64,000 nucleotides of DNA. Origin: an uncultured Gemmatimonadaceae bacterium (GTDB lineage: Bacteria; Latescibacterota; UBA2968; UBA8231). Position numbers and translations under genes: made by a program. The stretch spans positions 7,649 through 71,648 of the forward strand of contig CAYNZV010000001.1 in assembly GCA_964401715.1 (NCBI GenBank), in the 5' to 3' direction. The notes beneath the pieces are model-generated. The model had not been told where the DNA came from, searched no databases, and saw only the letters and a program-made list of their open reading frames with translations. Positions within the stretch are counted from its first letter, which is position 1. Each line of letters starts with the position of its first letter. Shown piece after piece: positions 1 to 64,000 of the stretch.

Positions 1-1
1 G

Positions 2-349
2 CCCCATGGTCATACCCAAGGCTGGGCGCCCAATGAGATCCACTATTTCACCGATGCCTTGTTCAAAGGAGGGGCACCGCTTCCGCGGCAAGTCGACACA
101 AGGACTGAAAACGGGAGGATCGTTTCTCGATTCGAGTCGGAGCGACCATTGATGAAGGCGACGCTCTGTTACACGCGGGCTACGGGTATGTGGACGGATC
201 GAAGGTGGAATCAGATCGGCGTCGGACTGGAGGAGGAAAGGCACGGTTACGTGGCGTCCGTCGAACTCCCCATGGAAACAACCGCGGCTTTCATAAATGT
301 CACCGATGATCGCGGTCTGCTGGTTTCATCGACACACATCCAACCCTGA
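2..349 (+). CDS. 3' end of a gene that enters from upstream of the window. Function unknown; a beta-rich C-terminal domain, possibly of an esterase-type hydrolase.
   Basis: The frame of listed ORF 59..349 stays open back to base 2 (PHGHTQGWAPNEIHYFTDALFKGG...). The 96-aa ORF is therefore only the tail of a longer protein. Stop at 347-349. Confidence 0.45.
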   Translation, partial: PHGHTQGWAPNEIHYFTDALFKGGAPLPRQVDTRTENGRIVSRFESERPLMKATLCYTRATGMWTDRRWNQIGVGLEEERHGYVASVELPMETTAAFINVTDDRGLLVSSTHIQP

Positions 350-471
350 CTTGAGTGCGCATTCCAGACGTGTAACAATGTGATCTATCGGCGCCCATTG
401 ACGTTTAGAAAGGAATATTGTAGCCGCACAATCGAGGGACTCGCGCCCGGCGCCAAGTCATCACGATACAC

Positions 472-2034
472 TCAGACGCGATATCCGAAGATCTTGGCGC
501 GAAACAGACGAAGGCGAATGGCCACTGTATCTCCAACAGAAGAAATGTCGCTGTTGCTGTTCCATGTAATCAGCTTGTCCTCCTCGTCACCGTAGATCCA
601 ATCGCAATCATCGAAGGTAAACCCCGGGGTTCCTCCGTCATCGGGGTACTTTCGTGAAGGCACCGCGTGACGCAGCTCCACCTTTATCCACCCACCGTTG
701 TCACAACGATAATTCAAGCGAAGCTCGTTATGGTGTCGTTTTAATGTCGGTACGGTGAAACGACCTTCGTTTTCGGCTTCGATGCCACAAAGGCGATGGG
801 GTTGCCAGCGTGCCCAGCGTATCTGCCGCGGCTCCTGTGGCATCGGCATGCCGGGATGGAAGCCGTTGTGCAGTCCCGTTCCGCCGGTGAACGGGACTGC
901 CCAGCGGCCGTCCGGCAGGACCACTGGACCTCCTTGGGCGTAGACGGTGCCGTCGCAGCCGCTGCCCGGAGCTCCGACCGGAATACACGGGCGTCGGTCC
1001 GGCCGGTTCCAGATGAGGCCGTCGCGACTGAAGGCGATCTGATTGTCCACGTGACCGCTGCTTTGATCGAAGATGTGTACTATCATGCAGTGCAGGCCCT
1101 TGCGTTCGGGGTACGGGAAGTAATAGCCGCCATAGAACGACACTTGTGGTCCGTCAAGGGCATCTGGATACAAAACGAGCTTCGGCGCCGGCCAGTCATA
1201 GAAATCCTTGGTGCGGGTTAAACCGATACATCGGCGGGTGTAATCCAGCTCTGGCGTACTATGGGCTAGCCCCTGGATCTCTTCATGGGCTAGCCCATGC
1301 ACCCGGATGTAAGAGAAGTAGGTTTTGGTTTCCGGCTCGAGCATCGGGAAGCTACCGCTGCCATCCGACGGCATGTTGGCTACTGGCTTACCGATTTGGT
1401 TCCAGTGCATCAGATCTGGCGAAGTGAACCCGCGCACATAGGCACGCATGACCATCGGTGGACCGGCATAGCTGTCCCCAGCATACTCCATATTGCCCAT
1501 CCGCTTCAGTCCTTCTTCGCCTTCCAGTTCTTCGCCGGTGTCGGGATCGAACATGCCGCCGATCTCAACCCAGGATTTGAAACGTTGCTCCGGCGAAGCC
1601 AACACATCTTCCATTACCAGTCCAATGCACTGATCGCACACCAGGTTGTTTTTGGTAGAGCCGTTGAAATCGATGCGGCCAATCTCCGGTCGTGTCCACT
1701 GGTAACCGTCGTTGCTGAAACGGTACCCGGTTCCTCCCGAGGCGCGATAAAGCATCCTGTATTGGTCGTTCTCCTGCCATAAGTACAACGGCAGCAACCC
1801 TCCTTCCCAGTCGGCATCTTCGTTGAAAAGTACCTCCGAGGTGGAAGCTTCCTCCATCGATAACCGAATGCCAGAGGGTGAGTCGAACAGGCCAAACTGT
1901 CCGTGCCGGTCTTTCCATCGATTTCCGGGATATACGTCGAACCAATCGCACAGAGGTTGCCATGCCCCCGAATTATCCCGCGCGCCGCGGCCAAAGGGCG
2001 CGCCGGGCAGATGTGGATTGGCGTTGTTGGCCAC
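472..2034 (-). CDS. Leaderless beta-propeller glycoside-hydrolase-like protein with C-terminal beta-sandwich (paralog 1 of 3)
   Basis: 520 aa with no signal peptide. Shares clear blocks with 53569..55158 and more loosely with 4648..6204: W.RP..G...FNGS..NN, FSRDGL(I/V)W.RP, ARW.PHR.CG.EAE.EGRFT.PT, ELRLNYRC..GGWI.VEL, and the tail AIR.R.F.AK.F.Y.V. The pattern resembles GH32/43/130-type five-bladed propellers. The exact family cannot be assigned by eye. Confidence 0.7.
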   Translation of the reverse strand: MANNANPHLPGAPFGRGARDNSGAWQPLCDWFDVYPGNRWKDRHGQFGLFDSPSGIRLSMEEASTSEVLFNEDADWEGGLLPLYLWQENDQYRMLYRASGGTGYRFSNDGYQWTRPEIGRIDFNGSTKNNLVCDQCIGLVMEDVLASPEQRFKSWVEIGGMFDPDTGEELEGEEGLKRMGNMEYAGDSYAGPPMVMRAYVRGFTSPDLMHWNQIGKPVANMPSDGSGSFPMLEPETKTYFSYIRVHGLAHEEIQGLAHSTPELDYTRRCIGLTRTKDFYDWPAPKLVLYPDALDGPQVSFYGGYYFPYPERKGLHCMIVHIFDQSSGHVDNQIAFSRDGLIWNRPDRRPCIPVGAPGSGCDGTVYAQGGPVVLPDGRWAVPFTGGTGLHNGFHPGMPMPQEPRQIRWARWQPHRLCGIEAENEGRFTVPTLKRHHNELRLNYRCDNGGWIKVELRHAVPSRKYPDDGGTPGFTFDDCDWIYGDEEDKLITWNSNSDISSVGDTVAIRLRLFRAKIFGYRV

Positions 2035-2181
2035 GGCAGTCTCCTGATACTTTCCAGTAGGCTATGAAAACCGTCTTGTGAGTGGGAACCTGATTGTCGA
2101 AACTACTTCTCTGCTTTGCTGAGCACAATTTTCGGCGATCGCTTTACCTCCAATGAGCAGAACGCCGGGGAGCCTCTACAT

Positions 2182-3675
2182 ATGGACAACAATCAGGGAG
2201 ATCGTCCGAACGTAGTATTGATCATGTCCGACCAGCACAACCGTGCTGTCATGGGGTGTGCTGGCCATCCGTTGGTGCAGACGCCGAACCTCGATGCCCT
2301 AGCGCGTCAGGGTACGCGTTTCAACAATGCCTATTGTCCATTTCCACTGTGCGGACCCTCTAGGGCCGGTTTCATGACCGCCCAGTACCCCAGCGACATC
2401 GGCGTTTTCGACGGGGACGATTTTTCATCCTCCGTACCTACCTTCGCTCACGGCATAGGGGCTGCCGGTTACGAGGCGGTTCTCTGCGGTCGCATGGGTT
2501 GGGGTGAATTGGATCAGTTCCACGGCTTCGAACAACGCATACACGGAGATGTCATTGGGTTCGATGCGATTCACAAAGAGATAATGGGGCGTGGATTCAA
2601 CAAGACCGCGGGGCAGACACGTTACGCCGTCGAGGTCGCGGGGTATGGTCGCACTGGCTATCAACTCTTCGACCAGAGCGTGGTCCAATCCTCCTGCTCC
2701 TTCATCAGAGCGCGCGACCCGAACTCCCGACCATACTGCTTGGTAGTGGGGTTGATTTTGCCTCACAATCCGCTCATTTGTGAACGGGAAATGTTCGAAT
2801 ATTACTTGGATCAGGTCCCGGTGCCAGAGCCGATGTCACAGGAATACCTCGAACGTTTGCATCCGGCGATGGAGAAATGGCGCGAACGACGGGAGGTGGA
2901 CGCCTTGACACCGGAACAGAATCGTCGCGGTTTGGCCGCGTATTACGGTCTGGTCACGGAGCTGGATGGCAGTGTCGGACGCATCGTTAATGCCGTGCAC
3001 GATTCAGCAGGAGCTGCCAACACGATCATAGTTTATTGTTCAGATCACGGCGACATGGCCTGCGAGCACGGCATGTGGTGGAAGAGCAATTTCTACGAGG
3101 GTTCGGTGGCTGTGCCGCTCATCATCTCAGGGCGGGGCTTTAAACAAGACGATGTTAGTGACGCGCTCGTGAGTCTGGTAGACGTGGGACCAACCATGTT
3201 GGACTTGGTGGGGGCCGAACCGCTGCCAGATGTTGCCGGTCGCACCTTTGCCGCGAGTCTGAGGACCAACGGCGACTCGTCGAACGCGACGACGGAGCTG
3301 TTTGCTCAATACAGCGGGCTACACGGAGATCAATCGGGATTTATGGTTCGGTCTGAGCAGTGGAAGCTGAACTACTACCACGAGTTCCAGTCGTGCCAAT
3401 TGTTCGACCTGGAAAATGACCCGGGGGAGCTATGGGATCGGGCAGAGGATCCAGATTGCAGCGAGATCGTTTCCGCATTGTTAGGAAAGATTGAACAGCG
3501 CTGGCTGCCGGCCAGGTATTCAGAGGAACACGAGAAGAAGCTTCGCGGCGACACCATGATCCGGAGCTGCGGTCATGGGCTCGCACCTCACGACGTTACC
3601 CATTTTTCCGGAATCCCCCGCTACAGCCAGTTTGATTATGCGCAGTTGCCACAGCCGCCGAGGCCGAAGGCTTAA
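2182..3675 (+). CDS. Cys-type (formylglycine) sulfatase, apparently cytoplasmic
   Basis: PNVVLIMSDQHN near the N-terminus and the C-x-P-x-R signature in PLCGPSRAGFMT. Also CSDHGDM and the typical sulfatase C-terminal half. The ORF opens at TTG 2116; ATG 2182 with GGGGAG upstream is the more likely start. No signal peptide from either start. Confidence 0.85.
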   Translation: MDNNQGDRPNVVLIMSDQHNRAVMGCAGHPLVQTPNLDALARQGTRFNNAYCPFPLCGPSRAGFMTAQYPSDIGVFDGDDFSSSVPTFAHGIGAAGYEAVLCGRMGWGELDQFHGFEQRIHGDVIGFDAIHKEIMGRGFNKTAGQTRYAVEVAGYGRTGYQLFDQSVVQSSCSFIRARDPNSRPYCLVVGLILPHNPLICEREMFEYYLDQVPVPEPMSQEYLERLHPAMEKWRERREVDALTPEQNRRGLAAYYGLVTELDGSVGRIVNAVHDSAGAANTIIVYCSDHGDMACEHGMWWKSNFYEGSVAVPLIISGRGFKQDDVSDALVSLVDVGPTMLDLVGAEPLPDVAGRTFAASLRTNGDSSNATTELFAQYSGLHGDQSGFMVRSEQWKLNYYHEFQSCQLFDLENDPGELWDRAEDPDCSEIVSALLGKIEQRWLPARYSEEHEKKLRGDTMIRSCGHGLAPHDVTHFSGIPRYSQFDYAQLPQPPRPKA

Positions 3676-3903
3676 GGCGCCCGCTTGAGGTGGTAATTCT
3701 CGCAGTTCCCCTTATCACACTACAGGCAGTTTTTCGGATTCTCGTCGTAGTAATTTTGCCGCTTGCCGATCGCTGTGATGATTGAATCGACAATCGCGAC
3801 CGCCTCTCCGCGTGGGCACTTGCTGGCCATTAGCGGCAGATGGACGATCTCTCTAATCGGCTAAATCCAATAGTGCGGGTCGAGTTCTAGATAGCGGTGT
3901 CGT

Positions 3904-4435
3904 TCAAACGTCGACGAGAAGCACCTCTGCTCCTTTGACGTTTTCTCGCTTCAATTCCCCAAGGGCCCGGTAGCTGGTAGGCGGTAACCTCCGGCGATAG
4001 CGGAATCTTGGCAGCCAAGGGCAAGAATGCTCTGATGTCGTGCTGGGTGATGTTGGCGACCGACTTGATCTCCCGTTCTATCCACAGATGTTAGTGGTAG
4101 TTGAGTTGCTGTAGATGTATCTTGTCGACCTCTTCCTTGCGAATGGCGTTGATGACGAGCCGGCCCCAAGGAACGAGGTTGGCCATCGGTGATTCTTGTC
4201 AACCGCAAGGCCCGATAGCCGATGGTGCCGGGGCATAGAAGAGGTGCGGCAGATTCATCGGAAAAACCAGATGGGACGAGGTAAGCGTAATCCTGCGGGA
4301 CCGTCATGTATTCCGCGTAACCACCATTTGCGTCGCGGCCGGTGGCGCGAAACTGCGGGCTGAGGTTTTCGTCCGGCTTACCTGTTGATGAATGTATCCG
4401 ACCGACGCGATCTCTCGGATTATCATCGCTTTCAT
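3904..4435 (-). pseudogene. Decayed zinc-type (MDR) alcohol dehydrogenase remnant
   Basis: Starts MKAMIIREI. After a frame change it reads FRATGRDANGGYAEYMTVPQDYAYLVPSGFSDESAAPLLCPGTIGYRAL, the classic GGYAEY / AAPLLCAG.T.YRAL region. It then needs further frame changes and contains an in-frame stop (..LNYH*HLWIEREIKSVANITQHDIRAFLPLAAKIPLSPEVTAYQL ... LGELKRENVKGAEVLLVDV*). The N-terminal catalytic region and the Rossmann core are largely missing. Confidence 0.6.
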
Positions 4436-4647
4436 CACAAACCCTTGAAAGATGAATATAATCCGTTTATCGGCACGGGTTCTGCGGTGTTGGTGGGTAT
4501 GTCTGAAATGATGCCGCAGCTTGTGCTTGACCTCGATAATGACAATCGGGTTTATCGATAGCGCAGAAGCCATACCGGACGGTGCGATCGTCCGACCGTC
4601 AACCTGCAAAAGGGAACGGCCCGACTAGGGCGTCGGAGGCCTACCAT

Positions 4648-6204
4648 ATGTCTATGCCACTACCAAGAACCATACCCGTGTTGGACTGGCACGGCGTCTT
4701 TCCCGGATACGCCAGTTACGACGAAGAAGGAAACTATTCTCCGCAGGACATGCCGCGCGGTGTTCGTCTGTCGCTGCAACTGGCGGAGCCGTCAGAACCG
4801 GTGTTCCGGCGGAAACACCGTTGGGAGGCGGGCAATCTTTTGCATCCGACCGTGTTCTGGGACGACGGTCGTTTGCGCATGTGGTACAGCGCACTTGCCT
4901 CCGTGGATGATCCTTGGGTGAAGAAAGGCAACATCCCGGGGAAATACCCCGGACTGTGGTGCTACGCCGAAAGCGAGGACGGCTTCCACTGGCAGCGGCC
5001 AAATCTGGGACTCTACGAATACGATGGCTCCACGGAGAACAATATCCTGTTGGCAAACGGCGACATTTCCGAAAACGGTTACGGTTATATGCATATGATG
5101 CGCGACTTAGCAGGGGATCCTGATGAGCGCTACAAGGGAATCGGCATCAAAGCGACCTTTAAAATCGACGATCAAACCGCAACCAAGGAAGAAGCCTTGG
5201 AGTTGACGGCCAAGCTGCAAGCCGCTGGTGACGCAGGTGAGATCGGTGAGCGTGTCAGCCGCCAGCTGGATATCGTCGGTGGCGTGTCGGCGGACGGCAT
5301 GCGCTGGGCCCACCTTACCGAACCGGTGATGGAGACGCCGTGGCTTTTGGACACCCAGAACATCCTTGCCTACGATGAAGATGTTTCCAAGTACGTGATC
5401 TATCTGCGCAGCGGCCGCTCACGACGCCGGGCGGTATCTCGCTACGAAGCGGACAGTTTCCGCGGGCCGTGGACCAACCACCATATGGTGCTTACCGCTG
5501 AGCCCGATGATCCGGTGGACTGGGACATATATGCGCCCTGTTATTGTCGTCATCCACATGCTGGCCACCTGATGTTCTTCTCGCCTTTTCACCGCGCCAG
5601 CGATCTGCTCGATGTACATCTAGCAGTGAGCCACGACGGCATCCTGTGGGCGCGCCCGGAGCGCAAACCGATCTTGCGTTTGACCGAGCAGTATGGCGGA
5701 TTGTGGCCAGCACCAGAGATCGTTGAGCTCGACGACAATCGCTGGGGGGTGTTAACCCTGGCTTCGCCGGCTCCCCACAACGCGCCGTATTTCTACGAGT
5801 CGCTAAAAGACACCGGGTCGTTCGCTGAAGGCGATATGGTGTATCTCTGGGCCCAGTGGCCGCGCAATCGCCTGGTGGCATGGGAAGCGGATGATTATGC
5901 TGAATTTTCTTTGTCGGAGCAGCTGTGCGCTGGGATGCAACTATGGCTCAACTACAAGACTCTGCAACCGGGAGCGTTCGTGCGCGTGGAGATTGTTGCT
6001 GGCAGGCTGCCCAACCGCACAAGCGCAGCTGCGCCGCCGCCGGCGAAAGGATTCTCTTTTGCCGACTGCGATACTCTAACCGGAGACGACCTCGATGGTC
6101 TCGTGAGTTGGGGGGGCAAGTCTGATCTGTCGCAATTTCGCGGCAAGGAGATCCATCTGCGTCTGCAAATGGCACGCGCCAAGGTGTTCTCTTTGTCGAT
6201 GTAG
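4648..6204 (+). CDS. Leaderless beta-propeller glycoside-hydrolase-like protein with C-terminal beta-sandwich (paralog 2 of 3, most divergent)
   Basis: The ORF opens at GTG 4582. ATG 4648 is preceded by GGAGGC and gives MSMPLPRTIPVLDWHG. Shares W.RPNLGLYEYDGSTENNIL, VSHDGILWARPE and the tail GKEIHLRLQMARAKVFSLSM with the 472..2034 and 53569..55158 proteins. Confidence 0.7.
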   Translation: MSMPLPRTIPVLDWHGVFPGYASYDEEGNYSPQDMPRGVRLSLQLAEPSEPVFRRKHRWEAGNLLHPTVFWDDGRLRMWYSALASVDDPWVKKGNIPGKYPGLWCYAESEDGFHWQRPNLGLYEYDGSTENNILLANGDISENGYGYMHMMRDLAGDPDERYKGIGIKATFKIDDQTATKEEALELTAKLQAAGDAGEIGERVSRQLDIVGGVSADGMRWAHLTEPVMETPWLLDTQNILAYDEDVSKYVIYLRSGRSRRRAVSRYEADSFRGPWTNHHMVLTAEPDDPVDWDIYAPCYCRHPHAGHLMFFSPFHRASDLLDVHLAVSHDGILWARPERKPILRLTEQYGGLWPAPEIVELDDNRWGVLTLASPAPHNAPYFYESLKDTGSFAEGDMVYLWAQWPRNRLVAWEADDYAEFSLSEQLCAGMQLWLNYKTLQPGAFVRVEIVAGRLPNRTSAAAPPPAKGFSFADCDTLTGDDLDGLVSWGGKSDLSQFRGKEIHLRLQMARAKVFSLSM

Positions 6205-6322
6205 CAATTGGTATCACCGTTCGAATCCCCGAGCTCTCGTATTCGCTACAGTTCATAGCATCAAGCTGCGGAGCGTGTGCCGCAATGCTCAACACGTCCG
6301 ATGGCGGACGCCAAGCGATTAA

Positions 6323-7132
6323 TCAGTCGTAATTGCTTCGCTGGTGGTCACCCATTAAGCGGCGCTGACGTTCGGTGGCTGTCTCGAGAATGGTCGGATC
6401 GAACTGGAAACGGTTGAGATAGGGTGGGTACTTCTGGGTGATCATGCGCATGCCGTAGTGCACTTGAAGAAGGTAGCGTGTCCGGTTGCTGGTGTTAGCG
6501 GTGCCACGGTGCCACACCTCGCTGCGGAACACGACCACGTCGCCTGCGTTGCAGAGAATCGACTTCTCGGGCTCCCCTCTCCAGGTTACCTCTCCCTTGT
6601 CACTGTCAGGTTTGCGACCGGACAAGTGGCTTCCTGGTACAAGATTGGTAGGTCCCAGCGTTACCACTTGGTCGTCCAAGTAAAAGTGGGTGGTGGTGAT
6701 GTAGATCGGTATGTGCACACGCGGGTCGGAGAGCACGTCTTCAGGTAGACTCAACGGCAGCCAGTCGGCGTGCAATGTTTGCGTTGGTCGTCCAGGACCC
6801 GTCATCCATGCGGTCATGCCGATGCAGTGACAATCTGCGCCGTGTACCGCTTCGGCGATTTCGATAATTCCTGGATAATCAAGGAACTGCACGAAGTGCT
6901 CGTGTCGATTGAACGCGTTGTTGATCGCCTTATTCATGAAGCCATGTTCGGCGGGATCGGTGCAACTGTCGCAACTCTCCGGGAGCGCAGTGAGAGCGTC
7001 CATTTGCGTTCGCAAAATGAGTATCTGGGCGGCGTCCAGAATGCCGGGGAGGTAGGTGTAGCCGTCGCGGTATAGAGCTTCAATTCTTTCCTCGAGGGAG
7101 GTGTAAGCCATCAATGGCAGTGCTTCAGCCAA
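6323..7132 (-). CDS. Phytanoyl-CoA dioxygenase (PhyH) family Fe(II)/2-oxoglutarate oxygenase, copy 1
   Basis: N-terminal YRDGYTYLPGILD, LHADW, and VVVFRSEVWHRGTANTS (distal His / Arg region), as in PhyH-family proteins. Start is uncertain: TTG 7132 or ATG 7111. Confidence 0.75.
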   Translation of the reverse strand: MAEALPLMAYTSLEERIEALYRDGYTYLPGILDAAQILILRTQMDALTALPESCDSCTDPAEHGFMNKAINNAFNRHEHFVQFLDYPGIIEIAEAVHGADCHCIGMTAWMTGPGRPTQTLHADWLPLSLPEDVLSDPRVHIPIYITTTHFYLDDQVVTLGPTNLVPGSHLSGRKPDSDKGEVTWRGEPEKSILCNAGDVVVFRSEVWHRGTANTSNRTRYLLQVHYGMRMITQKYPPYLNRFQFDPTILETATERQRRLMGDHQRSNYD

Positions 7133-7439
7133 CTTTGAACTTTCCCATATAGTAGTTGTCTCTTATTACGCCCGATTTCAACCGGTATTGCACATTTGAG
7201 TCGCGTCTAACTGCACCTGCCTAGCCATCAATATGACCTTACTGGCAAAAAATACCATTGCCAATCACCGTGATCCAGCGATGAATCGACTGACTCCCAG
7301 GGGCTCCCAATGAAAAACTCACAGTTCGCTTCGACAGATCTTTACGTGGCTACCCGCCGAACACCAGGATCATCGACAGCCCGAATCTTGACGCGAGCTT
7401 CGAAAAAGTACTGTATGCCATTTGTCTATTGGAGGACTC

Positions 7440-8690
7440 ATGAGTGAGTATGACTGTATCATTCGTGGCGGTCGTCTCATCGATCCGGGTAACAACATTG
7501 ACGATGAGCTCGATCTGGGCATTTCGGGCGGTCAGATAGCCGCTGTCGACAAGGGTCTCGATCTTTCGGTCGCAAACCAGGTGTACGATGCTACCGGAAA
7601 GCTAGTGGTGCCCGGGTTGATCGACTTGCACGCCCACTGTTATCTCAGTGTTACCCCAGGGGGCGTGGATATTGATCACTACGGCCTCGGGCGTGGCGTG
7701 ACGACCATCATCGATGCCGGCAGCGCCGGCAGCGACACCTTTGATGACTTCCGTGCCAACGCGATAGAGCGGTTCAAAACGCGCGTGATCGCCTTTCTTA
7801 ATATTTCGCGAGTCGGATTGTCCGTTTTCCGTAACAAAGATGGCAATGAGCTCGAACACCTGGCTTGCCCGGCATTCATCAACCACGCGGATTGCGTCAA
7901 CTGTCTCAATGCGAATCGCGACGTCATCGCTGGGGTCAAGGTGTTGTTATCTGCGGCATTGGCGGATGATGGTCGGAACGAAGCGAAGGCGTTTCGGGAA
8001 GCTCTACAAGCGGCCGTAACAACCGCCACGCCGCTGATGACCCATCACGCCCAATCGACCATATCTATAGATGAGTGTCCGGGCAGTATGCGGGCCGGCG
8101 ACATTTACACTCACTGCTATCATGGCTTCGAAAGCACCATTATCGATCCCCAAAGCCGTCGGGTGCACCCAGCAGTGCGCGCGGCGCGGACGCGCGGCGT
8201 TCTTTTCGACATTGGTCACGGCATGGGGGCGTTCAACTGGACGGTTGGGGAAATCTGTGCCGAAGAAGGGTTCTGGCCCGATATCATCAGCACCGACCTA
8301 CACACTGGCTGTTTCGAGGGACCTGCCTACGATATGCCTACGGTTATGACGCGAATGCTGCATCTTGGCATGCCGCTTCCAGAGCTGATCCGGAGGTCGA
8401 CCATTGTCCCAGCTACGACTATCGGTTGGGGTGATCGCATCGGGAGCTTGGGTATCGGTCGAGAAGCGGACGTGGCGGTTCTGACGCTCGAAGAAATGGA
8501 CATGGACCTGGAGGACTGCCAGAGTCAAATGCGCCGGGTTAAACAACGTCTCGTCGCGCAGGCGGTCTGGCGTGCGGGCGAGGCGGTAAAGGTTACGAAA
8601 CCACGTTGCTTTCCCAACAAGGGAAGAATAGAGGAACAGGCCGAGAACTGGCCGAAACTGGTTATCAGGGATGACTCTCGAGATCAATGA
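7440..8690 (+). CDS. Amidohydrolase-superfamily metallohydrolase (dihydroorotase / deacetylase-like)
   Basis: DCIIRGGRLIDPGNNIDDELDLGISGGQIAAVD followed by KLVVPGLIDLHAHCY (HxH metal motif), then FDIGHG and STDLH. GGAGGA lies 4 nt upstream of ATG 7440; the ORF opens at TTG 7422. Confidence 0.75.
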   Translation: MSEYDCIIRGGRLIDPGNNIDDELDLGISGGQIAAVDKGLDLSVANQVYDATGKLVVPGLIDLHAHCYLSVTPGGVDIDHYGLGRGVTTIIDAGSAGSDTFDDFRANAIERFKTRVIAFLNISRVGLSVFRNKDGNELEHLACPAFINHADCVNCLNANRDVIAGVKVLLSAALADDGRNEAKAFREALQAAVTTATPLMTHHAQSTISIDECPGSMRAGDIYTHCYHGFESTIIDPQSRRVHPAVRAARTRGVLFDIGHGMGAFNWTVGEICAEEGFWPDIISTDLHTGCFEGPAYDMPTVMTRMLHLGMPLPELIRRSTIVPATTIGWGDRIGSLGIGREADVAVLTLEEMDMDLEDCQSQMRRVKQRLVAQAVWRAGEAVKVTKPRCFPNKGRIEEQAENWPKLVIRDDSRDQ

Positions 8691-8825
8691 AACCATCGTG
8701 TTACAAAATGCTCCGATGAGGCGTCCCGGCTTTGCCAGAAACCTGGGCGGTGGTTCGTCTCCGTTGCCGTGTTTAGTTTTTAAATTCGTATAGAAACACA
8801 TGAACTGATAGGAGCTGACCCTACA

Positions 8826-10232
8826 ATGACACTGAGCAGACGCCAATTTCTCACGAAGTCGACCGCTGCGACGGTGGGTTTCCTCGGTTTGCGGCACCTC
8901 ATCGCTGCCGGGTATACCAGCGCATCGACCGCGCACCACCTCGCGTTTCCTGATCTGATTCCAGATCCGGTAGGCTTGGTTGACCTGTTGCCTGGGTTTG
9001 ACTACAGCGTTGTTTCCGTGGCCGGACGACAGATGGACGACGGCCTTTTGGTGCCAGCCGGTCAGGATGGAATGGCTGCTTTTGCGGGCCCGCAGGGAAC
9101 AACGGTATTGGTCTGTAACCACGAGCTTAGCCAGAACTCTACGGGCAATGGGGCGTTCGGTGACAACAACGAATTGATGAGGGAGGATCGTTGGGAAAGT
9201 CTATTCGACGCTGGTCGACGATCGCACCCTTGTCTGGGCGGCACCAGCACCATGACATACGACACGAGATCCAACAGGCTCCTTCGTCACGAGCTGAGCT
9301 TGGCGGGAACGGTGCGCAATTGCGCCGGTGGCCCAACACCTTGGAACAGTTGGATAAGCTGCGAGGAAACAACGCAGACAACCGGGGAGACCTACGGTCA
9401 GGACCACGGTTACAACTTCGAGGTGCCCGCCCTCGAGCGCGGTCTCGCCAACCCCAATCCGCTAAAGGCCATGGGGCGTTTTGTGCACGAAGCAGTGGCG
9501 GTGGATCCGGCTACCGGAATCGTCTACCAAACTGAGGACCGATCCGACGGGTTGTTCTATCGCTTCATTCCAAACCGAAACGGCGCACTACACGAAGGTG
9601 GGAAACTGCAGGCTCTTGCCACTTGGGATGCAAAGAGTCTGGACACCAGAAACTGGGATGTTGAAAACGTGCGCACGGGGGGACCTATCCCGTCGCGTTG
9701 GATCGATATCGACAATGTCGAGGCGCCCAATGACGACCTTCGTTTTCAGGGTTTTGCCAAAGGTTGCGCCCGCTTTGCCCGAGGTGAGGGTATTACGTAT
9801 GGGAACCGCGCCCTCTACTTCGTCTGCACTAATGGCGGCAACGCGTTAAAAGGCCAAGTGTGGCGCTATGTGCCCAGCTCCCACGAAGGTCGTCCGCAAG
9901 AAGAGCAAAACCCGGGAACGCTCGAGCTCTTTATAGAACCGAACGATTCCAGTTTGGTAGACAATGCGGACAATGTCACGGTTGCTCCGTGGGGTGACCT
10001 GATTCTCTGTGAGGATGGTCCAGAGGAGCAGTTCTTAGTCGGGGTGACGCCAGCCGGAGAGATCTACAAACTGGCGCGCAATGCGATGAACCATTCGGAG
10101 TTTGCCGGAGCGACATTTGCTCCCGACGGCTCTACACTCTTTGTGAACATACAGTGGCCAGGAATGACCCTGGCGCTGCGCGGCGATTGGGAGTCGATTG
10201 CAGAAAACTCGAAACGTGCCAATGGTTCGTGA
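8826..10232 (+). CDS. Tat-exported DUF839 / PhoX-like beta-propeller protein
   Basis: Twin-arginine leader MTLSRRQFLTKSTAATVGFLG. DUF839-type blocks are present: PTPWNSWISCEE, GRFVHEAVAVDPATGIVYQTEDRSDGLFYRFIP, GEGITY, and EFAGATFAPDGSTLFVNIQWPGMTLALRG. Confidence 0.75.
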   Translation: MTLSRRQFLTKSTAATVGFLGLRHLIAAGYTSASTAHHLAFPDLIPDPVGLVDLLPGFDYSVVSVAGRQMDDGLLVPAGQDGMAAFAGPQGTTVLVCNHELSQNSTGNGAFGDNNELMREDRWESLFDAGRRSHPCLGGTSTMTYDTRSNRLLRHELSLAGTVRNCAGGPTPWNSWISCEETTQTTGETYGQDHGYNFEVPALERGLANPNPLKAMGRFVHEAVAVDPATGIVYQTEDRSDGLFYRFIPNRNGALHEGGKLQALATWDAKSLDTRNWDVENVRTGGPIPSRWIDIDNVEAPNDDLRFQGFAKGCARFARGEGITYGNRALYFVCTNGGNALKGQVWRYVPSSHEGRPQEEQNPGTLELFIEPNDSSLVDNADNVTVAPWGDLILCEDGPEEQFLVGVTPAGEIYKLARNAMNHSEFAGATFAPDGSTLFVNIQWPGMTLALRGDWESIAENSKRANGS

Positions 10233-10320
10233 AATCCTTATCATTGGCCGAATATATGATGATAGTATCTTCGCGATCCAAGCGCTCTGAGCGACAGAAC
10301 AATGAAATACGGTCTGGAGT

Positions 10321-11304
10321 GTGACCATTGAAAGGAGGACTGACATCATCAAGGTAGCTGTGATTGGCTGCGGGGGACGCGGAAAAGGCGAGCTGCGTGC
10401 CATCTCTGCCTTTGAGGATGTGGAGGTAGTTGCCCTATGCGATCCCGTTCCGGAGGCGTTGGCACAAGCAGGGGAAGAATTCGAGGTCCAGAGGCGGTAC
10501 GAGTCGATCGAAGCGTTACTGGATGCTGGAGGCATTGATGCGGCGTTTGTTACCACGCCGGCGCACCTGAATGCACCTTCAGCGTTGCCCTGTCTCGAGG
10601 CTGGCGTGCACATTCTGGTCGAGAAGCCGCCAGGTATGCGAGTGGATGAGACCATCGAACTTCGGGAAACCGCAGAACGTACTGGAGCCAAAGCAATGGT
10701 GGGGTGGCAACGGCGTTTCAATCCGTTCATTGTGGAAGCGCGTCGGAGGGTCGAAGAGCGGGGTCCCATCGTCCAAATAGTGGGGGAGTTTCACAAGAGC
10801 GTAACCTGGTTCGAAGAGTCGGGGATTTACCCGGAGGCCGTGCTGGATAGATTGCTGATGGAATCTCCTATTCACGCTATCGATTGCATCAGGTGTCTGG
10901 CAGGGTCTGAGGTCGCCGAGGTCCACAGCGTCGTGCAGCGCCGCTTTTCGAAATACAACGATCTGCACGCAGCACTGGTGGTGTTCGAAAATGGTTGTGT
11001 GGCTCAGTTCGGTGCGAACTACACCGGTGATGGCCGCCTCGAACGCTACGAAATACACGGACAAGGCATATCGGCTTATCTGGAAGGGATAAAAGGCGGT
11101 TACGTGTTAGCCGATGGGAAGCGCGAGGAGTTGTATGCCGAAGGGGATGCAATCCACCTCAAGGATGCGTTCTTCTTTGAGTGCTTGCGCGATGACCGAC
11201 CTATTGGTCCCCCTGGTGCGAATCTCGAAGAAGCGGTGAAGTCGATGGAGCTCGCCGAAGCTATACTCGCCGGTTTGCGAGACGGCCAAGCTGAGAGGGC
11301 CTGA
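10321..11304 (+). CDS. Gfo/Idh/MocA family NAD(P)-dependent oxidoreductase
   Basis: IKVAVIGCGGRGKGEL Rossmann start, then VTTPAHLNAPSALPCLEAGVHILVEKP (the EKP motif). Confidence 0.8.
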   Translation: MTIERRTDIIKVAVIGCGGRGKGELRAISAFEDVEVVALCDPVPEALAQAGEEFEVQRRYESIEALLDAGGIDAAFVTTPAHLNAPSALPCLEAGVHILVEKPPGMRVDETIELRETAERTGAKAMVGWQRRFNPFIVEARRRVEERGPIVQIVGEFHKSVTWFEESGIYPEAVLDRLLMESPIHAIDCIRCLAGSEVAEVHSVVQRRFSKYNDLHAALVVFENGCVAQFGANYTGDGRLERYEIHGQGISAYLEGIKGGYVLADGKREELYAEGDAIHLKDAFFFECLRDDRPIGPPGANLEEAVKSMELAEAILAGLRDGQAERA

Positions 11305-11358
11305 AGTCTGAAATGCCGCCATTTCGTTTTCAGCTTGCCAACGGCAGTTATTCCATGA

Positions 11359-11574
11359 GCCGAGACCTTTCGTTCTGTAATTTATGAAGTAATTACACTA
11401 ATTCGCCGCGCAGCTCCTATTCAGTACGCCTTCCTGTTGTTTGTGAATTACCCGAATCCTTTCAATGCAGCAACGGCGATTCCATTCATTCTGGAAACGG
11501 AGACTGAGCTATCGCTACAGGTATTCGACGCCTCAGGCCGGGTCAAGCGGTCGCATATTTCTACCATTTCATAG
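11359..11574 (+). pseudogene. Orphan, truncated T9SS-type C-terminal sorting-domain fragment
   Basis: The frame reads ...PIQYAFLLFVNYPNPFNAATAIPFILETETELSLQVFDASGRVKRSHISTIS*. It has the NYPNPFN signature and the first strands of a T9SS/FlgD-Ig-like C-terminal domain. There is no start codon or upstream protein body (in-frame stop at 11356-11358), and the domain ends prematurely. Confidence 0.55.
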
Positions 11575-11659
11575 TTGCCCCCAGCGTAAATCACGGTTGA
11601 TGCTTGTGTTGTGATAGCGGATTCATCTTAAAGCATTTTATGAGCGGAGGGCGAGTTGA

Positions 11660-12409
11660 ATGAACAACTTGGAAGAAATCCTCGACGAGTTAGAAACGGA
11701 AGGGTTTGTCACGATCCACGGTGCCCTCGGCCCGGATCAAACGGAGGAGGTCCGCACCCACATCAACGCGGCGCGGGAAAAGGGATGGCAAGATGGGCTC
11801 AACGAGGTCGGGAACATGTGGTTCGACAGCTTGCTAGATCGCGAGCTCGAGGTCTTTGGCCCCCTCGTCGGCCACGAACGCGTGCGACCTGTTCTCGAGG
11901 GGTTGATGGGGCGGCAATGCCAGCTGCGCAGCTTTCGAGCCCACATCAATCCGGGACCGTATCATCAAGAATGGCATCTGGATTTCTACGGCTACTGGCA
12001 AGAACAGCGGCGAGCCGAAAACCACCGGCTCGCGGCACCTCCTGTCGCAGTGAACACCACCTTCTACTTTCAGGACAATGCCCCCGGAGTTGCTCACCTC
12101 AAGTTCATCAAACGTGGGCATACCTTCGAACCCGAACACATGCAGCCGTTCGATCGGGCGCTATTCGAGGAATGGTGTGAGGCACAGGAACACGTGATCG
12201 TCTACCCCAAGGCGGGGGATTGCGTCGTTTTCCTCAGCCATATTCCTCATCAAGGGGTCAAGGAAGACGATGACGTGGAACGTAGCAACGTGGTCTGCCA
12301 TTACCAGCTGACACCGATGTACGAGGGTATCTGGTTTGTCTCAACCGTCCGGGGTTACGCCGGCACCTTCCCATTCGCTCAGGAAGCTCGGCCTAGACAG
12401 CATCGTTAA
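11660..12409 (+). CDS. PhyH-family Fe(II)/2-oxoglutarate oxygenase, copy 2
   Basis: LETEGFVTIHGAL, WHLDF, and VVFLSHIPHQG. GGAGGG RBS upstream of ATG 11660. Confidence 0.7.
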   Translation: MNNLEEILDELETEGFVTIHGALGPDQTEEVRTHINAAREKGWQDGLNEVGNMWFDSLLDRELEVFGPLVGHERVRPVLEGLMGRQCQLRSFRAHINPGPYHQEWHLDFYGYWQEQRRAENHRLAAPPVAVNTTFYFQDNAPGVAHLKFIKRGHTFEPEHMQPFDRALFEEWCEAQEHVIVYPKAGDCVVFLSHIPHQGVKEDDDVERSNVVCHYQLTPMYEGIWFVSTVRGYAGTFPFAQEARPRQHR

Positions 12410-12533
12410 TGCCTTCTGGAAGCAGATTGCGTTTCACGCGCTAGCAGCGCTCAAGTCTCTGCGTGCCACCGGCAACTACCGCTGTCGGTGGCCCCTCTCC
12501 AATAGACGGCGCTGGATGTCCGCTCGAACGGCT

Positions 12534-13379
12534 TCAGGTGCGTATCTCGTCAATCCGCAGCGAAGTGATCAAGGACTCCACTTTTGCTTGATCGTGCTGT
12601 TCGAACGGAATTGCAACTAGGTTCGATCCGTCGGCCCGCAGTTGCCGGTTGACGGCATGAGCCGAGCCGTCAAAGACGGCAATGACCCGTGTGTGCCGGT
12701 TTAATTCTCTGATCCGATATATCTGCACCAGCTCCTCTAAGGGAACCTGGCCAGGAGCCACCGCCGCGCCAAAGCTGGCGTAGGTAATCGGTGAACCAAA
12801 AACCGTTGCCAGGATGCGACTGCAAGTTCCAGTCGCACCCATGGCGAAGCCAATACGACATGTACAATCGTCTCCAGCTTCGACCCAATGCAGCATGCGG
12901 ATACAATCGCTGAGCGTTGAGGCCGTAGGCACGATCTTGACTGCCGCAGGGCCCCGCGCAAGCATGCGGCTACTGAGGTGCGCCAACTCGGCTTCCTTCG
13001 GCATGTCGTCAAAATCGTGATAGCTTAGCACCATCGGCACTTTTTCGGCGAGCAATCGGTCAGCTGCCTCGGTGTCTAGCTCCAGATCGACGACGTCGGC
13101 GCCAGCGGACAAAGCCTTTTGGTTGATCGAGATACGATCTTCTTCGCTACCATCGAACTTGCCACCGTGGCTTGGATGTCGCAGGGTGAACAGGCAAGCT
13201 AAGTGCTTCTGTTTCGACTGGCGTACAATATCCATGACGCTATCCGTCGACAAACCGCGATCCAACAGCAAGTCGGCTCTTATTTCGACACACTGGAGGT
13301 CCTGTTGGACGGCTAATTCGAGCTCATCGGTAGGGTCGGCGATAATGCCGATGACGCCTTGTAAAGGAAACTCATTCAT
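12534..13379 (-). CDS. aroD: Type I 3-dehydroquinate dehydratase-like protein with a short C-terminal extension
   Basis: VEIRADLLLD, LFTLRHPSHGGKFDGSEEDR, GADVVDLELD, VLSYHDF, and AAVKIVPTASTLSDCIRML (the Schiff-base Lys context). These match the type I DHQase pattern. Confidence 0.65.
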   Translation of the reverse strand: MNEFPLQGVIGIIADPTDELELAVQQDLQCVEIRADLLLDRGLSTDSVMDIVRQSKQKHLACLFTLRHPSHGGKFDGSEEDRISINQKALSAGADVVDLELDTEAADRLLAEKVPMVLSYHDFDDMPKEAELAHLSSRMLARGPAAVKIVPTASTLSDCIRMLHWVEAGDDCTCRIGFAMGATGTCSRILATVFGSPITYASFGAAVAPGQVPLEELVQIYRIRELNRHTRVIAVFDGSAHAVNRQLRADGSNLVAIPFEQHDQAKVESLITSLRIDEIRT

Positions 13380-13560
13380 GACAGCGATATAGTAGCGGTA
13401 ATATAGGGTGCGATCTACGCCCTGACAGGTAAACTGCGAATTTTAGAACAGTTTTGGACAATTTTGACATTTTGTTGTAAATTAGTCATGAGGATAGTAT
13501 CCCACTTCTTCGGTGACACATGTGCACGTCGCCGGCTAACCACTACTACTGAAGCTTCAC

Positions 13561-15645
13561 ATGTCACGCGAGCCAGCACCACAACGAGCCAAGGTTTCTT
13601 TCGGTCAGGCGATGGGGATGGTCGGCCAGTATGCGGTTGACAAGGTCGTCGAGCAGATCCGCTGCGTGGCACTTATCGTTGTCTATCTTGTGTTGTTTCA
13701 GCTGGTGGTGCTCGGTATCCCGATCTCCAACGCCATAACCGTCGCGCTGGGCATAGGTGTGGTTATCATCGGCCTGGCGGTGTTCATGGAGGGGTTGTTT
13801 CTGGGGCTAATGCCGCTGGGGGAAGTTTGTGGCGTGATGCTGCCCCAAAAGACGAAATTACCCGTTATCCTGGTTTTCGCCTTCATCCTCGGGATGGGAG
13901 CAACGTTTGCCGAGCCGGCCATCGCTGTGCTCAAAGCGGCCGGTAGCTCGGTGACGGCGTGGAACGCGCCGTTGCTGTTTCTGCTTTTGAACAAAAATTC
14001 AGGTATCCTGGTTTATGCGGTTGGTGGTGGTGTTGGCCTCGCGGTTATGTTCGGTATGCTGCGCTTCCTATATCACTGGTCGCTCAAGCCATTCATTTAC
14101 GTGCTTTATGCAGTCATCGGCGGCGTTTCGATTTGGGCTTTCTTCGAGCCCAATCTCGTGCATATCACCGGCCTGGCGTGGGATTGTGGGGCCGTGACAA
14201 CCGGTCCGGTAACGGTGCCTTTAGTGCTGGCATTGGGGATCGGCATATCTAGGGTGGCTTCCAAGGGAGAGGGGGGCACTGCCGGTGGTTTCGGCGTGGT
14301 GACGTTGGCGTCAGCCTTCCCGATTATTGCAGTACTTGGCCTCGGGATATGGATGCTGCCGGGTACGCTACGGCCCATGAGCGATGTCGAATTTTCGAGT
14401 GCTGCAAATCGTGCTCAAGCCGTGCAACTGTTCGACAACGAAACCAAGCTGACGGCTTATGTGCTCGAAAAGGGAAGTTCGCAAGCGCGCGCTACTTTTT
14501 TCGGTGACGAGGAAGCGCTTGATGATGAAATAGCCAGACTTGCTGAAGATTCAAACGAGCAAACGGCAATGTTCGGCAGCACATCGTCGTTTGAACGTTG
14601 GTTGCTAACCAGTGCCAGCTACGAGCAACGCTTGCTTGTCTACAAAACAGCGGAACGTGTTATAGAGAAGGAGGGGGAGCTCGGTGGCGCGGTGGACGAA
14701 CAGGTCGACGCCATTGAACTACTTAGTGCGAATTTTAAGGCAGCTGTGATTGCGATCGTGCCCTTAAGTCTATTTCTCATAGTCGTCCTCCTGATCGTTT
14801 TGCGGGAAAAGATGAGGCGGGCTGATGAGGTGGTCCTGGGGCTCGTGCTTGCCGTGCTAGGAATGACGTTGTTTGGCATCGGAATCCAGCTTGGTTTGTC
14901 CCGCTTAGGAGACGAGATCGGCAGCAACTTGCCGTCTTCATTCCAAGCGGTGGAGATGGGTCAGGAAAAGACGGAGATTCGCAATTTCGATCCGGCCATT
15001 GTATCTCGGGCCATAACACCGGAAGGAGAGTTGGCCGAGTACTTCACTAGCAAGACCGAGGACGGGTACGAAGTGTTGTCATACTCGTCGGAAAACTACG
15101 ACGCTGCCAGCCGACTTTATTCTTTCACGCCGCTTCGAGGGCCATTGTTCGAAGGTTTTGCCGGCGTGTTGGTGGTCGTGTTGTTCGCTTTCGTTATGGG
15201 CTACAGCGCAACGCTGGCGGAACCGGCCTTGAATGCCTTGGGCATAACGGTGGAGAAGCTGACTGTCGGTACTTTCCGTAAGACACTTCTGATGCAAGCA
15301 GTTGCCATCGGCGTAGGCGTCGGAATCGCTCTTGGCGTTGCCAAGATTATCTACGGGTGGCCACTAATCTGGATGTTGCTGCCGCCCTACGGAATTTTGA
15401 TGGTGCTCACGGTGCTCTCCAGCGAGGATTTCGTCAACATCGGATGGGACAGTGCCGGTGTAACCACCGGACCGGTAACGGTGCCACTGGTCTTGGCTAT
15501 GGGGTTGGGTATCAGCGCTCAGGTCGGCAGTGTGGAAGGGTTCGGCATCCTTGCCCTTGCTTCGGTCTGTCCGATCCTTGCCGTGCTTGTGGTAGGTCTG
15601 TACGTCACCCGACAGCGCCGCGAGGAATTGGAGTCGGCATCGTGA
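13561..15645 (+). CDS. Fused double-DUF1538 integral membrane protein (putative transporter)
   Basis: 694 aa and highly hydrophobic. Two copies of the DUF1538 signature (WDCGAVTTGPVTVPLVLALGIG and WDSAGVTTGPVTVPLVLAMGLG) are separated by a soluble acidic linker of about 120 aa. Confidence 0.8.
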   Translation: MSREPAPQRAKVSFGQAMGMVGQYAVDKVVEQIRCVALIVVYLVLFQLVVLGIPISNAITVALGIGVVIIGLAVFMEGLFLGLMPLGEVCGVMLPQKTKLPVILVFAFILGMGATFAEPAIAVLKAAGSSVTAWNAPLLFLLLNKNSGILVYAVGGGVGLAVMFGMLRFLYHWSLKPFIYVLYAVIGGVSIWAFFEPNLVHITGLAWDCGAVTTGPVTVPLVLALGIGISRVASKGEGGTAGGFGVVTLASAFPIIAVLGLGIWMLPGTLRPMSDVEFSSAANRAQAVQLFDNETKLTAYVLEKGSSQARATFFGDEEALDDEIARLAEDSNEQTAMFGSTSSFERWLLTSASYEQRLLVYKTAERVIEKEGELGGAVDEQVDAIELLSANFKAAVIAIVPLSLFLIVVLLIVLREKMRRADEVVLGLVLAVLGMTLFGIGIQLGLSRLGDEIGSNLPSSFQAVEMGQEKTEIRNFDPAIVSRAITPEGELAEYFTSKTEDGYEVLSYSSENYDAASRLYSFTPLRGPLFEGFAGVLVVVLFAFVMGYSATLAEPALNALGITVEKLTVGTFRKTLLMQAVAIGVGVGIALGVAKIIYGWPLIWMLLPPYGILMVLTVLSSEDFVNIGWDSAGVTTGPVTVPLVLAMGLGISAQVGSVEGFGILALASVCPILAVLVVGLYVTRQRREELESAS

Positions 15646-15667
15646 TACACCGTTTTTCGAGATAATC

Positions 15668-16762
15668 ATGGAAACCGCAAAAGCTGCCCAGGTCATCTGC
15701 ACAGTCTACAGTCCGGTTACGGAGACGGTGATCGATACTCTGAAGGCGCTGGATGTCAAGCAATACCACTTGGAGCCCAGCCGGGCTGTGGTGCTGCGCC
15801 GGCGAACCGGGGTCATGGGTATCGGAGCCGGCATAGTGCTGGAAGAGCAACCAGCGGACAAGCTCCTGTTCCACGTTCCTTTGGCCGATGGGAAGTCGGT
15901 AGTCCAGGCGTTGGTGGCGGCATGTGATCTCCATGTTCCGGGACACGGCAGCGCTGTGTACGAGGAGGTCGAGATCGGTCTGGATTCTGCTTGGCAAGAG
16001 CAGCCGGTGACTCCGGTTTCCGGCACGGAGACCGTTGTTACCGAGGAGAAGCTGACCAGCTTGACCTGTACGGTGGAGAACGGACGCGGCGACCGCATCG
16101 TCAAGGCGGTGCTTGGATTGGGTGTTCCCATGCCACAGGTTACTACCGGCGAAGGTACCGGTGTCAGGGAGAAGCTCGGACTGATTCGCGTGGCCATTTC
16201 GGCCGAAAAAGATGTGGTACATGCGGTGGTCTCGGAGCACGAAGCCACCGACATTCTGGGTTCGCTCGTCGATACTGCCGGGTTGGATCGCGTAGGTGCA
16301 GGATTTATCTATGAATCGCCCATCGCTGGCGGGGTGATCAACAACATGGTCATTCGCGGTCAACGGCATTCTGCCAGCATCGAACAGCTCATCGGCGCCG
16401 TCGACAAGCTGATGGGTTCCACAACCTGGCGAAAGCGCTCGCTTGGCGATGATGATCCCGCCAAACGACACAAATACCTCCACGATTTGGTCGGCCTGAC
16501 CCTCATCTGCAATGAAGGTCGCGCCAGCGATCTGGTGAGTGCGGCGCTGGCAGTGGGTGCCGGAGGAGCAACCATCAGTAAAGCGAGGTATGCGCGCTTG
16601 GACGAGACGGCTACGCCGGTATCGGCTGCGCGAGAGATGGCCGACATGGTCATCGGCAAGGACATCGTAGAAGAGGTCTCAAGCAGCTTGGTGGCAGCCG
16701 GCGTATTCGAAAAAGAAGCGGCGGGTTTTGTCGCCTTCAAGCCGGTGATAACTGCGCATTAG
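15668..16762 (+). CDS. Three-repeat P-II-like (ferredoxin-fold signal-transduction) protein, a possible single-chain pseudo-trimer
   Basis: 364 aa with three segments of about 100-110 aa, each with a beta-alpha-beta-loop-beta-alpha-beta pattern. Example: VICTVYS..VTETVIDTLKAL..YHLEPSRAVVLRR[loop]LLFHVP..GKSVVQALVAAC..GSAVYEEVEI. The other two segments start at LTSLTCTVE... and LVGLTLICN.... Sits 22 nt downstream of the DUF1538 gene, a known DUF1538/P-II neighbourhood. Confidence 0.55.
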   Translation: METAKAAQVICTVYSPVTETVIDTLKALDVKQYHLEPSRAVVLRRRTGVMGIGAGIVLEEQPADKLLFHVPLADGKSVVQALVAACDLHVPGHGSAVYEEVEIGLDSAWQEQPVTPVSGTETVVTEEKLTSLTCTVENGRGDRIVKAVLGLGVPMPQVTTGEGTGVREKLGLIRVAISAEKDVVHAVVSEHEATDILGSLVDTAGLDRVGAGFIYESPIAGGVINNMVIRGQRHSASIEQLIGAVDKLMGSTTWRKRSLGDDDPAKRHKYLHDLVGLTLICNEGRASDLVSAALAVGAGGATISKARYARLDETATPVSAAREMADMVIGKDIVEEVSSSLVAAGVFEKEAAGFVAFKPVITAH

Positions 16763-16935
16763 TAAGCTCAATCTGATTGTTCCCCTGAGACTACATTTCT
16801 AAAACAACTGATCCGGTGACGCTAGGGCCACGGTGTCGTCCGTGCCTCGCTACTATCCTAAAGTAGCGCGCGGTCAAATCTTAAAGCGGAGGCCGGTACT
16901 TCGGGTCTGGCTCGGGTGTTCCGAAAGAATGTATC

Positions 16936-17139
16936 GTGCTCTTTCAAAGAAGCCCCTTGGTTGCTTCACATTTGTCAATTATCTCCCGACGCGAACCCTC
17001 TGATATAATTGTCTGCCCGGATTGCCGAAACGAACAATTAGAAAACGATTCGGATAACTATATGGGCACGAGTTGCGGCATACGATTCCAGATTCTTGGA
17101 GCCATAGCGTACTTCGGGAAGGTGGTGTGTAGTGCCTGA
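16936..17139 (+). CDS. Small Trm112/zinc-ribbon-like protein (tentative)
   Basis: IIVCPDCRNEQLENDSDNYMGTSCGIRFQILGAIAYF resembles the Trm112p-like CPxC...C motif. Overlaps the next gene by 8 nt. Lies in the low-GC island. GTG start. Confidence 0.35.
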   Translation: MLFQRSPLVASHLSIISRREPSDIIVCPDCRNEQLENDSDNYMGTSCGIRFQILGAIAYFGKVVCSA

Positions 17140-18157
17140 GCGAATCGTTCTTTCGGTCGCATGCGATACAGACCCGGATTTCAATCCACCATTCAGAACC
17201 GCGGATTCCGCGTCCGTCGACGATAGCTTGTGGGGGGGTATCAGTGAAGGGATTGGGATACTTCGCCAGCACCTGATGTCTTCTTCTCTCAGTAACGATC
17301 TCAGATCGTTGCCCATTACCTGGCTTTTACGCTCGGACCGTCAAATACATGAGATGTATGGCGATCCTGCGTATTGCCTCACCAAGTTCGAGAGAATCTG
17401 GGACTCTGAACGGGCACTGAACAGTGAGTTGGGTTGGCATCCACATCTGTATCGCTGGAATGACGAGATTGGTGAATGGCTACCATTTTTGGGAGCCTGT
17501 GATGACCTTCAGATTCTATCCGAATGTCTTGCCGCGTTACGTCAACATTGCGAAATAACGGCTGTCCGCACGGGTTGGGATTATCACTCAAACGATCTGA
17601 TGAATCTGTTCGATGCAAGCGGTCTTAAAGTCGACGCTTCGGCATTACCCGGGTGCTCTCAAATAGGCCTTTGGTTTTACGATTGGAGAAGTACCGGTCG
17701 AGATCCCTATTACCCTTCTAAAACTGACTACAGAATCCCAGGAAATGAAGATGAGGAATCCTTGAGTATCCTCGAGATGCCGGTGCTGGTAAGGACGTTG
17801 TCACACCCTTTTCACCAAATCCGCTGGGTGGTGCGCAATCTAAGGGGGGTGTGGTACAAGTTCGACCTTCGGCTTCTCGATTGGAAATCTGCAAGATGGC
17901 AAGGTTTGATGATAACCGGACCTAGATCAGCATTCCGAAGTGCCGTCGAGCAAACGTTTCAGGTGTTTTCAGGAGCGCCAGACATTTTCCTTAACACCTA
18001 TTTCCATACAAATGAACTCCTCATTCCAGAATTTTTAGAGAGGCTGATCTTAAACTTAGGTACCATCGACCGTTTAAGCCGCGAGCGTGGCATCGAAGTG
18101 GTACCTACAACCTTGACACGCTCTGCGTCGATGGCCCAAGATGTCTGTTTCCGCTGA
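17132..18157 (+). CDS. Hypothetical protein, possibly of the polysaccharide-deacetylase-like (glycoside hydrolase/deacetylase) fold
   Basis: 341-aa ORF with coherent coding character in a low-GC segment. Weak resemblance to CE4-like proteins (IVLSVACDTDPD, WHPHLY, VRTGWDYHSNDLMNLFDASGLKVDASALPG). The function is not secure. Confidence 0.5.
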   Translation: MPERIVLSVACDTDPDFNPPFRTADSASVDDSLWGGISEGIGILRQHLMSSSLSNDLRSLPITWLLRSDRQIHEMYGDPAYCLTKFERIWDSERALNSELGWHPHLYRWNDEIGEWLPFLGACDDLQILSECLAALRQHCEITAVRTGWDYHSNDLMNLFDASGLKVDASALPGCSQIGLWFYDWRSTGRDPYYPSKTDYRIPGNEDEESLSILEMPVLVRTLSHPFHQIRWVVRNLRGVWYKFDLRLLDWKSARWQGLMITGPRSAFRSAVEQTFQVFSGAPDIFLNTYFHTNELLIPEFLERLILNLGTIDRLSRERGIEVVPTTLTRSASMAQDVCFR

Positions 18158-18643
18158 CTGTCGTTACCCACGTCGCTACGAACAATAGCATGAATTCGCT
18201 GTGTGTCTTTCCGAATCAATTCAATTAAACATTTACTTGGTGCCGGATCGCTATTGTACCGGTAATCATTGATGGTTGTATTTGTCAGATACAAACCCCC
18301 ATTGGAATCCGTGGTAATCGTTAACGCAGGTTTCATCGTTTTTTCCTTAATGGGTATCGTGCGGCATCCGGAGAGGGGTATCTTTGCAGCAATGCCGGGC
18401 GCTATCGCCGTCATCTGTGCCTTCGCGTTGTATGTGCCTCAGTTGGTGCGACTATAGGGTCGGCAACATCAACGACATAATAAGATTCTGGCAAGAGCAC
18501 CATCTCGCAGGGTAATCCCCTGTAATGCTTGGCCTTGGATTGGCCGTAGCACTTCTTTTATTGGCCAACCCAATAGTTAAGACGGTTGGCGCCAAGCGCT
18601 AATTGCGCTCGGGCCAGTCCAACCTTTCGAGCAAAGACCTGTG

Positions 18644-20146
18644 TTATGAGAACAGCTGGTCCGTCGACGACAAGTCCACAGTGTCGTCTGTGTCTTGCTG
18701 CCATTTTCGCAAACGCTCAGTCAAATCTTGCAGCAGAGGTCGGTATCGTGGATCGCGCACCAGGTTTCGGGTCTCAATTGGGTCTTCCTCGAGATAGTAG
18801 AGTTCGTGCTCACCAAGCGGACTGCAGACGAACTTCCAGCCATCTGAGGTAACAATGGTGCGCACTGGGTCGAGGACGCTTGCCTCGATATCCTCTTCTG
18901 TGACGATTCCCTGCATGCATTCTGGGACAAAGCCCTCGGGGGGCTGAGGCCCTTGCCACTCTATGAAAACGTCCGAGTCGGCCGAAGGCGTCTCACTCTG
19001 CTGCATGAGGGGCAGCAAGCTTTTCCCCTGGAGGTGATCGGGGATCTGCTGATCCATCAGGTCGAGGATCGTTGGCACTAGATCGATGTGGCCAACCGGT
19101 CCTTTCACCCGCTTGTCGGCCTCGCCCGGCACGCGGATCAGCAACGGCACTCGAACCGATTCCTCGAACATAAGACCTTTGCCGCGCAGCTGGTGGCTGC
19201 CCATCAGGTCGCCGTGGTCGGAGGTGAAGACGACGATGGTGTTGTCGGTCAAACTACACTCGGCCAGCGTATCGAGGATGGTGCCCACGTGGGTGTCTAC
19301 CAGGCTGCACAAGCCCCAATAGCGGGCGATCAAGCTCCTCCAATCAGCTTCCGTATTGAGACCGTCGTTACCGTAGCCGCGCTCGCCGAAACCGCGTTCG
19401 CGGTAGAGGTGATAGAGGACCCGAGCTTTGAGTGACTGATCCTCGGTGGGTGGGTTCGCGAAATTGGCGGGCATGGTGATCTCTGCGGGGTCGTACTGAT
19501 CGTCGCGCGGCCCAAAGTAAGGCTGGTGGGGTTCGAATAAGCTCACGTACAAAATGAACGGCCGTGTTTTGTTATCCCGAATGAAACGGGAGGCCTCGCG
19601 GGCAAGGTAGGCCGGCTTGCCGAGTGCCTCCGGCAGGCGAGCGCAGAACTTTGAGCTGAACCCCCGGAACCCATCGTCAGCTACTTGGTCCGGTTTATAC
19701 CCTTTCTCCGCCAGAAAATCATGGTAGGTGCAGTGTTTGAACCGGTCTCTATCTTTGGTGTATACTGGGCGATGCTGCATGTCTTCGATACTGACCCAGT
19801 CATCGAACCCGTGCTGCGCAAATACGTCGTCTCCCAGATGCCATTTTCCGTAATGGGCGCAGACGTGATCGCTCTCAACCATCTCTGGCAAGCAGGGCGT
19901 TTCTTCCTTGAGAGTTTCATAGATGTGTCCAGTGCCGACACCGGTCGTATGCGGATATAGGCCTGTCAGGATAGTCGCGCGTGAAGCCTGACAGACGGGC
20001 TGGGTCACGTAGGTCTGCTCGAACAAAACGCTCTCTTCGGCAAGCTTGTTCAGATTCGGCATCTGGATCAGATCGTTGCCGTACGCGGCCAGTAAGTCAG
20101 GTCTCTGCTGGTCGGTGTAGATGAACAGAAGGTTTGGTTGCGCCAT
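18644..20146 (-). CDS. Cys-type (formylglycine) sulfatase, apparently cytoplasmic
   Basis: PNLLFIYTDQQRPD and PVCQASRATILTGLYPH (C-x-A-x-R signature). Also FTSDHGDLMGSH and WKFV..PLGEHELYYLEEDPIETRNL, the typical sulfatase tail. No signal peptide. Confidence 0.85.
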   Translation of the reverse strand: MAQPNLLFIYTDQQRPDLLAAYGNDLIQMPNLNKLAEESVLFEQTYVTQPVCQASRATILTGLYPHTTGVGTGHIYETLKEETPCLPEMVESDHVCAHYGKWHLGDDVFAQHGFDDWVSIEDMQHRPVYTKDRDRFKHCTYHDFLAEKGYKPDQVADDGFRGFSSKFCARLPEALGKPAYLAREASRFIRDNKTRPFILYVSLFEPHQPYFGPRDDQYDPAEITMPANFANPPTEDQSLKARVLYHLYRERGFGERGYGNDGLNTEADWRSLIARYWGLCSLVDTHVGTILDTLAECSLTDNTIVVFTSDHGDLMGSHQLRGKGLMFEESVRVPLLIRVPGEADKRVKGPVGHIDLVPTILDLMDQQIPDHLQGKSLLPLMQQSETPSADSDVFIEWQGPQPPEGFVPECMQGIVTEEDIEASVLDPVRTIVTSDGWKFVCSPLGEHELYYLEEDPIETRNLVRDPRYRPLLQDLTERLRKWQQDTDDTVDLSSTDQLFS

Positions 20147-20361
20147 TCAGAGGTCCCTTTTCGCGGCGCCAGAAGGCGCATACGTTATGGATTCGTTGGA
20201 TATGGTTTTCTGATCTTGTTGCGTCGTCCGTATCTTTAGACCATTAAACAGGTTGGCGTAGTTCCCATAGGGTGAACAACCCCGGTTCGGGACTCAAGTC
20301 CGGTCTAAAGTTCGGATTCACGAGTTCTTAATGCAGCGAGTATTACTTGGGAGAAAAGAAG

Positions 20362-21483
20362 ATGCAGATTGTTGATATCGGCGTCCTTTCGCGCGGCGAA
20401 GCGGGTACCCCACGTGCTGCCCTTACCTTTCCCACCCTGCTCTCTATGTCTGATGGTAGCGTTATTGCAACCTGCCGTGCCGGCTCCACCAAAGACTCCA
20501 CCGACGAGTTGGTGGAATTCTATCGTTCCGATGATGAGGGGCACACCTGGAAGGCGCAGACGTGCCCGTTTGGTGCAATCAACCTCAACGGGGTGCGCGG
20601 CTCGGTCAAGGTTTGCTACCTGACCGAGGTCGAGCCCGGAAGACTCATGGCCGGCCTTCTGTGGATCGACCGTCAGACCTTCACAGACAAGCCATTGTTC
20701 AACGAGGAGTCGGAAGGATGCCTGCCGATGGCGATTCTATTGGCCGATTCAAACGACGGTGGAAAAAGCTGGTCCCCTCCGAGAGAGGTGCCGATGCCGG
20801 TGGATATCGGGCCGCCAAGCCTGACCAGTCCGGTGCTGAAGCTCAGGGACGGTATCTTAGCGCTGAGCATCGAGACCAACAAGCAGTATCTGGACAGCAC
20901 CAAGTGGTATCAGCGGGTCGTGTTTTTCCATTCGCACGACGACGGCAAGACTTGGGGGTCGCCGGTCACCGTCGGCGAGGATCCAAGCGGCCGCATCTTT
21001 TACTGGGATTTGCGTGTGGCTGTCGCACCGGACGGACGAGTCGGCGCATTCTCGTGGACCTATGACAGCCATACGAACGAATACCTAAACATTCACCGTC
21101 TTATCGGAAGTGACAACGGCCGCGCCTGGTCATTGCCGGAGGATGTTGGCTTTACCGATCAAGCTGCCCATCCGGCGATCCTGGCGGATGGACGTGTGGT
21201 GGTAGCCTGGGTCGATCGCTTTGGCAGCCATTCGATCAGAGCGCGTCAAGCGAGCGCCGTAGATGCTCCGTTCGATCCAGATTCGGAGGTGGTGATCTAC
21301 ACGCACGAACTGGCTGCTGCGGCCACTGACAACACCGGTGAATTGCTTGCCGATATGAAACTGTGGAGCTTCGGATTACCGTATGTGGAAGCATTGCCCA
21401 ACGGCGATGTCTTGGTTGTCTATTACGCTGGCAACGAATCGTGCATGGATATTCACTGGTCGCGGTTGCGGCTGGATGTTTGA
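20362..21483 (+). CDS. BNR/Asp-box repeat sialidase-like beta-propeller, leaderless (copy 1)
   Basis: Asp-box motifs SDDEGHTW, SNDGGKSW, SHDDGKTW, SDNGRAW. The ORF opens at TTG 20347; ATG 20362 is the likely start. Confidence 0.75.
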   Translation: MQIVDIGVLSRGEAGTPRAALTFPTLLSMSDGSVIATCRAGSTKDSTDELVEFYRSDDEGHTWKAQTCPFGAINLNGVRGSVKVCYLTEVEPGRLMAGLLWIDRQTFTDKPLFNEESEGCLPMAILLADSNDGGKSWSPPREVPMPVDIGPPSLTSPVLKLRDGILALSIETNKQYLDSTKWYQRVVFFHSHDDGKTWGSPVTVGEDPSGRIFYWDLRVAVAPDGRVGAFSWTYDSHTNEYLNIHRLIGSDNGRAWSLPEDVGFTDQAAHPAILADGRVVVAWVDRFGSHSIRARQASAVDAPFDPDSEVVIYTHELAAAATDNTGELLADMKLWSFGLPYVEALPNGDVLVVYYAGNESCMDIHWSRLRLDV

Positions 21484-21491
21484 GGGCAACC

Positions 21492-22370
21492 GTGGAGACC
21501 TACGTTTACAAACAAGTCGGCGACCTGAAGATTCAAGCGGATGTTTATCGAACGCCAGCACCGGTTGGGCCAGTTGTGGTATGGATCCATGGTGGCGCAC
21601 TGATAGTCGGGCATCGTGGCAGCGTAATCGAAGCCTTACGTGACAGATTTCTAGATGCGGGATGTGTTCTGGTTTCTATCGACTATCGGCTGGCGCCCGA
21701 AACCAAACTTCCTGAGGTCATTGAGGATGTCGAAGATGCCTTTATCTGGATTCGGCAGCGGGGATCTGAACTGTTCGGCGCCGACCCCGGACGCCTTGCC
21801 GTCCTGGGCGGATCCGCAGGAGGTTATCTGACCCTCGTTGCCGGTCATCGTGTCCAACTACCACCCTTGGCGCTGGTTTCGTTTTACGGTTACGGCGATT
21901 TGACAGGCGCGTGGTACAGTCAACCTAGTCCGCACCCGAGACATCAGCAGAAAACCATGAGCCACCAAGAAGCGTATGCGCAGGTGAGTGGGGCACCAAT
22001 TGCTGATTCACGTGAAAGACCAGGCGACGGTAATGCCTTCTATCAACATTTGCGGCAAACCGGGCAATGGCCTCAAGCAGTTTCCGGTTTTAATCCCGAC
22101 ACTGAAGCAGAGAGGTTCACGCCTTTCATGCCGGTGCGAAATGTGGGCCCCGATTACCCGCCAACCTTACTGATTCACGGAACGGCCGACACTGACGTGC
22201 CGTACGAACAGTCGGTCTTGATGGCCGAACAGTTTGACCATCACGATATCGAGCACCGTCTGGTTTCGCTTGACGGGATTGAGCACGGATTGGACGGGTT
22301 GGATGAAGCCGTTAAGGCTGAGGTGTATGCCGACGCTGTCGACTTCGTCTGCCACAAGCTAGGTATCTGA
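21492..22370 (+). CDS. Alpha/beta-hydrolase fold-3 esterase/lipase
   Basis: HGG oxyanion motif in VVVWIHGGALIVG, the GxSxG nucleophile elbow in VLGGSAGGYL, and HGTADTDVPYEQS near the C-terminus. The listed ORF (21363) overlaps the upstream gene. GTG 21492, 8 nt after that gene's stop, is the likely start. Confidence 0.75.
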   Translation: METYVYKQVGDLKIQADVYRTPAPVGPVVVWIHGGALIVGHRGSVIEALRDRFLDAGCVLVSIDYRLAPETKLPEVIEDVEDAFIWIRQRGSELFGADPGRLAVLGGSAGGYLTLVAGHRVQLPPLALVSFYGYGDLTGAWYSQPSPHPRHQQKTMSHQEAYAQVSGAPIADSRERPGDGNAFYQHLRQTGQWPQAVSGFNPDTEAERFTPFMPVRNVGPDYPPTLLIHGTADTDVPYEQSVLMAEQFDHHDIEHRLVSLDGIEHGLDGLDEAVKAEVYADAVDFVCHKLGI

Positions 22371-22459
22371 ATGGTTCAGAAGGTTGATCCATAGTCCTGC
22401 ACGATTGCTACTGACACACGGAGATCACGGCAGTCGCTTTCAGCTGCGCTTGGGGAGCC

Positions 22460-23356
22460 CTACGACAGGCGATAAATTCGTTTGGCGTTGCCCGACAGCA
22501 GCTTTTGCTGATCCCCCTGCGGTCTGTCCGAGATAATCTCCCGCAGGGCCGATGCCCAATCGGCAAAACTGGCGGCCAACGTACACACAGGCCAATTACC
22601 GGCGGAGACGACCCGGTCTGGACCGAAGCTGTCGAGACAGTGATTCACCACCGTCGCCAGAGTATCCGGCTCCCATTCCGGAGGCGCAGATTCTACGGCC
22701 CCCGAGATCTTGCACACCACGTGTTCGTGCTCACCCAATACGGCAACGTCATGCATCCACTGTTCTTTGGTGTGGCTGAACGGGTTGGCCGGATCGTGCT
22801 CGAGAGTGCCGTTGACGATCTGTACGTTGCCGATGCCGCAGTGGTCGAGAATGAAAAGGGTTTCCGGGCACTGTTCCACCAACTTGATAGCATCGCTCAG
22901 TTCTTTCGGTCGCATGCAGATGCCGAAGCTCTTGCCGATCGAACCAAGGTATTGCACATCCTTCACGATTCCCTTTTGCAGACAGGTGCCCGGTTTCGTT
23001 TCCGGTGGGTGAAGGACATGGCGCACCCCTTTTATGTAATCGTTGTCCTTGAACTGATCGATGTAAGTCCGAAAACCGTCCTCTCCCAACCCGCCACCGA
23101 TCACCGCGCCGGCCATGGTGTTGTCGTCGCTTTCACACAAGCCGATGACGTAGTTTGCTTCCTCGGTGCGCTGCTCGGGAACTACATCTACTTCCATGTA
23201 GACGGTCCTAGATACGCCGCAGGTAGCTGTGGCCTCAACGTAGTCGCTGACGAGATAGCTCTTTCTCAAGGGATCCATACCCTCCCATTGCAACCATGAC
23301 AACGAGAATTGCTCCAGATCCCAGAGATGCTGATGCGTATCAATCATCGACAACAT
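22460..23356 (-). CDS. Amidohydrolase-2 (PF04909-type TIM-barrel) hydrolase, lactonase-like
   Basis: N-terminal MIDTHQHLWDLEQFSLSWL is typical of this family (for example sugar lactonases). Also FILDHCG. Confidence 0.7.
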   Translation of the reverse strand: MLSMIDTHQHLWDLEQFSLSWLQWEGMDPLRKSYLVSDYVEATATCGVSRTVYMEVDVVPEQRTEEANYVIGLCESDDNTMAGAVIGGGLGEDGFRTYIDQFKDNDYIKGVRHVLHPPETKPGTCLQKGIVKDVQYLGSIGKSFGICMRPKELSDAIKLVEQCPETLFILDHCGIGNVQIVNGTLEHDPANPFSHTKEQWMHDVAVLGEHEHVVCKISGAVESAPPEWEPDTLATVVNHCLDSFGPDRVVSAGNWPVCTLAASFADWASALREIISDRPQGDQQKLLSGNAKRIYRLS

Positions 23357-24027
23357 ATGGTACCACCTTTTCGTATATAGCTTCTCAATTGCACAGCCAT
23401 TCCAGGTAAAGAACAGTCGCGAACGGCTCGGCCGGTATCACCGGATCCCAACCCCCGCCAGTGTCGCCACCCGTCTCGTATTTGCGATTAGTGAATTTCC
23501 GCAGATTCCAGCACAGGAGACACTAGTCGTAGCGGTAGGCCATCAGTGGGCCAATCCAGGACGAGCTGGGTTTCAGGAGGCATGCCGGTTGGTTGTGGGC
23601 CGCGTCTGCCCAGACAGCAGTATAGCGATGGACACCAGGCAGACCGGTGAAGCTAGGTGACAGTATTTGAGACGCATGTTTCGATTGCTTGGGGAATGGT
23701 CGAGGCTACATACCGCATTTGGAGTGACACGTGCAGATATACTCTTGACTGATGCGGCAGTCAAGGTCGACGGTCCTGTTACCTCGACTGTTCGTGGAGG
23801 TCCGACGATGCCCTCCAGTAGAAGGGACTGTCCAGCCTGCCATTCAGGTTATTGGTCAATCCGATTCCTTGACCTTACAGTTCTTACATGCTCTTTATGT
23901 GATCATGAAGAAACCGCCTCAGCATAGCAAAACCAAATGACACCGATTCCTCCTGTACGATGATACCAGATAGAAGGATCAAATTGCAGCATGACCACCC
24001 TGCAGCAGCAGTGGCAGCAAAAAACGC

Positions 24028-24062
24028 GCGACGATACACCGCTTCCGGAGGTGTATCGTCGC
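24028..24062 (-). terminator. Strong hairpin (13-bp perfect stem, 9-nt loop) followed by a U-tract on the minus-strand transcript: an orphan intrinsic-terminator-like element
   Basis: GCGACGATACACC-gcttccgga-GGTGTATCGTCGC. On the plus strand it is preceded by AAAAAA(CGC), so a minus-strand RNA would end ...GCGUUUUUUGC. No convincing minus-strand CDS lies upstream of it. Confidence 0.45.
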
Positions 24063-24171
24063 TAAACCGCAAGCTGGTGAGCCGGAATATTGTAGATTTC
24101 CACACATCGCCACTGACAACAGTGCGTCTGTGTGAGCGATTGTCTGCGCTGGCAGTCGAGTAAGCGGCAAT

Positions 24172-24903
24172 GTGGTTTCCCAGACGAAAGGGGAGGCGGT
24201 GACCTTTAAGAGCATCTACGAGCAACTGAAGATTGCGAGCACTGCAACCTTGACCACGGTTTTGAAGCGCCGGGGTCTGCACTACACCTTCATGCACGAC
24301 GTAACGCCTTTGCGTGAAAACTCGAGAATGGCAGGAACTGCGTTCACCTTGCGCTACATTCCCTGTCGCGAGGATCTCGACACCGGCGAGGTGGACAATC
24401 TCACCGATGTTCAGCGACTCGCCATCGAACAAGTCTCTGAAGGCGAGGTTCTGGTGGTGGATGCCCGCGGCGACACCCGGGCTGGCATTATGGGCGACAT
24501 CCTGTCGACGCGAGTGCAGGTTCGCGGAGCCGCTGGCATCGTTACTGACGGCGCTTTTCGGGATTCGCCGTCGATCGCGGAGCTCGACATCCCGGCCTAC
24601 GCCCGCGCGATGAATGCCCACAGCAACAAAACGGTTCACCATGCCAGCGAATTGCAAGTGCCCATCGCCTGCGGCGGTGTAGCCGTTTTTCCTGGGGACG
24701 TTATTGTTGGCGATGGGGAGGTGGTGGTGGTGATACCGCAAGGACTTGCCGCCGAAGTTGCCGACGAAGCCATCGCGCAGGAGGAGAAGGAGGAGTTCAT
24801 CCTCCAGAAGGTTCATTCCGGCTCGAGCATCCTCGGCGTATATCCGCCGGACGAAAAAACAATGGCGGAATACCAAGCCTGGCGGGAGAAGAAAGACCAT
24901 TAA
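24172..24903 (+). CDS. RraA / HMG-aldolase (4-hydroxy-4-methyl-2-oxoglutarate aldolase)-like protein
   Basis: TATLTTVLKRRG, GEVLVVDARGDTRAGIMGDILSTRVQVRGAAGIVTDGAFRDSPSIAELDIPAYARA, and GDVIVGDGEVVVVIP match the RraA-like family pattern. GTG start; the exact start is uncertain. Confidence 0.75.
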   Translation: MVSQTKGEAVTFKSIYEQLKIASTATLTTVLKRRGLHYTFMHDVTPLRENSRMAGTAFTLRYIPCREDLDTGEVDNLTDVQRLAIEQVSEGEVLVVDARGDTRAGIMGDILSTRVQVRGAAGIVTDGAFRDSPSIAELDIPAYARAMNAHSNKTVHHASELQVPIACGGVAVFPGDVIVGDGEVVVVIPQGLAAEVADEAIAQEEKEEFILQKVHSGSSILGVYPPDEKTMAEYQAWREKKDH

Positions 24904-25018
24904 CCGGCAGTAAGATCGAACCGCAAAGACGCCGGAGTCAACAGATAGGTCGCCAGAGTCATAACGCCAACTTACTGACACTTGGCGGATAGTCAGATTA
25001 TTTGAATCAAACCTGAAC

Positions 25019-25783
25019 GTGAATATCGCTGAAGCCCTGAAGGCCCTCGACGCCGAGCAAGAAGTGCTGACCGCTCAAAACCTGAAAGATCTAGACGACA
25101 AGGGTTTCACTATTTTTCCGCGCTTCCTCGACGAGGGCTGGTTGTTGGCGTTGCGCACCCGCTTCGAAGAGCTTTGCGAAAAAGAGGGCTTTCACGCCGG
25201 CATCGAGGTCCACCAAGAAGAAGGCACCCGTCGCCTCTCCGATCTGTGCAATAAAGGCGAGGTTTTCGATAAGGTGTACACCCATCCTCAGGTCCTCGCT
25301 GCTGTCCACCACGTCATCGCTCGTGACTTCAAGCTCTCATCGCTGAACGGACGCGACGCCTTGCCCGGTAACGGCCTACAAGCCCTTCATGCCGACTGGG
25401 GGTCCGACTACGACGGATGCTTCCATGTCTGCAACTCGATTTGGCTGTTGGACGATTTCTCGGAAGAGAATGGTTGCACCCGACTGGTGCCGGGTACGCA
25501 CAAGGGGAAACATCCTCGCAACTCCCTGGAGGATCCGAAAGCGCTGCACCCGGATGAGGAGCTGGTCATTGCCCCAGCTGGCACCGTAGCCGTTTTCAAC
25601 AGCCACATCTGGCACGGCGGGACCCTGAACTGCAGTAAGGATCTGCCGCGCCGGGCGCTGCATTGTTATTTCACTGCCCGCGAACACGATCAACAGCTTA
25701 ATCAGCGCGAATACCTGCGTTACGAAACTTGGAAAAGGATTTCGCGAGCGGCACGCTATGTCCTTGACGTGGATCTGGCATGA
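25019..25783 (+). CDS. PhyH-family Fe(II)/2-oxoglutarate oxygenase, copy 3
   Basis: LDDKGFTIFPRFLD, LHADW, GCTRLVPGTH, and VAVFNSHIWHGGTLN. GTG start. Confidence 0.75.
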   Translation: MNIAEALKALDAEQEVLTAQNLKDLDDKGFTIFPRFLDEGWLLALRTRFEELCEKEGFHAGIEVHQEEGTRRLSDLCNKGEVFDKVYTHPQVLAAVHHVIARDFKLSSLNGRDALPGNGLQALHADWGSDYDGCFHVCNSIWLLDDFSEENGCTRLVPGTHKGKHPRNSLEDPKALHPDEELVIAPAGTVAVFNSHIWHGGTLNCSKDLPRRALHCYFTAREHDQQLNQREYLRYETWKRISRAARYVLDVDLA

Positions 25784-25847
25784 AATGTCGACAGATAGCC
25801 GGCGACCACAGCTTTCGCCGGTGATTCGCGACTGAGCTGGCGTTGAT

Positions 25848-27020
25848 TTGGTCAGAAGGATAACCAGGAAGGCCTGGCTGCGGCGCCTGATTCTGATCGG
25901 CTGGACGTCAGCTTTGGTTTACAATGGCGTGGTCATTGGTGTGGCACTTTACACCGAGGTAGGAGGCCAAACCACTGCTCGCGGTTGGGAACGTCTCCAG
26001 GTCGGTTACGAATATTTCGCCCAAGATTTCCCTCTAGGTTGGAAGATTCAGCCTGACCTGAAGATTTTCCTGAAACATCTGGGAAGCGACGACAAGACCC
26101 TGTTCTTCTCATCCAACCAAGACGGGCTACGTAGCTCGACTTTGGACGAAGGACGTTCCCTCATCATCCTGTTGGGCGATTCCTACGTCCAGGGGTACTA
26201 CCTCTATGACCACGAGACTATCGGTGCGCGGCTGAGTTTTCTTGCTGAAGCCAATGTGATCAACGCCGGAGTCGGTGGTTATTCCACCGATCAACAGTAT
26301 CTGCTTTTGACCCAGCTCCTCCAAGTGGGTAATCAACCGGCGTGGGTCGTACTGCTATTTTTTCCGAACGATCTCGAGTATCTGGAAAAATCGCAGGCTT
26401 GGGGGATGCGCAAACCTTACTTCGAGTCGTCAGAGGGTGAAATCGACTTCTCGCATGTCGTGTTCATCTCCGTAGCCACCGGCGACTACGTCGACGGTTT
26501 CGGAGCCAACGATCAAAGGGAGGTTGAGCTATGCTGCACCTACGAACTTCTCAACAGCCTGAAGGAGAAGATAGCGACAGCCTATAGCCACTTTCCGCAC
26601 CCTTTCGAGACGATTAGGGTATTGCAGGAGCAGATCGCCAACGTAAAGTTCGAGCACTTTGCCTATCAACTGCCAGAGCTATTCTACCGCGACCCAGAGA
26701 GCTACGAGGAGCAGTGGAACCGGTTTTTTCAGTTCGCCACCAAAATCAATGAAAATGGACAACGTGAGGATTATCGCCTGCTGCTGGTCTTCGTGCCCGA
26801 ATTGGCCCAGGTGACGGCGGCGGAAAAGGATCATTTTGAACCCCAGCGTTACTTCCTGAGTGGGTGTGCCGAACGTCAACTGGACTGCCTCGACCCTCAT
26901 GTCGACTTCATCGAGCGCCAGCAGGAGACAGATCTGTTCTTTATGGACGATGGGCATTTTTCGCCGGCCGGAGCCGAATTCCTTGCTGGCATCATACACC
27001 GCCATTTAGAGAGCAAGTGA
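25848..27020 (+). CDS. Membrane-anchored SGNH/GDSL-family hydrolase
   Basis: N-terminal TM segment (LILIGWTSALVYNGVVIGVALY). Block I LIILLGDSYVQGY (GDS) and block V FFMDDGHFSPAGAEFLA (DxxH). TTG start. Confidence 0.7.
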   Translation: MVRRITRKAWLRRLILIGWTSALVYNGVVIGVALYTEVGGQTTARGWERLQVGYEYFAQDFPLGWKIQPDLKIFLKHLGSDDKTLFFSSNQDGLRSSTLDEGRSLIILLGDSYVQGYYLYDHETIGARLSFLAEANVINAGVGGYSTDQQYLLLTQLLQVGNQPAWVVLLFFPNDLEYLEKSQAWGMRKPYFESSEGEIDFSHVVFISVATGDYVDGFGANDQREVELCCTYELLNSLKEKIATAYSHFPHPFETIRVLQEQIANVKFEHFAYQLPELFYRDPESYEEQWNRFFQFATKINENGQREDYRLLLVFVPELAQVTAAEKDHFEPQRYFLSGCAERQLDCLDPHVDFIERQQETDLFFMDDGHFSPAGAEFLAGIIHRHLESK

Positions 27021-27115
27021 GGTTGTTTAGCGGCGATAGCACGAGGGACGAATCGCCCGACCTGCCGGCAGTATTTTGCTTGACGACTCCGGCCCAACAA
27101 CTTACCGTTTAACTC

Positions 27116-28180
27116 ATGACCGACGCCAAACAAGCGGCATCTGCCGCCGTCGTCCTCGATGACGGCACCGACACCCGCGACGTCCGCGGCGAGTGGATGC
27201 CCGGCATCGTAGGTAAAGCATTGCCTTTCGCCTGGCCGGTCGAACCGATGAAGCTGATCCGCTTTTTCCTCGGTTACCCGGGATTTTTATGGCCGTTTGG
27301 TGCGGCGCTTCATTACGGAGTTGCGGCGCTGACTTGGTATTATCTGCAGCCGGGGTCAGAACAACTCAGCAACTTCAGCGAGTTCAACCTCAGTTGGATT
27401 CTGCCGATGTACGCGCGCAACGTGCTGATGCTGCTAGTGGTCGCAGGCACGCTGCACGGCATTCTGTACTGGCGCCGCGTGCAGGGAACGCGCTTCAAGT
27501 ACAATTCCCGCTGGCCCGGCACCAACAGCAAGGCGTTCCTGTTCAAGGATCAGGTCAAGGACAACATGTTCTGGAGTCTCGCCAGCGGCGCTACGATCTG
27601 GACGTTGTACGAGATTTTTATGCTGTGGGCGTACGGAAAGGGCTGGGCACCGTTCGTCACCTTGAGCAGCAATCCGATTCTGTTCGTCGGTCTGGCGATC
27701 ATCTTGCCGTTCTGGCAAGACCTGCACTTCTACATAGTGCACCGGATTTCGCACTGGAAACCGATCTACAACTGTTCCCACTACCTGCATCACCGCAATA
27801 CCAATGTGGGTCCGTGGTCGGGCCTCTCCATGCACCCGATCGAGCATCTGCTCTATTTCACGCGTTGGATCATTTTATTCGTCGTTCCGTCCCACCCGAT
27901 CCACATGTTTTACCTTATGCAGCGGCCGGCACTCAACCCGGCGCTGGGGCACACCGGCTTCGACCGTCTGGTGCTGAAGCAGGATGAAGACGGGGTGTCC
28001 ATCGACTCCTACTTCCACTATCTGCACCATCGCTTCTTCGAGTGCAATTATGGCACGGTCACCGTACCGTTGGATCGCTGGTTCGGTACCCTGCACGATG
28101 GCTCGCCCGAGTCGTACGACCACATGCGCGGCAAGGGGCGTGTGGCGAAGGAAGCGGACGCTGCAGTAAGAACCGCGTAG
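27116..28180 (+). CDS. Fatty-acid hydroxylase / sterol desaturase family membrane protein
   Basis: Several TM segments and histidine boxes HRISH (HxxxH), HYLHH and FHYLHHRF (HxxHH). Confidence 0.8.
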   Translation: MTDAKQAASAAVVLDDGTDTRDVRGEWMPGIVGKALPFAWPVEPMKLIRFFLGYPGFLWPFGAALHYGVAALTWYYLQPGSEQLSNFSEFNLSWILPMYARNVLMLLVVAGTLHGILYWRRVQGTRFKYNSRWPGTNSKAFLFKDQVKDNMFWSLASGATIWTLYEIFMLWAYGKGWAPFVTLSSNPILFVGLAIILPFWQDLHFYIVHRISHWKPIYNCSHYLHHRNTNVGPWSGLSMHPIEHLLYFTRWIILFVVPSHPIHMFYLMQRPALNPALGHTGFDRLVLKQDEDGVSIDSYFHYLHHRFFECNYGTVTVPLDRWFGTLHDGSPESYDHMRGKGRVAKEADAAVRTA

Positions 28181-28343
28181 CGAGAATCTCTGCGCCAGTT
28201 TGTTTAGATTTGCCTCTCCAGAACCAGAATAGGGTAGTTCGGCGTGTGGACGGTCTCGGCGACCCTCGTCCCCTAACAGCCAACTGATTGCCGAGGACAA
28301 AAGCGCGCGGCCTACGGCTGATGCCGCAAGTTGGGTCGACGAG

Positions 28344-31283
28344 CTAGAGTAGTAGTCCGGCGTGTTCGGGAAATCCCACCAAGGCACGCACAAAGATGGA
28401 GACGGTGTTGAAGTTGCTGATCTTGCGTGCCGTCGCATCGAAGCGCCTCTGGTCGCTCATTGCTCCTAGAATGGTGAACAGCTTGTAACCGAAGTAGCTG
28501 GATTCGTTGGTAATGGTGGCGATGGATGTGCGGCGCTCGAAGCTGTCGAGGGAACGTTTCTTGTCTGCGAAGCGGTAGGGGAGAGGCCCCCATCCCTGTA
28601 TACCCACGCGTACCGTGGTGCGTGGTGCTAGCGGTCGGCTGATTAGCAGAATCGGAATAACCTCGTATTCGAACCGCATGGTCTGTTTCTGTTGCTGATC
28701 CACGAACCGCACCATCTGCAGCTTCAGCTTCGGTTGTACACTGAAGCCGCGAAGATGCCAGGTGTAGTCCACACGATTCACCGAAGTCCAGTGATCTAAT
28801 CGACGCTTGGGGGCAACAAATCCTCTTGATTGACGACCTCCCCGCTGCCAGTTCACCCGTAGCCGTACTTTCTGCACGAAGTTGAACCGCGACCACGGTT
28901 GTAACCAGTGTTCGAGATAGGTTTCGTTGACATAGCTGTTCTCAAACCAGAGCAGATCCTCGCGGGGGCGGCTGGTGAACGAGCGGTTTCCCCAGTAGAT
29001 GGTGTGCACGAAGTAGCGGTAATCACCGGTGAACTGGCGATTTTCGGTGATGATGTTGTATTCGTCGGGAATGCTGTCGCGAACGAGGCGAAAGTGGTTT
29101 TCGAAGAATACGCTGCGTAGATGTGTGGGGCCTTGCCGGCGATAGCTCAGCAAAGCGTAGCTGGATCTAGTGATGTCGCCACCAGCGATCTGCTCCACGT
29201 CGTACCGCCCTAAGGATAATTTCCAGTGCGGGGTTACGTGATACTGGGCGAACAAGTGATACCCCCGTTGGTCCCGATCGTAAGGATAATCCGGTTCCCA
29301 GTCGTCCTCCCGTTGGTCGGGTTCTTCGTTGTTGTTGCGATCCAATCCGTAGGTGTAATCGTTCGACTCCACGTCGAACATGAGGAAGGGTTCGAGATAA
29401 TCGGGCATGGCATCGCCGTTGCGATTAATGTCCGGATAGCCGTCTTTGTCCAGATCCTGAGCCATGTAGACCCCATCTGGATCCACGCCAGAGACGAGCA
29501 AACCATCGTTGCGGAACCAGCTCCCGGTGGTGTATCCGTGACGTTTGTCAGGAAACTGATCACCGTCCTCGTTGTCCTGCACCAGGTCCCAATAGATTGT
29601 TTCATTGGATAGGCCCCTGATCGTGCTGCGGCGATCAGCGACGATGCTGTCGAAGGGAACGAAGCTGCGCATGCTGGTAGTGAACCGGGGATTCATCGTG
29701 AAATATTCGCCGCCGAACTCCCAACGATTCATCCTGCGGGTGGCGTTGACATAATAGGCCGCACCGCGGTCGGAAAACCGGGCGCCGTTCTCGAAGATTG
29801 GCGCCCCTGAATTATCTGCGGGAAACTGGCGAAATACGCGCGAACGAGCATACTCCATATTCAAGTCAAAACCAGCCAACTGCAGACTCAGATCACCGCT
29901 GTAGGTGAGAATGGCAGTGTCCTCGCCGATCGCGAAGCTGACTCGCTTCAAGTTCGACAGGTCTTGCACGTTGCCACGAGCCCGTAGCACGGTGCGAAAG
30001 AAATCGCTTCTGAACAGTCCGTACTGGTCTTGTGAAAGGGTGGCGACATCCACCCGATAATCATTTCCCACCAACACTTCGACCTCGATCGATTCGAGGT
30101 ACTGTTCATCCGTAACGTCGAACAGATATGCGAGTTGCTCCTTGCCGTCAACCTGCTTGAGTCCCTTCGGAGGTTCGACCGCAAACGTGGAGAGCAGTCC
30201 GTCCAGATTGGTCTGACGGCTTACGTCTATGCCCGCTTCATGGTCGAGCCGAAAGAGGTAGTCAGCGTAGTAGGCGATTTCTCCGCGTCCCCGGTAAAAT
30301 GTGGAGAACCCCGTCTTGAGATTCGAATAGGCAGCGGGAATGAACGCTCCGGTAATCCGAGAATAAGAGCCCACCTGCGTAATGACGTCAGCTTGGTGAC
30401 GGATCACCCATGGCACGATATCCCGTCGGAACTCACCGTTGATCCGCAATGCGACGTCCTGGACAACGGCGCCGCCGACGCCGTCCCGTGGCGAGTCATC
30501 GGAAAAACGTACGACCACCCAATCCACAAGAGGTTGCTCCGGTCGCAAGATACCCGTCACACTGTTGTCAGCTCGCCCGCTGTCGTACACATGGAGGTTG
30601 GCCAGATTCAAGCCGACGTTGGCGTTACCGAGATCGGCCTGCAGCCGACCGCCCAAAAGCAAGGAAGACTCGCCGGCGAACATCGTATTTCCATCATGGT
30701 ATCGGGATCGGCGAACATAGTCGAAACCTCGTGGTGCATAGGGACGTTCGATTCGACTCGCCAGCGTGGTCACTTTGAGGCGTGGGGTTGAGAAATCGAA
30801 ACGCAATCCGCTGAAGTCGACCATGGACAGGGTGAGCGGGGTAAAACGCGCTGTGAGTCCGTCGCCCACGATGGTGCTGTAACCCCAACGGCCATAACCG
30901 TCGCGGGCGATGGCGATGTATTTGAACGCCTCAGTCCAGGTGCCTTCGTTCTTCGATATCGAGCTGCCCCAATTCAAGTCTGGATGACGGCGCTCGTGCC
31001 AGCTGAAGAGATCGTAACCGGTTATGAGCTCGTGGCCCATACCGTCGTAGAACGAGCGCGGGAAATACTCCTCGCCAGAACCATATCCCTCTATCTGCGG
31101 TATGGTGTGATGAAGGTAATTGCTGTACGGGTCGAATCCGTAATTCTGGTAGGTGTTAACGGGACGTCGAAGAAACGCGTTACCGGACACCAATTCCTTC
31201 AGGGCTATGTATGGCTCTTCACCGGAAATTGCTCCTGGTGCCAGCAAAGCCAGTATCAGGAGGCCGCGCTTGATGATGCTCAT
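28344..31283 (-). CDS. LSP-A: large secreted paralog (979 aa), putative outer-membrane beta-barrel-like protein with TSP3-like acidic repeats; family unknown
   Basis: Signal peptide MSIIKRGLLILALLAPGAISG. Shares collinear blocks with LSP-B/C/D: ARFTPLTLS, (N/S)G.RFD, SSLLLG.R.QA, VVRF(S/R)DDSP.DG.GGA.VQD, VLVGNDYRVDVA, ARGNVQDLSNLKRV.F..GE, YARS, RF.DRGAAY(Y/F)VNA, DNEDGD.FPD, DLDKDGYPDINRNGDAMPDYLEPFLMFDVESNDYTYGLDRNNNEEPDQREDDWEPDYPYDRDQRGYHLFAQ, SFE(Q)RT, SSYFGY.L. Its start overlaps the stop of the upstream gene (ATGA). Confidence 0.85.
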   Translation of the reverse strand: MSIIKRGLLILALLAPGAISGEEPYIALKELVSGNAFLRRPVNTYQNYGFDPYSNYLHHTIPQIEGYGSGEEYFPRSFYDGMGHELITGYDLFSWHERRHPDLNWGSSISKNEGTWTEAFKYIAIARDGYGRWGYSTIVGDGLTARFTPLTLSMVDFSGLRFDFSTPRLKVTTLASRIERPYAPRGFDYVRRSRYHDGNTMFAGESSLLLGGRLQADLGNANVGLNLANLHVYDSGRADNSVTGILRPEQPLVDWVVVRFSDDSPRDGVGGAVVQDVALRINGEFRRDIVPWVIRHQADVITQVGSYSRITGAFIPAAYSNLKTGFSTFYRGRGEIAYYADYLFRLDHEAGIDVSRQTNLDGLLSTFAVEPPKGLKQVDGKEQLAYLFDVTDEQYLESIEVEVLVGNDYRVDVATLSQDQYGLFRSDFFRTVLRARGNVQDLSNLKRVSFAIGEDTAILTYSGDLSLQLAGFDLNMEYARSRVFRQFPADNSGAPIFENGARFSDRGAAYYVNATRRMNRWEFGGEYFTMNPRFTTSMRSFVPFDSIVADRRSTIRGLSNETIYWDLVQDNEDGDQFPDKRHGYTTGSWFRNDGLLVSGVDPDGVYMAQDLDKDGYPDINRNGDAMPDYLEPFLMFDVESNDYTYGLDRNNNEEPDQREDDWEPDYPYDRDQRGYHLFAQYHVTPHWKLSLGRYDVEQIAGGDITRSSYALLSYRRQGPTHLRSVFFENHFRLVRDSIPDEYNIITENRQFTGDYRYFVHTIYWGNRSFTSRPREDLLWFENSYVNETYLEHWLQPWSRFNFVQKVRLRVNWQRGGRQSRGFVAPKRRLDHWTSVNRVDYTWHLRGFSVQPKLKLQMVRFVDQQQKQTMRFEYEVIPILLISRPLAPRTTVRVGIQGWGPLPYRFADKKRSLDSFERRTSIATITNESSYFGYKLFTILGAMSDQRRFDATARKISNFNTVSIFVRALVGFPEHAGLLL

Positions 31284-32174
31284 TCGGCACTGTATCTAGG
31301 CGGTTTGGGTGCCACTCCGCATTGAAGGGTAAGTTTGCAGCCGTCGAGTGGTAGTCTCACCCTTTTTCCGCCCCGGCGGTGCGACTCGATGAAAGCAAAA
31401 ATCAGCTCCAAATTTCTGCGAGCCAGTCTCACTCCACCACGAGTAGGTTTTCCGGTGTCCAAAGCTTGGACCAGTCTCAGAGTTGGACTCACGCGCTCAT
31501 AGTCGGGGAAAGTTAGGTACTCGAAATCGCCATCATTCGCATGCTCGCCGCAGTGACCGTAAGGCAGGTGGGCTTGGACCCATAATACTGGCTGGTCGTT
31601 GTTGAGCCGCATGGCGATGTCGAAGTGATGACTGGCCCCGTTGAAGAGTTCCCCCGTATTGTAGATGGAAATGGAACTCAGTCTGCCCAAGTCGCCGCTG
31701 TCGATAACGCTCTTCATCATGTCGAACGCGGGGTCCCACCGCCGATTGGTCCCCAGGTTGAAGATAACACCGTTGTGCTCGACGGACTCCACCAGCCTGT
31801 CTGCTTCTTCCATCGAGGCCGCCATTGCTTTTTCAGCGTAGATTGCAGTGGCGCCATGGTCGGCGGCGTAAACCACGATTTTCGCACGTTGCTCCGGCTG
31901 AGTGGCTACAACTGATGATGTCCGGTTTTTCCGTGTCGACCAGCTCCCGGTAGTCGAGATATTGGCGTTCCTGTGGTAGGTCGTAAAACATCCCGAACTG
32001 TTCCCTGATGTCGACTCTAAGATCGGAGCAACCCACCAAGTTTGTCCTGCTGTAGCTTTTATAAACCGCCGAGTGGTAGAGCGGTGGCGAGTGTTCTGGA
32101 TGTCCAACTATTTCGTTGTCGATGAACCCGCCCATCCGGCTGCAACCAATAACAACAGCTTTGTAGGTTTTCAT
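31280..32174 (-). pseudogene. Gfo/Idh/MocA-type oxidoreductase interrupted by a single-base frameshift (or a sequencing error)
   Basis: ORF 31833..32174 gives MKTYKAVVIGCSRMGGFIDNEI...EKPDIIS. ORF 31280..32107 continues in another frame with VATQPEQRAKIVVYAADHGATAIYAEKAMA (the EKP-like region) to the stop. The two join cleanly if one base is removed near 31910 (coding strand gac atc atc agt [t] gta gcc act cag). Confidence 0.7.
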
Positions 32175-32286
32175 TCAGTTGTCCTCCTCGGACCCGCACG
32201 GCAAGATGCTGGAGGAAAATAATCTGAAGATCTTTTGCGACCTCCTGATGCCGGGCGACGAACCTAATCCGGTCATAATGTGGAGT

Positions 32287-35208
32287 CTATATAGGCCGGC
32301 CAAAATCGGTAAACCCGAGTGTAGTGTGAACGAAAAACTCTATAAGGTCGAAGTTTCTACGGTCGGCGAATGACGAGTCGTAGTTGCGGTGGTCCTTGGT
32401 GACGCCGACGATGGTCATCAGGTCATACCCGAAGTAGCGTGATTTGTTGGTAAGGGACAACAGAGCGGTTCGCTGCTCGAAGCTGTTGAACTCGGATCTG
32501 TCGTCCCGCTTGCGGTAAGGCAGGCCGGCAATGCCCTGAATGCCAAAACGTAGTTGGGTTCGTGAGGTCAAGAAATATTCAATCTGCAATATGGGAATGG
32601 AACTCAGCTCCGAGACGATACGAACGTTTCGGTCCTGATCTATCAGATGTTGAACCATTAGCTTGTATTGGGGCGAGACACGCAGTTGCCCCAAGCGCCA
32701 GTCGTAATGGGCGCGACTCACCAGCGTGTAAAAGTCCATCCGGGCGCCGCGTTGGAAGATCTCCTTGCCCAGCTCGCCTCCCCGTTGCCAGTTGGAGCGC
32801 AGGCGCATTTGCTGTTCCAGCTGTAGCCGGGTGGGGAGTTCGGCGCCCCCTTCCAGGTAGGTTTCGCTAACGAAGCTGTCCCGGTAAGATAGCTTGTCGA
32901 TAACGAAGTCGAGGTCGAGGAATTTGACGATGCCCTGTCCCAGCGGGGCGTCGGCGATGTAGACGACCCCGCGTGACCCGAAGATGCTTTCGCGCTTCCC
33001 CGCATCGTCTCCGAACCGCATGAATTCGTCGGGAATGTCATCGCGAACCCAACGCACGCTACTCTCCAGATTCAGGAACTGCAGCCGCCCCGATCCCCGC
33101 CATCGGTATTCCGTGATCGCATACGTAGATCGATTGCGGCCGCTACCGGCGATTTCCTTTACGTCGTAATGGCCCGCTATGGCTGACCAGCGCTTTGACA
33201 GCTGGAACTGCGCGAAGAGATGGTAACCCCGTTCGTCGTGTTCGTAAGGATAATCTACCTCGGCATCGTCCTCTCGATGATCTGGTTCGTCGTTGTGATT
33301 GCGGTCGAAGCCGTAGGAATAGCTGTTGGGCTCGACGTCGAACATCAGAAATGGTTCTTGGTAATCCGGTATTCGGTTGAGGTTGCGGTTGGTGTCGGGG
33401 GCCCCGTCGTTGTCGGTGTCCTGTCCAAGCCAGACGCCGTCTAGATCAGTGCCTACATTGTCTCGGGGGACACCTATCAGATTGCCCAGCTTGATATCCG
33501 GATAGATGTCACCGTCCTCGTTGTCGTCCACTAAATACCAGTAAGCCGTATTGTTGAGTATGGCGCTGCCGCCGACCACGTATGAACGCAGCTCGGTGCC
33601 GAATTCCGGTTCGGTGGAGAAAAGCTCGGCGCCAACCGAACCCCGATCGAAACTGTGAATAGCGTTGACGAAATAGGCGGAACCGTGATCAGCGAAGCGC
33701 GGAGATTCGTCGAAGGTGGGCCGGCGGTCGATCCCGTAGGAAGGATAGCGCCAGTACGAGCTCGAGCGGGCATACTCGGCGGAGATTTCCAGGCCAGGTA
33801 GCTGCAGGTGAAGATCGGCGCTGTAGACGAAATTAGAAACCCCCTCACCCACATTGAAACGAACCCGCTTTAGGTTGGACGAATCCTGCACATTGCCTTT
33901 TGCGCGCAACGCCACGTTGTAGTAGGAGGCGGAATAGCGATCGTAATATTGGGGTGCAGTGGCACTCTTGCTGAGGTGGGCGTAAGCGACGTCGATCAGG
34001 TAATCGTTGCCCACCAGGGCTTCGATGGCTACCGAGCGGATTGTAGGTTCTTTTGATACATCGAACACGAAGACGATTTGTCGCTTACCGTCGGCCCGCA
34101 GCATCTGCTCCGGCGATTCAACCTGGTAGGTTGCTAGCAAGCCTGATATGTTGGCAATCTTGCTGATATCCCTTCCGCTCTCGTGGTCGAATCGAGTGAG
34201 ATAGTCAGCAAACAGCGGATACTCGCGGTCGCGATAGAAGTACTCATTGACGTAGGCGGTAGCAGCCGACGAGGAGGAAAAGAGGTTGTATCGCAGGGGC
34301 ACAAAGTCACCAGTTATCTGCGATACAAAACCGACCTGAATCGATGGATTTTCTTCATGACTGATCACCCGCGGTTCCAGGTCGGACCGCAACTGACCGT
34401 CGACGACGATGCCAACGTCCTGGATCAAGGCGCCATCGGTCCCGTCTTCGGGTGAGTCGTCTCGGAAGCGAACAAAAATCAGATCGATCAGGGGTTGGTC
34501 CGCTTTCAATCGACCTTTGAGGCTGTTGTTGGTTTGATGGGCGTCGTAAAGGTGTTGATTGACCCAATTCACCCCTGCTGTCAACATCCCGACATTGGCC
34601 TGCATTCGGCTGCCAAGCAAAAGGGCCGACTCCCCATCGTTACCTCTCGCCTGTGAGGACTCGCTGATCCTCGCCAGTTCACCAAAGGGTCTCTCCATGC
34701 GCGAGGCCAGAGCAGTGAGTTGCAGGTTGGGTAACAGCAAATCGAATCGTGCACCGTTGTAGTTTGCCTTGGAAAGAGTTAGGGGAGTGAAACGGGCCAT
34801 CATTGCCTCGCCGATAATGGCATAATAGCCCCAGTTTCCGTAGCCATCGCTCGTGGCCACCAGATTGTCGAAAGTGCGGGAATCCCAACCTAAGGCGCTT
34901 CCGAACCTCTCGTTGGCCGAACGTCTTTCGGTCCAGACGTAGGTGTTGTATCCGCTCGACAGGAAATTGCCCACCGGATCGTAGAATGCTTGCGCTGTAT
35001 CGGTGTAGGGAAAGAAGTGGGTAGGGTAGTTCTGAATGTTCTGCCAGGCGTAGTTTAGATATGCCGGTCGCTTGACCCGAATGTGAGGGCGTGATCTTGT
35101 TACCTCGTCGATGGGCAGCTGTGCCGTCACCTCCCCCGTTAAAATAAGCAGGGTCACAATCCACAGAGAAATGCTCGCAGAGACGTTTTTGACTGCCGGA
35201 TCCAACAT
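32287..35208 (-). CDS. LSP-B: large secreted paralog (973 aa), same family as LSP-A/C/D
   Basis: Signal peptide (ISLWIVTLLILTGEVTAQ) and a GAGGG RBS. Visibly closer to LSP-C/D than to LSP-A. Shared blocks include RPAYLNYAWQNIQNYPTHFFPY, ARFTPLTLSKANYNGARFD, LKGRLKADQPLIDLIFVRFRDDSPEDGTDGALIQD, QDTDNDGAPDTNRNLNRIPDYQEPFLMFDVEPNSYSYGFDRNHNDEPDHREDDAEVDYPYEHDERGYHLFAQ, and FNSFEQRTALLSLTNKSRYFGYDL. Confidence 0.85.
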   Translation of the reverse strand: MLDPAVKNVSASISLWIVTLLILTGEVTAQLPIDEVTRSRPHIRVKRPAYLNYAWQNIQNYPTHFFPYTDTAQAFYDPVGNFLSSGYNTYVWTERRSANERFGSALGWDSRTFDNLVATSDGYGNWGYYAIIGEAMMARFTPLTLSKANYNGARFDLLLPNLQLTALASRMERPFGELARISESSQARGNDGESALLLGSRMQANVGMLTAGVNWVNQHLYDAHQTNNSLKGRLKADQPLIDLIFVRFRDDSPEDGTDGALIQDVGIVVDGQLRSDLEPRVISHEENPSIQVGFVSQITGDFVPLRYNLFSSSSAATAYVNEYFYRDREYPLFADYLTRFDHESGRDISKIANISGLLATYQVESPEQMLRADGKRQIVFVFDVSKEPTIRSVAIEALVGNDYLIDVAYAHLSKSATAPQYYDRYSASYYNVALRAKGNVQDSSNLKRVRFNVGEGVSNFVYSADLHLQLPGLEISAEYARSSSYWRYPSYGIDRRPTFDESPRFADHGSAYFVNAIHSFDRGSVGAELFSTEPEFGTELRSYVVGGSAILNNTAYWYLVDDNEDGDIYPDIKLGNLIGVPRDNVGTDLDGVWLGQDTDNDGAPDTNRNLNRIPDYQEPFLMFDVEPNSYSYGFDRNHNDEPDHREDDAEVDYPYEHDERGYHLFAQFQLSKRWSAIAGHYDVKEIAGSGRNRSTYAITEYRWRGSGRLQFLNLESSVRWVRDDIPDEFMRFGDDAGKRESIFGSRGVVYIADAPLGQGIVKFLDLDFVIDKLSYRDSFVSETYLEGGAELPTRLQLEQQMRLRSNWQRGGELGKEIFQRGARMDFYTLVSRAHYDWRLGQLRVSPQYKLMVQHLIDQDRNVRIVSELSSIPILQIEYFLTSRTQLRFGIQGIAGLPYRKRDDRSEFNSFEQRTALLSLTNKSRYFGYDLMTIVGVTKDHRNYDSSFADRRNFDLIEFFVHTTLGFTDFGRPI

Positions 35209-35359
35209 ATTTTACCCTCTCGCTGCTTCAGCGACCTCTCTTGGTACAAGAGTATATGCAAAGCCGTGTGCCCAACGAAGCAAATATGCTTCTTCACGAG
35301 CTTGTCACTGTGACGTCAGGGCAAAGCATGCGTTGACCCGATGCCATGTCTATAGGTAA

Positions 35360-35385
35360 TGCCAATTGCAGGTAGTGCCAATTGC
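35360..35385. promoter_or_regulatory. Two copies of the decamer TGCCAATTGC (core palindrome CAATTG) spaced 16 bp start to start in a divergent intergenic region: candidate operator
   Basis: Seen at 35360..35369 and 35376..35385, between LSP-B (minus strand) and the CRTAC1-type gene (plus strand). Confidence 0.3.
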
Positions 35386-35530
35386 TTTTTAGTTTGTCAC
35401 GAGACTCGCCTCGGCGTGTCGTTCTTTGCTATTAGTGGCTGTGTAGTGCGCAGAGGACGTCTATTCCTTATTCTCAATCTGGTTTGAGTTTCACCTAGTC
35501 CCGCCCAATTTCCCAAAGGAAAGATTCGGC

Positions 35531-37363
35531 ATGCCCAACACGCCGTCTCGCCCTCATCGACTGCTGGTGCTTGTAGCTGCGGTCATTGCCGGTGCCTTGC
35601 TGGCAGTGGTCGCTATGCTGTTGCTCAAGCCGAACGAGAAACCGGCTCCCGAGCGGCGTGCCCCGGCGGAGAAAACCGAACCGGTCATCGATCTGTTCAA
35701 CAAGTCACTTCCCCATGATTATCCTCGGATCGAGTTCGTAGACGTGGCCCGCGAAGCGGGTATTGATTTCCGACATTTCCACGGTCAACGCTCAATGCAA
35801 CTACCCGAAGACATGGGCTCTGGGGCGGCGTGGGCGGACTACGACAACGACGGATTCCTCGATCTCTACGCGGTCAACACGGCGGGACCTCTGACCATGG
35901 ACGCGGCAGAATTGGCGATATCACCGGCTCACAGTTCGCTATACCACAACCAGGGATCTGGTGTTTTCGAGGACGTAGCTACCATTGCCGGCGTGGATCA
36001 CCGGGGGTATGGTCAGGCGGTGGCTTGGGGAGACTACGACAACGATGGTTTTGTCGATCTGGTGGTGACCAACTATGGCACCAATTTGCTCTATCGAAAT
36101 CGCGGCGATGGCACCTTTGCCGACGTCTCCGCGACAGCGGGTGTGGGGGCAGCGCACGGCTTCTGGGGGGGGGCCTCATGGGGGGACTACGATCGCGACG
36201 GTGATATCGATCTATACGTGGCTGGTTACGTTAAATACGAATTCGACCCGGCTCATTTGCACATGAAGACGAAGCAGTACGACAGCTTGATCCCAGCTTC
36301 GCTCAATCCGGCGACCTACCAGCCGGAGCGCAATCTCCTCTATCGCAACGATGGCGAACGTTTCACCGAACGCGGTGGCGAAGCAGGTGTCGGCAACACC
36401 ACAGGACGTAGCCTTTCCTCTTCCTGGTGTGACTTCGACAACGACGGTTGGATCGACCTTTACGTCGCCAACGACGTATCCGAGAATGCTTTTTTTCTCA
36501 ATCGCAGGGACGGCAGCTTCGCCGATATCAGTCATAGCGCGTGGGTTGCCGACTATCGCGGGGGTATGGGCCTAGCGGTAGCCGACTGGGATGCGGACGG
36601 TGACCAGGATCTCTTTGTGACCAACTGGATGGCTCAGGAGAATTCGTTTTACAACAATATGATGCAGGAGTACCTCGAGGCGGGCATGGAGATCCAAGGT
36701 CAGATGCTACGATTCACAGACGCCGGTGGCCAGTTGGGTCTGGGGGGACCATCTCTGGATTATGTTGGCTGGGGCACAGCGGCCATCGATTACGACAATG
36801 ATGGCAAGCAGGATATTCTGGTGACTAACGGGGGAACGATGCCATGGAAAGAAAACCCGGCTTTACTGGTCCCCATGCGCCATCTGCTATTCTGGAACAA
36901 AGGACCTCAGGAAGGTTTCTTCGAGGTGGGGTTGGAAAGCGGTGCGGTATTCAGAAAAAAGCAGGTGGGTCGCGGCTTGGCGGCAGGGGACTACGACAAC
37001 GATGGCGATGCTGATGCTTTCGTCGTGGTCAACGGCGGCGCGGCTCAGTTACTGCGCAACGACGTTCCTGCCGGCAATCACTGGCTCAAAGTACGAGTGC
37101 AGGGACGCAAGAGTGGTGCCGACGGTCTGAATGTGCGTTTGCGCGCCGTAGTGGGCGAGCGCCAGTTCCACCGTGAAGTGGGTGCTACATCCTCCTACTA
37201 TTCCCAGCATGCCGTGAGTGAGGAGCTGTTTGGCCTCGGAACGGCGATGGAAGTGGACAGTCTGGAGATTCGCTGGCCCAGCGGGACGCGCGACTTGATG
37301 CTACAGCTCCGAGCCGACCAGACGGTGATAGTGGTGGAAGGCGAAAATGCCCGCGATCGGTAG
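35531..37363 (+). CDS. ASPIC/UnbV plus FG-GAP/VCBS repeat protein (CRTAC1-type), membrane-anchored, copy 1
   Basis: N-terminal TM anchor (LLVLVAAVIAGALLAVVAMLLL). Repeated (W/A)GDYDNDG(F/D).DL(Y/V)V.N motifs with LLYRN.GDGTF.DVS. C-terminal UnbV_ASPIC-like block (SSYYSQHAVSEELFGLGTAMEVDSLEIRWPSG). Confidence 0.85.
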   Translation: MPNTPSRPHRLLVLVAAVIAGALLAVVAMLLLKPNEKPAPERRAPAEKTEPVIDLFNKSLPHDYPRIEFVDVAREAGIDFRHFHGQRSMQLPEDMGSGAAWADYDNDGFLDLYAVNTAGPLTMDAAELAISPAHSSLYHNQGSGVFEDVATIAGVDHRGYGQAVAWGDYDNDGFVDLVVTNYGTNLLYRNRGDGTFADVSATAGVGAAHGFWGGASWGDYDRDGDIDLYVAGYVKYEFDPAHLHMKTKQYDSLIPASLNPATYQPERNLLYRNDGERFTERGGEAGVGNTTGRSLSSSWCDFDNDGWIDLYVANDVSENAFFLNRRDGSFADISHSAWVADYRGGMGLAVADWDADGDQDLFVTNWMAQENSFYNNMMQEYLEAGMEIQGQMLRFTDAGGQLGLGGPSLDYVGWGTAAIDYDNDGKQDILVTNGGTMPWKENPALLVPMRHLLFWNKGPQEGFFEVGLESGAVFRKKQVGRGLAAGDYDNDGDADAFVVVNGGAAQLLRNDVPAGNHWLKVRVQGRKSGADGLNVRLRAVVGERQFHREVGATSSYYSQHAVSEELFGLGTAMEVDSLEIRWPSGTRDLMLQLRADQTVIVVEGENARDR

Positions 37364-37452
37364 TGAGATGGAATTGAGCGCGAATAGCGTTTGCATTACT
37401 GCCGTTCCTGTGCTGAGAACAGCAATTGAGTGGTAGTCCGTCGTTTTGTCGT

Positions 37453-37989
37453 TCATTTTTTGTCCCATCGCCGGCAGACTACACTGCCACTTCCTCCACG
37501 CTCGTCACAGTCGCGCAACGCCTTTACACACAACAATCCTTGCCAGATCTCTTCAACGCCGACTTTCGGTTCGAGATTCTCCCACCTAACAGATCCCTCA
37601 CAAAACATATGTCCCTCGTAGTGGGATTCGAACGGACATTCCGCGGCCGTATTCGCGAGCTTCGAGGGTGGGTCATCACCGACAATAAGCACCTCGAACT
37701 GTGGGTCGGAAATAATCCTCTTACCGCTGGGTGCGTGCTCACTGGCTGAGTAGGTTGCGCCACGGCACACCAATCGGCCGTCTTCTTCTTGTACTGAGCC
37801 CAGCAAATGCTTCGGGGAAACCTCCAAAGGACCGGTCATGCGACAAATGGCACCGGCACCGGAATTTTCGCCAGTCGGCACAAACGCGTGTCCCGGTAAT
37901 TCGCCCTGAAAGGGCACCCACGCTTGTCCTTGGGCAACAGCCCCCAGGCCCATCAAAGATAGCATCAGCAAAACCAAACTGAATCTCAC
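37453..37989 (-). CDS. Small secreted cysteine-rich hypothetical protein (one DM9/DUF3421-like stretch, tentative)
   Basis: GTG 37989 is preceded by GGGAGG at about 7 nt and gives MRFSLVLLMLSLMGLGAVAQG, a signal peptide. The mature part has 7 Cys, and W.P..G.LP..AF...ICR...G...C.......FEVL is reminiscent of a DM9 repeat. Confidence 0.45.
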   Translation of the reverse strand: MRFSLVLLMLSLMGLGAVAQGQAWVPFQGELPGHAFVPTGENSGAGAICRMTGPLEVSPKHLLGSVQEEDGRLVCRGATYSASEHAPSGKRIISDPQFEVLIVGDDPPSKLANTAAECPFESHYEGHMFCEGSVRWENLEPKVGVEEIWQGLLCVKALRDCDERGGSGSVVCRRWDKK

Positions 37990-38200
37990 GACCAAGCCTC
38001 CCGGTTTCGGATGAAGCCCAATTGAATTACGTCGATTCGATTTCAACGTAAGGAAATCAACTCCCAATACAAAGGCACGTGTTTGCCACCGCGGGTTTGT
38101 TCCGTGCAAACTGTTTTAGTTATAGTATATACGTTACAGGGTAGTATGAGGTTGGATTGCGGTTTGGTACAGTCGATTTTTGTTGCAACGAGGGCAAAGC

Positions 38201-41173
38201 GTGATAGGATCGGTGCGTACTAACCAACTGGAACGACCACATTGTGGCCTACTAGTCGCACTGGCCGTCTGGGCTGGCTCTGCCATAGGCAGTGATCTTC
38301 CCCTCGAAGATGTGGCCGCACAACGGCCGTTTCTGCGTTGGCAGCGTCCCACGTATACCAACTATGCGTTACAGCATTACCAGAATTATCCCAACCACAC
38401 CTTTCCTTATTGGGATGTACCTCAGTCCCGCTTAGATCCTCTCGGCAACCATCTCATCAACGGCTACAGTCTCTATGACTGGAGCGAGGTACGCACCGAT
38501 GGGCTCGAGTATGGCAGCTCGATTTTCAAACAATCGGATGGGACCAGTCTCACCTGGATCAACGTGTTCGATTACGTCGTGGCGGGCCACGACGGATACG
38601 GCGACTGGGGCTATCAGCTGATTGTTGGCGACGCGCTGCCAGCACGTTTTACGCCACTGACCTTGTCGAAGGTCAACTTCAACGGCATGCGGTTCGACCT
38701 GTCGACGAAGCATCTGAAATTCACCGGGGTTGCCTCGCGACAGGAACGGCCCAAAGACGATATCAGGACCTATAGCGGCGCGTTTTCACCGTTGGTCCAC
38801 TACGCGGATGATTCGAATTTGCTGTTGGGGACACGGGCGCAAGCGGATGTAGGCGGTTTGCATCTGGGTTTAAACTGGGTCAACCAGCATGTTTACCAGA
38901 GCACGCGTACCACGGGCAACAGTCTCAAGGGGCGATTGAAGCCGGACCAGCCGCTGATGGACTGGATCGTCGTGCGTTTTCGCGATGATTCTCCGGAGGA
39001 CGGGGTGGGTGGCGCGGCGGTGCAGGACCTGCAGCTGGTGATCAACGATGAGGCGCGACCGGATTTGGTGCCGCAGGTGATCAGCCACCTCGGCGAGCCG
39101 CCGATCCAGGTGGGATTCGTCTCGGCCCTTACCGGGGCGTTTACTCCTTTGGCTTACGACCTGTTCACCGCTTCTGAGGCCAGCACCCCCTACTTCAACG
39201 AATACTACTACCGCGGTCGTGATTTTCCGTTATTTGCGGATTATCTGGCGCGGTTGGATCACGCTGCCGGTATCGATGTGCGCAAGCAGGCGAATATCCC
39301 GGGGTTGGAGGCGCTGTACGAGTTGGAATCACCGCAGCAGCTGCTGCAGGCGGACGGAGAGACACAGATTGTGTTTCTCTTCGACATTTCCCGCGAGGCT
39401 GACGTGCGCTCGGTGGTGGTGGAAGCGACGTTGGGGAACGATTACCTGGTGGATGTGGCGATGCTGTATACGAAGTCAACCACGGCTGCTTTTTACGCCG
39501 ATCGTTTCTCGGGCACCTACTATCAGACGGTGAAGCGCGCCAAGGGCAATGTGCGGGATTTTTCCAATCTGCGCCGGGTGCGATTCCAGGTGGGAGAAAA
39601 CACCGGTAATTTCGTTTATGGTGCGGACGCTCACCTGGTGCTCAAGCGTCTGGAGATTTCTGCCGAGTATGCACGCTCGAGCGTGTATTCGCGCTATCCC
39701 GCTCGTGTTGATGGGGGGGCGGCGTTTGATGAGGCGCCGCGTTTTGCCGATCGCGGGGGGGCGTATTTCGTCAATGCGGTGCGGCGTTTTGATCGCGGCC
39801 TGGTAGGTGCCGAGCTGTTTTCCATCGCACCGGATTACCAGACCGAGATGCGCTCCTTTCTGCACCCCGAATCGAGTTTTTGGCTGAGTCACCTGGACGG
39901 GGTGCTCAACAGCACCATGTACTGGCAGACGGTGGATGACAACGATGACGGCGATCGTTATCCCGATATCAAATACGGCAACGCTCCGGGTTTACCGCGG
40001 GATCGCGTTGGCACCGATCTCAATGGTGTTTTTGTGAATCAGGATACCGACAACGACGGTGCTCCGGATACCAACCGCAATCTGAATCGTTTGCCGGACT
40101 ACGAGGAGCCGTTTTTGATGTTTGATGTGGAGCCCAGCAGTTACGTATACGGGCTGGATCGCAACAACAACGATGAGCCGGACCAGCGTGAAGATGACGC
40201 CGAGGTAGACTACCCGTATGAGCATGACGAGCGTGGTTACCACCTTTTTGGCCAGTGGCAGCTGACGCCTCACTGGTCGGTAGCGGCAGGTCGCTATGAC
40301 ATCGAGGAGATCGCCGGCAACGGCGGCAATCGGGCGATATACGGGTTATTGCGTTATCAGCGTCAGGGGGAAGGCCAGCTCAGGCGGATGTTTTTCGAGA
40401 GCAGCATGCGCCGGGTGGCGGACGACATCGCCGATGAGATTATGGTGTTCGATGACGATGCGGGGCCGCGGGATGTACGTTTTGGGAGTCGCGGCATTGC
40501 TTACAGCCGACCGGTGCAACAAGGTTTTGGGTTGCCGGTGTATATGAAGGTGGAGTTTTTGCCCGATCAGTTGTTTTACCGGGACAGTGTGGTGAGCGAC
40601 ACCTATGTGGAGGGGCGGATGATGCCGTGGTCGTCGTTGGAACTGGTGCAGAAGCTGCGCGGTCGTTTCAACTGGCAGCAGGGGGGGCAGCGGCACGGGA
40701 TATTCCAGCGCCAGCGGCGGGTGGATTTCTGGACCTCGGTGAGTCGTGTCCAGTATGTGTGGCATTGGAGGCAGTTGACGGTGACTTCGCAGTATAAGCT
40801 GATGCTGTCGCGGTTGATCGATCAGGAGCGCAATGTGCGGTTGCGCTCGGAGCTGCGTTCGATTCCGATTTTGCGGATGGAGTATCCGCTGCTGGCGCGA
40901 ACGCAGCTGCAGGTGGGCATTCAGGGCGTAGGCCCGTTGCCGTATCGGCGCCTCGACGACACTTCGCAGTACAACAGCTTCGAGCAGCGCACCTCGTTTA
41001 TCTCGCTGATCAACCGGTCGCGTTATTTTGGTTACGACCTCATAACCACAATGGGGATCAACGCCAACAAGATCGAACACGATTCTGCGTTTCTCGACGA
41101 CCGCGATTTCGATTTGCGCACCTTCTTCATGAGGGTGCTGGTCGGATTCACTGAATTCGGAAGACTAATCTGA
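38201..41173 (+). CDS. LSP-C: large secreted paralog, mature region identical to LSP-D
   Basis: The ORF opens at TTG 38180. GTG 38201 with GAGGG 7 nt upstream is plausible. Signal-like CGLLVALAVWAGSAIG. From RPFLRWQRPTYTNYAL to ...VGFTEFGR the protein is identical to that of 48252..51215. The ends differ (..GRLI-TGA versus ..GRPI-TAA). Confidence 0.85.
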   Translation: MIGSVRTNQLERPHCGLLVALAVWAGSAIGSDLPLEDVAAQRPFLRWQRPTYTNYALQHYQNYPNHTFPYWDVPQSRLDPLGNHLINGYSLYDWSEVRTDGLEYGSSIFKQSDGTSLTWINVFDYVVAGHDGYGDWGYQLIVGDALPARFTPLTLSKVNFNGMRFDLSTKHLKFTGVASRQERPKDDIRTYSGAFSPLVHYADDSNLLLGTRAQADVGGLHLGLNWVNQHVYQSTRTTGNSLKGRLKPDQPLMDWIVVRFRDDSPEDGVGGAAVQDLQLVINDEARPDLVPQVISHLGEPPIQVGFVSALTGAFTPLAYDLFTASEASTPYFNEYYYRGRDFPLFADYLARLDHAAGIDVRKQANIPGLEALYELESPQQLLQADGETQIVFLFDISREADVRSVVVEATLGNDYLVDVAMLYTKSTTAAFYADRFSGTYYQTVKRAKGNVRDFSNLRRVRFQVGENTGNFVYGADAHLVLKRLEISAEYARSSVYSRYPARVDGGAAFDEAPRFADRGGAYFVNAVRRFDRGLVGAELFSIAPDYQTEMRSFLHPESSFWLSHLDGVLNSTMYWQTVDDNDDGDRYPDIKYGNAPGLPRDRVGTDLNGVFVNQDTDNDGAPDTNRNLNRLPDYEEPFLMFDVEPSSYVYGLDRNNNDEPDQREDDAEVDYPYEHDERGYHLFGQWQLTPHWSVAAGRYDIEEIAGNGGNRAIYGLLRYQRQGEGQLRRMFFESSMRRVADDIADEIMVFDDDAGPRDVRFGSRGIAYSRPVQQGFGLPVYMKVEFLPDQLFYRDSVVSDTYVEGRMMPWSSLELVQKLRGRFNWQQGGQRHGIFQRQRRVDFWTSVSRVQYVWHWRQLTVTSQYKLMLSRLIDQERNVRLRSELRSIPILRMEYPLLARTQLQVGIQGVGPLPYRRLDDTSQYNSFEQRTSFISLINRSRYFGYDLITTMGINANKIEHDSAFLDDRDFDLRTFFMRVLVGFTEFGRLI
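38324..41165 (+). repeat. Copy 1 of a 2,842-bp direct repeat (partner 48366..51207)
   Basis: Every six-frame ORF in the segment has an identical twin at a constant offset of +10,042 (for example 38432..38713 = 48474..48755 and 40346..41080 = 50388..51122). Line-by-line comparison of the sampled stretches shows no mismatch. First mismatches flank the block at 38323/48365 and 41166/51208. Confidence 0.9.
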
Positions 41174-41306
41174 CGCAGGATGTTAGCGCCACCATGGGGA
41201 CTTGGCAGGGAGCCGAAGCCGGCAACCGAGCCCTTCCCCATAATCGCACACCGCCTTCGCAATAGATGAGTAATCGCGACAGTCCCCTTTCCATCCCAAA
41301 AACAAT

Positions 41307-41336
41307 AAGGGGGTAGATTTTGCAATCTACCCCCTT
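41307..41336 (-). terminator. Intrinsic terminator hairpin between convergent genes
   Basis: AAGGGGGTAGAT-tttgca-ATCTACCCCCTT, a 12-bp perfect stem. On the minus-strand transcript it is followed by AUUGUUUUUGG. Sits 28 nt downstream of the stop of 41364..43328. Confidence 0.75.
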
Positions 41337-41363
41337 ACGCTCAAACGGCTAAGCCGGTCGAGT

Positions 41364-43328
41364 TTACTTCAGTAAGGTCATCGCCTGGGTGGCGGAGAAA
41401 TCGCCAGCTTCCATGCGGTAGAAGTAAACGCCACTCGACACTGGTTTGCCATGTTGGTCCCGAGCATCCCATGTCGACTTGTAGGCACCCGCGTTCAGCT
41501 GATCGTCGACCAGAGTCGCAACCTGCTGCCCGGCGGTGTTGAAAATGCTGATCTTCACGTCGCCGTCCACCGGCACGCTGAAGTCGATGGTAGTTTCAGG
41601 ATTGAACGGGTTGGGATACGCTTCGCCCAGTTCATAGCTGTCCGGTATTGCGGCACTGGCGTCAGCCTCAACAGCTGTAACACCGGCGCCCAGACGACCG
41701 ACGGCCAGATCGAAAGGCACGTGGAACATTTGCTGGAAACCACCAATATCCGAGGATTCACGAGCCGGATTTGGTCCGTTAACCGACAAATCCCAGTTAC
41801 CGCTCACGTAGATGCCATCGAACGGACCTTCGCGCCGATCTGGACCGATCCACTGTCCGTTCACGCGGCCCTGATTCTCGTCCACCCAGGAAATATGGGT
41901 AGCAAGAGAGGCCTTAAACGGACCCATCTTGGTGTGGTCCAGGAACAGCCGCAAGACGCCCGAACCGTCGCGCCCCAGCGCCGAATAGGAATTGCCAAAC
42001 TGATTGTGGCGCGGGCTGTAAACGGCAATATGGCCGGTGCGGTCATTGGTTATGCGGATGGACAACTGGAACGAACCTTCAGCAGCACCGCCCGTAAGGC
42101 CTAGTTGGGCAGCACGTTCGGCGGAAAACTGGTCAGAATAGAGATCGCCAGGACCGTTGTACCAGATGACGTTACCGTCCCAGTCCAGCTTGAGGATCGA
42201 GGTCGACCTCCACCCGCAGAGCCACAGACCCGTGTCATCGGCGGACACCGAAGAGGGGCCACCACCGCTGAAGGTCGCGTTGTTATTGTCGTCCACACGC
42301 CAGCGCAGGAAAAACTCACGGACGTCGTAAGACCTGAGGTACTCACCGGAGTTCTTGTCCCAGACGTTCAGGCCGCTGGCCGGCGGATCAGCGCCGGACC
42401 AATTGGGCGAGATCAGCTCGTCATTGTAGACCAGGATCTGCATGGCGTTTTCGGTCTCGGGACCTGGCACTTTAGCGAAACCGTTGTCGCCAAATTCCGT
42501 CACCCTCTCAAGGCTCTTGGCGGCGGCATTTTTGCGCGATTTGTAGAGACCGGTGAATTCGTTGTTCCAGTTAGAGTTGACCAGATAGATGATGTTGGGA
42601 TCATCGGGGTCAGGTTTCGGGCCGCCGCGGCTGCCGGATTCCTCCACAACCTCCCACACACTGGAGGCATCCCACTGCTCATACGCGTTGGGATTGGCGA
42701 TGTAGTCGGTACCCAAGTTGAAGACGTGCACGTTCTGGGGGCCATCACCATTGTTGGAGTTGTATCGGCCCTTCCGATGCGTCCACACCGTCTTGTCACG
42801 CATGTCGATCTCGTGATCGTCGAAATCGCTGTTGCCACCATACATCAACGTCGCGGGATCTAGAAGGTTGAAGGCGATGACGTCGAACGAATAGCTGCCA
42901 GCGCCAGCCGGGTTGCCTTCCCAATCGCGCCCATTCCACGTGATGGTGTTGTTGCCGGCTTCGAAGTCACCACCACCTCCAGGCACTACATTGACGAACT
43001 TGTCCTGGGGCTTCATGCGCTGTACGGCGCCGTTAGGACCCGACGGACCAGTCTCATTCGAGCCCACTTCGTAAATTGCAACCCAGACGCGGGCTCGCTG
43101 ATTCATGCTGAAGTTGATACCGACTGGGCCACTTCCGTTCCAGGACACATCGTTGGTCCGGACGCGTAGTGGATTCGGGTCACCAGAACGGTCAGGTACA
43201 CGTACTTGGGAATCAAAATTTTCGTCTACTGATGCGGCTTTGGGATAAGTTTCAGCTATCACCGTGCCGGCAACTAGTAAACAAAGCGCTGAAATTGTTA
43301 GCAGAATTTTTGGTATCTGCATTTCCAA
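41364..43328 (-). CDS. Secreted protein with a T9SS-type (FlgD-Ig-like) C-terminal sorting domain; body of unknown function
   Basis: Signal peptide MEMQIPKILLTISALCLLVAGTVIA. An N-proximal FlgD-Ig-like stretch (GNNTITWNGRDWEGNPAGAGSYSFDVIAFN). The C-terminus AYPNPFNPETTIDFSVPVDGDVKISIFNTAGQQVATLVDDQLNAGAYKSTWDARDQHGKPVSSGVYFYRMEAGDFSATQAMTLLK is a canonical T9SS type-A C-terminal domain. Confidence 0.85.
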   Translation of the reverse strand: MEMQIPKILLTISALCLLVAGTVIAETYPKAASVDENFDSQVRVPDRSGDPNPLRVRTNDVSWNGSGPVGINFSMNQRARVWVAIYEVGSNETGPSGPNGAVQRMKPQDKFVNVVPGGGGDFEAGNNTITWNGRDWEGNPAGAGSYSFDVIAFNLLDPATLMYGGNSDFDDHEIDMRDKTVWTHRKGRYNSNNGDGPQNVHVFNLGTDYIANPNAYEQWDASSVWEVVEESGSRGGPKPDPDDPNIIYLVNSNWNNEFTGLYKSRKNAAAKSLERVTEFGDNGFAKVPGPETENAMQILVYNDELISPNWSGADPPASGLNVWDKNSGEYLRSYDVREFFLRWRVDDNNNATFSGGGPSSVSADDTGLWLCGWRSTSILKLDWDGNVIWYNGPGDLYSDQFSAERAAQLGLTGGAAEGSFQLSIRITNDRTGHIAVYSPRHNQFGNSYSALGRDGSGVLRLFLDHTKMGPFKASLATHISWVDENQGRVNGQWIGPDRREGPFDGIYVSGNWDLSVNGPNPARESSDIGGFQQMFHVPFDLAVGRLGAGVTAVEADASAAIPDSYELGEAYPNPFNPETTIDFSVPVDGDVKISIFNTAGQQVATLVDDQLNAGAYKSTWDARDQHGKPVSSGVYFYRMEAGDFSATQAMTLLK

Positions 43329-43560
43329 TTTGCTCCTTGGTTCACAGTGAGATAAGCGATGGTACTCGAATTTACATGTTCTAAACTTCCGTAAATCTAA
43401 GACCTCCTTTCCTCAATATTTCCTCTTGCAAACCTTAATCGGCAGGATTGAAGTAACGATACGAATACAAATATAACCGCTTAATATGGCGAAACAAGAT
43501 TTTTTTTCATCCAGAATGTATAATACATATATAAACATTGTATAATTTTTATAGTCTAAA
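43329..43560 (-). promoter_or_regulatory. Strongly AT-rich putative promoter/leader region of the T9SS-cargo gene
   Basis: Composition drops sharply relative to the flanks. Contains, read on the minus strand, TATATTTG (43468..43475), which fits the TAnnTTTG -7 element of Bacteroidetes-type promoters. Also a 13-bp palindrome ATGTATAATACAT (43516..43528), two TGTATAAT octamers 22 bp apart, and a T8 run. Confidence 0.4.
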
Positions 43561-43650
43561 TGAAGCACCTTGAGAGAGGATCCTGCTGCCCGGGCGCCTT
43601 ACTGGAATCGAATGGGTTGCCGTTCTCAACTCCCAAGCCCAACGGCTGCG

Positions 43651-45486
43651 CTATTGGCGAGACAGGCCCGATCCCCTTCTCAGGGTGATCACTTGGTCAG
43701 CGTCGAAATCGCCGAACAATTCGAGCTCGCCGTCGGCCCAGCGAACTTGGACATCCAAAACCTGGTCGATGTCGCCCAAACCGACATGGATGCGAGGATC
43801 ATTGGCGGCCTGGTAGCTGTAGGCCGACTTTACGTTCCGCCTTTTCGACACGCGCCCTGCACTTAAGCGGATTGTGGCTTCCATTGCATCGGCGCCATGC
43901 CGATTGAGCACCCTGAAGCTGATCCAATGGCGCTGTTTTGCAACCACGTTGTGCAACAGGTGAACCGGTGCGTCCCGATTGACCACCAGCACGTCCATGC
44001 CGCCGTCGTTGTCGACATCGCCAAAGGCGGCTCCGCGACTGGTTGCTACCAGCACCTGCGCTGTTCCGGCAGAGCTTGTTTCCTGGAAACGGGCCCCTGG
44101 TACGCCTCTGAACAAGGAGTTGGGTTGGGCAAAACGATCCCCTTTCGGGGCGTTGTTCAGAGCGATTCGGCCGTTGGCGGTGTAGAGATCCAACCATCCA
44201 TCGTTGTCGAAGTCGATGAGAGCAACACCGAAGCGCGTTAGTAGGTCGCTGCCGACTGCCAAACCGGAAGTGGCGGTGGCATCGACAAAAAAGTCACCTT
44301 CGTTACGGAAGTAGGAGTTGGTTTCTTCGCGTAGATTGACCACCAATAGATCAAGGGTATTGTTGTCGTCTACGTCTATGACATCGACGCCCATGCCCGC
44401 TTTGGCCATGCCACTTTCGTCCAGGGCGCAGCCGCGTAGCAGCGCCTCGTCCGTAAAAGTTCCGTCGCCACCGTTGACCCAAAGCTGATTCTTGGACCCG
44501 TCATTGGCTACGAAGATGTCGCTCCATCCGTCGGAATCGAAGTCCCCGCCGACAACCCCCAGACCATATCCATATGCCTCGTGCAATCCGGCCTCGTAGG
44601 AGACTTCGGCAAAGGTTCCGTTCCCATCATTGCGGTATAGTATATCCGGAGCCTGAGCCTTGTAGACTGGCGGATAGCAGTAATCGGCCTCCCCAACTGG
44701 AGAAAAACAGGGTCGCTCCAGCGCCACTGACCAGTGCATGTAGCGCGTAGCGAAGAGGTCGAGATCGCCATCGTTATCATAGTCCGTGAACATGGTGCTG
44801 GCGCTCCAGGCGTTATCGCCAACTCCGGCCACAGCTGAGACGTCCTGAAAGCGACCACTTCCTTCGTTTCGCAGTAACACGTTGGGTCCAACGTTGGTGA
44901 TGTAAAGATCGGCATCGCCGTCGTTGTCCCAATCGCCGGTAGCGACGCCCATGCCGTAGCCCTGGTCATCGCTACCGCTGTCCTCGGTGACGTTTTCGAA
45001 GTAACCGGAGCCGTCATTGCGAAATAGTTGGTTGGCGGGTCGCAGACTTTGTGCCGCAGTTAACGATCCACCTTGCAGCAGATAAGCGTCCAGGTCACCA
45101 TCGTCGTCCATGTCGAACAGGGCCGCTCCTCCCCCCATGATCTCCGGCATATAGTAGTGCTCCTCGTGTCCCGAATCGAAGCGGAAATCGATGCCACGCT
45201 TGGCCGCCTCTTCTGCGAACCAGATCTCTTCGTGTTGCCGCTTTTCAGCTGTTCGCCCATCCCGGGTGTCGGTTGTCAACGCGGCGTGTTCGTGCTCACC
45301 GCATCCTCCCAGAGCCACCAAGTTGATACACAAGGTTACAATCCCGAGCGTGAACCGACGCCAAGGCAACCACCGCTGCGTCGTTGCGCTGAACTGTCTG
45401 GTTGTTTTCTGGACCGTGCGTGCGGACGAGTGAGGTAGAGATCGTGGGGTCAATTTGTCGCTCGATTCCATTACAGGGATCGTCAC
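43651..45486 (-). CDS. ASPIC/UnbV plus FG-GAP/VCBS repeat protein (CRTAC1-type), probable lipoprotein, copy 2
   Basis: Lipobox-like LVALGGCGE after a hydrophobic segment. Repeated GD(W/F)D.DG..D(L/I).(V/I).N motifs with LLRNEGSGRFQDVS. C-terminal UnbV_ASPIC-like block (SAYSYQAANDPRIHVGLGDIDQVLDVQVRWADG). The GTG start overlaps the TPR gene's stop (GTGA). Confidence 0.85.
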   Translation of the reverse strand: MTIPVMESSDKLTPRSLPHSSARTVQKTTRQFSATTQRWLPWRRFTLGIVTLCINLVALGGCGEHEHAALTTDTRDGRTAEKRQHEEIWFAEEAAKRGIDFRFDSGHEEHYYMPEIMGGGAALFDMDDDGDLDAYLLQGGSLTAAQSLRPANQLFRNDGSGYFENVTEDSGSDDQGYGMGVATGDWDNDGDADLYITNVGPNVLLRNEGSGRFQDVSAVAGVGDNAWSASTMFTDYDNDGDLDLFATRYMHWSVALERPCFSPVGEADYCYPPVYKAQAPDILYRNDGNGTFAEVSYEAGLHEAYGYGLGVVGGDFDSDGWSDIFVANDGSKNQLWVNGGDGTFTDEALLRGCALDESGMAKAGMGVDVIDVDDNNTLDLLVVNLREETNSYFRNEGDFFVDATATSGLAVGSDLLTRFGVALIDFDNDGWLDLYTANGRIALNNAPKGDRFAQPNSLFRGVPGARFQETSSAGTAQVLVATSRGAAFGDVDNDGGMDVLVVNRDAPVHLLHNVVAKQRHWISFRVLNRHGADAMEATIRLSAGRVSKRRNVKSAYSYQAANDPRIHVGLGDIDQVLDVQVRWADGELELFGDFDADQVITLRRGSGLSRQ

Positions 45487-46910
45487 TCTTGCGCGCCTTC
45501 GTTACCCAACTCGCGTATTTGTGCCAACATGGCTTGAATCTTAGTCGAAGAGGGGATAAGAGCCTGCGCGGCCAGTAGGGCGGTCTCCGCTTCTGCCAAC
45601 TGTCTAAGGTTCTTGGCGGCCACGGCGGTGCCCAGATGCGCACGTACCAAGGTCGAATCCAGCTCCACGGCCTGCTGGAAGCTGGCGAGGCCGTCTGCCC
45701 ACTGTTCGAGCTCGAGCCGGGCGAGTCCCAAGCCGACGTGGAGGGCAGCGTCCCTCGGCTCCAACTCGATCGCCTGCTGGTAGGCTCCCGCCGCCTCCGG
45801 GTGATTGCCGACGCTGGTCAAGATTTCCCCTTTCTGCTGAATGGCACCACCCAATCGCGGGTCGAGTGCGATGACCCGATCCAGGTGCTGCACAGCGCGT
45901 GCCGGTTGCTTCAGCTTGCGATAAACCGAAGCGGCGTTGAGGTGCAGGTAAGCATTATGAGGATGATTCCGCAGGGCACTGTTGAACAACCGCAAAGCTT
46001 CTCGGAACCGCTTTTGAGATACGTACACGCCAGCGAGGTTGTTCAATACGGTAAGATCGTCAGGATGGTTCCGTTGTAGTTCTTCCAGCAGGCCGGTTGC
46101 GTCGTGCATGTCGCCGTCTTCGATCATTGCCACGGCTTCGAAAATCTTGTGAGGCAAACCTGCCCGATACGGCTTGAGTTCCTCATCCCACAGGTCGCGA
46201 TACTGCGGCTGACGCTCCAGTTCTTGATCCAGGTGCTTGCGGGCCTCTTCCAAACGCCCCAGGCGACGGTATGCAGTGCCAAGAAGCAAATGAGAGTATG
46301 GGCGATCCCTGCTTTCTTTGGGCATCTCTTCCAGCACTGCCAGCGCGCGTCTCGGCTCTTCTTTCTGCAGCCAGACACGCGCCAGGCCCCACGGTCCTGC
46401 GGCGTCCTGGGCATCAACAGCCATGGCGTGCTCAAACTGTTGTTGGGCTCGTTCCAGCTCGTTCTGTTCCAGATAGATATATCCAAGTCGCCAGTGCGCG
46501 GGTCCATACGTCGCTCCCAAGGCGATCACTTTGTTTACCGCTTCCACCGCACCAGGCCGATCTCCCAGCTGCATCCGGATCCGCGCCAGGCGATACCACC
46601 ATTTCGGCGGCGCATCATCTAGGCTAAGTGCAGTCCGGTAACATGCTAAGGCGAGAGAATCGAGATCGTTTGCTTCGTACACATAACCGAGAGCCATCCA
46701 CGAATGCGGGTTGTCGGGATCGGCTTCGATCCTGGCTATGGTTTTTTCTACCAGGTCCATCACCATTGGGTCTTTACCGGCGAGAACCGCAGGTAGGCTT
46801 GGGGCTTTTGGACTGGGAGGCAGAATCAGGCGCCACAGGGCGATCATCAGGCCAACTGCGACAATGCCTGCCGCAATTACTTTAACGGAGGGGACTTTAG
46901 AGAATGGCAT
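45483..46910 (-). CDS. Membrane-anchored tetratricopeptide-repeat (TPR) protein
   Basis: From ATG 46910: MPFSKVPSVKVIAAGIVAVGLMIALW (TM anchor), followed by about 10 TPR-like 34-aa units (W..LG.VY......A...Y..AL.LDP...). The ORF opens further upstream at 46985. Confidence 0.8.
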   Translation of the reverse strand: MPFSKVPSVKVIAAGIVAVGLMIALWRLILPPSPKAPSLPAVLAGKDPMVMDLVEKTIARIEADPDNPHSWMALGYVYEANDLDSLALACYRTALSLDDAPPKWWYRLARIRMQLGDRPGAVEAVNKVIALGATYGPAHWRLGYIYLEQNELERAQQQFEHAMAVDAQDAAGPWGLARVWLQKEEPRRALAVLEEMPKESRDRPYSHLLLGTAYRRLGRLEEARKHLDQELERQPQYRDLWDEELKPYRAGLPHKIFEAVAMIEDGDMHDATGLLEELQRNHPDDLTVLNNLAGVYVSQKRFREALRLFNSALRNHPHNAYLHLNAASVYRKLKQPARAVQHLDRVIALDPRLGGAIQQKGEILTSVGNHPEAAGAYQQAIELEPRDAALHVGLGLARLELEQWADGLASFQQAVELDSTLVRAHLGTAVAAKNLRQLAEAETALLAAQALIPSSTKIQAMLAQIRELGNEGAQE

Positions 46911-47015
46911 CTTGCGAGTTACGCGACCGAGTTTCCGGTTGCAGCGGTTATCAGCAGGATACCGACTCGACAAGATGCCTGCCACTAAACAAGGGCAGTG
47001 CTGGACGTGCTGCCG

Positions 47016-48059
47016 TCAATCGCGCCAGAGCACCACGCCCATGTGATAGCGCTGGTGGTTCGGGATGCGTTGACAGTAGTAGGCCGTCAAAATCGTGCCA
47101 TTTTCCAGCTGCACGCTGGAGGGGTAGCCACCGTCGGTCCCGGTCGGACTGGTGTTCGACTGGTATACATCGGTCTTGAACAGCACCCTGGGATCGTCCC
47201 AGGTCACCCCTTCGTCGCGGCTCACCATGGCGCAGACGCCAAGCATGCCCCGCAAGCGCACACCATAGGTGAGCAGGATCGAACGGTCCTGCAGCATAAG
47301 TAGATGGGCGGGCATGTGGCGTGCCGGGGTCACCGGCCCGCGACAGGTCCAGGTTTCGCCACCGTCGTCGGAGGCAAAGATCTCGGTATCCGCCGTTCGC
47401 GCGGTACGACTGGCCGCCAACATCTTGCCATCGTCGAGCACCAACAGATCGGTCTCATTGTAGCGATCAGGGCCAATGAGTCGGGGATTGCCCCAGGTGC
47501 GCCCGTCGTCATCGCTGAAGTAGATCCAGGCACCGTCTTGAGTTTCGTCCTCGAGATGGCCGGCAGCGGATGAATAACAGGAAACGGCGAGCCGCTTGCC
47601 CGGCAATTGCACGATATCTCCGAACGGCACGGCGTAGCTGACACCGGGAGGGTATTCGAACTTTCCCAACTCTGTGGTCCATGACTGGCAGCCGTCTTGG
47701 CTACGACAGACCGCAGCTTCCTGGTTTCCCATTTCATCTTCGGTCCGCTCCCGGTCGAGCAACTCTCCCCGCGGAGGTGCGAACCTGCGGCCGCTGACCA
47801 GCACCACGTAGGCGCCCTCGTGGGTCAGTCCGGCCGCCAGATCTCCCCGGGTGCGGGCGGTTTCGTGATGTGCCGGTACGCTGGCGAAAGACCAGAGCCT
47901 GCCGCCATCGCGACTGATCCAGCACTCTGAGGAGCCTTCCCAGAGTTGGTGACAGGGCTCGCCAAAGATTGCAGCCACGATGCTGCCATCGGGCATCTGG
48001 GTGAGATTCGGCCAGGCACACTTGTTGTCAATTGCCACGTAGCGCTCGAGTATGTCCAT
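47016..48059 (-). CDS. BNR/Asp-box repeat sialidase-like beta-propeller, leaderless (copy 2)
   Basis: Asp boxes SRDGGRLW, SQDGCQSW, SDDDGRTW, SDDGGETW, SRDEGVTW. ATG 48059 (MDILERYVAIDN) is preceded by AAAGGA. The listed ORF start 48152 is probably too far upstream. Confidence 0.75.
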   Translation of the reverse strand: MDILERYVAIDNKCAWPNLTQMPDGSIVAAIFGEPCHQLWEGSSECWISRDGGRLWSFASVPAHHETARTRGDLAAGLTHEGAYVVLVSGRRFAPPRGELLDRERTEDEMGNQEAAVCRSQDGCQSWTTELGKFEYPPGVSYAVPFGDIVQLPGKRLAVSCYSSAAGHLEDETQDGAWIYFSDDDGRTWGNPRLIGPDRYNETDLLVLDDGKMLAASRTARTADTEIFASDDGGETWTCRGPVTPARHMPAHLLMLQDRSILLTYGVRLRGMLGVCAMVSRDEGVTWDDPRVLFKTDVYQSNTSPTGTDGGYPSSVQLENGTILTAYYCQRIPNHQRYHMGVVLWRD

Positions 48060-48251
48060 GAATATCCTTTCGTTGAAGTGACAATATACCTGTCGATAAC
48101 AGCATATACCACAACAATATTTTGGTAACCAGTCTCGAAGTTGTGCAATCATTAATTGCTTGTTTATGGCAAATTACTTGCGTATTCATATCTGCATCGA
48201 CAGGTGAGGTGGCTGACAATCGGACATTGGATGGCAACACCTGGAGGATTC

Positions 48252-51215
48252 ATGAAGATCGAGCGGTGGTGCTGCACAGGAAAGCGTCTGTTGGTAACAC
48301 TCGCTGTGTGTGTGATCGGCGAGGCAAAAGCCAGTAATTCGTTTGTCCATGAGTTGCACGAGGCGCGGCCGTTTCTGCGTTGGCAGCGTCCCACGTATAC
48401 CAACTATGCGTTACAGCATTACCAGAATTATCCCAACCACACCTTTCCTTATTGGGATGTACCTCAGTCCCGCTTAGATCCTCTCGGCAACCATCTCATC
48501 AACGGCTACAGTCTCTATGACTGGAGCGAGGTACGCACCGATGGGCTCGAGTATGGCAGCTCGATTTTCAAACAATCGGATGGGACCAGTCTCACCTGGA
48601 TCAACGTGTTCGATTACGTCGTGGCGGGCCACGACGGATACGGCGACTGGGGCTATCAGCTGATTGTTGGCGACGCGCTGCCAGCACGTTTTACGCCACT
48701 GACCTTGTCGAAGGTCAACTTCAACGGCATGCGGTTCGACCTGTCGACGAAGCATCTGAAATTCACCGGGGTTGCCTCGCGACAGGAACGGCCCAAAGAC
48801 GATATCAGGACCTATAGCGGCGCGTTTTCACCGTTGGTCCACTACGCGGATGATTCGAATTTGCTGTTGGGGACACGGGCGCAAGCGGATGTAGGCGGTT
48901 TGCATCTGGGTTTAAACTGGGTCAACCAGCATGTTTACCAGAGCACGCGTACCACGGGCAACAGTCTCAAGGGGCGATTGAAGCCGGACCAGCCGCTGAT
49001 GGACTGGATCGTCGTGCGTTTTCGCGATGATTCTCCGGAGGACGGGGTGGGTGGCGCGGCGGTGCAGGACCTGCAGCTGGTGATCAACGATGAGGCGCGA
49101 CCGGATTTGGTGCCGCAGGTGATCAGCCACCTCGGCGAGCCGCCGATCCAGGTGGGATTCGTCTCGGCCCTTACCGGGGCGTTTACTCCTTTGGCTTACG
49201 ACCTGTTCACCGCTTCTGAGGCCAGCACCCCCTACTTCAACGAATACTACTACCGCGGTCGTGATTTTCCGTTATTTGCGGATTATCTGGCGCGGTTGGA
49301 TCACGCTGCCGGTATCGATGTGCGCAAGCAGGCGAATATCCCGGGGTTGGAGGCGCTGTACGAGTTGGAATCACCGCAGCAGCTGCTGCAGGCGGACGGA
49401 GAGACACAGATTGTGTTTCTCTTCGACATTTCCCGCGAGGCTGACGTGCGCTCGGTGGTGGTGGAAGCGACGTTGGGGAACGATTACCTGGTGGATGTGG
49501 CGATGCTGTATACGAAGTCAACCACGGCTGCTTTTTACGCCGATCGTTTCTCGGGCACCTACTATCAGACGGTGAAGCGCGCCAAGGGCAATGTGCGGGA
49601 TTTTTCCAATCTGCGCCGGGTGCGATTCCAGGTGGGAGAAAACACCGGTAATTTCGTTTATGGTGCGGACGCTCACCTGGTGCTCAAGCGTCTGGAGATT
49701 TCTGCCGAGTATGCACGCTCGAGCGTGTATTCGCGCTATCCCGCTCGTGTTGATGGGGGGGCGGCGTTTGATGAGGCGCCGCGTTTTGCCGATCGCGGGG
49801 GGGCGTATTTCGTCAATGCGGTGCGGCGTTTTGATCGCGGCCTGGTAGGTGCCGAGCTGTTTTCCATCGCACCGGATTACCAGACCGAGATGCGCTCCTT
49901 TCTGCACCCCGAATCGAGTTTTTGGCTGAGTCACCTGGACGGGGTGCTCAACAGCACCATGTACTGGCAGACGGTGGATGACAACGATGACGGCGATCGT
50001 TATCCCGATATCAAATACGGCAACGCTCCGGGTTTACCGCGGGATCGCGTTGGCACCGATCTCAATGGTGTTTTTGTGAATCAGGATACCGACAACGACG
50101 GTGCTCCGGATACCAACCGCAATCTGAATCGTTTGCCGGACTACGAGGAGCCGTTTTTGATGTTTGATGTGGAGCCCAGCAGTTACGTATACGGGCTGGA
50201 TCGCAACAACAACGATGAGCCGGACCAGCGTGAAGATGACGCCGAGGTAGACTACCCGTATGAGCATGACGAGCGTGGTTACCACCTTTTTGGCCAGTGG
50301 CAGCTGACGCCTCACTGGTCGGTAGCGGCAGGTCGCTATGACATCGAGGAGATCGCCGGCAACGGCGGCAATCGGGCGATATACGGGTTATTGCGTTATC
50401 AGCGTCAGGGGGAAGGCCAGCTCAGGCGGATGTTTTTCGAGAGCAGCATGCGCCGGGTGGCGGACGACATCGCCGATGAGATTATGGTGTTCGATGACGA
50501 TGCGGGGCCGCGGGATGTACGTTTTGGGAGTCGCGGCATTGCTTACAGCCGACCGGTGCAACAAGGTTTTGGGTTGCCGGTGTATATGAAGGTGGAGTTT
50601 TTGCCCGATCAGTTGTTTTACCGGGACAGTGTGGTGAGCGACACCTATGTGGAGGGGCGGATGATGCCGTGGTCGTCGTTGGAACTGGTGCAGAAGCTGC
50701 GCGGTCGTTTCAACTGGCAGCAGGGGGGGCAGCGGCACGGGATATTCCAGCGCCAGCGGCGGGTGGATTTCTGGACCTCGGTGAGTCGTGTCCAGTATGT
50801 GTGGCATTGGAGGCAGTTGACGGTGACTTCGCAGTATAAGCTGATGCTGTCGCGGTTGATCGATCAGGAGCGCAATGTGCGGTTGCGCTCGGAGCTGCGT
50901 TCGATTCCGATTTTGCGGATGGAGTATCCGCTGCTGGCGCGAACGCAGCTGCAGGTGGGCATTCAGGGCGTAGGCCCGTTGCCGTATCGGCGCCTCGACG
51001 ACACTTCGCAGTACAACAGCTTCGAGCAGCGCACCTCGTTTATCTCGCTGATCAACCGGTCGCGTTATTTTGGTTACGACCTCATAACCACAATGGGGAT
51101 CAACGCCAACAAGATCGAACACGATTCTGCGTTTCTCGACGACCGCGATTTCGATTTGCGCACCTTCTTCATGAGGGTGCTGGTCGGATTCACTGAATTC
51201 GGAAGACCAATCTAA
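48252..51215 (+). CDS. LSP-D: large secreted paralog, mature region identical to LSP-C
   Basis: ATG 48252 is preceded by GGAGGA and gives MKIERWCCTGKRLLVTLAVCVIGEAKA, a signal peptide. The listed ORF start 48156 is probably too far upstream. The rest is as for LSP-C. Confidence 0.85.
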   Translation: MKIERWCCTGKRLLVTLAVCVIGEAKASNSFVHELHEARPFLRWQRPTYTNYALQHYQNYPNHTFPYWDVPQSRLDPLGNHLINGYSLYDWSEVRTDGLEYGSSIFKQSDGTSLTWINVFDYVVAGHDGYGDWGYQLIVGDALPARFTPLTLSKVNFNGMRFDLSTKHLKFTGVASRQERPKDDIRTYSGAFSPLVHYADDSNLLLGTRAQADVGGLHLGLNWVNQHVYQSTRTTGNSLKGRLKPDQPLMDWIVVRFRDDSPEDGVGGAAVQDLQLVINDEARPDLVPQVISHLGEPPIQVGFVSALTGAFTPLAYDLFTASEASTPYFNEYYYRGRDFPLFADYLARLDHAAGIDVRKQANIPGLEALYELESPQQLLQADGETQIVFLFDISREADVRSVVVEATLGNDYLVDVAMLYTKSTTAAFYADRFSGTYYQTVKRAKGNVRDFSNLRRVRFQVGENTGNFVYGADAHLVLKRLEISAEYARSSVYSRYPARVDGGAAFDEAPRFADRGGAYFVNAVRRFDRGLVGAELFSIAPDYQTEMRSFLHPESSFWLSHLDGVLNSTMYWQTVDDNDDGDRYPDIKYGNAPGLPRDRVGTDLNGVFVNQDTDNDGAPDTNRNLNRLPDYEEPFLMFDVEPSSYVYGLDRNNNDEPDQREDDAEVDYPYEHDERGYHLFGQWQLTPHWSVAAGRYDIEEIAGNGGNRAIYGLLRYQRQGEGQLRRMFFESSMRRVADDIADEIMVFDDDAGPRDVRFGSRGIAYSRPVQQGFGLPVYMKVEFLPDQLFYRDSVVSDTYVEGRMMPWSSLELVQKLRGRFNWQQGGQRHGIFQRQRRVDFWTSVSRVQYVWHWRQLTVTSQYKLMLSRLIDQERNVRLRSELRSIPILRMEYPLLARTQLQVGIQGVGPLPYRRLDDTSQYNSFEQRTSFISLINRSRYFGYDLITTMGINANKIEHDSAFLDDRDFDLRTFFMRVLVGFTEFGRPI
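48366..51207 (+). repeat. Copy 2 of the 2,842-bp direct repeat (partner 38324..41165)
   Basis: See copy 1. Constant offset of 10,042 bp, and both main-frame and off-frame ORF translations are identical. Confidence 0.9.
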
Positions 51216-51304
51216 TTCTTGCCCGTTTGCCGAGACAAAGATCCGGGGAGGGGCGGTTTGTCAAAAACCAGCCAGTCAGGCTGTCGGTGTTGTAATTCTT
51301 CGAG

Positions 51305-53497
51305 GTGATCATCATGCCAAATCCGGGAGTAGTGTTGGAAAGGGTCGGGTCGACCGCCGAACGGCTGCGCCAGTTGCCCTACGAAAAGCGGGTGTGCAAG
51401 ACCGAAGCGTACCCCGAAGCGAATGGTAAAGTCGTTGCGGTTTCGCGGCCGACTAAGGAATACACCGGCCTGTCCGTAGAGGAGTTCGCCGATTGGGCGG
51501 CTGACGTCGGCCTGGAGGCCACCGTCCTGAATGGAGAGATAAACAGGGGTACACCGCGTTTTCGCTCCAAAATGTTGCCGTTCCGCGATGACGTGGACGA
51601 GGATCGTCTGCCCAGCTACATCAAGGCTCTGCACGAGAAGGGGATCATCGCCATCTCCTACTACCCGCTCATCTTCTGCAAGCCACTCGTGCCTCTGCAT
51701 CCAGAGTGGCTGATGCATTTCCTCTATGACGATCGGCCATACATCGAAAACCAAGGGTGGTTCTGCCTCAACTCGCCGTTCAAGGACTGGATCTCGGATT
51801 ACCTGATCGAGTGGCTCGACAATCTGGATCTAGACGGGTTCTACTTCGACGATACCAACATCGGCAGTCATCAAGGGGGCAGGGAATACCCGGGATGCTG
51901 CTGCGAAGTGTGCACGAAGTTGTTGCGCGACGAAACCGGCCTGCGGATGCCGCGCGAGGTAGATTTCGGCTCCCTGGATTTCCGCCGTTGGATACTGTGG
52001 CGGTACGAAAAAACCAAACAGGCGGTAAAGTACATACTGGGGCGCATCAGGGCAGCGTATCCCGATTGCATTCTTGAGTTCAACTACTATACCCGTCCGG
52101 ATACGTCTTGGGTCCGGGGTCATCCGATCGACCTGTTCGGCTTCGAAGATATCCCCGCTTACGCCTTCACCGAAATGAGCCGTTCGAGTCGCGATACAGG
52201 GTATGTGGCGAAGATCAACCGTGGCAAGGGTACCTTCCATTCCATACTGCGCCACGGTCAGCAGAGTATGCCAGGCGTCAGCGCCGGAATAACCGCCTAC
52301 CCGGAACGCTGGATGTTCACCCAGCACATCCTGGGTGCCATCGCCAACGGAGGTGCCGCATTTTCCAACTACACTTCACCGTATCTACAGGACGACATGA
52401 TTCGCTTCGGTTTCGCCGAAGCGAAGAAACGCCGGGATTACATCACTGGAGAAACGGTGAAGTACGTGGGTCTCCATTATTCGCTCATGAACCGTGATTT
52501 TCGGCTTACCGAGCTCTACAAGAACATCGGCAAGGAAGGTGGCTATACCTTGCGCGACATCTACGGGATGTACGACATGATCGGTCGCTCCCACATCCTG
52601 GTGGACTTTCTACATGACAGACAGATTACCAATGAAACCTTGCACCAGTATCCGGTTCTCTTGCTTTCGAACAGTGCCTGTCTGTCGAACGAGCAAGTGG
52701 AGAACATCCGCAACTACGTGAAGCAAGGTGGCACCCTGATCGCTACCCATCAAACCTCCACCATGGACGAGCTTGGCCAGCGCCGTGACAACTTCGCGCT
52801 GGCGGATGTGCTGGGTCTCGATTACACTGGGCCCCACCAGACCGGACCCGGTGACGGGGTGGTTTACGTGCCGCAGGGGAAGGTCGCCCAAGAGACCGGG
52901 TACCAGCTGCTACCGTTCTACGGTATCGAGTCCACGGTCGAAATCAGGGATGATGCCGACATCGAGGTGTTGTGCACCCGGAGTAGCTTGCAAGGGGATG
53001 TGTTACCCGAATTTAATCCGAAGATGGAGTACGACAGCGGCGAGCCCACTGTGACTGTGAACAGATTCGGCAAGGGGGCCGCATATTATCTCACCGGCGA
53101 TATTGGGCGCGCGTATGTCCATGTCCCGTATCCGCCGTTGATGCACCTGCTGGGCAACTTGGTGGGCAGAACGCCCGCACCGATCCAGGTGGAAGCGCCA
53201 CAAGCGATCGAAGTGACTGCGGCGATCCGTCCCTCTGGCGAGCTTATGATTCACCTACTCAACAATCCTTCGCCGCCGTTTCCTCCGCAAATCGAGGGGA
53301 AAGACATCTATCGCTACTTATTCACCCAGGAGATCGTGCCGGTGCACGACATCGGCATTGTCTTGGGTGGTTTTGAAGCACGAGCGGCAAGTTTGCCGCT
53401 GCAGGATTTATCGTTGGAGATCACCAAAGCCCCGCAAGAGATCGTGGTACCCAAGGTAGAACTACACGAGGTGGTCCTGGTCGAGCTGGCTCATTGA
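51305..53497 (+). CDS. Leaderless glycoside-hydrolase-like TIM-barrel protein with a GH42-type trimerisation (GATase1-like) domain (tentative)
   Basis: 730 aa. The N-terminal half has barrel-like strands ending in acidic residues (IIAISYYP, LDLDGFYFDDTNIG, ILEFNYY). The middle region YPVLLLSNSACLSNEQVENIRNYVKQGGTLIATHQTS...LADVLGLDY resembles the beta-galactosidase trimerisation domain. Confidence 0.5.
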   Translation: MIIMPNPGVVLERVGSTAERLRQLPYEKRVCKTEAYPEANGKVVAVSRPTKEYTGLSVEEFADWAADVGLEATVLNGEINRGTPRFRSKMLPFRDDVDEDRLPSYIKALHEKGIIAISYYPLIFCKPLVPLHPEWLMHFLYDDRPYIENQGWFCLNSPFKDWISDYLIEWLDNLDLDGFYFDDTNIGSHQGGREYPGCCCEVCTKLLRDETGLRMPREVDFGSLDFRRWILWRYEKTKQAVKYILGRIRAAYPDCILEFNYYTRPDTSWVRGHPIDLFGFEDIPAYAFTEMSRSSRDTGYVAKINRGKGTFHSILRHGQQSMPGVSAGITAYPERWMFTQHILGAIANGGAAFSNYTSPYLQDDMIRFGFAEAKKRRDYITGETVKYVGLHYSLMNRDFRLTELYKNIGKEGGYTLRDIYGMYDMIGRSHILVDFLHDRQITNETLHQYPVLLLSNSACLSNEQVENIRNYVKQGGTLIATHQTSTMDELGQRRDNFALADVLGLDYTGPHQTGPGDGVVYVPQGKVAQETGYQLLPFYGIESTVEIRDDADIEVLCTRSSLQGDVLPEFNPKMEYDSGEPTVTVNRFGKGAAYYLTGDIGRAYVHVPYPPLMHLLGNLVGRTPAPIQVEAPQAIEVTAAIRPSGELMIHLLNNPSPPFPPQIEGKDIYRYLFTQEIVPVHDIGIVLGGFEARAASLPLQDLSLEITKAPQEIVVPKVELHEVVLVELAH

Positions 53498-53568
53498 AGC
53501 GGCCCTCAGGACGCGGCCTTGCCCGAATCCAACGGGCCAGCGGCTGAACCTGAAATAAGGAGATTCGA

Positions 53569-55158
53569 ATGGATAAACAACGGCAGGAGATTCTGGACCG
53601 GGGCAGCTATTTTCCCGGCGATTGGGTGCGTCCACGTTACAACCCCGGTAGCTGGATGGCATTAGTGGACGTGATGGAGATATTCTCGGGACACCGTAGT
53701 ATCACCCGCGAAGGCATCTACAAGTTGTACGACGCGCCGGTCGGGGTGCAGCTGCGGGTAGAGCAAGCCAACAGGTCGGAGCCGTTTCTGAAAGCCGAAA
53801 GGGAGTGGGAGGATTATACGTATATCAGTCCTTCCCACGTGTGGCACGAGGACGGGAAGCTCCACATGTTTTACGGGGCCGGTCCCAATACCTGCTACGC
53901 CGTCAGCGATGACGGCTACAACTGGGAACGGCCGGTGTTGGGTCACAAGGAGTTCAACGGCTCTGCCGAGAACAACATTCTCAAGCAGCCGATGCGGGAC
54001 ATGGTATTCGAGGATCCGTCAGCACCGCCCGAAGAGCGCTACAAAGCAGTAGGTGCTGAAGGCTTCTGGCTTGATCGCGACAGCGGCGAAGAGGTGGATC
54101 CCGACGAGGCGGACAGGCACTGGAAGGACGAACAATTTAAGGGCGACGCATTTACTGGTCGCAAGGTCGTACTGAAGGGGGCAATGGTGGGTTACACCTC
54201 GCCAGACCGCTTTACCTGGACCAAGCTGCCGGAGAAGATCGGCGACTACTCTGTGAACGGCGGTATCTGCCCCGGTTACGACGCCCACAATAAGACCTAT
54301 TTTGCCTATATCCAGCCCCAAGGATGTGCACCGGTGGATCCCCAGAGCATGGGTGCGAGCATAGTTGAGACGGAGGTGGTGCGCCGCGCTGTGGGTCTGA
54401 CGCGTACCAAAGACTTCCGTCACTGGCCGGCGGCCAAGCTGCTGATCCATCCCGACGCCCAGGATCCTCTCGACACCTCGTTCTACGGTGCCTGCTACTT
54501 TCCGTATCCAGGTCGCGATGAACTGCATGCGATGGTGCTCCCGGTATTTCATATGATGGGCGACAACCTGGATCTGCAGATCGCGTTCAGCCGCGATGGG
54601 CTGGTGTGGACGAGACCGGAGCGCCGTGCTGTACTCGAACGAGGTCCACGCGGAAGTGGGGAGGAAGGGCAACTCCATCCCTGGCGCAATGGCATGGTGC
54701 AATTACCGGATGGCTACTGGGCGGTGCCTTACCAGGCGCGGTCCTCTCTTCATACCACGCCCGATCAGTACAAGCAGGACCTCTTCCCGGAGATGCAGCC
54801 TGTTCAGAACCGTTGGGCGCGCTGGCGTCCCCACCGGTTCTGTGGTGTGGAAGCGGAGACCGAAGGTCGGTTCACTATTCCCACGGTTTACCGGCGCGAG
54901 AACGAACTACGTCTGAACTACCGTTGTGCGCCGGGTGGGTGGATCCAGGTCGAGCTCCTGCGGTACATACCGACGATGCAGGCGGTGGATGCAAATCCGC
55001 TCACGGATTATTCCTTCGAGGTATGCGACCGCTTGGTGGGAGACGAAGAAGACCGGATTGTGACCTGGAACGGCAGCAGCGATATTTCAAAGGTGGGTGA
55101 GATGACTGCTATCCGGGTGCGGATGTTCCAGGCGAAGCTTTTTGCGTATAAGGTATAA
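53569..55158 (+). CDS. Leaderless beta-propeller glycoside-hydrolase-like protein with C-terminal beta-sandwich (paralog 3 of 3)
   Basis: 529 aa and clearly collinear with 472..2034. Shared blocks: YNWERPVLGHKEFNGSAENNIL, GLTRTKDFRHWPAAKLL, FSRDGLVWTRPERR, ARWRPHRFCGVEAETEGRFTIPT, ELRLNYRCAPGGWIQVEL, and the tail TAIRVRMFQAKLFAYKV. Confidence 0.75.
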   Translation: MDKQRQEILDRGSYFPGDWVRPRYNPGSWMALVDVMEIFSGHRSITREGIYKLYDAPVGVQLRVEQANRSEPFLKAEREWEDYTYISPSHVWHEDGKLHMFYGAGPNTCYAVSDDGYNWERPVLGHKEFNGSAENNILKQPMRDMVFEDPSAPPEERYKAVGAEGFWLDRDSGEEVDPDEADRHWKDEQFKGDAFTGRKVVLKGAMVGYTSPDRFTWTKLPEKIGDYSVNGGICPGYDAHNKTYFAYIQPQGCAPVDPQSMGASIVETEVVRRAVGLTRTKDFRHWPAAKLLIHPDAQDPLDTSFYGACYFPYPGRDELHAMVLPVFHMMGDNLDLQIAFSRDGLVWTRPERRAVLERGPRGSGEEGQLHPWRNGMVQLPDGYWAVPYQARSSLHTTPDQYKQDLFPEMQPVQNRWARWRPHRFCGVEAETEGRFTIPTVYRRENELRLNYRCAPGGWIQVELLRYIPTMQAVDANPLTDYSFEVCDRLVGDEEDRIVTWNGSSDISKVGEMTAIRVRMFQAKLFAYKV

Positions 55159-55164
55159 CACATC

Positions 55165-55950
55165 ACCCTCCTGGGCGTTGGGATTGACGAAAATGGAGGG
55201 GCTGGAAGCGGCAAACCGTTGCGTGATTACCCACCCTTCCGCAACATCGGCATCGAGCGAAATGAATCCGTCTCGCCGCAGCACGGCCAAACAGATTGCG
55301 GCCTTGTCTGGCCGATAGTGCTTCCGGTTTCGCGCGGCCAGCCGATATCCGTTATGCCGTCATAATAGAACAAGAGTTCGTTGTCGCGAAAAACCGGACT
55401 CGACGGCGGAAACATCACCGTTAGGGGTCATAGGCACCGCTTTCGGTTGGGGACAGGCTGATGGAATCCTTGCGGTCGCCCAATCTCTACTAAGCGACCA
55501 TAGCGCGACTGCGCATCAGCAGTGGGATTTTGAAAGCGATGTTGTCGCTGGGGTCGCCAACAATGGTGTACACCGCCATGTTCGACTTTCCGACCCGCCA
55601 CCAGTGCAAGCCGTCGTAGTTGTCCCAGACCCAGGAAACGCTCCTCGGCCCAGAGTTTTCGGTCAACAGAAACCTGAAGACGCTCTGCTCCGGATCCCAG
55701 CTTGGGGCGTTGCGGATTTGGAAATGTCATGCCCCCGGGTTGAGGTGATCGGGCCGGATCACCGCCCCTTCCTTGGAAGGGGCGGTGCATAGTGCGCTTC
55801 AAGCTGTTCGTTGCCGCCAGATCTACATCATATAGGAACAGCTGCCGCTGCCCGAAGGGCACGACCAAAGTCACGCTTTTCTGGGCGGTCGTGAACGAGG
55901 CCGAGCCTACGACCAAACTGAGCTGTATCACCACGCTTACCGAATGGGGC
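55165..55950 (-). pseudogene. Multi-frameshifted, 3'-truncated remnant of another beta-propeller glycoside-hydrolase-like gene
   Basis: Minus-strand fragments appear in different frames: ...NYDGLHWWR..., PVFRDNELLFYYDGI, then AVLRRDGFISLDADVAEGWVITQRFAASSPSIFVNPNAQEGDV. The last is the 'LRRDGF.SLDA...G...T' transition into the C-terminal sandwich seen in this enzyme class. The frame then runs into the 3' end of the plus-strand gene, with no intact ORF. The 5' limit is approximate. Confidence 0.45.
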
Positions 55951-56039
55951 GCTTTACCCATCTCGCACATTTCTACGTTTTTGTTTATACCGTAAGTTTC
56001 GTACCGAAAAACTATACAAGCCAAACCAGTGAGGTGGTG

Positions 56040-56903
56040 ATGGACCGAACTACTCTGCTCAAGGAGGTCACGGAATACTTCGTCGATTCGGACCACTGGC
56101 ATCGGCTGTGTGGGGCGCTGCCCGATCCAGATCCGCAGGGCAGTCACCTCCATGCTTACGTGGAAACCTCTGTTCATCCCGACTCGCTGGAAGCGATCAT
56201 GGTGGCGTATTTCGAACGACTGGGGTGGCCGTCCAGTCGGAAGATCGACCATATGTCGCCCAAACCGACCATGGGGAGCCTGCATGGGATCGAACCGGAG
56301 GGCAAGCTTCATTTTGATTTCAACTGGTTCTTCCGCGATGAAGTCGGTCTGCGAGCCAAGGATGGAGGCGAATCCGGCTGCAATCTACTGGTTTGGAACC
56401 GCTGGTATATTCACCAGTTCTATCGCCAGTTCCCATTCAGGAAGGCTGGCGTTGTGGAAGAAGAGGCGCTTGAGACTTACTTCAAATCAGATCACTTCCG
56501 GAAGGGTTTGGAGTATCCGGTTTTGCCGACCACCAATCATATGCATATCAACGTGCACACCAGCCTCCATCCAGATCTGATCCAACGACACGCAGAAGCG
56601 GTGTTTCCACGCGAAGGATTTCGAATTTTCTACACATGCCCCAACGTTTATCTGGTGGACGGCATATATCGTGGCAAGCTAGTGTTCATGGGACAGGAAC
56701 CGGAGGTAGTCTTCGATATAGGGTGGGAGTTTCGTCCGGAGTCGATGATTGAACCCGCCACAGAGCCGTGGATATTCGAGGATGAGCCGGGTTACGATGT
56801 GTGGACCTCGGCGATGTTGGCGGAAGTGATGGATGAGGAATACGTTCGCCTGACAGATGGGGAGATTGCGCAGGTGCTGGCGGCGTGCCGCTTTTCGTCA
56901 TAG
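56040..56903 (+). CDS. Hypothetical protein with an internal two-fold repeat, VOC/glyoxalase-like by pattern (tentative)
   Basis: ATG 56040 (GAGGTGG upstream) gives MDRTTLLKEV. Two homologous halves: SDHWHRL...SHLHAYVETSVHPDSLEAIMVAYFERLGW...KLHFDFNWFFRDE, and SDHFRKG...NHMHINVHTSLHPDLIQRHAEAVFPREGF...EVVFDIGWEFRPE. Confidence 0.55.
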   Translation: MDRTTLLKEVTEYFVDSDHWHRLCGALPDPDPQGSHLHAYVETSVHPDSLEAIMVAYFERLGWPSSRKIDHMSPKPTMGSLHGIEPEGKLHFDFNWFFRDEVGLRAKDGGESGCNLLVWNRWYIHQFYRQFPFRKAGVVEEEALETYFKSDHFRKGLEYPVLPTTNHMHINVHTSLHPDLIQRHAEAVFPREGFRIFYTCPNVYLVDGIYRGKLVFMGQEPEVVFDIGWEFRPESMIEPATEPWIFEDEPGYDVWTSAMLAEVMDEEYVRLTDGEIAQVLAACRFSS

Positions 56904-57250
56904 CAATCGGGAAAACTGCCCGGCACCGCGTACCATGTCTGTGCTTCGTGGCGGACAGGCCTAGTTGGGTGTGATGTCTACATGACCGGCATTGTTGGCT
57001 ACTTTGCTGTTAAAGTCATCTTTGTCGGGGTTTCAGACGGCGCAGGCGACTAGGAGGCCACGGCCGTCATGGAGATCTAAGCATGCTCGACAGTCCACGA
57101 AGCGTGCCGCTATGATGTTTGTACAGCATTTGAGCAGAACGTGGCAAAGGTTGGGCAAGAGTTACCAATGCACAAGCACACCGCGCTTGTACAAGAGGGT
57201 TCATTTGTGTTCCCTCGAACAAGCTCAAAACAGAGCGAAGAGGAATTGCG

Positions 57251-57829
57251 ATGGTTGCGAATAGTTTTGACAAGGGCCCAGAGGGATGGTGTTCATACGA
57301 TTACCACACCACGGTAACGGCGGGAGAGGAAGTTTTTGTGTTGACCACTTGGCACCCAAGCGGAGGGCCCGACGACTCGGGACACATCTTTTCTGACCAC
57401 CACCGGTGGAGCACCGACACTCCCGAAAAGCCGATCTCGATCCTCGCACTCATACACTATCGCAGCTGGGTCGGCGCCGATCCGGTGGACCTGAGGGATG
57501 CCGAGATCTCTTTCTACTTGCGGGGCGACAACCTCAATATCAATACTGCAAACTGCTACTTCTGGGCGCACACGGCGGGTAACCGCTGGCATTGCCATGG
57601 CCAGCCAATTCCCATTCCAGAAAATAGATGGAACAATGCTCCAACCGTTGTCAAGACGATGGCCGATGAGGCGCAATGGTATTGCAGCTGGCAGAACCCA
57701 GATCATGAACCCGCCTCGTTGAAGAAGGTGCTGTCCGGGGCCCACAGCTACGGCTTTTCTTTCGTCGGGTTCGGCTCCGAGGTTAGCGGGAAATTGTCGC
57801 TTGCTCGATTCGAGATTCGCCCACAATGA
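57251..57829 (+). CDS. Hypothetical protein (192 aa, Trp/His-rich, probably a beta-sandwich); no family recognised
   Basis: Clean ORF with coding-like composition. The antisense ORF of similar length (57293..57826) looks like a shadow frame. Confidence 0.5.
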   Translation: MVANSFDKGPEGWCSYDYHTTVTAGEEVFVLTTWHPSGGPDDSGHIFSDHHRWSTDTPEKPISILALIHYRSWVGADPVDLRDAEISFYLRGDNLNINTANCYFWAHTAGNRWHCHGQPIPIPENRWNNAPTVVKTMADEAQWYCSWQNPDHEPASLKKVLSGAHSYGFSFVGFGSEVSGKLSLARFEIRPQ

Positions 57830-57996
57830 TGGATGGCGGGTGAGCGGAGAAGCAATGGGCTCGTGCTCTACTCGTCGTCGAACCTGTCATGTCCGCTGCG
57901 GTATGCGGCCCCGTCCGCCGGTCGGCGGTGTCCTGAAGTTGCCCATCGGCTTGAAGTTCCAACCCAACGTGGGGGTGCCCGCTTGTCCTAGGAATT

Positions 57997-58362
57997 CTAG
58001 GAGCCGGCACCATTTAGGCCGAGAGGTATCTCGCGGGGACACGAGTAGAATACGTTGTACAGCTTCATGCCTTTGGTTTCGACCTTTTCTCTTGCCTGCG
58101 CGAACGGTTTAGGAAACACGGGGCCTTCGTTGATGTTGAGCTCGTGTCCAGCGATGTCGGCGCAGGCCCGTGTTTCCAGATGGATCGTGTCGACGCTGAT
58201 TGCCCTTAGAATGTCCAGCCAGTCGCTTTCTAGATCTTCCCACCAGATCATATCCTGCAGAAGAATGTCATACCTTGTTTGATGTTCGTTAACATCCTTG
58301 CTGTTTGTGCCCGGCGGTTGCCATCGCCCGCAGAGCGTGCTCTGCATGGCCTCCGCGGTCAA
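57997..58362 (-). CDS. Short hypothetical ORF, possibly the N-terminal fragment of a sugar-phosphate isomerase/epimerase-like TIM-barrel protein
   Basis: 121-aa ORF. WLDILRAISVDTIHLE....FAQAREKVETKGMKLYNVF loosely resembles the first beta-alpha units of xylose-isomerase-like TIM barrels. Too short to be a complete enzyme. Confidence 0.25.
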   Translation of the reverse strand: MTAEAMQSTLCGRWQPPGTNSKDVNEHQTRYDILLQDMIWWEDLESDWLDILRAISVDTIHLETRACADIAGHELNINEGPVFPKPFAQAREKVETKGMKLYNVFYSCPREIPLGLNGAGS

Positions 58363-58579
58363 GTTGACCGGCAGTGTGCATAGCCCAGGGGTGGTAACGT
58401 TCGAATGCTGGAATGGTACGGATTTGGGAATGGGGATGCACGCAGATCTGAAACTGTTAATTTCCTAGGAGTCTATCCCGACCAACCAGTCAGGATCAAC
58501 CATCGTTCGTATGCTTCAGGGCGCACACAAATAGAGCCGAACTGGAAGAAACCTCATTAACTAGCAAAGAGATAACCTC

Positions 58580-61500
58580 ATGGACAGCTCGAGAATAGAC
58601 CAATCTTTCATGCAGGGACTTAAATGGCGGTGTATTGGGCCGCCGCGCGGAGGGCGCACCAGTGCTGTCGTCGGCCATCCGACGGAGCAAACGATATTCT
58701 ATTTCGGTGCCTGCGCCGGTGGGGTCTGGAAATCGGAAGATGCGGGAACCTACTGGGAGAACATCTCCGACGGGTATTTTACTTCCTCCGCAGTAGGCGC
58801 TATAGCCATCGCCGACTCGGATCCCAATGTGATCTATGTGGGCACGGGCGAAACAGCAATCAGGAAAGATGTGACCGAAGGAGATGGGGTCTACCGGTCG
58901 ATGGACGGCGGCGACAGCTGGGAGAATATGGGATTGGCGGATACCAGGTACATCGGGAAGATCCGCGTTCATCCACAAGATGCCGATCTCGTCTACGTCG
59001 CGGCGCTGGGGCACATCTTCGGACCGAACGAGGAACGCGGCCTTTTTCGCTCTAGGAACGGCGGCAAGAGTTGGGAGAAGGTGCTCTACAAAAGCCCCAA
59101 GGCTGGCGCTGTGGACATATCCATGGATCCCACTAATCCGCGACGGCTCTTCGCTTCCGTGTGGGAGGCCAACAGATCTTTCTGGACCCTCTCCAGCGGC
59201 GGCGATGATAGTGGGCTGTACCGCTCGACGAATGGAGGTGACACTTGGACGGATATCACCCGTAACCCCGGTTTACCCACTGGACTGATCGGCAAGATCG
59301 GAGTCGCTATCTCTCCCGTCCGCCCACAGCGGGTATGGGCGATCATAGAGGCCGACAACCACGACGGCGGCGTTTACCGCTCCGATGATGGCGGCGACAC
59401 CTGGCAACTGATGAGCGACAAGCGGGAGTTGATCGGCCGACCGTTCTACTACTGTCACATCTATGCCGATCCGCAGGACGAGGACACCATGTACGTGCTC
59501 GATTTCAAGATGTGGAAGTCCACTGACGGTGGCTCCAGTTACACGGAGATCGTCACGACTCATGGCGACAACCACGATCTGTGGATCGACCCGAACAACA
59601 CGCAGCGTATGATCGAAGGAAACGACGGCGGCGCCTGCGTTTCGCTTAATGGAGGGTGTTCTTGGTCGACGATCTACAACCAGCTAACGTCGCAGTTCTA
59701 CCGCATCGATGTGGACAATCAGTTTCCGTATCACGTTTACGCCACGCAACAGGATAATTCCAGTATTTGCGTACCCAGCGCCACAGCGCACGGAGGGATC
59801 ACCTGGGCCGACTGCTACGCTCCTGGCACCGGGGAGAGCGGTGACATTGCGGTGCATCCGCAGGATGAGAACATCGTCTATATAGGTTCGATCGGCAGCT
59901 CTCCCGGCGGCAGTGGTATACTGCAGGCGTACGATCACCGGACACGGCAGTTCTGGTTGGCCTCGGTTTGGCCGGAAGAATATTTCGGTTGCCACGACAG
60001 CGATCTAAGGTATCGCTTCAACTGGACCTATCCGATTTTGATCTCCCAACACGATCCGTCGGTGCTGTACGTGGCTGGCAATCTCGTTTTTCGATCGACC
60101 GACGGCGGCGTGAACTGGAACGCGATCAGTCCTGACCTGACCCGCGATGATCCCGAAAAACAAGTGGCTTCCGGAGGAGCGATTACCATCGATTCCAGTG
60201 GAGCCGAGACCTACTGCACCGTGTACGCGCTGGCCGAATCGCCGCTGAACAAGGGTGAGTTGTGGGCTGGAAGTGACGACGGTCTGGTGCACATGTCCAA
60301 AGATGGCGGAGAAAACTGGGCCGAAGTGACGCCGCCCGATCTAATCGAATGGTCCCGTGTCGGTTGCATAGAGGTTTCACGTCACAACGGGGGTACCGCC
60401 TACGTGGCCGCATCACGGCACAAGCTGGACGACTACAGCGGCTACATCTACAAAACCGAGGATTTCGGGAAGAGCTGGCAGGTATTGAGCAACGACTATC
60501 CAGAGGGTGAGATTTCACGTGTCATCCGCGAGGATCCAGTAAGGCCAGGATTGTTGTATGTGGGAACGGAGTCAGGTGTCTGCGTTTCTTTGGACGACGG
60601 AAACAGCTGGACGAAACTGGAGACCAACCTGCCGGTGGTTCCGGTCTATGACTTGAAGGTCAAGGGCGACGATCTGGTGGCGGGCACTCATGGCCGTTCG
60701 TTCTGGGTTCTCGATGATCTGACACCATTGCGCGATCTCGCGGCCAAAGAACCGACGGGTGCGGCCATTCTTTTTCGACCGAAGCCGGCCTATCGTCGTT
60801 GGCTGAACTGGTTTGCCAAAGGACCGCGTCTGGTAGCGCCAGAGGACAAGAACTACCTGCTCGCTCTTGGCGCTAATGCGGCTTGGCGCGAATACGATAC
60901 CGAAGACGGCGAGCTGATACGCAACTTCATCGACGCGGGACAGAATCCTCCTTCCGGTGCCATCGTCTATTACGTTCTCGACGAAGAGCCGGTGGATGGA
61001 GTCGAGCTGACTTTCCTCGACGGGGACGGTGATGCCATCGTTAGCTTCAACAGTCGGACTGCCGCAGGTAATGCAAGCTGCGGCACCGAAGATGATGAGC
61101 CCCCGGACGGAACTCGGTTTGCTCCGGCGAAGAAAGGACTGAACCGGTTTGTGTGGGACATGCACTACGAGGATGCATCCCTCTCGAAGGAGAGCAGCCC
61201 TGTAAGAGAGAAGTACGAATCGCTGATGAAGATTCGGCCGTCGACGAACGGTCCTCAGTCGACACCAGGTAGCTATCAGGTGCAGCTGAAGGTGGGCAAT
61301 TCAATCCAAACCGAGTCATTCCAGATCTTCGGTGATCCGCGGTTGAAAACGACCCAGGCAGATTACCAAGCGCAATTCGACCTGCAGCGCAAGGTAAGAG
61401 ACAAGCTCTCCGAGACCAACAAAACCATCGACAGAATACGTCGGATCCAGCGGCAGAGTATGGAGGCTTCAAAGCGTGCTGGGGACTCGGAAACGATCAG

Positions 61501-61822
61501 CGACCGCGAGGCCATTTCGAAGGCGTCCCGCGAGCTCAACAAAAAGCTAGAAGAGATAGAATCTGAACTTGTTCAGATCGATCGGGAAGGGCCCTCCGAC
61601 TTCGTACGCGCTGAGGTCAAGCTAGTGGATAAGCTAGCCGGTCTCATCGCTGGCATCGCCATGGGAGATGTTGGTCCAACGAGGGCAATGAACGAACTGT
61701 TCGAAGATCTCTCGGGAAAGGTAGACGAACAGATTTCCAAGCTTCAGGCCGTGATCGACAGGGACATGGCCGAATTCAACGATAGGGTCAGCGACGCGGA
61801 GCTGCCGGCAATACTGCTGTGA
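58580..61822 (+). CDS. Sortilin/VPS10-type BNR-repeat double-propeller protein ('glycosyl hydrolase, BNR repeat' family), leaderless
   Basis: LKWRCIGPPRGGRTSAVVGHP...FYFGACAGGVWKSEDAGTYWENISD, IADSDPNVIYVGTGE, and multiple Asp-boxes (SMDGGDSW, SRNGGKSW, STNGGDTW, SDDGGDTW, STDGGSSY, STDGGVNW, SKDGGENW, LDDGNSW). C-terminal coiled-coil-like tail. 1080 aa is typical for this family. Confidence 0.75.
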   Translation: MDSSRIDQSFMQGLKWRCIGPPRGGRTSAVVGHPTEQTIFYFGACAGGVWKSEDAGTYWENISDGYFTSSAVGAIAIADSDPNVIYVGTGETAIRKDVTEGDGVYRSMDGGDSWENMGLADTRYIGKIRVHPQDADLVYVAALGHIFGPNEERGLFRSRNGGKSWEKVLYKSPKAGAVDISMDPTNPRRLFASVWEANRSFWTLSSGGDDSGLYRSTNGGDTWTDITRNPGLPTGLIGKIGVAISPVRPQRVWAIIEADNHDGGVYRSDDGGDTWQLMSDKRELIGRPFYYCHIYADPQDEDTMYVLDFKMWKSTDGGSSYTEIVTTHGDNHDLWIDPNNTQRMIEGNDGGACVSLNGGCSWSTIYNQLTSQFYRIDVDNQFPYHVYATQQDNSSICVPSATAHGGITWADCYAPGTGESGDIAVHPQDENIVYIGSIGSSPGGSGILQAYDHRTRQFWLASVWPEEYFGCHDSDLRYRFNWTYPILISQHDPSVLYVAGNLVFRSTDGGVNWNAISPDLTRDDPEKQVASGGAITIDSSGAETYCTVYALAESPLNKGELWAGSDDGLVHMSKDGGENWAEVTPPDLIEWSRVGCIEVSRHNGGTAYVAASRHKLDDYSGYIYKTEDFGKSWQVLSNDYPEGEISRVIREDPVRPGLLYVGTESGVCVSLDDGNSWTKLETNLPVVPVYDLKVKGDDLVAGTHGRSFWVLDDLTPLRDLAAKEPTGAAILFRPKPAYRRWLNWFAKGPRLVAPEDKNYLLALGANAAWREYDTEDGELIRNFIDAGQNPPSGAIVYYVLDEEPVDGVELTFLDGDGDAIVSFNSRTAAGNASCGTEDDEPPDGTRFAPAKKGLNRFVWDMHYEDASLSKESSPVREKYESLMKIRPSTNGPQSTPGSYQVQLKVGNSIQTESFQIFGDPRLKTTQADYQAQFDLQRKVRDKLSETNKTIDRIRRIQRQSMEASKRAGDSETISDREAISKASRELNKKLEEIESELVQIDREGPSDFVRAEVKLVDKLAGLIAGIAMGDVGPTRAMNELFEDLSGKVDEQISKLQAVIDRDMAEFNDRVSDAELPAILL

Positions 61823-61873
61823 CAGATGCTTGATCGGAGCAACCAGCGTTACAGCCAAAAAAGAGAGACCAGC

Positions 61874-62351
61874 ATGAAGAGACCCCTCTTCGGTGGTATA
61901 CTTCTGATTTTTGCCTTGATGGGCGAACTTGCGGTCCAATCGAACTGGCGCGGCCTACACGCGACGGGTTGAGTCCGAAACAAGGGCGACGACAGATTTG
62001 GGTTCGAAGCCTTGGGGATTTCTATCAAGGATGGCGCCGGTCCACGAAGCGAACCTGGCGGAGCACGCGAGTGCCATAGCCGTCTACTCGGCTGCGGCGA
62101 ATGACGTGGAGCTAATGCTCACGATCTACCCCAATCCCTTCAACAACAGTGTCACGGTTCACTTCCATACAACCATCCTCGAAGAGATGGCGGTGAGCGC
62201 CTAAGACATCACAAGACAGTTGTTGGAAACCCTGCTCAAAGAGTGGCGGCCCCCTGGGTCCCTCCTTGTCGCATTCGATGGTGAAGTCTTTTCGATCTGG
62301 CTATCCTTCATCCGCAGATCATCGGACTGCACGGCATCCAGCGTTCTGTAA
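61874..62351 (+). pseudogene. Collapsed T9SS-cargo gene: a signal peptide plus a C-terminal sorting domain with almost no body, carrying a frameshift and stops
   Basis: ATG 61874 gives MKRPLFGGILLIFALMGELAVQS, a signal peptide, then a stop at 61970. A different frame carries ...LMLTIYPNPFNNSVTVHFHTTILEEMAVSA-TAA(62202)-DITRQLLETLLKEWRPPGSLLVAFDGEVFSIWLSFIRR.... This is a full-length T9SS C-terminal-domain pattern interrupted by an in-frame stop where a Tyr is expected. Confidence 0.55.
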
Positions 62352-62359
62352 CGGTTCTT

Positions 62360-63670
62360 TTAAAGCAACCCCGGAAGCCAGAGGGCAACCTGCGGCGCCA
62401 GCAGCACGATCGCCAGCCCGACCAGCTGCAGAATGATAAACGGCCACAGGCCTGCGAAGATATCCTGCAGGCTGATATTGGGCGGAGCCACTCCCTTCAA
62501 GTAGAAAGCGGCCGGACCAAAGGGCGGCGAAAGATAAGAGACCTGCATGTTCATGCAGAAGAGCACCCCGAACCAGACCGGGTCGTAGCCAAGGCTTACG
62601 ATGACCGGTACAAAGATCGGTACGGTTAAAAGCAGGATGCCCACCCAGTCCATGAACAGACCCATAACCACGAGAATGCCCATCATGATCAGGACAACGC
62701 CGATGGGACCGAGCTCGAGACCTATCACCACCGACTTAACGAAAGTCGTTCCACCCAGCAGGTTGTAAACGCCGATCAACGCCGTGGCACCGAAGGTTAG
62801 CCACAAGAGCATGCCGCAGGTGTTCATCGTCTGCAGCGCCGATTCGCGCACTGCCCGCCAGTTCAACTCCCTGCGCATTAGGGCGGCGATCAACGTACCG
62901 ACGACTCCCATGCCAGCTGCTTCACTCACGGAAGCGATGCCGCCATAGATGCTGCCAAGCACCCACGCTGCTACCGACAACGGCAGGAATAGATTCTTGA
63001 ACAAGGCGAGCTTCTGCAGAAACGGCATCTGACGTTCTTCGAGAGGGGCAGGAGGACCGAGTGCGGGATTGATGCAGCAGCGTACCAGGATGTAGGTGAG
63101 ATAGAGGGCTGCTAGCAGAAAGCCCGGTACGATGGTAGCGATAAAGAGATCGCCGATGGGGACGTTAGCGGTCAGGCCGTAGATGATGAGCACGATGCTT
63201 GGCGGGATCATGGTGCCCAGCGAACCGCCGGCACAGATCGTGCCCACCGCCAGGTTCTTGTTGTACCCAAGACGCAGCATCTGGGGCAGGGCGATCATGC
63301 CGAGCAGAACGATCTCGCCGCCAATGATACCGGTCATCGCCGCCATGATCATTGCGACAATCAGCGTCTGTAGCGCCAAACCGCCGCGCAAACCGCCGCC
63401 CCAAACGTGCATAGCACGGTAGAGATCGCGCGCCACGCCGGTGCGCTCCATCAGCGATGCCATCATGATGAACATAGGCACGGCCACCAGAACGTATTCG
63501 CTCATGAAGCTGTATATACGGCTGCCGATCAAACCCAGCACGGCTGGTCCGAACTTCCACATGCCAACCGTTACGGCGACGGAGCCAGTGACGAAAGCCA
63601 GCGGTAGACCCATCACCAGCAGGATCGCAATGGCGAGAACGATTACGAGAGTGAGAAGACCAATATCCAT
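62360..63670 (-). CDS. dctM: TRAP transporter large permease subunit
   Basis: 436 aa with about 12 TM segments. DctM-type blocks are present: GLPLAFVTGSVAV, ERTGVARDLYRAM, GGLALQTLIVAMIMAAMTG, GTMIPPSIVLIIYG. Confidence 0.85.
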   Translation of the reverse strand: MDIGLLTLVIVLAIAILLVMGLPLAFVTGSVAVTVGMWKFGPAVLGLIGSRIYSFMSEYVLVAVPMFIMMASLMERTGVARDLYRAMHVWGGGLRGGLALQTLIVAMIMAAMTGIIGGEIVLLGMIALPQMLRLGYNKNLAVGTICAGGSLGTMIPPSIVLIIYGLTANVPIGDLFIATIVPGFLLAALYLTYILVRCCINPALGPPAPLEERQMPFLQKLALFKNLFLPLSVAAWVLGSIYGGIASVSEAAGMGVVGTLIAALMRRELNWRAVRESALQTMNTCGMLLWLTFGATALIGVYNLLGGTTFVKSVVIGLELGPIGVVLIMMGILVVMGLFMDWVGILLLTVPIFVPVIVSLGYDPVWFGVLFCMNMQVSYLSPPFGPAAFYLKGVAPPNISLQDIFAGLWPFIILQLVGLAIVLLAPQVALWLPGLL

Positions 63671-63688
63671 CAGAAGCGCAAACCCGTC

Positions 63689-64000
63689 CTAAACTTTGCG
63701 ACGCAGCTCGCGAACGAGATGCACCAAACCCTGAAGGATCATGAGCGTGACTCCGACGACGAGTAGCGATTTGAGGGTGACGGGGATGGGCAGGTCGGAG
63801 GCGGTGCCGGTGCGCTCCATCACCTTGATTGACTTTCCGGCCTGCACGGCGGCGCCGTACGCTAGGGCGGTTAGGAAGTAGAGGGCGACGATCGCATTGA
63901 CGACGTTGAGCCAATGACGGGCTCTCGGAGATACTGAGTCGATGACCAGACTGATGCGAATGTGATCGCGCCGCTGCAAGGTGTAGGAGCCTGCGATGAT
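63689..64000 (-). CDS. dctQ: TRAP transporter small permease subunit, 5'-partial (runs off the window)
   Basis: The frame is open to base 64000 (..IIAGSYTLQRRDHIRISLVIDSVSPRARHWLNVVNAIVAL..), the typical DctQ 'HI.vD' region. Lies 18 nt upstream of dctM on the same strand. Confidence 0.7.
   Translation of the reverse strand: MIAGSYTLQRRDHIRISLVIDSVSPRARHWLNVVNAIVALYFLTALAYGAAVQAGKSIKVMERTGTASDLPIPVTLKSLLVVGVTLMILQGLVHLVRELRRKV

What the first reader, a model, noticed from the sequence alone, without database searches (positions are those of the whole stretch)
28344..51215. Four-member family of about 970-990-aa exported proteins (LSP-A to LSP-D) that I cannot place in any known family: candidate new outer-membrane barrel class
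**Seen directly.** Four long genes (28344..31283 -, 32287..35208 -, 38201..41173 +, 48252..51215 +) each encode a protein with a cleavable-looking signal peptide. They share collinear blocks along the whole length.
- N-proximal blocks: ARFTPLTLS, G.RFD.
- Middle blocks: VRF.DDSP.DG..GA..QD, VGNDY.VDVA, (A/K)(K/R)GNV.D.SNL(K/R)RV.F..GE.
- A very acidic stretch with thrombospondin-type-3-like Ca-binding motifs: D.D.DG.PD.NRN...(L/I/M)PDY.EPFLMFDVE.N.Y.YG.DRN.N.EPD.REDD.E.DYPY..D.RGYHLF.
- A C-terminal third of alternating hydrophobic/aromatic hairpin-like segments ending ...F(V/M)R.LVGF....

**Inference.** The alternating pattern, the aromatic-rich C-terminus and the export signal suggest large outer-membrane beta-barrels with acidic, Ca-binding surface loops. 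I saw no TonB-dependent-receptor plug or TonB box, no POTRA domain and no usher signature.

Four copies occur in 23 kb, next to glycan-active enzymes and FG-GAP/TPR envelope proteins. That suggests a non-SusC/D uptake or surface-capture device.
Basis: partly seen in the sequence, partly recalled or inferred. Interest (0 to 1): 0.85.

Follow-up and report, generated by a model that had tools for sequence, protein, structure and literature searches.

The report
Unnamed giant outer-membrane barrel family
Four neighbouring genes encode members of a large, never-named family of very big outer-membrane barrel proteins from the uncultured phylum Latescibacterota; they sit among sugar-degrading genes and are probably channels that let sugar fragments into the cell, though this has not been tested.

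Summary
Four ORFs of 973-990 aa (A-D) are collinear paralogs (40-57% identity). C and D are identical over 2,842 nt.

No Pfam or NCBIfam model reaches its threshold, PDB sequence searches find nothing, and every public source calls the relatives "hypothetical protein". The family has 829 clusters at 50% identity. All 12 genome hits that carry a taxon name are Latescibacterota MAGs, and one genome holds at least 10 paralogs.

An AlphaFold2 model (pLDDT 81, pTM 0.80) is one long run of about 24 beta-hairpin strands from about residue 103 to the C-terminus. Every significant Foldseek match is an outer-membrane barrel, with Deinococcus SlpA first. The only Pfam similarity is a consistent sub-threshold match to the SlpA barrel domain (34 of 50 members).

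One is a 230-aa domain with no structural neighbour. The other is a 125-aa acidic DxDxDG segment.

So this is a real, unannotated barrel family. It is probably a remote relative of SlpA/OmpM barrels without their SLH tether, so it is not unplaceable. Its position in sulfatase- and glycosidase-rich loci suggests a plug-less glycan channel; that is inference only.

The parts
28344..31283 (-). LSP-A, 979 aa, the most divergent of the four copies (40-45% identity to B/C/D)
   Evidence: ORF, translation, identities. It gives a weak PF21620 SlpA_C hit (E 6.7e-5, 21.9 bits against a cut-off of 35; residues 456-537).
32287..35208 (-). LSP-B, 973 aa, the copy that was modelled
   Evidence: AF2 gives pLDDT 81.3 and pTM 0.80 with about 24 long strands. 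All significant Foldseek matches are outer-membrane barrels. It is 100% identical to P0001, which lies on a 188,642-bp ENA contig.
38201..41173 (+). LSP-C, 990 aa from the GTG start (the ORF is open from TTG 38180)
48252..51215 (+). LSP-D, 987 aa from the ATG start (the ORF is open from TTG 48156)
38324..41165 (+). 2,842-nt tract in C that is 100% identical to 48366-51207 in D. It starts just after the signal peptide and ends three codons before the stop.
   Evidence: Base-by-base comparison at offset 10,042 and repeat family D1. The flanks drop to about 25-30% identity.
48366..51207 (+). The matching identical tract in D
33850..34545 (-). Insertion domain of B (residues 222-453). It carries the VRF.DDSP.DG, VGNDY.VDVA and GNV.D.SNL.RV motifs and lies between two barrel strands.
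   Evidence: DSSP of the full model. Folded alone it gives pLDDT 85.5 and pTM 0.84. It has no significant neighbour in the PDB (best E 0.06) or in BFVD (best E 3.6e-3, TM 0.29).
33238..33615 (-). Acidic loop insertion of B (residues 532-657). About 25% of residues are Asp or Glu. It holds DxDxDG-type sites DDNEDGD (560), DTDNDGAPD (597) and DRNHNDEPD (635).
   Evidence: Motif scan, charge and conservation. The invariant acidic columns appear. The same block shows up at DNA level as inverted repeats I1 and I2.
32317..32355 (-). Last barrel strand of B (residues 952-964), followed by the conserved GF(T/S)(E/D)(F/Y)GR tail. This is the candidate BAM beta-signal region.
   Evidence: DSSP, family C-termini, and F958/R960/G964/F965 at 90% or more conservation.
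31280..32107 (-). 275-aa GFO/IDH/MocA-like ORF between B and A. Its stop overlaps A's start codon by 4 bp.
   Evidence: TIGR04380 iolG-like, E 1.7e-12, partial match.
35531..37363 (+). FG-GAP / UnbV_ASPIC protein, 610 aa
   Evidence: Homologs recur beside LSP genes in L004/L005, L014, L020 and the P0120 locus.
41364..43328 (-). 654-aa protein with a type IX secretion C-terminal sorting domain
   Evidence: Por_Secre_tail and FlgD_ig; TIGR04183 at E 5e-9. It recurs with LSP genes.
43651..45486 (-). Second FG-GAP / UnbV_ASPIC protein, 611 aa
45483..46985 (-). TPR protein, 500 aa, overlapping the start of the FG-GAP/ASPIC gene by 4 bp
   Evidence: cluster c6.
47016..48152 (-). BNR_2 (sialidase-like beta-propeller) protein, divergent from D
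51305..53497 (+). 730-aa GHL6 / GH42-trimerisation-domain-like glycosidase candidate, directly downstream of D
53569..55158 (+). 'P520' protein, 529 aa, with no signal peptide and no Pfam hit. One window paralog (4582-6204) has a faint GH130-like hit.

Best explanation
LSP-A to LSP-D are paralogs of a large, unnamed protein family centred on Candidatus Latescibacterota.

Anatomy. Each protein has a Sec signal peptide and a conserved aromatic-rich N-terminal segment of about 70 residues. The rest is one giant outer-membrane beta-barrel of about 24 strands (range 22-26) that runs to the C-terminus. Two large insertions interrupt the barrel. One is a 230-residue alpha/beta domain whose fold has no solved neighbour. 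The other is a 125-residue acidic segment with three DxDxDG-type, probably Ca2+-binding, loops. By loop-length parity both insertions, and all other long loops, lie on the cell-surface side.

Ancestry. The barrel is probably a remote relative of the SlpA/OmpM barrel but lacks the SLH domain and coiled coil that make those proteins peptidoglycan tethers.

Function. The most likely role is a TonB-independent channel without a recognisable TBDT plug domain, admitting oligosaccharides released from sulfated or complex glycans. The surface insertions would act as a Ca2+-stabilised cap or substrate filter. Different paralogs would serve different catabolic loci.

C and D were homogenised by recent gene conversion over the mature coding region.

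Shown: the family, its size and taxonomy, the absence of annotation, the predicted strand architecture, the barrel-type structural matches and the gene context. Inferred: barrel closure, loop sidedness, metal binding, transport function and substrate.
For: Family and annotation:
- 128 clusters at 90% identity, all unnamed.
- 829 representatives at 50% identity, 263 of them with E <= 1e-30.
- Named members are all 'hypothetical protein'.
- 12 of 13 genome loci are Latescibacterota MAGs; the other is an unclassified 'uncultured bacterium' MAG.
- At least 10 paralogs lie on one 5.87-Mb chromosome.

Barrel:
- The AF2 model has pLDDT 81.3 and pTM 0.80. It has 23-24 strands of 8-19 residues in strict hairpin succession from residue 103 to 964.
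- All 12 Foldseek hits with E <= 1e-3 are outer-membrane barrels: SlpA 8ae1 (E 5e-9), 8agd/7zgx, MtrB, BtuB, FpvA, SprA and LptD.
- 22 of 23 strands have a membrane-favourable alternating face. The mean Wimley-White value is -0.39, against -0.10 for strands of the insertion domain.
- PF21620 SlpA_C is the only Pfam family touched: 34 of 50 members, best E 3.5e-8. The two stretches printed fall at HMM positions about 233-330.

No plug or partner:
- No Plug, TonB_dep_Rec, POTRA, Usher or SLH hit at E <= 1.
- No SusD-like neighbour.

Insertions:
-. The invariant columns of the acidic segment are almost all Asp, Asn, Glu or Gly.
- D. radiodurans SlpA also has barrel insertions stabilised by Asp-based metal sites (PMC9388160).

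Context:
- Window: two sulfatases, three BNR proteins, a GH-like protein, an SGNH hydrolase, GFO/IDH/MocA proteins, a DctM transporter and PhoX.
- Other loci: GH38 directly upstream (L017); sulfatases, GH172, a deacetylase and BNR (L022); a pectate-lyase-like beta-helix and AXE1 (L020); sulfatase and DHDPS (L018); F5/8-type-C proteins.
- OmpM, the smaller relative of SlpA, is reported in the title of PMC10628300 to act as a nutrient uptake channel.
- Many glycan enzymes in the window lack signal peptides. That implies oligosaccharides are imported before they are broken down.
Against: - I had only the DSSP summary of the model, not its coordinates. Barrel closure, exact strand number, pore size and whether the insertions cap or plug the lumen were not seen directly.
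- TM-scores to all known barrels are low (0.14-0.24).
- All SlpA_C hits with a printed bit score are below Pfam's gathering score. HMM searches against PDB sequences never recover SlpA.
- The loop-side assignment rests on treating residues 883-901 as one kinked strand and on an odd number of poorly modelled strands before residue 115 (pLDDT 57-73).
- The C-terminus does not end in an aromatic residue, so the beta-signal is non-canonical.
- The gene-context argument is weak because Latescibacterota genomes are rich in CAZymes and sulfatases everywhere. No background enrichment test was run.
- No neighbour is universally conserved.
- These genomes also encode CarboxypepD_reg/Plug receptors (PMC4454575). 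LSPs are therefore not the only possible glycan importers.
Confidence: 0.5

Rival explanations
1. LSPs are accessory or anchor barrels for the type IX secretion pathway. They would hold or help export the neighbouring CTD-bearing protein and the FG-GAP/ASPIC and TPR proteins, much as PorP/SprF-type barrels are encoded next to their cargo in Bacteroidota.
For: A module of a T9SS-tail protein (about 650 aa), a TPR protein and an FG-GAP/ASPIC protein recurs beside LSP genes. It is seen in the window, L004/L005 and L014, L020, where it lies directly upstream on the same strand, and the P0120 locus. SprA appears among the Foldseek hits (E about 1e-4).
Against: Most LSP loci examined lack any T9SS-tail gene within 10 kb: L001, L002, L003/L016, L006/L007, L009-L013, L017, L018, L021 and L022. 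The SprA match is no better than the matches to unrelated barrels. PorP/SprF barrels, from my own knowledge, are small (about 14 strands) and show no similarity here.
Confidence: 0.15
2. LSPs are structural outer-membrane scaffold proteins like D. radiodurans SlpA, with occluded pores, rather than transport channels.
For: SlpA is the best structural match and the only sequence match. SlpA's own metal-stabilised lumen insertions led its authors to suggest it may function as a membrane scaffold rather than a pore (PMC9388160). LSPs likewise carry large insertions rich in acidic residues.
Against: There is no SLH domain or coiled coil to reach the peptidoglycan. Ten or more divergent paralogs per genome, scattered through catabolic loci, is the pattern of substrate-specific transporters, not of one abundant scaffold.
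Confidence: 0.12
3. LSPs are energised transporters that depend on TonB or a similar system. The conserved N-terminal 70 residues, or the 230-residue insertion, would act as a non-canonical plug.
For: The N-terminal segment (residues about 40-110) is highly conserved but modelled with low confidence. Barrel size is in the TBDT range, and BtuB and FpvA appear among the Foldseek hits. From my own knowledge, usher barrels show that a plug can be inserted between two barrel strands.
Against: No Plug or TonB_dep_Rec hit at E <= 1. No recognisable TonB box in the conserved N-terminus. No ExbB, ExbD or TonB genes among the window ORFs scanned. By loop parity the insertion lies on the surface side. 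Foldseek ranks SlpA and MtrB above the TBDTs.
Confidence: 0.08
4. LSPs are export or other conduits, such as a polysaccharide exporter, a pilus usher or an MtrB-like sheath for electron-transfer proteins.
For: MtrB (E 8.7e-7) and LptD are among the Foldseek hits. A barrel of about 24 strands is usher-sized.
Against: No ORF in the window contains a CxxCH motif. There is no Usher model hit and there are no usher C-terminal domains, because the protein ends with the barrel. No Wza, Wzc, glycosyltransferase or chaperone genes were found among the neighbours scanned. The neighbouring genes are catabolic.
Confidence: 0.05
5. LSPs are not barrels. They would be soluble or surface multi-domain beta-rich proteins, and the AF2 model is misleading.
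For: Coordinates were not inspected. TM-scores to known barrels are low. Several strands are only weakly hydrophobic on the Kyte-Doolittle scale.
Against: pTM is 0.80 for 972 residues. There are 23-24 consecutive long hairpin strands joined by 2-5-residue turns. Every significant Foldseek hit is an outer-membrane barrel, the top five with probability 1.00 and the other seven with 0.87-0.99. Pfam independently points to a barrel domain. The strands show interfacial amphipathicity.
Confidence: 0.04

Closest known systems
SlpA of Deinococcus radiodurans / Thermus (PF21620 SlpA_C; PDB 8ae1, 7zgx) and the wider SlpA/OmpM family
   Same: Both are very large single-chain outer-membrane beta-barrels. 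SlpA is the best Foldseek match (E 5e-9, probability 1.0). SlpA_C is the only Pfam similarity: 34 of 50 members, with the two printed stretches at the same HMM region. Both carry barrel insertions rich in Asp-based metal sites (PMC9388160). OmpM relatives act as nutrient channels according to the title of PMC10628300.
   Different: LSPs have no SLH domain and no coiled-coil stalk. They have about 24 strands rather than 30. All printed hit scores are below the Pfam gathering score, and PDB sequence profile searches find nothing. TM-score is only 0.17. LSPs occur in an FCB-group phylum rather than in Terrabacteria. There are ten or more paralogs per genome inside catabolic loci, instead of one abundant tether. 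The 230-residue insertion domain has no counterpart.
SusC-like / TonB-dependent transporters of Bacteroidota polysaccharide utilisation loci
   Same: Both are outer-membrane barrels of about 1,000 aa. Both are multiplied into many paralogs per genome and embedded among glycosidases, sulfatases and surface glycan-binding proteins. FG-GAP/ASPIC proteins are also PUL neighbours in marine Bacteroidota (my own knowledge, not tested here).
   Different: LSPs have no Plug domain, no TonB_dep_Rec barrel signature, no CarboxypepD_reg domain and no adjacent SusD-like gene. TBDTs rank below SlpA and MtrB in the fold search.
Substrate-specific porins encoded in catabolic operons (LamB, chitoporin, OprB, Occ/OprD)
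   Same: The proposed mode of action is the same: a passive, TonB-independent channel encoded next to the enzymes for its substrate. Occ, chitoporin and general porins appear among the weaker Foldseek hits.
   Different: Those barrels have 16-18 strands and 350-450 aa. LSPs are more than twice as large and carry two large loop insertions. No sequence similarity was detected.
DxDxDG calcium-binding loops (EF-hand-like; thrombospondin type 3 repeats)
   Same: Sites of the DxDxDG or DxNxDG type are invariant or nearly invariant across the family. A chance-level alignment to the parvalbumin EF-hand loop falls on the same site (E 1.3).
   Different: Pfam TSP_3 gives no hit. The cysteines that define TSP type 3 repeats are absent; A and B have no Cys at all. 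Metal binding has not been tested.

Membership tests
SlpA/OmpM outer-membrane-to-peptidoglycan connectors | N-terminal SLH domain | tested here: not met
   No SLH or any other N-terminal Pfam hit at E <= 1 in any of the four proteins. None in 50 family members at E <= 0.01.
SlpA/OmpM outer-membrane-to-peptidoglycan connectors | Long trimeric coiled-coil stalk between the SLH domain and the barrel | tested here: not met
   In the AF2 DSSP the only helix before the barrel is the signal peptide (residues 7-22). Barrel strands begin by about residue 103.
SlpA/OmpM outer-membrane-to-peptidoglycan connectors | Barrel matching PF21620 (SlpA_C) at the gathering score | tested here: not met
   Protein A scores 21.9 bits against a cut-off of 35. 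34 of 50 members hit at E <= 0.01, best E 3.5e-8. Printed stretches cover only HMM positions about 233-330 of 656. This is consistent with remote homology, not membership.
SlpA/OmpM outer-membrane-to-peptidoglycan connectors | Structural match to the 30-stranded SlpA barrel | tested here: inconclusive
   8ae1 is the top Foldseek hit (E 5.2e-9, probability 1.00), but TM-score is 0.17 and RMSD 23 A. DSSP suggests about 24 strands.
SlpA/OmpM outer-membrane-to-peptidoglycan connectors | Homotrimer | not testable with these tools
   No multimer prediction was available.
TonB-dependent transporter / SusC | N-terminal Plug domain (PF07715) | tested here: not met
   No hit at E <= 1.
TonB-dependent transporter / SusC | 22-strand TonB_dep_Rec barrel signature (PF00593 and related models) | tested here: not met
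   No hit in Pfam or NCBIfam. TBDT structures match only at Foldseek E of 5e-5 or weaker.
TonB-dependent transporter / SusC | TonB box near the mature N-terminus | tested here: inconclusive
   I saw no conserved (D/E)T(I/L/V)VV(T/S)A-like string in the N-terminal consensus. I did not run a formal motif search.
TonB-dependent transporter / SusC | Adjacent SusD-family lipoprotein gene | tested here: not met
   No SusD-like Pfam family in any window neighbour or in nine annotated homologous loci.
Chaperone-usher pathway usher (PapC/FimD) | Usher barrel model (PF00577) plus periplasmic N- and C-terminal domains | tested here: not met
   No Pfam hit. The protein ends with the last barrel strand. 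No usher appears in the top 50 Foldseek hits.
MtrB/PioB-type porin-cytochrome conduits | Partner multihaem cytochrome genes | tested here: not met
   No CxxCH motif in any window ORF, despite a Foldseek hit to MtrB at E 8.7e-7.
Outer-membrane beta-barrel proteins (general class) | Cleavable signal peptide and an uninterrupted series of antiparallel amphipathic strands | tested here: met
   Signal-peptide-like N-termini. 23-24 hairpin strands. 22 of 23 strands have a membrane-favourable alternating face.
Outer-membrane beta-barrel proteins (general class) | Closed barrel with first and last strands paired | not testable with these tools
   The model coordinates are not exposed. Closure is inferred from pTM 0.80 and from the barrel-only Foldseek hits.
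Outer-membrane beta-barrel proteins (general class) | C-terminal BAM beta-signal ending in an aromatic residue | tested here: inconclusive
   The last strand FFVR.L.GF is conserved but is followed by a 7-8-residue tail, (T/S)(E/D)(F/Y)GR.(I/L). The terminal residue is aliphatic.
Thrombospondin type 3 repeat | PF02412 match and the Cys-containing DxDxDGxxDxxDxC repeat | tested here: not met
   No Pfam hit at E <= 1. A and B contain no Cys. Only generic DxDxDG sites are present.

The most novel reading that the evidence does not exclude
LSPs are the pore of a previously unrecognised glycan capture-and-import system of Latescibacterota that works without TonB or SusD. A Ca2+-loaded acidic cap and a new-fold surface domain on a barrel of about 24 strands would bind anionic or sulfated oligosaccharides. 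They would act together with surface FG-GAP/ASPIC, TPR and T9SS-anchored partners, possibly as hetero-oligomers of tandem paralogs. This would be the phylum's functional counterpart of SusC/D.
Probability: 0.2. Interest if true: 0.8.

Novelty: new variant of a known kind. Interest (0 to 1): 0.55.

Why it matters
Latescibacterota are widespread, uncultured degraders of complex and sulfated polysaccharides in sediments. This family also occurs in MAGs that NCBI labels Gemmatimonadota.

How substrates cross the Latescibacterota outer membrane has only been assumed, as 'non-specific porins' (PMC4454575). A family of 829 clusters of about 24-strand barrels, with ten or more paralogs per genome and a position inside catabolic loci, is a concrete candidate for that missing step.

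It would also extend SlpA/OmpM-type barrels beyond Terrabacteria and beyond a tethering role. The family adds a 230-residue domain with no structural neighbour. It is well defined enough to deserve a curated family model and an experimental structure.

Tried and rejected
- HMM profile searches of PDB sequences with 4-, 78- and 50-sequence alignments found nothing significant. The only matches, to the EcoR124II M protein (E 0.019) and parvalbumin (E 1.3), are chance-level.
- NCBIfam gave no hit.
- I suspected the Pfam-less neighbours of about 520 aa ('P520') might be SusD-like partners. I rejected this: they have no signal peptide, one shows a faint GH130-like similarity, and they are not consistently adjacent.
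- I folded the insertion domain alone, hoping to recognise a CBM or lectin fold. Neither PDB nor BFVD gave a significant match. The weak BFVD hits to F5/8-type-C proteins (E 0.017-0.16, TM 0.18-0.29) are only a hint.
- The Kyte-Doolittle amphipathicity test was uninformative because it penalises Tyr and Trp. I replaced it with the Wimley-White interfacial scale.
- The MtrB-like electron conduit idea fails for lack of cytochromes.
- Literature searches on Latescibacteria/Latescibacterota combined with outer membrane, TonB or sulfatase found no description of this family.
- tRNA and Rfam scans of the window were empty.

Full report

Yes. The four ORFs are at the stated positions and strands, and I translated each of them. 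They align collinearly from end to end. BLASTP identities are A-B 40%, A-C 45%, B-C 57% and C-D 97%, all with E = 0.

Most of these remain invariant or at least 90% conserved in a 78-sequence family alignment. Each protein starts with a plausible Sec signal peptide. In the model of B, residues 7-22 form a helix followed by a non-conserved linker.

There are three corrections.
- B's C-terminal strand reads FVHTTLGF, not F(V/M)R.LVGF.
- C and D are not independent copies (see section 7).
- The 'thrombospondin type 3' resemblance is only a DxDxDG-type motif. Pfam TSP_3 does not hit at E <= 1, and A and B contain no cysteine.

**2. Is it a known family?**

Not at the threshold of any curated resource.
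- Pfam gives a single sub-threshold hit, for A only: PF21620, the beta-barrel domain of the Deinococcus/Thermus protein SlpA (E 6.7e-5, 21.9 bits against a gathering score of 35).
- NCBIfam gives nothing.
- HMM profiles built from 4, 78 or 50 sequences find no significant chain among PDB sequences.

The family itself is large.
- The word-indexed search found 128 clusters at 90% identity. Nearly all are 950-1,000 aa and none carries a functional name.
- The exhaustive profile search of 1.84 billion representatives found 829 proteins with E <= 1e-3 and 263 with E <= 1e-30.
- These include a subgroup of about 870-940 aa with the same architecture but a more divergent N-terminal third.
- Members that do carry a public name are all 'hypothetical protein'.

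In the species-representative genome collection, 12 of the 13 loci found are in MAGs of Candidatus Latescibacterota. The other is an unclassified 'uncultured bacterium' MAG. That scan used peptide patterns from B and is therefore biased towards close relatives. One 222-member cluster includes proteins that NCBI labels Gemmatimonadota bacterium. Paralogy is extensive: ten of the listed clusters lie on one 5.87-Mb chromosome.

**3. What is the fold?**

AlphaFold2 on the 78-sequence alignment gave a confident model of B (mean pLDDT 81.3, pTM 0.80). The tool returns only confidence values and secondary structure, not coordinates.

Its DSSP string shows the following.
- A signal-peptide helix.
- A conserved but poorly modelled N-terminal segment (residues about 40-110, pLDDT 31-73) with four short strands.
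- Then 23-24 strands of 8-19 residues in strict hairpin succession, from about residue 103 to 964. Most are joined by turns of 2-5 residues.

Two very large insertions interrupt this series, at residues 222-453 and 532-657. Smaller loops lie at 171-191, 487-502, 723-775 and 808-820.

Foldseek against the PDB returns twelve hits with E <= 1e-3, and every one is an outer-membrane beta-barrel. The order is D. radiodurans SlpA (8ae1, E 5.2e-9; 8agd and 7zgx, 4.5e-8), MtrB (8.7e-7), BtuB, FpvA, the T9SS translocon SprA and LptD. TM-scores are low (0.14-0.24), so no known barrel is a close match.

As an independent sequence-level check, 22 of 23 predicted barrel strands have one alternating face that favours the membrane interface on the Wimley-White scale. 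The mean is -0.39 kcal/mol, against -0.10 for strands of the insertion domain.

**4. Relationship to SlpA**

When 50 diverse members were scanned individually, PF21620 was the only Pfam family matched. It hit 34 of the 50, with a best E of 3.5e-8. That set was partly chosen from members already known to carry the hit. The two stretches actually printed fall at HMM positions about 233-330, on the strands just after the first insertion.

Together with SlpA being the top structural match, this points to remote homology of at least part of the barrel. The defining features of SlpA/OmpM proteins are an N-terminal SLH domain, a trimeric coiled-coil stalk and, for SlpA, a 30-stranded barrel (PMC9388160). 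Here the SLH domain and stalk are absent and the strand count is about 24. I therefore do not file LSPs as SlpA/OmpM members.

A parallel worth noting is that SlpA also has insertions positioned within the pore, stabilised by Asp-based metal sites.

**5. The insertions and their side of the membrane**

The 232-residue insertion folds confidently on its own (pLDDT 85.5, pTM 0.84). It forms a beta-sandwich-like domain with three helices.
- It has no significant neighbour in the PDB (best E 0.06).
- It has none in BFVD either (best E 3.6e-3, TM 0.29). A few very weak hits there are to F5/8-type-C proteins.
- The same module appears at the C-terminus of P0257, an otherwise unrelated LRR/Receptor-L protein. 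That protein ends exactly where the domain ends, so it may be truncated.

The 126-residue acidic insertion is about 25% Asp and Glu. It contains DDNEDGD, DTDNDGAPD and DRNHNDEPD, and its invariant columns are nearly all Asp, Asn, Glu or Gly. These are DxDxDG-type loops, so Ca2+ binding is likely but untested.

The sidedness is my inference, as follows. The last strand (952-964) must end in the periplasm. I read 883-901 as one kinked strand around the conserved GxQGxGPLPYR motif, because a 5-residue strand could not cross the membrane beside neighbours of 16-18 residues. Counting back from the C-terminus on that basis, every 2-5-residue turn falls on the periplasmic side and every long loop, including both insertions, falls on the cell surface. 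This is the usual rule for outer-membrane proteins. It requires an odd number of the poorly modelled N-terminal strands to belong to the barrel, which gives 24 strands or possibly 26.

**6. Gene context**

In the window, B is followed by a terminator-like hairpin. Next comes a 275-aa GFO/IDH/MocA-like ORF whose stop overlaps A's start codon by 4 bp. C and D flank a block on the minus strand: a T9SS-CTD protein, an FG-GAP/ASPIC protein, a TPR protein and a BNR protein. D is followed by a GHL6/GH42M-like protein and a 'P520' protein.

The rest of the window encodes two sulfatases, further BNR/Sortilin proteins, PhoX, amidohydrolases, PhyH dioxygenases, an esterase and a TRAP DctM subunit. Most of these enzymes lack signal peptides.

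Homologous loci look alike.
- GH38 lies directly upstream in L017.
- L022 has sulfatases, GH172, a polysaccharide deacetylase and BNR.
- L020 has a pectate-lyase-like beta-helix and AXE1.
- L018 has a sulfatase and DHDPS.
- L014 and the P0120 locus have F5/8-type-C proteins.

No neighbour is universal. One module does recur in five loci: a T9SS-tail protein plus TPR plus FG-GAP/ASPIC (window, L004/L005, L014, L020, P0120 locus). None of the annotated loci contains a SusD-like gene. Only L021 has a CarboxypepD_reg/Plug gene, about 7 kb away.

The published genomic analysis of Latescibacteria simply assumes 'non-specific porins' for passage across the outer membrane (PMC4454575). I found no paper describing this family.

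**7. C and D**

The two genes share 2,842 nt of perfect identity: 38324-41165 equals 48366-51207. Flanking identity drops at once to the random level. The tract begins at the first conserved codon after the two different signal peptides and ends three codons before the stop.

Recent gene conversion, bounded by the limits of homology between two older paralogs, is the simplest reading. An assembly duplication cannot be excluded without the reads.

**8. Mechanism and confidence**

I rate 'exported giant outer-membrane barrel of an unannotated family' at about 0.9.

The functional reading is a channel without a recognisable TBDT plug, TonB-independent, for glycan-derived oligosaccharides, with a Ca2+-stabilised surface cap acting as a filter or binding site. 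It rests on four points:
- the paralog expansion;
- the catabolic gene context;
- the cytoplasmic location of many of the neighbouring enzymes;
- the absence of Plug, TonB-box and SusD features.

I rate the whole statement at about 0.5.

The rivals are:
- a T9SS-linked anchor or accessory barrel (0.15);
- an SlpA-like scaffold (0.12);
- an energised transporter with a non-canonical plug (0.08);
- export, usher or electron conduits (0.05; there are no cytochromes);
- not a barrel at all (0.04).

**9. Novelty and verdict**

The kind of protein, a large outer-membrane beta-barrel, is known, and a remote link to SlpA-type barrels is likely. The following are new:
- the family as such;
- its architecture, with no tether, a new-fold insertion domain and an acidic DxDxDG cap;
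- its phylum;
- its PUL-like deployment.

I class it as a new variant of a known kind, with interest 0.55. It would matter more if it proves to be the glycan import route of this phylum.

Noticed in passing
window 38324-41165 and 48366-51207: The mature coding regions of LSP-C and LSP-D are 100% identical over 2,842 nt. The edges are sharp: just after the divergent signal peptides, and three codons before the stop. This is either recent gene conversion or an assembly duplication.
   Followed up: partly
window 472-2034 (-), 4582-6204 (+), 53569-55158 (+); also L001, L002, L006, L009, L010, L014: A second unannotated family ('P520') of about 450-540 aa. Members have no signal peptide and no Pfam hit; one shows a faint GH130-like match (NF052550, E 5e-5). 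There are three copies in the window, and members recur within 10 kb of LSP genes in seven of the loci examined. It is probably a cytoplasmic glycan-processing enzyme.
   Followed up: partly
window 41364-46985 (-); L004/L005, L014, L020, P0120 locus: A recurrent three-gene module lies next to LSP genes: a T9SS-CTD protein of about 650 aa, a TPR protein and an FG-GAP/UnbV_ASPIC protein. In L020 it lies directly upstream of two tandem LSP genes on the same strand.
   Followed up: partly
L014 2458-12937; L018 1-12964; P0120 locus: Some genomes carry three barrel paralogs (about 900, 910 and 940-990 aa) in one operon. With them come F5/8-type-C proteins or a 1,080-aa TPR (YfiO-like) protein plus a DUF4159 protein. 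This could indicate hetero-oligomeric barrels or a larger envelope machine.
   Followed up: no
P0257 residues 656-857 (representative library hit): The LSP insertion domain also occurs at the C-terminus of an LRR / Receptor-L-domain protein with no barrel. That protein ends exactly at the end of the domain, so it may be truncated or chimeric.
   Followed up: partly
window 6323-7132 (-) and 25019-25783 (+); L017, L021, L022: PhyH-family Fe(II)/2-oxoglutarate dioxygenase paralogs recur beside sulfatases and LSP genes, with up to four in L022. Their role in these loci is unexplained.
   Followed up: no
window 28000-41500: Sigma-70-type promoter matches are depleted: 1 found against 7.8 +/- 2.4 expected. 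This may indicate a different promoter consensus in this organism. A hairpin with a 15-bp stem at 41305-41338 lies between the convergent LSP-C and T9SS-CTD genes. A terminator-like site at 32226-32245 (-) follows LSP-B.
   Followed up: no
window 1-64000: There is no tRNA gene and no Rfam family at gathering score anywhere in the 64 kb. Many sulfatase- and GH-like ORFs lack signal peptides, which suggests cytoplasmic processing of imported oligosaccharides.
   Followed up: partly
cluster of P0061 (222 members; e.g. MYB71725.1, MDE2810218.1): NCBI labels close LSP homologs as coming from 'Gemmatimonadota bacterium' MAGs. Either the family extends beyond Latescibacterota or those MAGs are misclassified.
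   Followed up: no
L021 19969-21630 (-): A 553-aa CarboxypepD_reg + Plug (TBDT/SusC-like N-terminal) gene lies 7 kb from an LSP paralog. These genomes therefore also have conventional TonB-dependent receptors.
   Followed up: no

What the first reader, a model, noticed from the sequence alone, without database searches (positions are those of the whole stretch)
38324..51207. Apparently perfect 2,842-bp direct repeat confined to the mature coding region of LSP-C and LSP-D, flanking a 7.2-kb four-gene cassette
**Seen directly.** 38324..41165 and 48366..51207 match at a constant offset of 10,042 bp. All main-frame and shadow-frame ORF translations in the two blocks are identical. The stretches I compared base by base show no mismatch.

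Identity starts just after the two unrelated signal-peptide regions (..EDVAAQ|RPFLRW versus ..ELHEA|RPFLRW). It ends 8 nt before the stop codons (GRLI-TGA versus GRPI-TAA). Promoters, RBS and leaders are unique to each copy.

**Inference.** Boundaries that coincide with the mature protein, rather than with a whole gene plus flanks, favour recent gene conversion between paralogs over a plain segmental duplication. A very recent duplication followed by 5' replacement is also possible.

The repeats bracket 41166..48365, which holds the T9SS cargo, CRTAC1, TPR and BNR genes. That cassette could therefore be excised or amplified by homologous recombination.

**Caveat.** An assembly artefact, such as a duplicated or chimeric join in a metagenome bin, must be excluded.
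Basis: partly seen in the sequence, partly recalled or inferred. Interest (0 to 1): 0.75.

Follow-up and report, generated by a model that had tools for sequence, protein, structure and literature searches.

The report
Twin outer-membrane genes homogenised by gene conversion
Two neighbouring genes for a large, uncharacterised outer-membrane barrel protein in an uncultured Latescibacterota bacterium have been made identical over 2.8 kb by gene conversion, which is a well-known process and an ordinary finding.

Summary
Window 38324-41165 and 48366-51207 are identical over 2,842 bp with no mismatch, and similarity falls to background at both ends.

The repeat covers nearly all of two ~990-aa genes, LSP-C and LSP-D. 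Each keeps its own start codon, ribosome-binding site and signal peptide. The family has no Pfam or NCBIfam model, and its predicted fold is a giant outer-membrane beta-barrel.

The organism is a Candidatus Latescibacterota. Relatives assembled into very long contigs have the same order: CRTAC1 / small gene / LSP-C' / T9SS cargo / CRTAC1 / TPR / BNR / LSP-D' / 529-aa gene. There the two copies are only ~85% identical and mosaic.

Genes in the C position group with the D-type copy of their own genome, not with each other.

Two other assemblies of the same species show the same repeat with the same left boundary. Their strain differences are present in both copies.

These are probably short-read metaSPAdes scaffolds. 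The exact 100% identity may therefore be made by the assembler, and only reads can settle it. I found no evidence that the cassette is excised or amplified.

The parts
38324..41165 (+). Repeat copy 1 (2,842 bp), inside LSP-C
   Evidence: Identical to 48366-51207 with 0 mismatches.
48366..51207 (+). Repeat copy 2 (2,842 bp), inside LSP-D
   Evidence: Identical to 38324-41165 with 0 mismatches.
38201..41173 (+). LSP-C gene. It has a GTG start with GAGGG upstream and encodes 990 aa (P0001). Its leader MIGSVRTNQLERPHCGLLVALAVWAGSAIG is unique to this copy, and the protein ends GRLI-TGA.
   Evidence: There is no Pfam or NCBIfam hit.
48252..51215 (+). LSP-D gene. It has an ATG start with GGAGGA upstream and encodes 987 aa (P0121). 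Its leader MKIERWCCTGKRLLVTLAVCVIGEAKA is unique to this copy, and the protein ends GRPI-TAA.
   Evidence: The AlphaFold2 model is almost all beta (mean pLDDT 72). The best Foldseek matches are giant outer-membrane barrels: MtrB, SlpA, LptD, TonB-dependent transporters and SprA.
41364..43328 (-). T9SS cargo gene, with a C-terminal Por_Secre_tail/FlgD_ig sorting domain. It converges on LSP-C.
   Evidence: Orthologues sit at the same place in L005, L025, L001, L017 and L026.
41305..41338 (-). Terminator-like hairpin with a 15-bp stem, downstream of the T9SS cargo gene and in the unique DNA between LSP-C and that gene
   Evidence: a consensus scan only.
43651..45486 (-). CRTAC1-like FG-GAP/ASPIC (UnbV) gene
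45483..46985 (-). TPR-repeat gene
47016..48152 (-). BNR/sialidase-like beta-propeller gene, divergent from LSP-D
   Evidence: The window aligns continuously with L005 from this gene through the LSP-D leader.
35531..37363 (+). Second CRTAC1-like gene. It marks the upstream side of the LSP-C position.
   Evidence: Its orthologue P0127 lies at the same place in L027 and in L009.
37453..38109 (-). Small ORF of about 180-218 aa with no family match, directly upstream of LSP-C. It also marks the position.
   Evidence: Orthologues lie next to LSP-C' in L027 (a 192-aa gene) and next to the T9SS cargo gene in L001, L017 and L026, which lack LSP-C.
32287..35208 (-). LSP-B, a paralogue about 57% identical in protein and about 60% in DNA to C and D
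   Evidence: (inverted repeats I1 and I2).
28344..31283 (-). LSP-A, a paralogue about 45% identical in protein, with a sub-threshold SlpA_C hit
53569..55158 (+). 529-aa gene of unknown function. In all relatives it directly follows LSP-D.
   Evidence: It has no family match.

Best explanation
LSP-C and LSP-D are two old, separately promoted paralogues. They encode a ~950-residue outer-membrane beta-barrel protein of a family that is expanded in Latescibacterota.

In this lineage one copy has overwritten the other by non-reciprocal homologous recombination (gene conversion), probably RecA-dependent. The copies lie 10 kb apart in direct orientation. The conversion may have happened more than once.

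The converted tract runs to the limits of usable homology. It starts at the first conserved block after the divergent signal-peptide region (RPxLRW...) and stops in the last conserved block (...GFTEFGRPI), 8 nt before the stop codon. Promoters, ribosome-binding sites, leaders and 3' flanks therefore stay copy-specific.

The result is two expression units that make almost the same mature protein.

Shown: the identity and its boundaries, the age of both gene positions, the grouping of copies by genome rather than by position, and mosaic partial conversion in a relative.

Inferred: the recombination pathway, the direction of transfer, recurrence within strains, and any selective benefit.
For: 1. 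The two blocks match exactly over 2,842 bp, with unrelated leaders and 3' flanks.

2. The same gene order recurs in relatives assembled into long contigs. L005 (463-kb contig) has LSP-C' / T9SS cargo / CRTAC1 / TPR / BNR / LSP-D' / 529-aa gene. L025/L027 add CRTAC1 and the small ORF upstream of C'. L028 is a third lineage with an LSP in the C position.

3. Flanking genes place the window lineage outside the others. It is 68-78% identical in DNA to all of them, whereas L005 versus L001/L017 is 82.5-89%.

4. The window copies are 100% identical to each other and about 77% to both L005 copies. In the neighbour-joining tree, C-position genes are not monophyletic. L005_C and L025_C group with their own genome's D' and with L008.

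5. In L005, C' versus D' is 85% identical overall, with 150-nt windows in the mature region ranging from 72% to 95%. C' shares 250 sites only with its own genome's D', against 137 only with the L001 orthologue (p = 1e-8). This shows that conversion operates at this locus.

6. Three assemblies of the species carry both copies: the window's 188,906-bp NCBI contig, L003 from SAMN05991682 and L004 from SAMN05991696. All have the same left boundary. All 50 (L003) or 17 (L004) differences from the window inside the repeat are present in both copies.

7. The family consensus is strongly conserved at both tract ends.
Against: All three assemblies of this species are probably short-read metaSPAdes scaffolds. 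The record names fit the Ocean Microbiomics Database pipeline, which uses metaSPAdes; the link from name to pipeline is my inference. Such an assembler can collapse near-identical repeats, pop small bubbles and walk the loop twice. Zero mismatches, and strain variants that are 'shared by both copies', could then be true by construction.

The repeat differs between assemblies 4-8 times more than the flanks do. That excess could instead be hidden differences between C and D.

No residual C-type signal is left in the window repeat, so the sequence alone cannot exclude a newer gain of the C copy.

The similarity between the window C leader and the L005 C' leader (59%) is not specific. An unlinked paralogue, L007, is 57% identical.
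Confidence: 0.78

Rival explanations
1. Assembly artefact in the strong sense. The genome has only one chromosomal copy, and the second is produced by a wrong path through the assembly graph. The true structure would be U1-R-U2 plus a 10-kb circle R-M (U1 and U2 are the unique flanks, R the repeat, M the spacer), or a chimeric join between a diverged C gene and D.
For: The assemblies are probably short-read metaSPAdes scaffolds (with my inference from the record names). A U1-R-M-R-U2 path and a U1-R-U2 path plus an R-M circle use the same graph edges. No independent assembly of the species was found in JGI metagenomes.
Against: Three assemblies from different samples give the same structure and boundaries. 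Relatives on contigs of 0.46 Mb (L005) and 40 kb (L025/L027) have the same two-copy order with both positions filled.

A chimeric path between 85%-identical genes would switch inside shared k-mers. It would leave C-specific differences near the ends. Here identity runs right up to the unrelated leader and to 8 nt before the stop.
Confidence: 0.07
2. The two copies are real and recently converted but not truly identical. They differ at a few SNPs or short patches that the assembler merged. The 'strain differences' inside the repeat are then partly differences between C and D. This rival concerns the degree of identity, not the mechanism, and it overlaps the best explanation.
For: Differences between assemblies are 0.60-1.78% inside the repeat against 0.05-0.43% in the flanks, taking the segments with enough aligned sequence. 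They lie in five tight patches (nt 88-111, 168-189, 850-867, 1668-1677, 2142-2144). Each patch is short enough to form a poppable bubble (my knowledge of metaSPAdes). Pairs in long-read relatives are never identical; they are 85-87%.
Against: Divergence in the repeat and in the flanks rises together: L003 exceeds L004 in both. Strain differences predict this, and random picks between C and D alleles do not. There are only two comparisons, so this is weak.
Confidence: 0.35
3. A recent independent gain. The mature-coding part of LSP-D was newly copied into the C position in this lineage, and separately in the L005/L025 and L028 lineages. No ancestral C gene was converted.
For: In the tree every C-position gene sits with, or equidistant from, D-type genes of its own clade. 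The window repeat carries no C-type signature. L001, L017 and L026 have no LSP in that position.
Against: It needs at least two or three parallel insertions at the same intergenic position, between the small ORF and the 3' end of the T9SS cargo gene. Each would have to land in frame behind a working start codon and signal peptide. Copying only the mature region behind an existing leader is, in effect, conversion of an existing gene. The mosaic pattern in L005 shows that exchange happens.
Confidence: 0.07
4. The repeats belong to a mobile or programmed element, such as a composite transposon, an integrative cassette, or a silent-donor antigenic-variation system of the pilE/pilS type.
For: Direct repeats bracket a four-gene cassette. 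The strain-variable patches fall in predicted loops of a surface protein.
Against: No transposase, integrase or recombinase matched among the ORFs scanned, which are those of at least 200 aa from 472 to 55158 plus 58580-61822. No tRNA was found anywhere in the window. The repeats are complete expressed-type genes with starts, ribosome-binding sites and signal peptides, not promoterless donors. The cassette is a conserved chromosomal neighbourhood in relatives.
Confidence: 0.02

Closest known systems
Concerted evolution and gene conversion between outer-membrane-protein paralogues of Helicobacter pylori (babA/babB, sabA/sabB/hopQ, homA/homB)
   Same: These are paralogous outer-membrane-protein genes at separate loci in one chromosome. 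Part of each gene is similar within a strain but differs between strains. This is attributed to RecA-dependent recombination within the genome. Other parts of the genes stay locus-specific (PMC3960876, read).
   Different: Here the tract covers almost the whole coding region rather than the 3' segment. The copies are 10 kb apart in direct orientation, and the identity as assembled is complete. The protein family, phylum and free-living marine lifestyle are unrelated. No phase variation or chimeric switching is seen.
Long-lasting concerted evolution of duplicated prokaryotic genes (survey in PMC6053082; tufA/tufB is the classic case, from my own knowledge)
   Same: Paralogues within a genome are more similar to each other than to orthologues in other species. 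The pattern recurs across lineages (abstract read). Here it appears in the window lineage and, partially, in the L005/L025 lineage.
   Different: That survey concerns core pathway genes kept the same for gene balance. This pair is an accessory surface protein from a large, fast-evolving family. Homogenisation is lineage-specific: complete here, about 85% in relatives.
Giant outer-membrane beta-barrels (Deinococcus SlpA, Shewanella MtrB, LptD, SusC and other TonB-dependent transporters, SprA)
   Same: The LSP model is almost all long beta-hairpins, with a signal peptide and a conserved C-terminal block rich in aromatic residues. Every significant Foldseek match is an outer-membrane barrel. Some paralogues give sub-threshold hits to Pfam SlpA_C.
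   Different: TM-scores are low (0.12-0.25 on the query). Neither the single sequence nor the family profile matches any PDB sequence. No TonB plug, SLH domain or other defining domain matched, so the resemblance is to a fold class and not to a family.

Membership tests
Concerted evolution by gene conversion between paralogues | Paralogues in one genome are more similar to each other than to their positional orthologues in related genomes | tested here: met
   Window C versus D is 100% over the repeat. Both are about 77% identical to L005_C and L005_D. L005_C groups with L005_D and L008 of its own genome.
Concerted evolution by gene conversion between paralogues | Both copies predate the speciation, shown by positional orthology on both sides | tested here: met
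   D: the alignment runs continuously from the BNR gene through the leader and LSP-D, and the 529-aa gene follows in both. C: the order CRTAC1 / small ORF / LSP-C' / T9SS cargo is seen in L027 and L025, and an LSP fills the position in L028. Three genomes (L001, L017, L026) lack C, which I read as loss.
Concerted evolution by gene conversion between paralogues | The tract is bounded by the limits of homology, and the flanks are not homogenised | tested here: met
   The leaders are 45% identical and the 3' flanks are unrelated. The tract ends fall in the first and last conserved blocks of the family.
Concerted evolution by gene conversion between paralogues | Mosaic or partial tracts, or statistical evidence of exchange, in an assembly that does not depend on repeat collapse | tested here: met
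   In L005, C' versus D' gives 72-95% identity in 150-nt windows of the mature region. Site counts are 250 versus 137, p = 1e-8.
Concerted evolution by gene conversion between paralogues | Physical confirmation that the two copies are identical in one DNA molecule | not testable with these tools
   No reads are available. JGI scans found no further assembly of the species.
Plain segmental or tandem duplication | The duplicated unit includes gene flanks, and its boundaries are unrelated to gene structure | tested here: not met
   Identity is confined to the coding region, from codon 42 (C) or 39 (D) to 8 nt before the stop. The 7.2-kb spacer is unique.
Assembly artefact (false duplication) | The structure is absent from independent assemblies and from related genomes | tested here: not met
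   It is present in three assemblies of the species. The same two-copy order occurs in L005, L025 and L027. Read support for the junctions could not be tested.
Mobile element or programmed variation cassette | A recombinase or transposase, terminal sites, or promoterless donor copies | tested here: not met
   No such domains matched among the window ORFs scanned. Both copies have a start codon, ribosome-binding site and signal peptide.
Outer-membrane beta-barrel protein (fold class of LSP) | A signal peptide, an all-beta transmembrane barrel, and a conserved C-terminal beta-signal | tested here: inconclusive
   The model is nearly all beta (mean pLDDT 72, pTM 0.70). The top 15 Foldseek hits are all outer-membrane barrels, but TM-scores are 0.25 or lower on the query. 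The C-terminus ...LVGFTEFGRPI is conserved but does not end in an aromatic residue. I did not count strands on coordinates.
Pfam PF21620 SlpA_C | A score at or above the Pfam gathering threshold (35 bits) | tested here: not met
   LSP-A scores 21.9 bits. LSP-B, C and D give no hit.

The most novel reading that the evidence does not exclude
Homogenisation may be recurrent and complete within every strain. In that reading, short divergent patches are imported into surface loops of the barrel from other paralogues or strains, and conversion then spreads them to both copies. The cell would keep two differently regulated genes for one fast-diversifying surface protein. One gene is divergent from the BNR/TPR/CRTAC1/T9SS-cargo operon, and the other sits behind the upstream CRTAC1 unit. 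This would link concerted evolution with loop diversification, for example under phage or grazer pressure, in a new family of giant barrels.
Probability: 0.2. Interest if true: 0.5.

Novelty: new member of a known kind. Interest (0 to 1): 0.3.

Why it matters
Concerted evolution of paralogous surface-protein genes is well documented, so the mechanism adds little. The case has three modest uses.

- It is a clean example in an uncultured phylum. The age of both gene positions, a partially converted relative and a fully converted lineage can be lined up side by side.
- It is a practical warning. In short-read metagenome scaffolds, a perfect repeat and variants that appear in both copies can be produced by the assembler, and should not be counted as evidence without reads.
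- It draws attention to an uncharacterised family of ~950-residue outer-membrane barrels. Latescibacterota carry it in many copies, next to CRTAC1-like, TPR, T9SS-cargo, BNR, sulfatase and glycosidase-like genes. The family may be relevant to how these bacteria take up polymers.

Tried and rejected
- Family searches. Pfam and NCBIfam give nothing for LSP-C or LSP-D, even at E <= 1 in Pfam. PDB sequence searches with the single protein and with the family profile also give nothing.
- Independent assemblies. Two JGI metagenome scans, one by protein pattern and one with an exact 36-mer from the start of the repeat, found no further assembly of this species. An exact look-up of P0001 found no record.
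- Direction of conversion and residual C ancestry. Using the window as outgroup, the repeat matches the state found in only one of the three compared genes (L005_C, L005_D, L001_D) in 28-32% of cases, whichever gene that is. The test is uninformative.
- Leader orthology. The window C leader is closest to L005_C (59%), but the unlinked paralogue L007 is 57%. The evidence is consistent but not specific.
- Donors for the strain-variable patches. No fetched locus holds a near-identical copy. The alleles only resemble states common in other paralogues.
- Promoters and RNA genes. The promoter scan found fewer sites than in shuffled sequence, and none upstream of C or D. No tRNA or Rfam family was found.
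- Sample origin. The BioSample numbers appear in no searchable paper. My recollection that they belong to an open-ocean time series is unverified.
- Cassette excision. Recombination between C and D would delete the cassette and leave a hybrid gene. Relatives that lack C (L001, L017, L026) keep the cassette and carry a second T9SS-cargo copy instead, so they are not products of that event.
Full report
**Observation.** Window 38324-41165 and 48366-51207 are both 2,842 nt and identical at every position (family D1).
- To the left the sequences are unrelated.
- To the right, the first mismatch (CTA versus CCA, Leu versus Pro) lies 8 nt before the stop. Five matches follow, then the stops differ (TGA versus TAA), and unrelated DNA follows.
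- The window contains no N.
- Base composition of the two blocks is like the rest of the window.

**What the repeat sits in.** It lies inside two ~990-aa genes.
- LSP-C starts at GTG 38201 and is preceded by GAGGG.
- LSP-D starts at ATG 48252 and is preceded by GGAGGA.
- The repeat begins 41 and 38 codons into the genes, after two unrelated hydrophobic leaders.
- By the -3/-1 rule (my reading, no predictor run) cleavage would fall at AIG|S and AKA|S, 11 residues before the repeat. The mature proteins would then differ in 11 N-terminal residues and one C-terminal residue.
- The spacer 41166-48365 holds a T9SS-sorting-domain protein, a CRTAC1-like FG-GAP/ASPIC protein, a TPR protein and a BNR protein, all on the minus strand.
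- Two further paralogues lie upstream: LSP-B (about 57% protein identity) and LSP-A (about 45%).

**The protein.**
- LSP-C and LSP-D match no Pfam or NCBIfam model. LSP-A gives a sub-threshold SlpA_C hit.
- Neither the sequence nor the family profile matches any PDB chain.
- An AlphaFold2 model built on 45 homologues (mean pLDDT 72, pTM 0.70) is almost entirely long beta-hairpins.
- Its significant Foldseek matches are all large outer-membrane barrels: MtrB, SlpA, LptD, TonB-dependent transporters, OmpG and SprA. TM-scores are low, 0.25 or less on the query.
- I take LSP to be a giant outer-membrane beta-barrel of an undescribed family, at the level of fold class only.
- The family is multi-copy. 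At least 14 of the listed 90% clusters have a member on one 5.87-Mb contig.
- It has 765 representatives at E <= 0.001 among 1.84 billion 50% clusters.

**Organism and relatives.**
- The closest genomic hits are Candidatus Latescibacterota MAGs, some at chromosome scale.
- The surrounding window encodes sulfatases, PhoX, BNR proteins, esterases and a glycosidase-like protein. This looks like a polymer-degradation neighbourhood.

**Is the two-copy structure real?**
- The 90% cluster of P0001 holds six sequences from three contigs. These are the window's 188,906-bp NCBI contig and two ENA scaffolds from different BioSamples. Each contig carries both a 990-aa and a 987-aa protein.
- In L003 and L004 the repeat starts at the same base. 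It is 100% identical internally, apart from the same Leu/Pro codon at the end.
- L005, on a 463-kb contig of a relative about 77% identical in DNA, has the order LSP-C' / T9SS cargo / CRTAC1 / TPR / BNR / LSP-D' / 529-aa gene.
- L025/L027, 94% identical to L005, add the upstream side: CRTAC1 orthologue, a 192-aa orthologue of the small ORF, then LSP-C'.
- L028 is a third lineage with an LSP in that position.
- The order U1-R-M-R-U2 (U1 and U2 are the unique flanks, R the repeat, M the spacer) is therefore an ancestral chromosomal arrangement, not an invention of the assembler.
- A chimeric path through two 85%-identical genes would not give identity right up to the unrelated leader and to 8 nt before the stop.

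**Is it gene conversion?**
- Flanking genes put the window lineage outside the others. It is 68-78% identical in DNA to all of them, whereas L005 versus L001/L017 is 82.5-89%.
- If C and D had diverged freely since before that split, they should now be at most about 75-85% identical. L005_C' and L005_D' are 85.4% identical, and L025 gives 84.6%.
- The window copies are instead identical to each other and equidistant (about 77%) from both L005 copies.
- In a neighbour-joining tree, genes in the C position are not monophyletic. L005_C and L025_C group with their own genome's D' and with L008.
- Within L005 the pair is mosaic, with 72-95% identity in 150-nt windows of the mature region.
- C' shares 250 sites exclusively with its own genome's D', against 137 with the L001 orthologue (binomial p = 1e-8). 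The excess is concentrated around nt 900-1350.
- Exchange between the two positions thus occurs in a genome where repeat collapse is not an issue. In the window lineage it has gone to completion.
- The tract ends coincide with the first (RPxLRW...) and last (...GFTEFGRPI) conserved blocks of the family. Homology-dependent conversion between diverged paralogues should stop there.
- A segmental duplication would have copied flanks. Three parallel in-frame insertions behind working leaders are far less parsimonious.

**What remains uncertain.**
- The two ENA scaffolds carry names typical of the Ocean Microbiomics Database pipeline. That pipeline assembles single samples with metaSPAdes; the link from name to pipeline is my inference.
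- Such an assembler collapses near-identical repeats, pops short bubbles and resolves a simple loop by walking the repeat edge twice (my knowledge of the software).
- 'Zero mismatches', and the fact that all 50 (L003) or 17 (L004) differences from the window appear in both copies, may therefore be true by construction.
- The repeat differs between assemblies by 0.60-1.78%, against 0.05-0.43% in the flanks. Almost all the excess sits in five dense patches at nt 88-111, 168-189, 850-867, 1668-1677 and 2142-2144.
- These patches change residues in low-confidence loops of the model. Their alleles resemble states common in other paralogues.
- There are two readings. Either they are imported patches that conversion then spread to both copies in each strain, or they are real differences between C and D of which each assembly kept one.
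- Without the patches, about 10 isolated differences remain, by my count from the position list. That is about 0.35%, which matches the flanks.
- Either way the copies must be close to identical, and the conversion is recent relative to the 75-85% baseline.

**Excision or amplification.**
- A 2.8-kb direct repeat 10 kb apart is a good substrate for RecA-mediated deletion or duplication. This is an inference from general knowledge.
- All three assemblies nevertheless show one cassette.
- The relatives that lack LSP-C keep the cassette and have a second T9SS-cargo copy in its place. That is not the product of C x D recombination.
- No recombinase, transposase or tRNA was found in what I scanned.

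**Comparison and verdict.**
- The closest known cases are the Helicobacter pylori outer-membrane-protein paralogues (bab, sab, hom). There, parts of the genes evolve in concert through conversion within the genome while other parts stay locus-specific (PMC3960876).
- Concerted evolution of duplicated prokaryotic genes has also been surveyed more generally (PMC6053082).
- This finding is a new member of that known kind, in a new protein family and phylum.
- Exact identity still needs reads.
- Interest is modest.

Noticed in passing
window 28344-31283(-), 32287-35208(-), 38201-41173(+), 48252-51215(+); loci L001-L028: LSP is an uncharacterised family of ~950-1000-aa predicted giant outer-membrane beta-barrels with no Pfam or NCBIfam model. 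There are four copies in 23 kb here, at least 14 clusters with a member on one 5.87-Mb Latescibacterota contig, and 765 representatives at E <= 0.001 in 1.84 billion clusters. The genes repeatedly sit next to CRTAC1-like FG-GAP/ASPIC, TPR and T9SS-cargo genes.
   Followed up: partly
P0121 residues ~570-670 (window ~49960-50260 and ~39920-40220): A strongly conserved acidic segment has many invariant Asp residues in DxDxDG-like motifs (DDNDDGDRYPD, DTDNDGAPDTNRN, DRNNNDEPD). It resembles calcium-binding thrombospondin-type-3 repeats (from memory). It lies between barrel strands and is modelled with low confidence.
   Followed up: no
repeat nt 88-111, 168-189, 850-867, 1668-1677, 2142-2144 (window 38411-38434, 38491-38512, 39173-39190, 39991-40000, 40465-40467, and the same +10042): Differences between strains inside the repeat are dense multi-nucleotide patches that change residues in low-pLDDT loops. 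The alternative alleles match states seen in other paralogues. This suggests short recombination imports, but no donor was found among the fetched loci.
   Followed up: partly
L001 765-6334, L017 855-5197, L026 903-5245: Relatives that lack LSP-C carry two tandem T9SS-cargo copies (85-88% identical) in that position. In L001 an rve/HTH_38 transposase gene lies between them.
   Followed up: partly
window 51305-53497(+): A 730-aa glycosidase-like gene (GHL6, GH42M/ThuA-like) lies between LSP-D and the 529-aa gene in this species only. In L001, L005, L017, L025 and L026 the 529-aa gene directly follows LSP-D.
   Followed up: no
L011 9944-15939, L012 9998-15960: More distant Latescibacterota chromosomes have head-to-tail LSP pairs that are 86-87% identical. 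Each pair is flanked by inverted CRTAC1/TPR units. This may be the same partial homogenisation at another locus.
   Followed up: no
L017 10001-12891; L025 202-3185: The LSP-D orthologue in OZ244235.1 has only a 576-codon open stretch. LSP-C' in the 5x-coverage contig ctg805916 is split into 606 and 395 aa. These could be pseudogenes or long-read indel errors.
   Followed up: no
window 2116-3675, 8826-10232, 18644-20146, 20347-22370: The surrounding region encodes two sulfatases, PhoX, a BNR protein and an esterase or S9 peptidase. This looks like a neighbourhood for degrading sulfated polymers or organic phosphorus, which may hint at the substrates of the LSP barrels.
   Followed up: no
window 14179-14246 and 15445-15512 (in ORF 13561-15645): A 68-nt direct repeat, 72% identical, lies inside a DUF1538 membrane-protein gene. 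It reflects an internal two-domain duplication of that gene.
   Followed up: no
window 55428-56312(-) versus 55944-56903(+): Two long ORFs overlap on opposite strands. Both have about 100% tblastn matches in L004, and the plus-strand ORF has a 78% match in L009. Which one is the real gene was not resolved.
   Followed up: no
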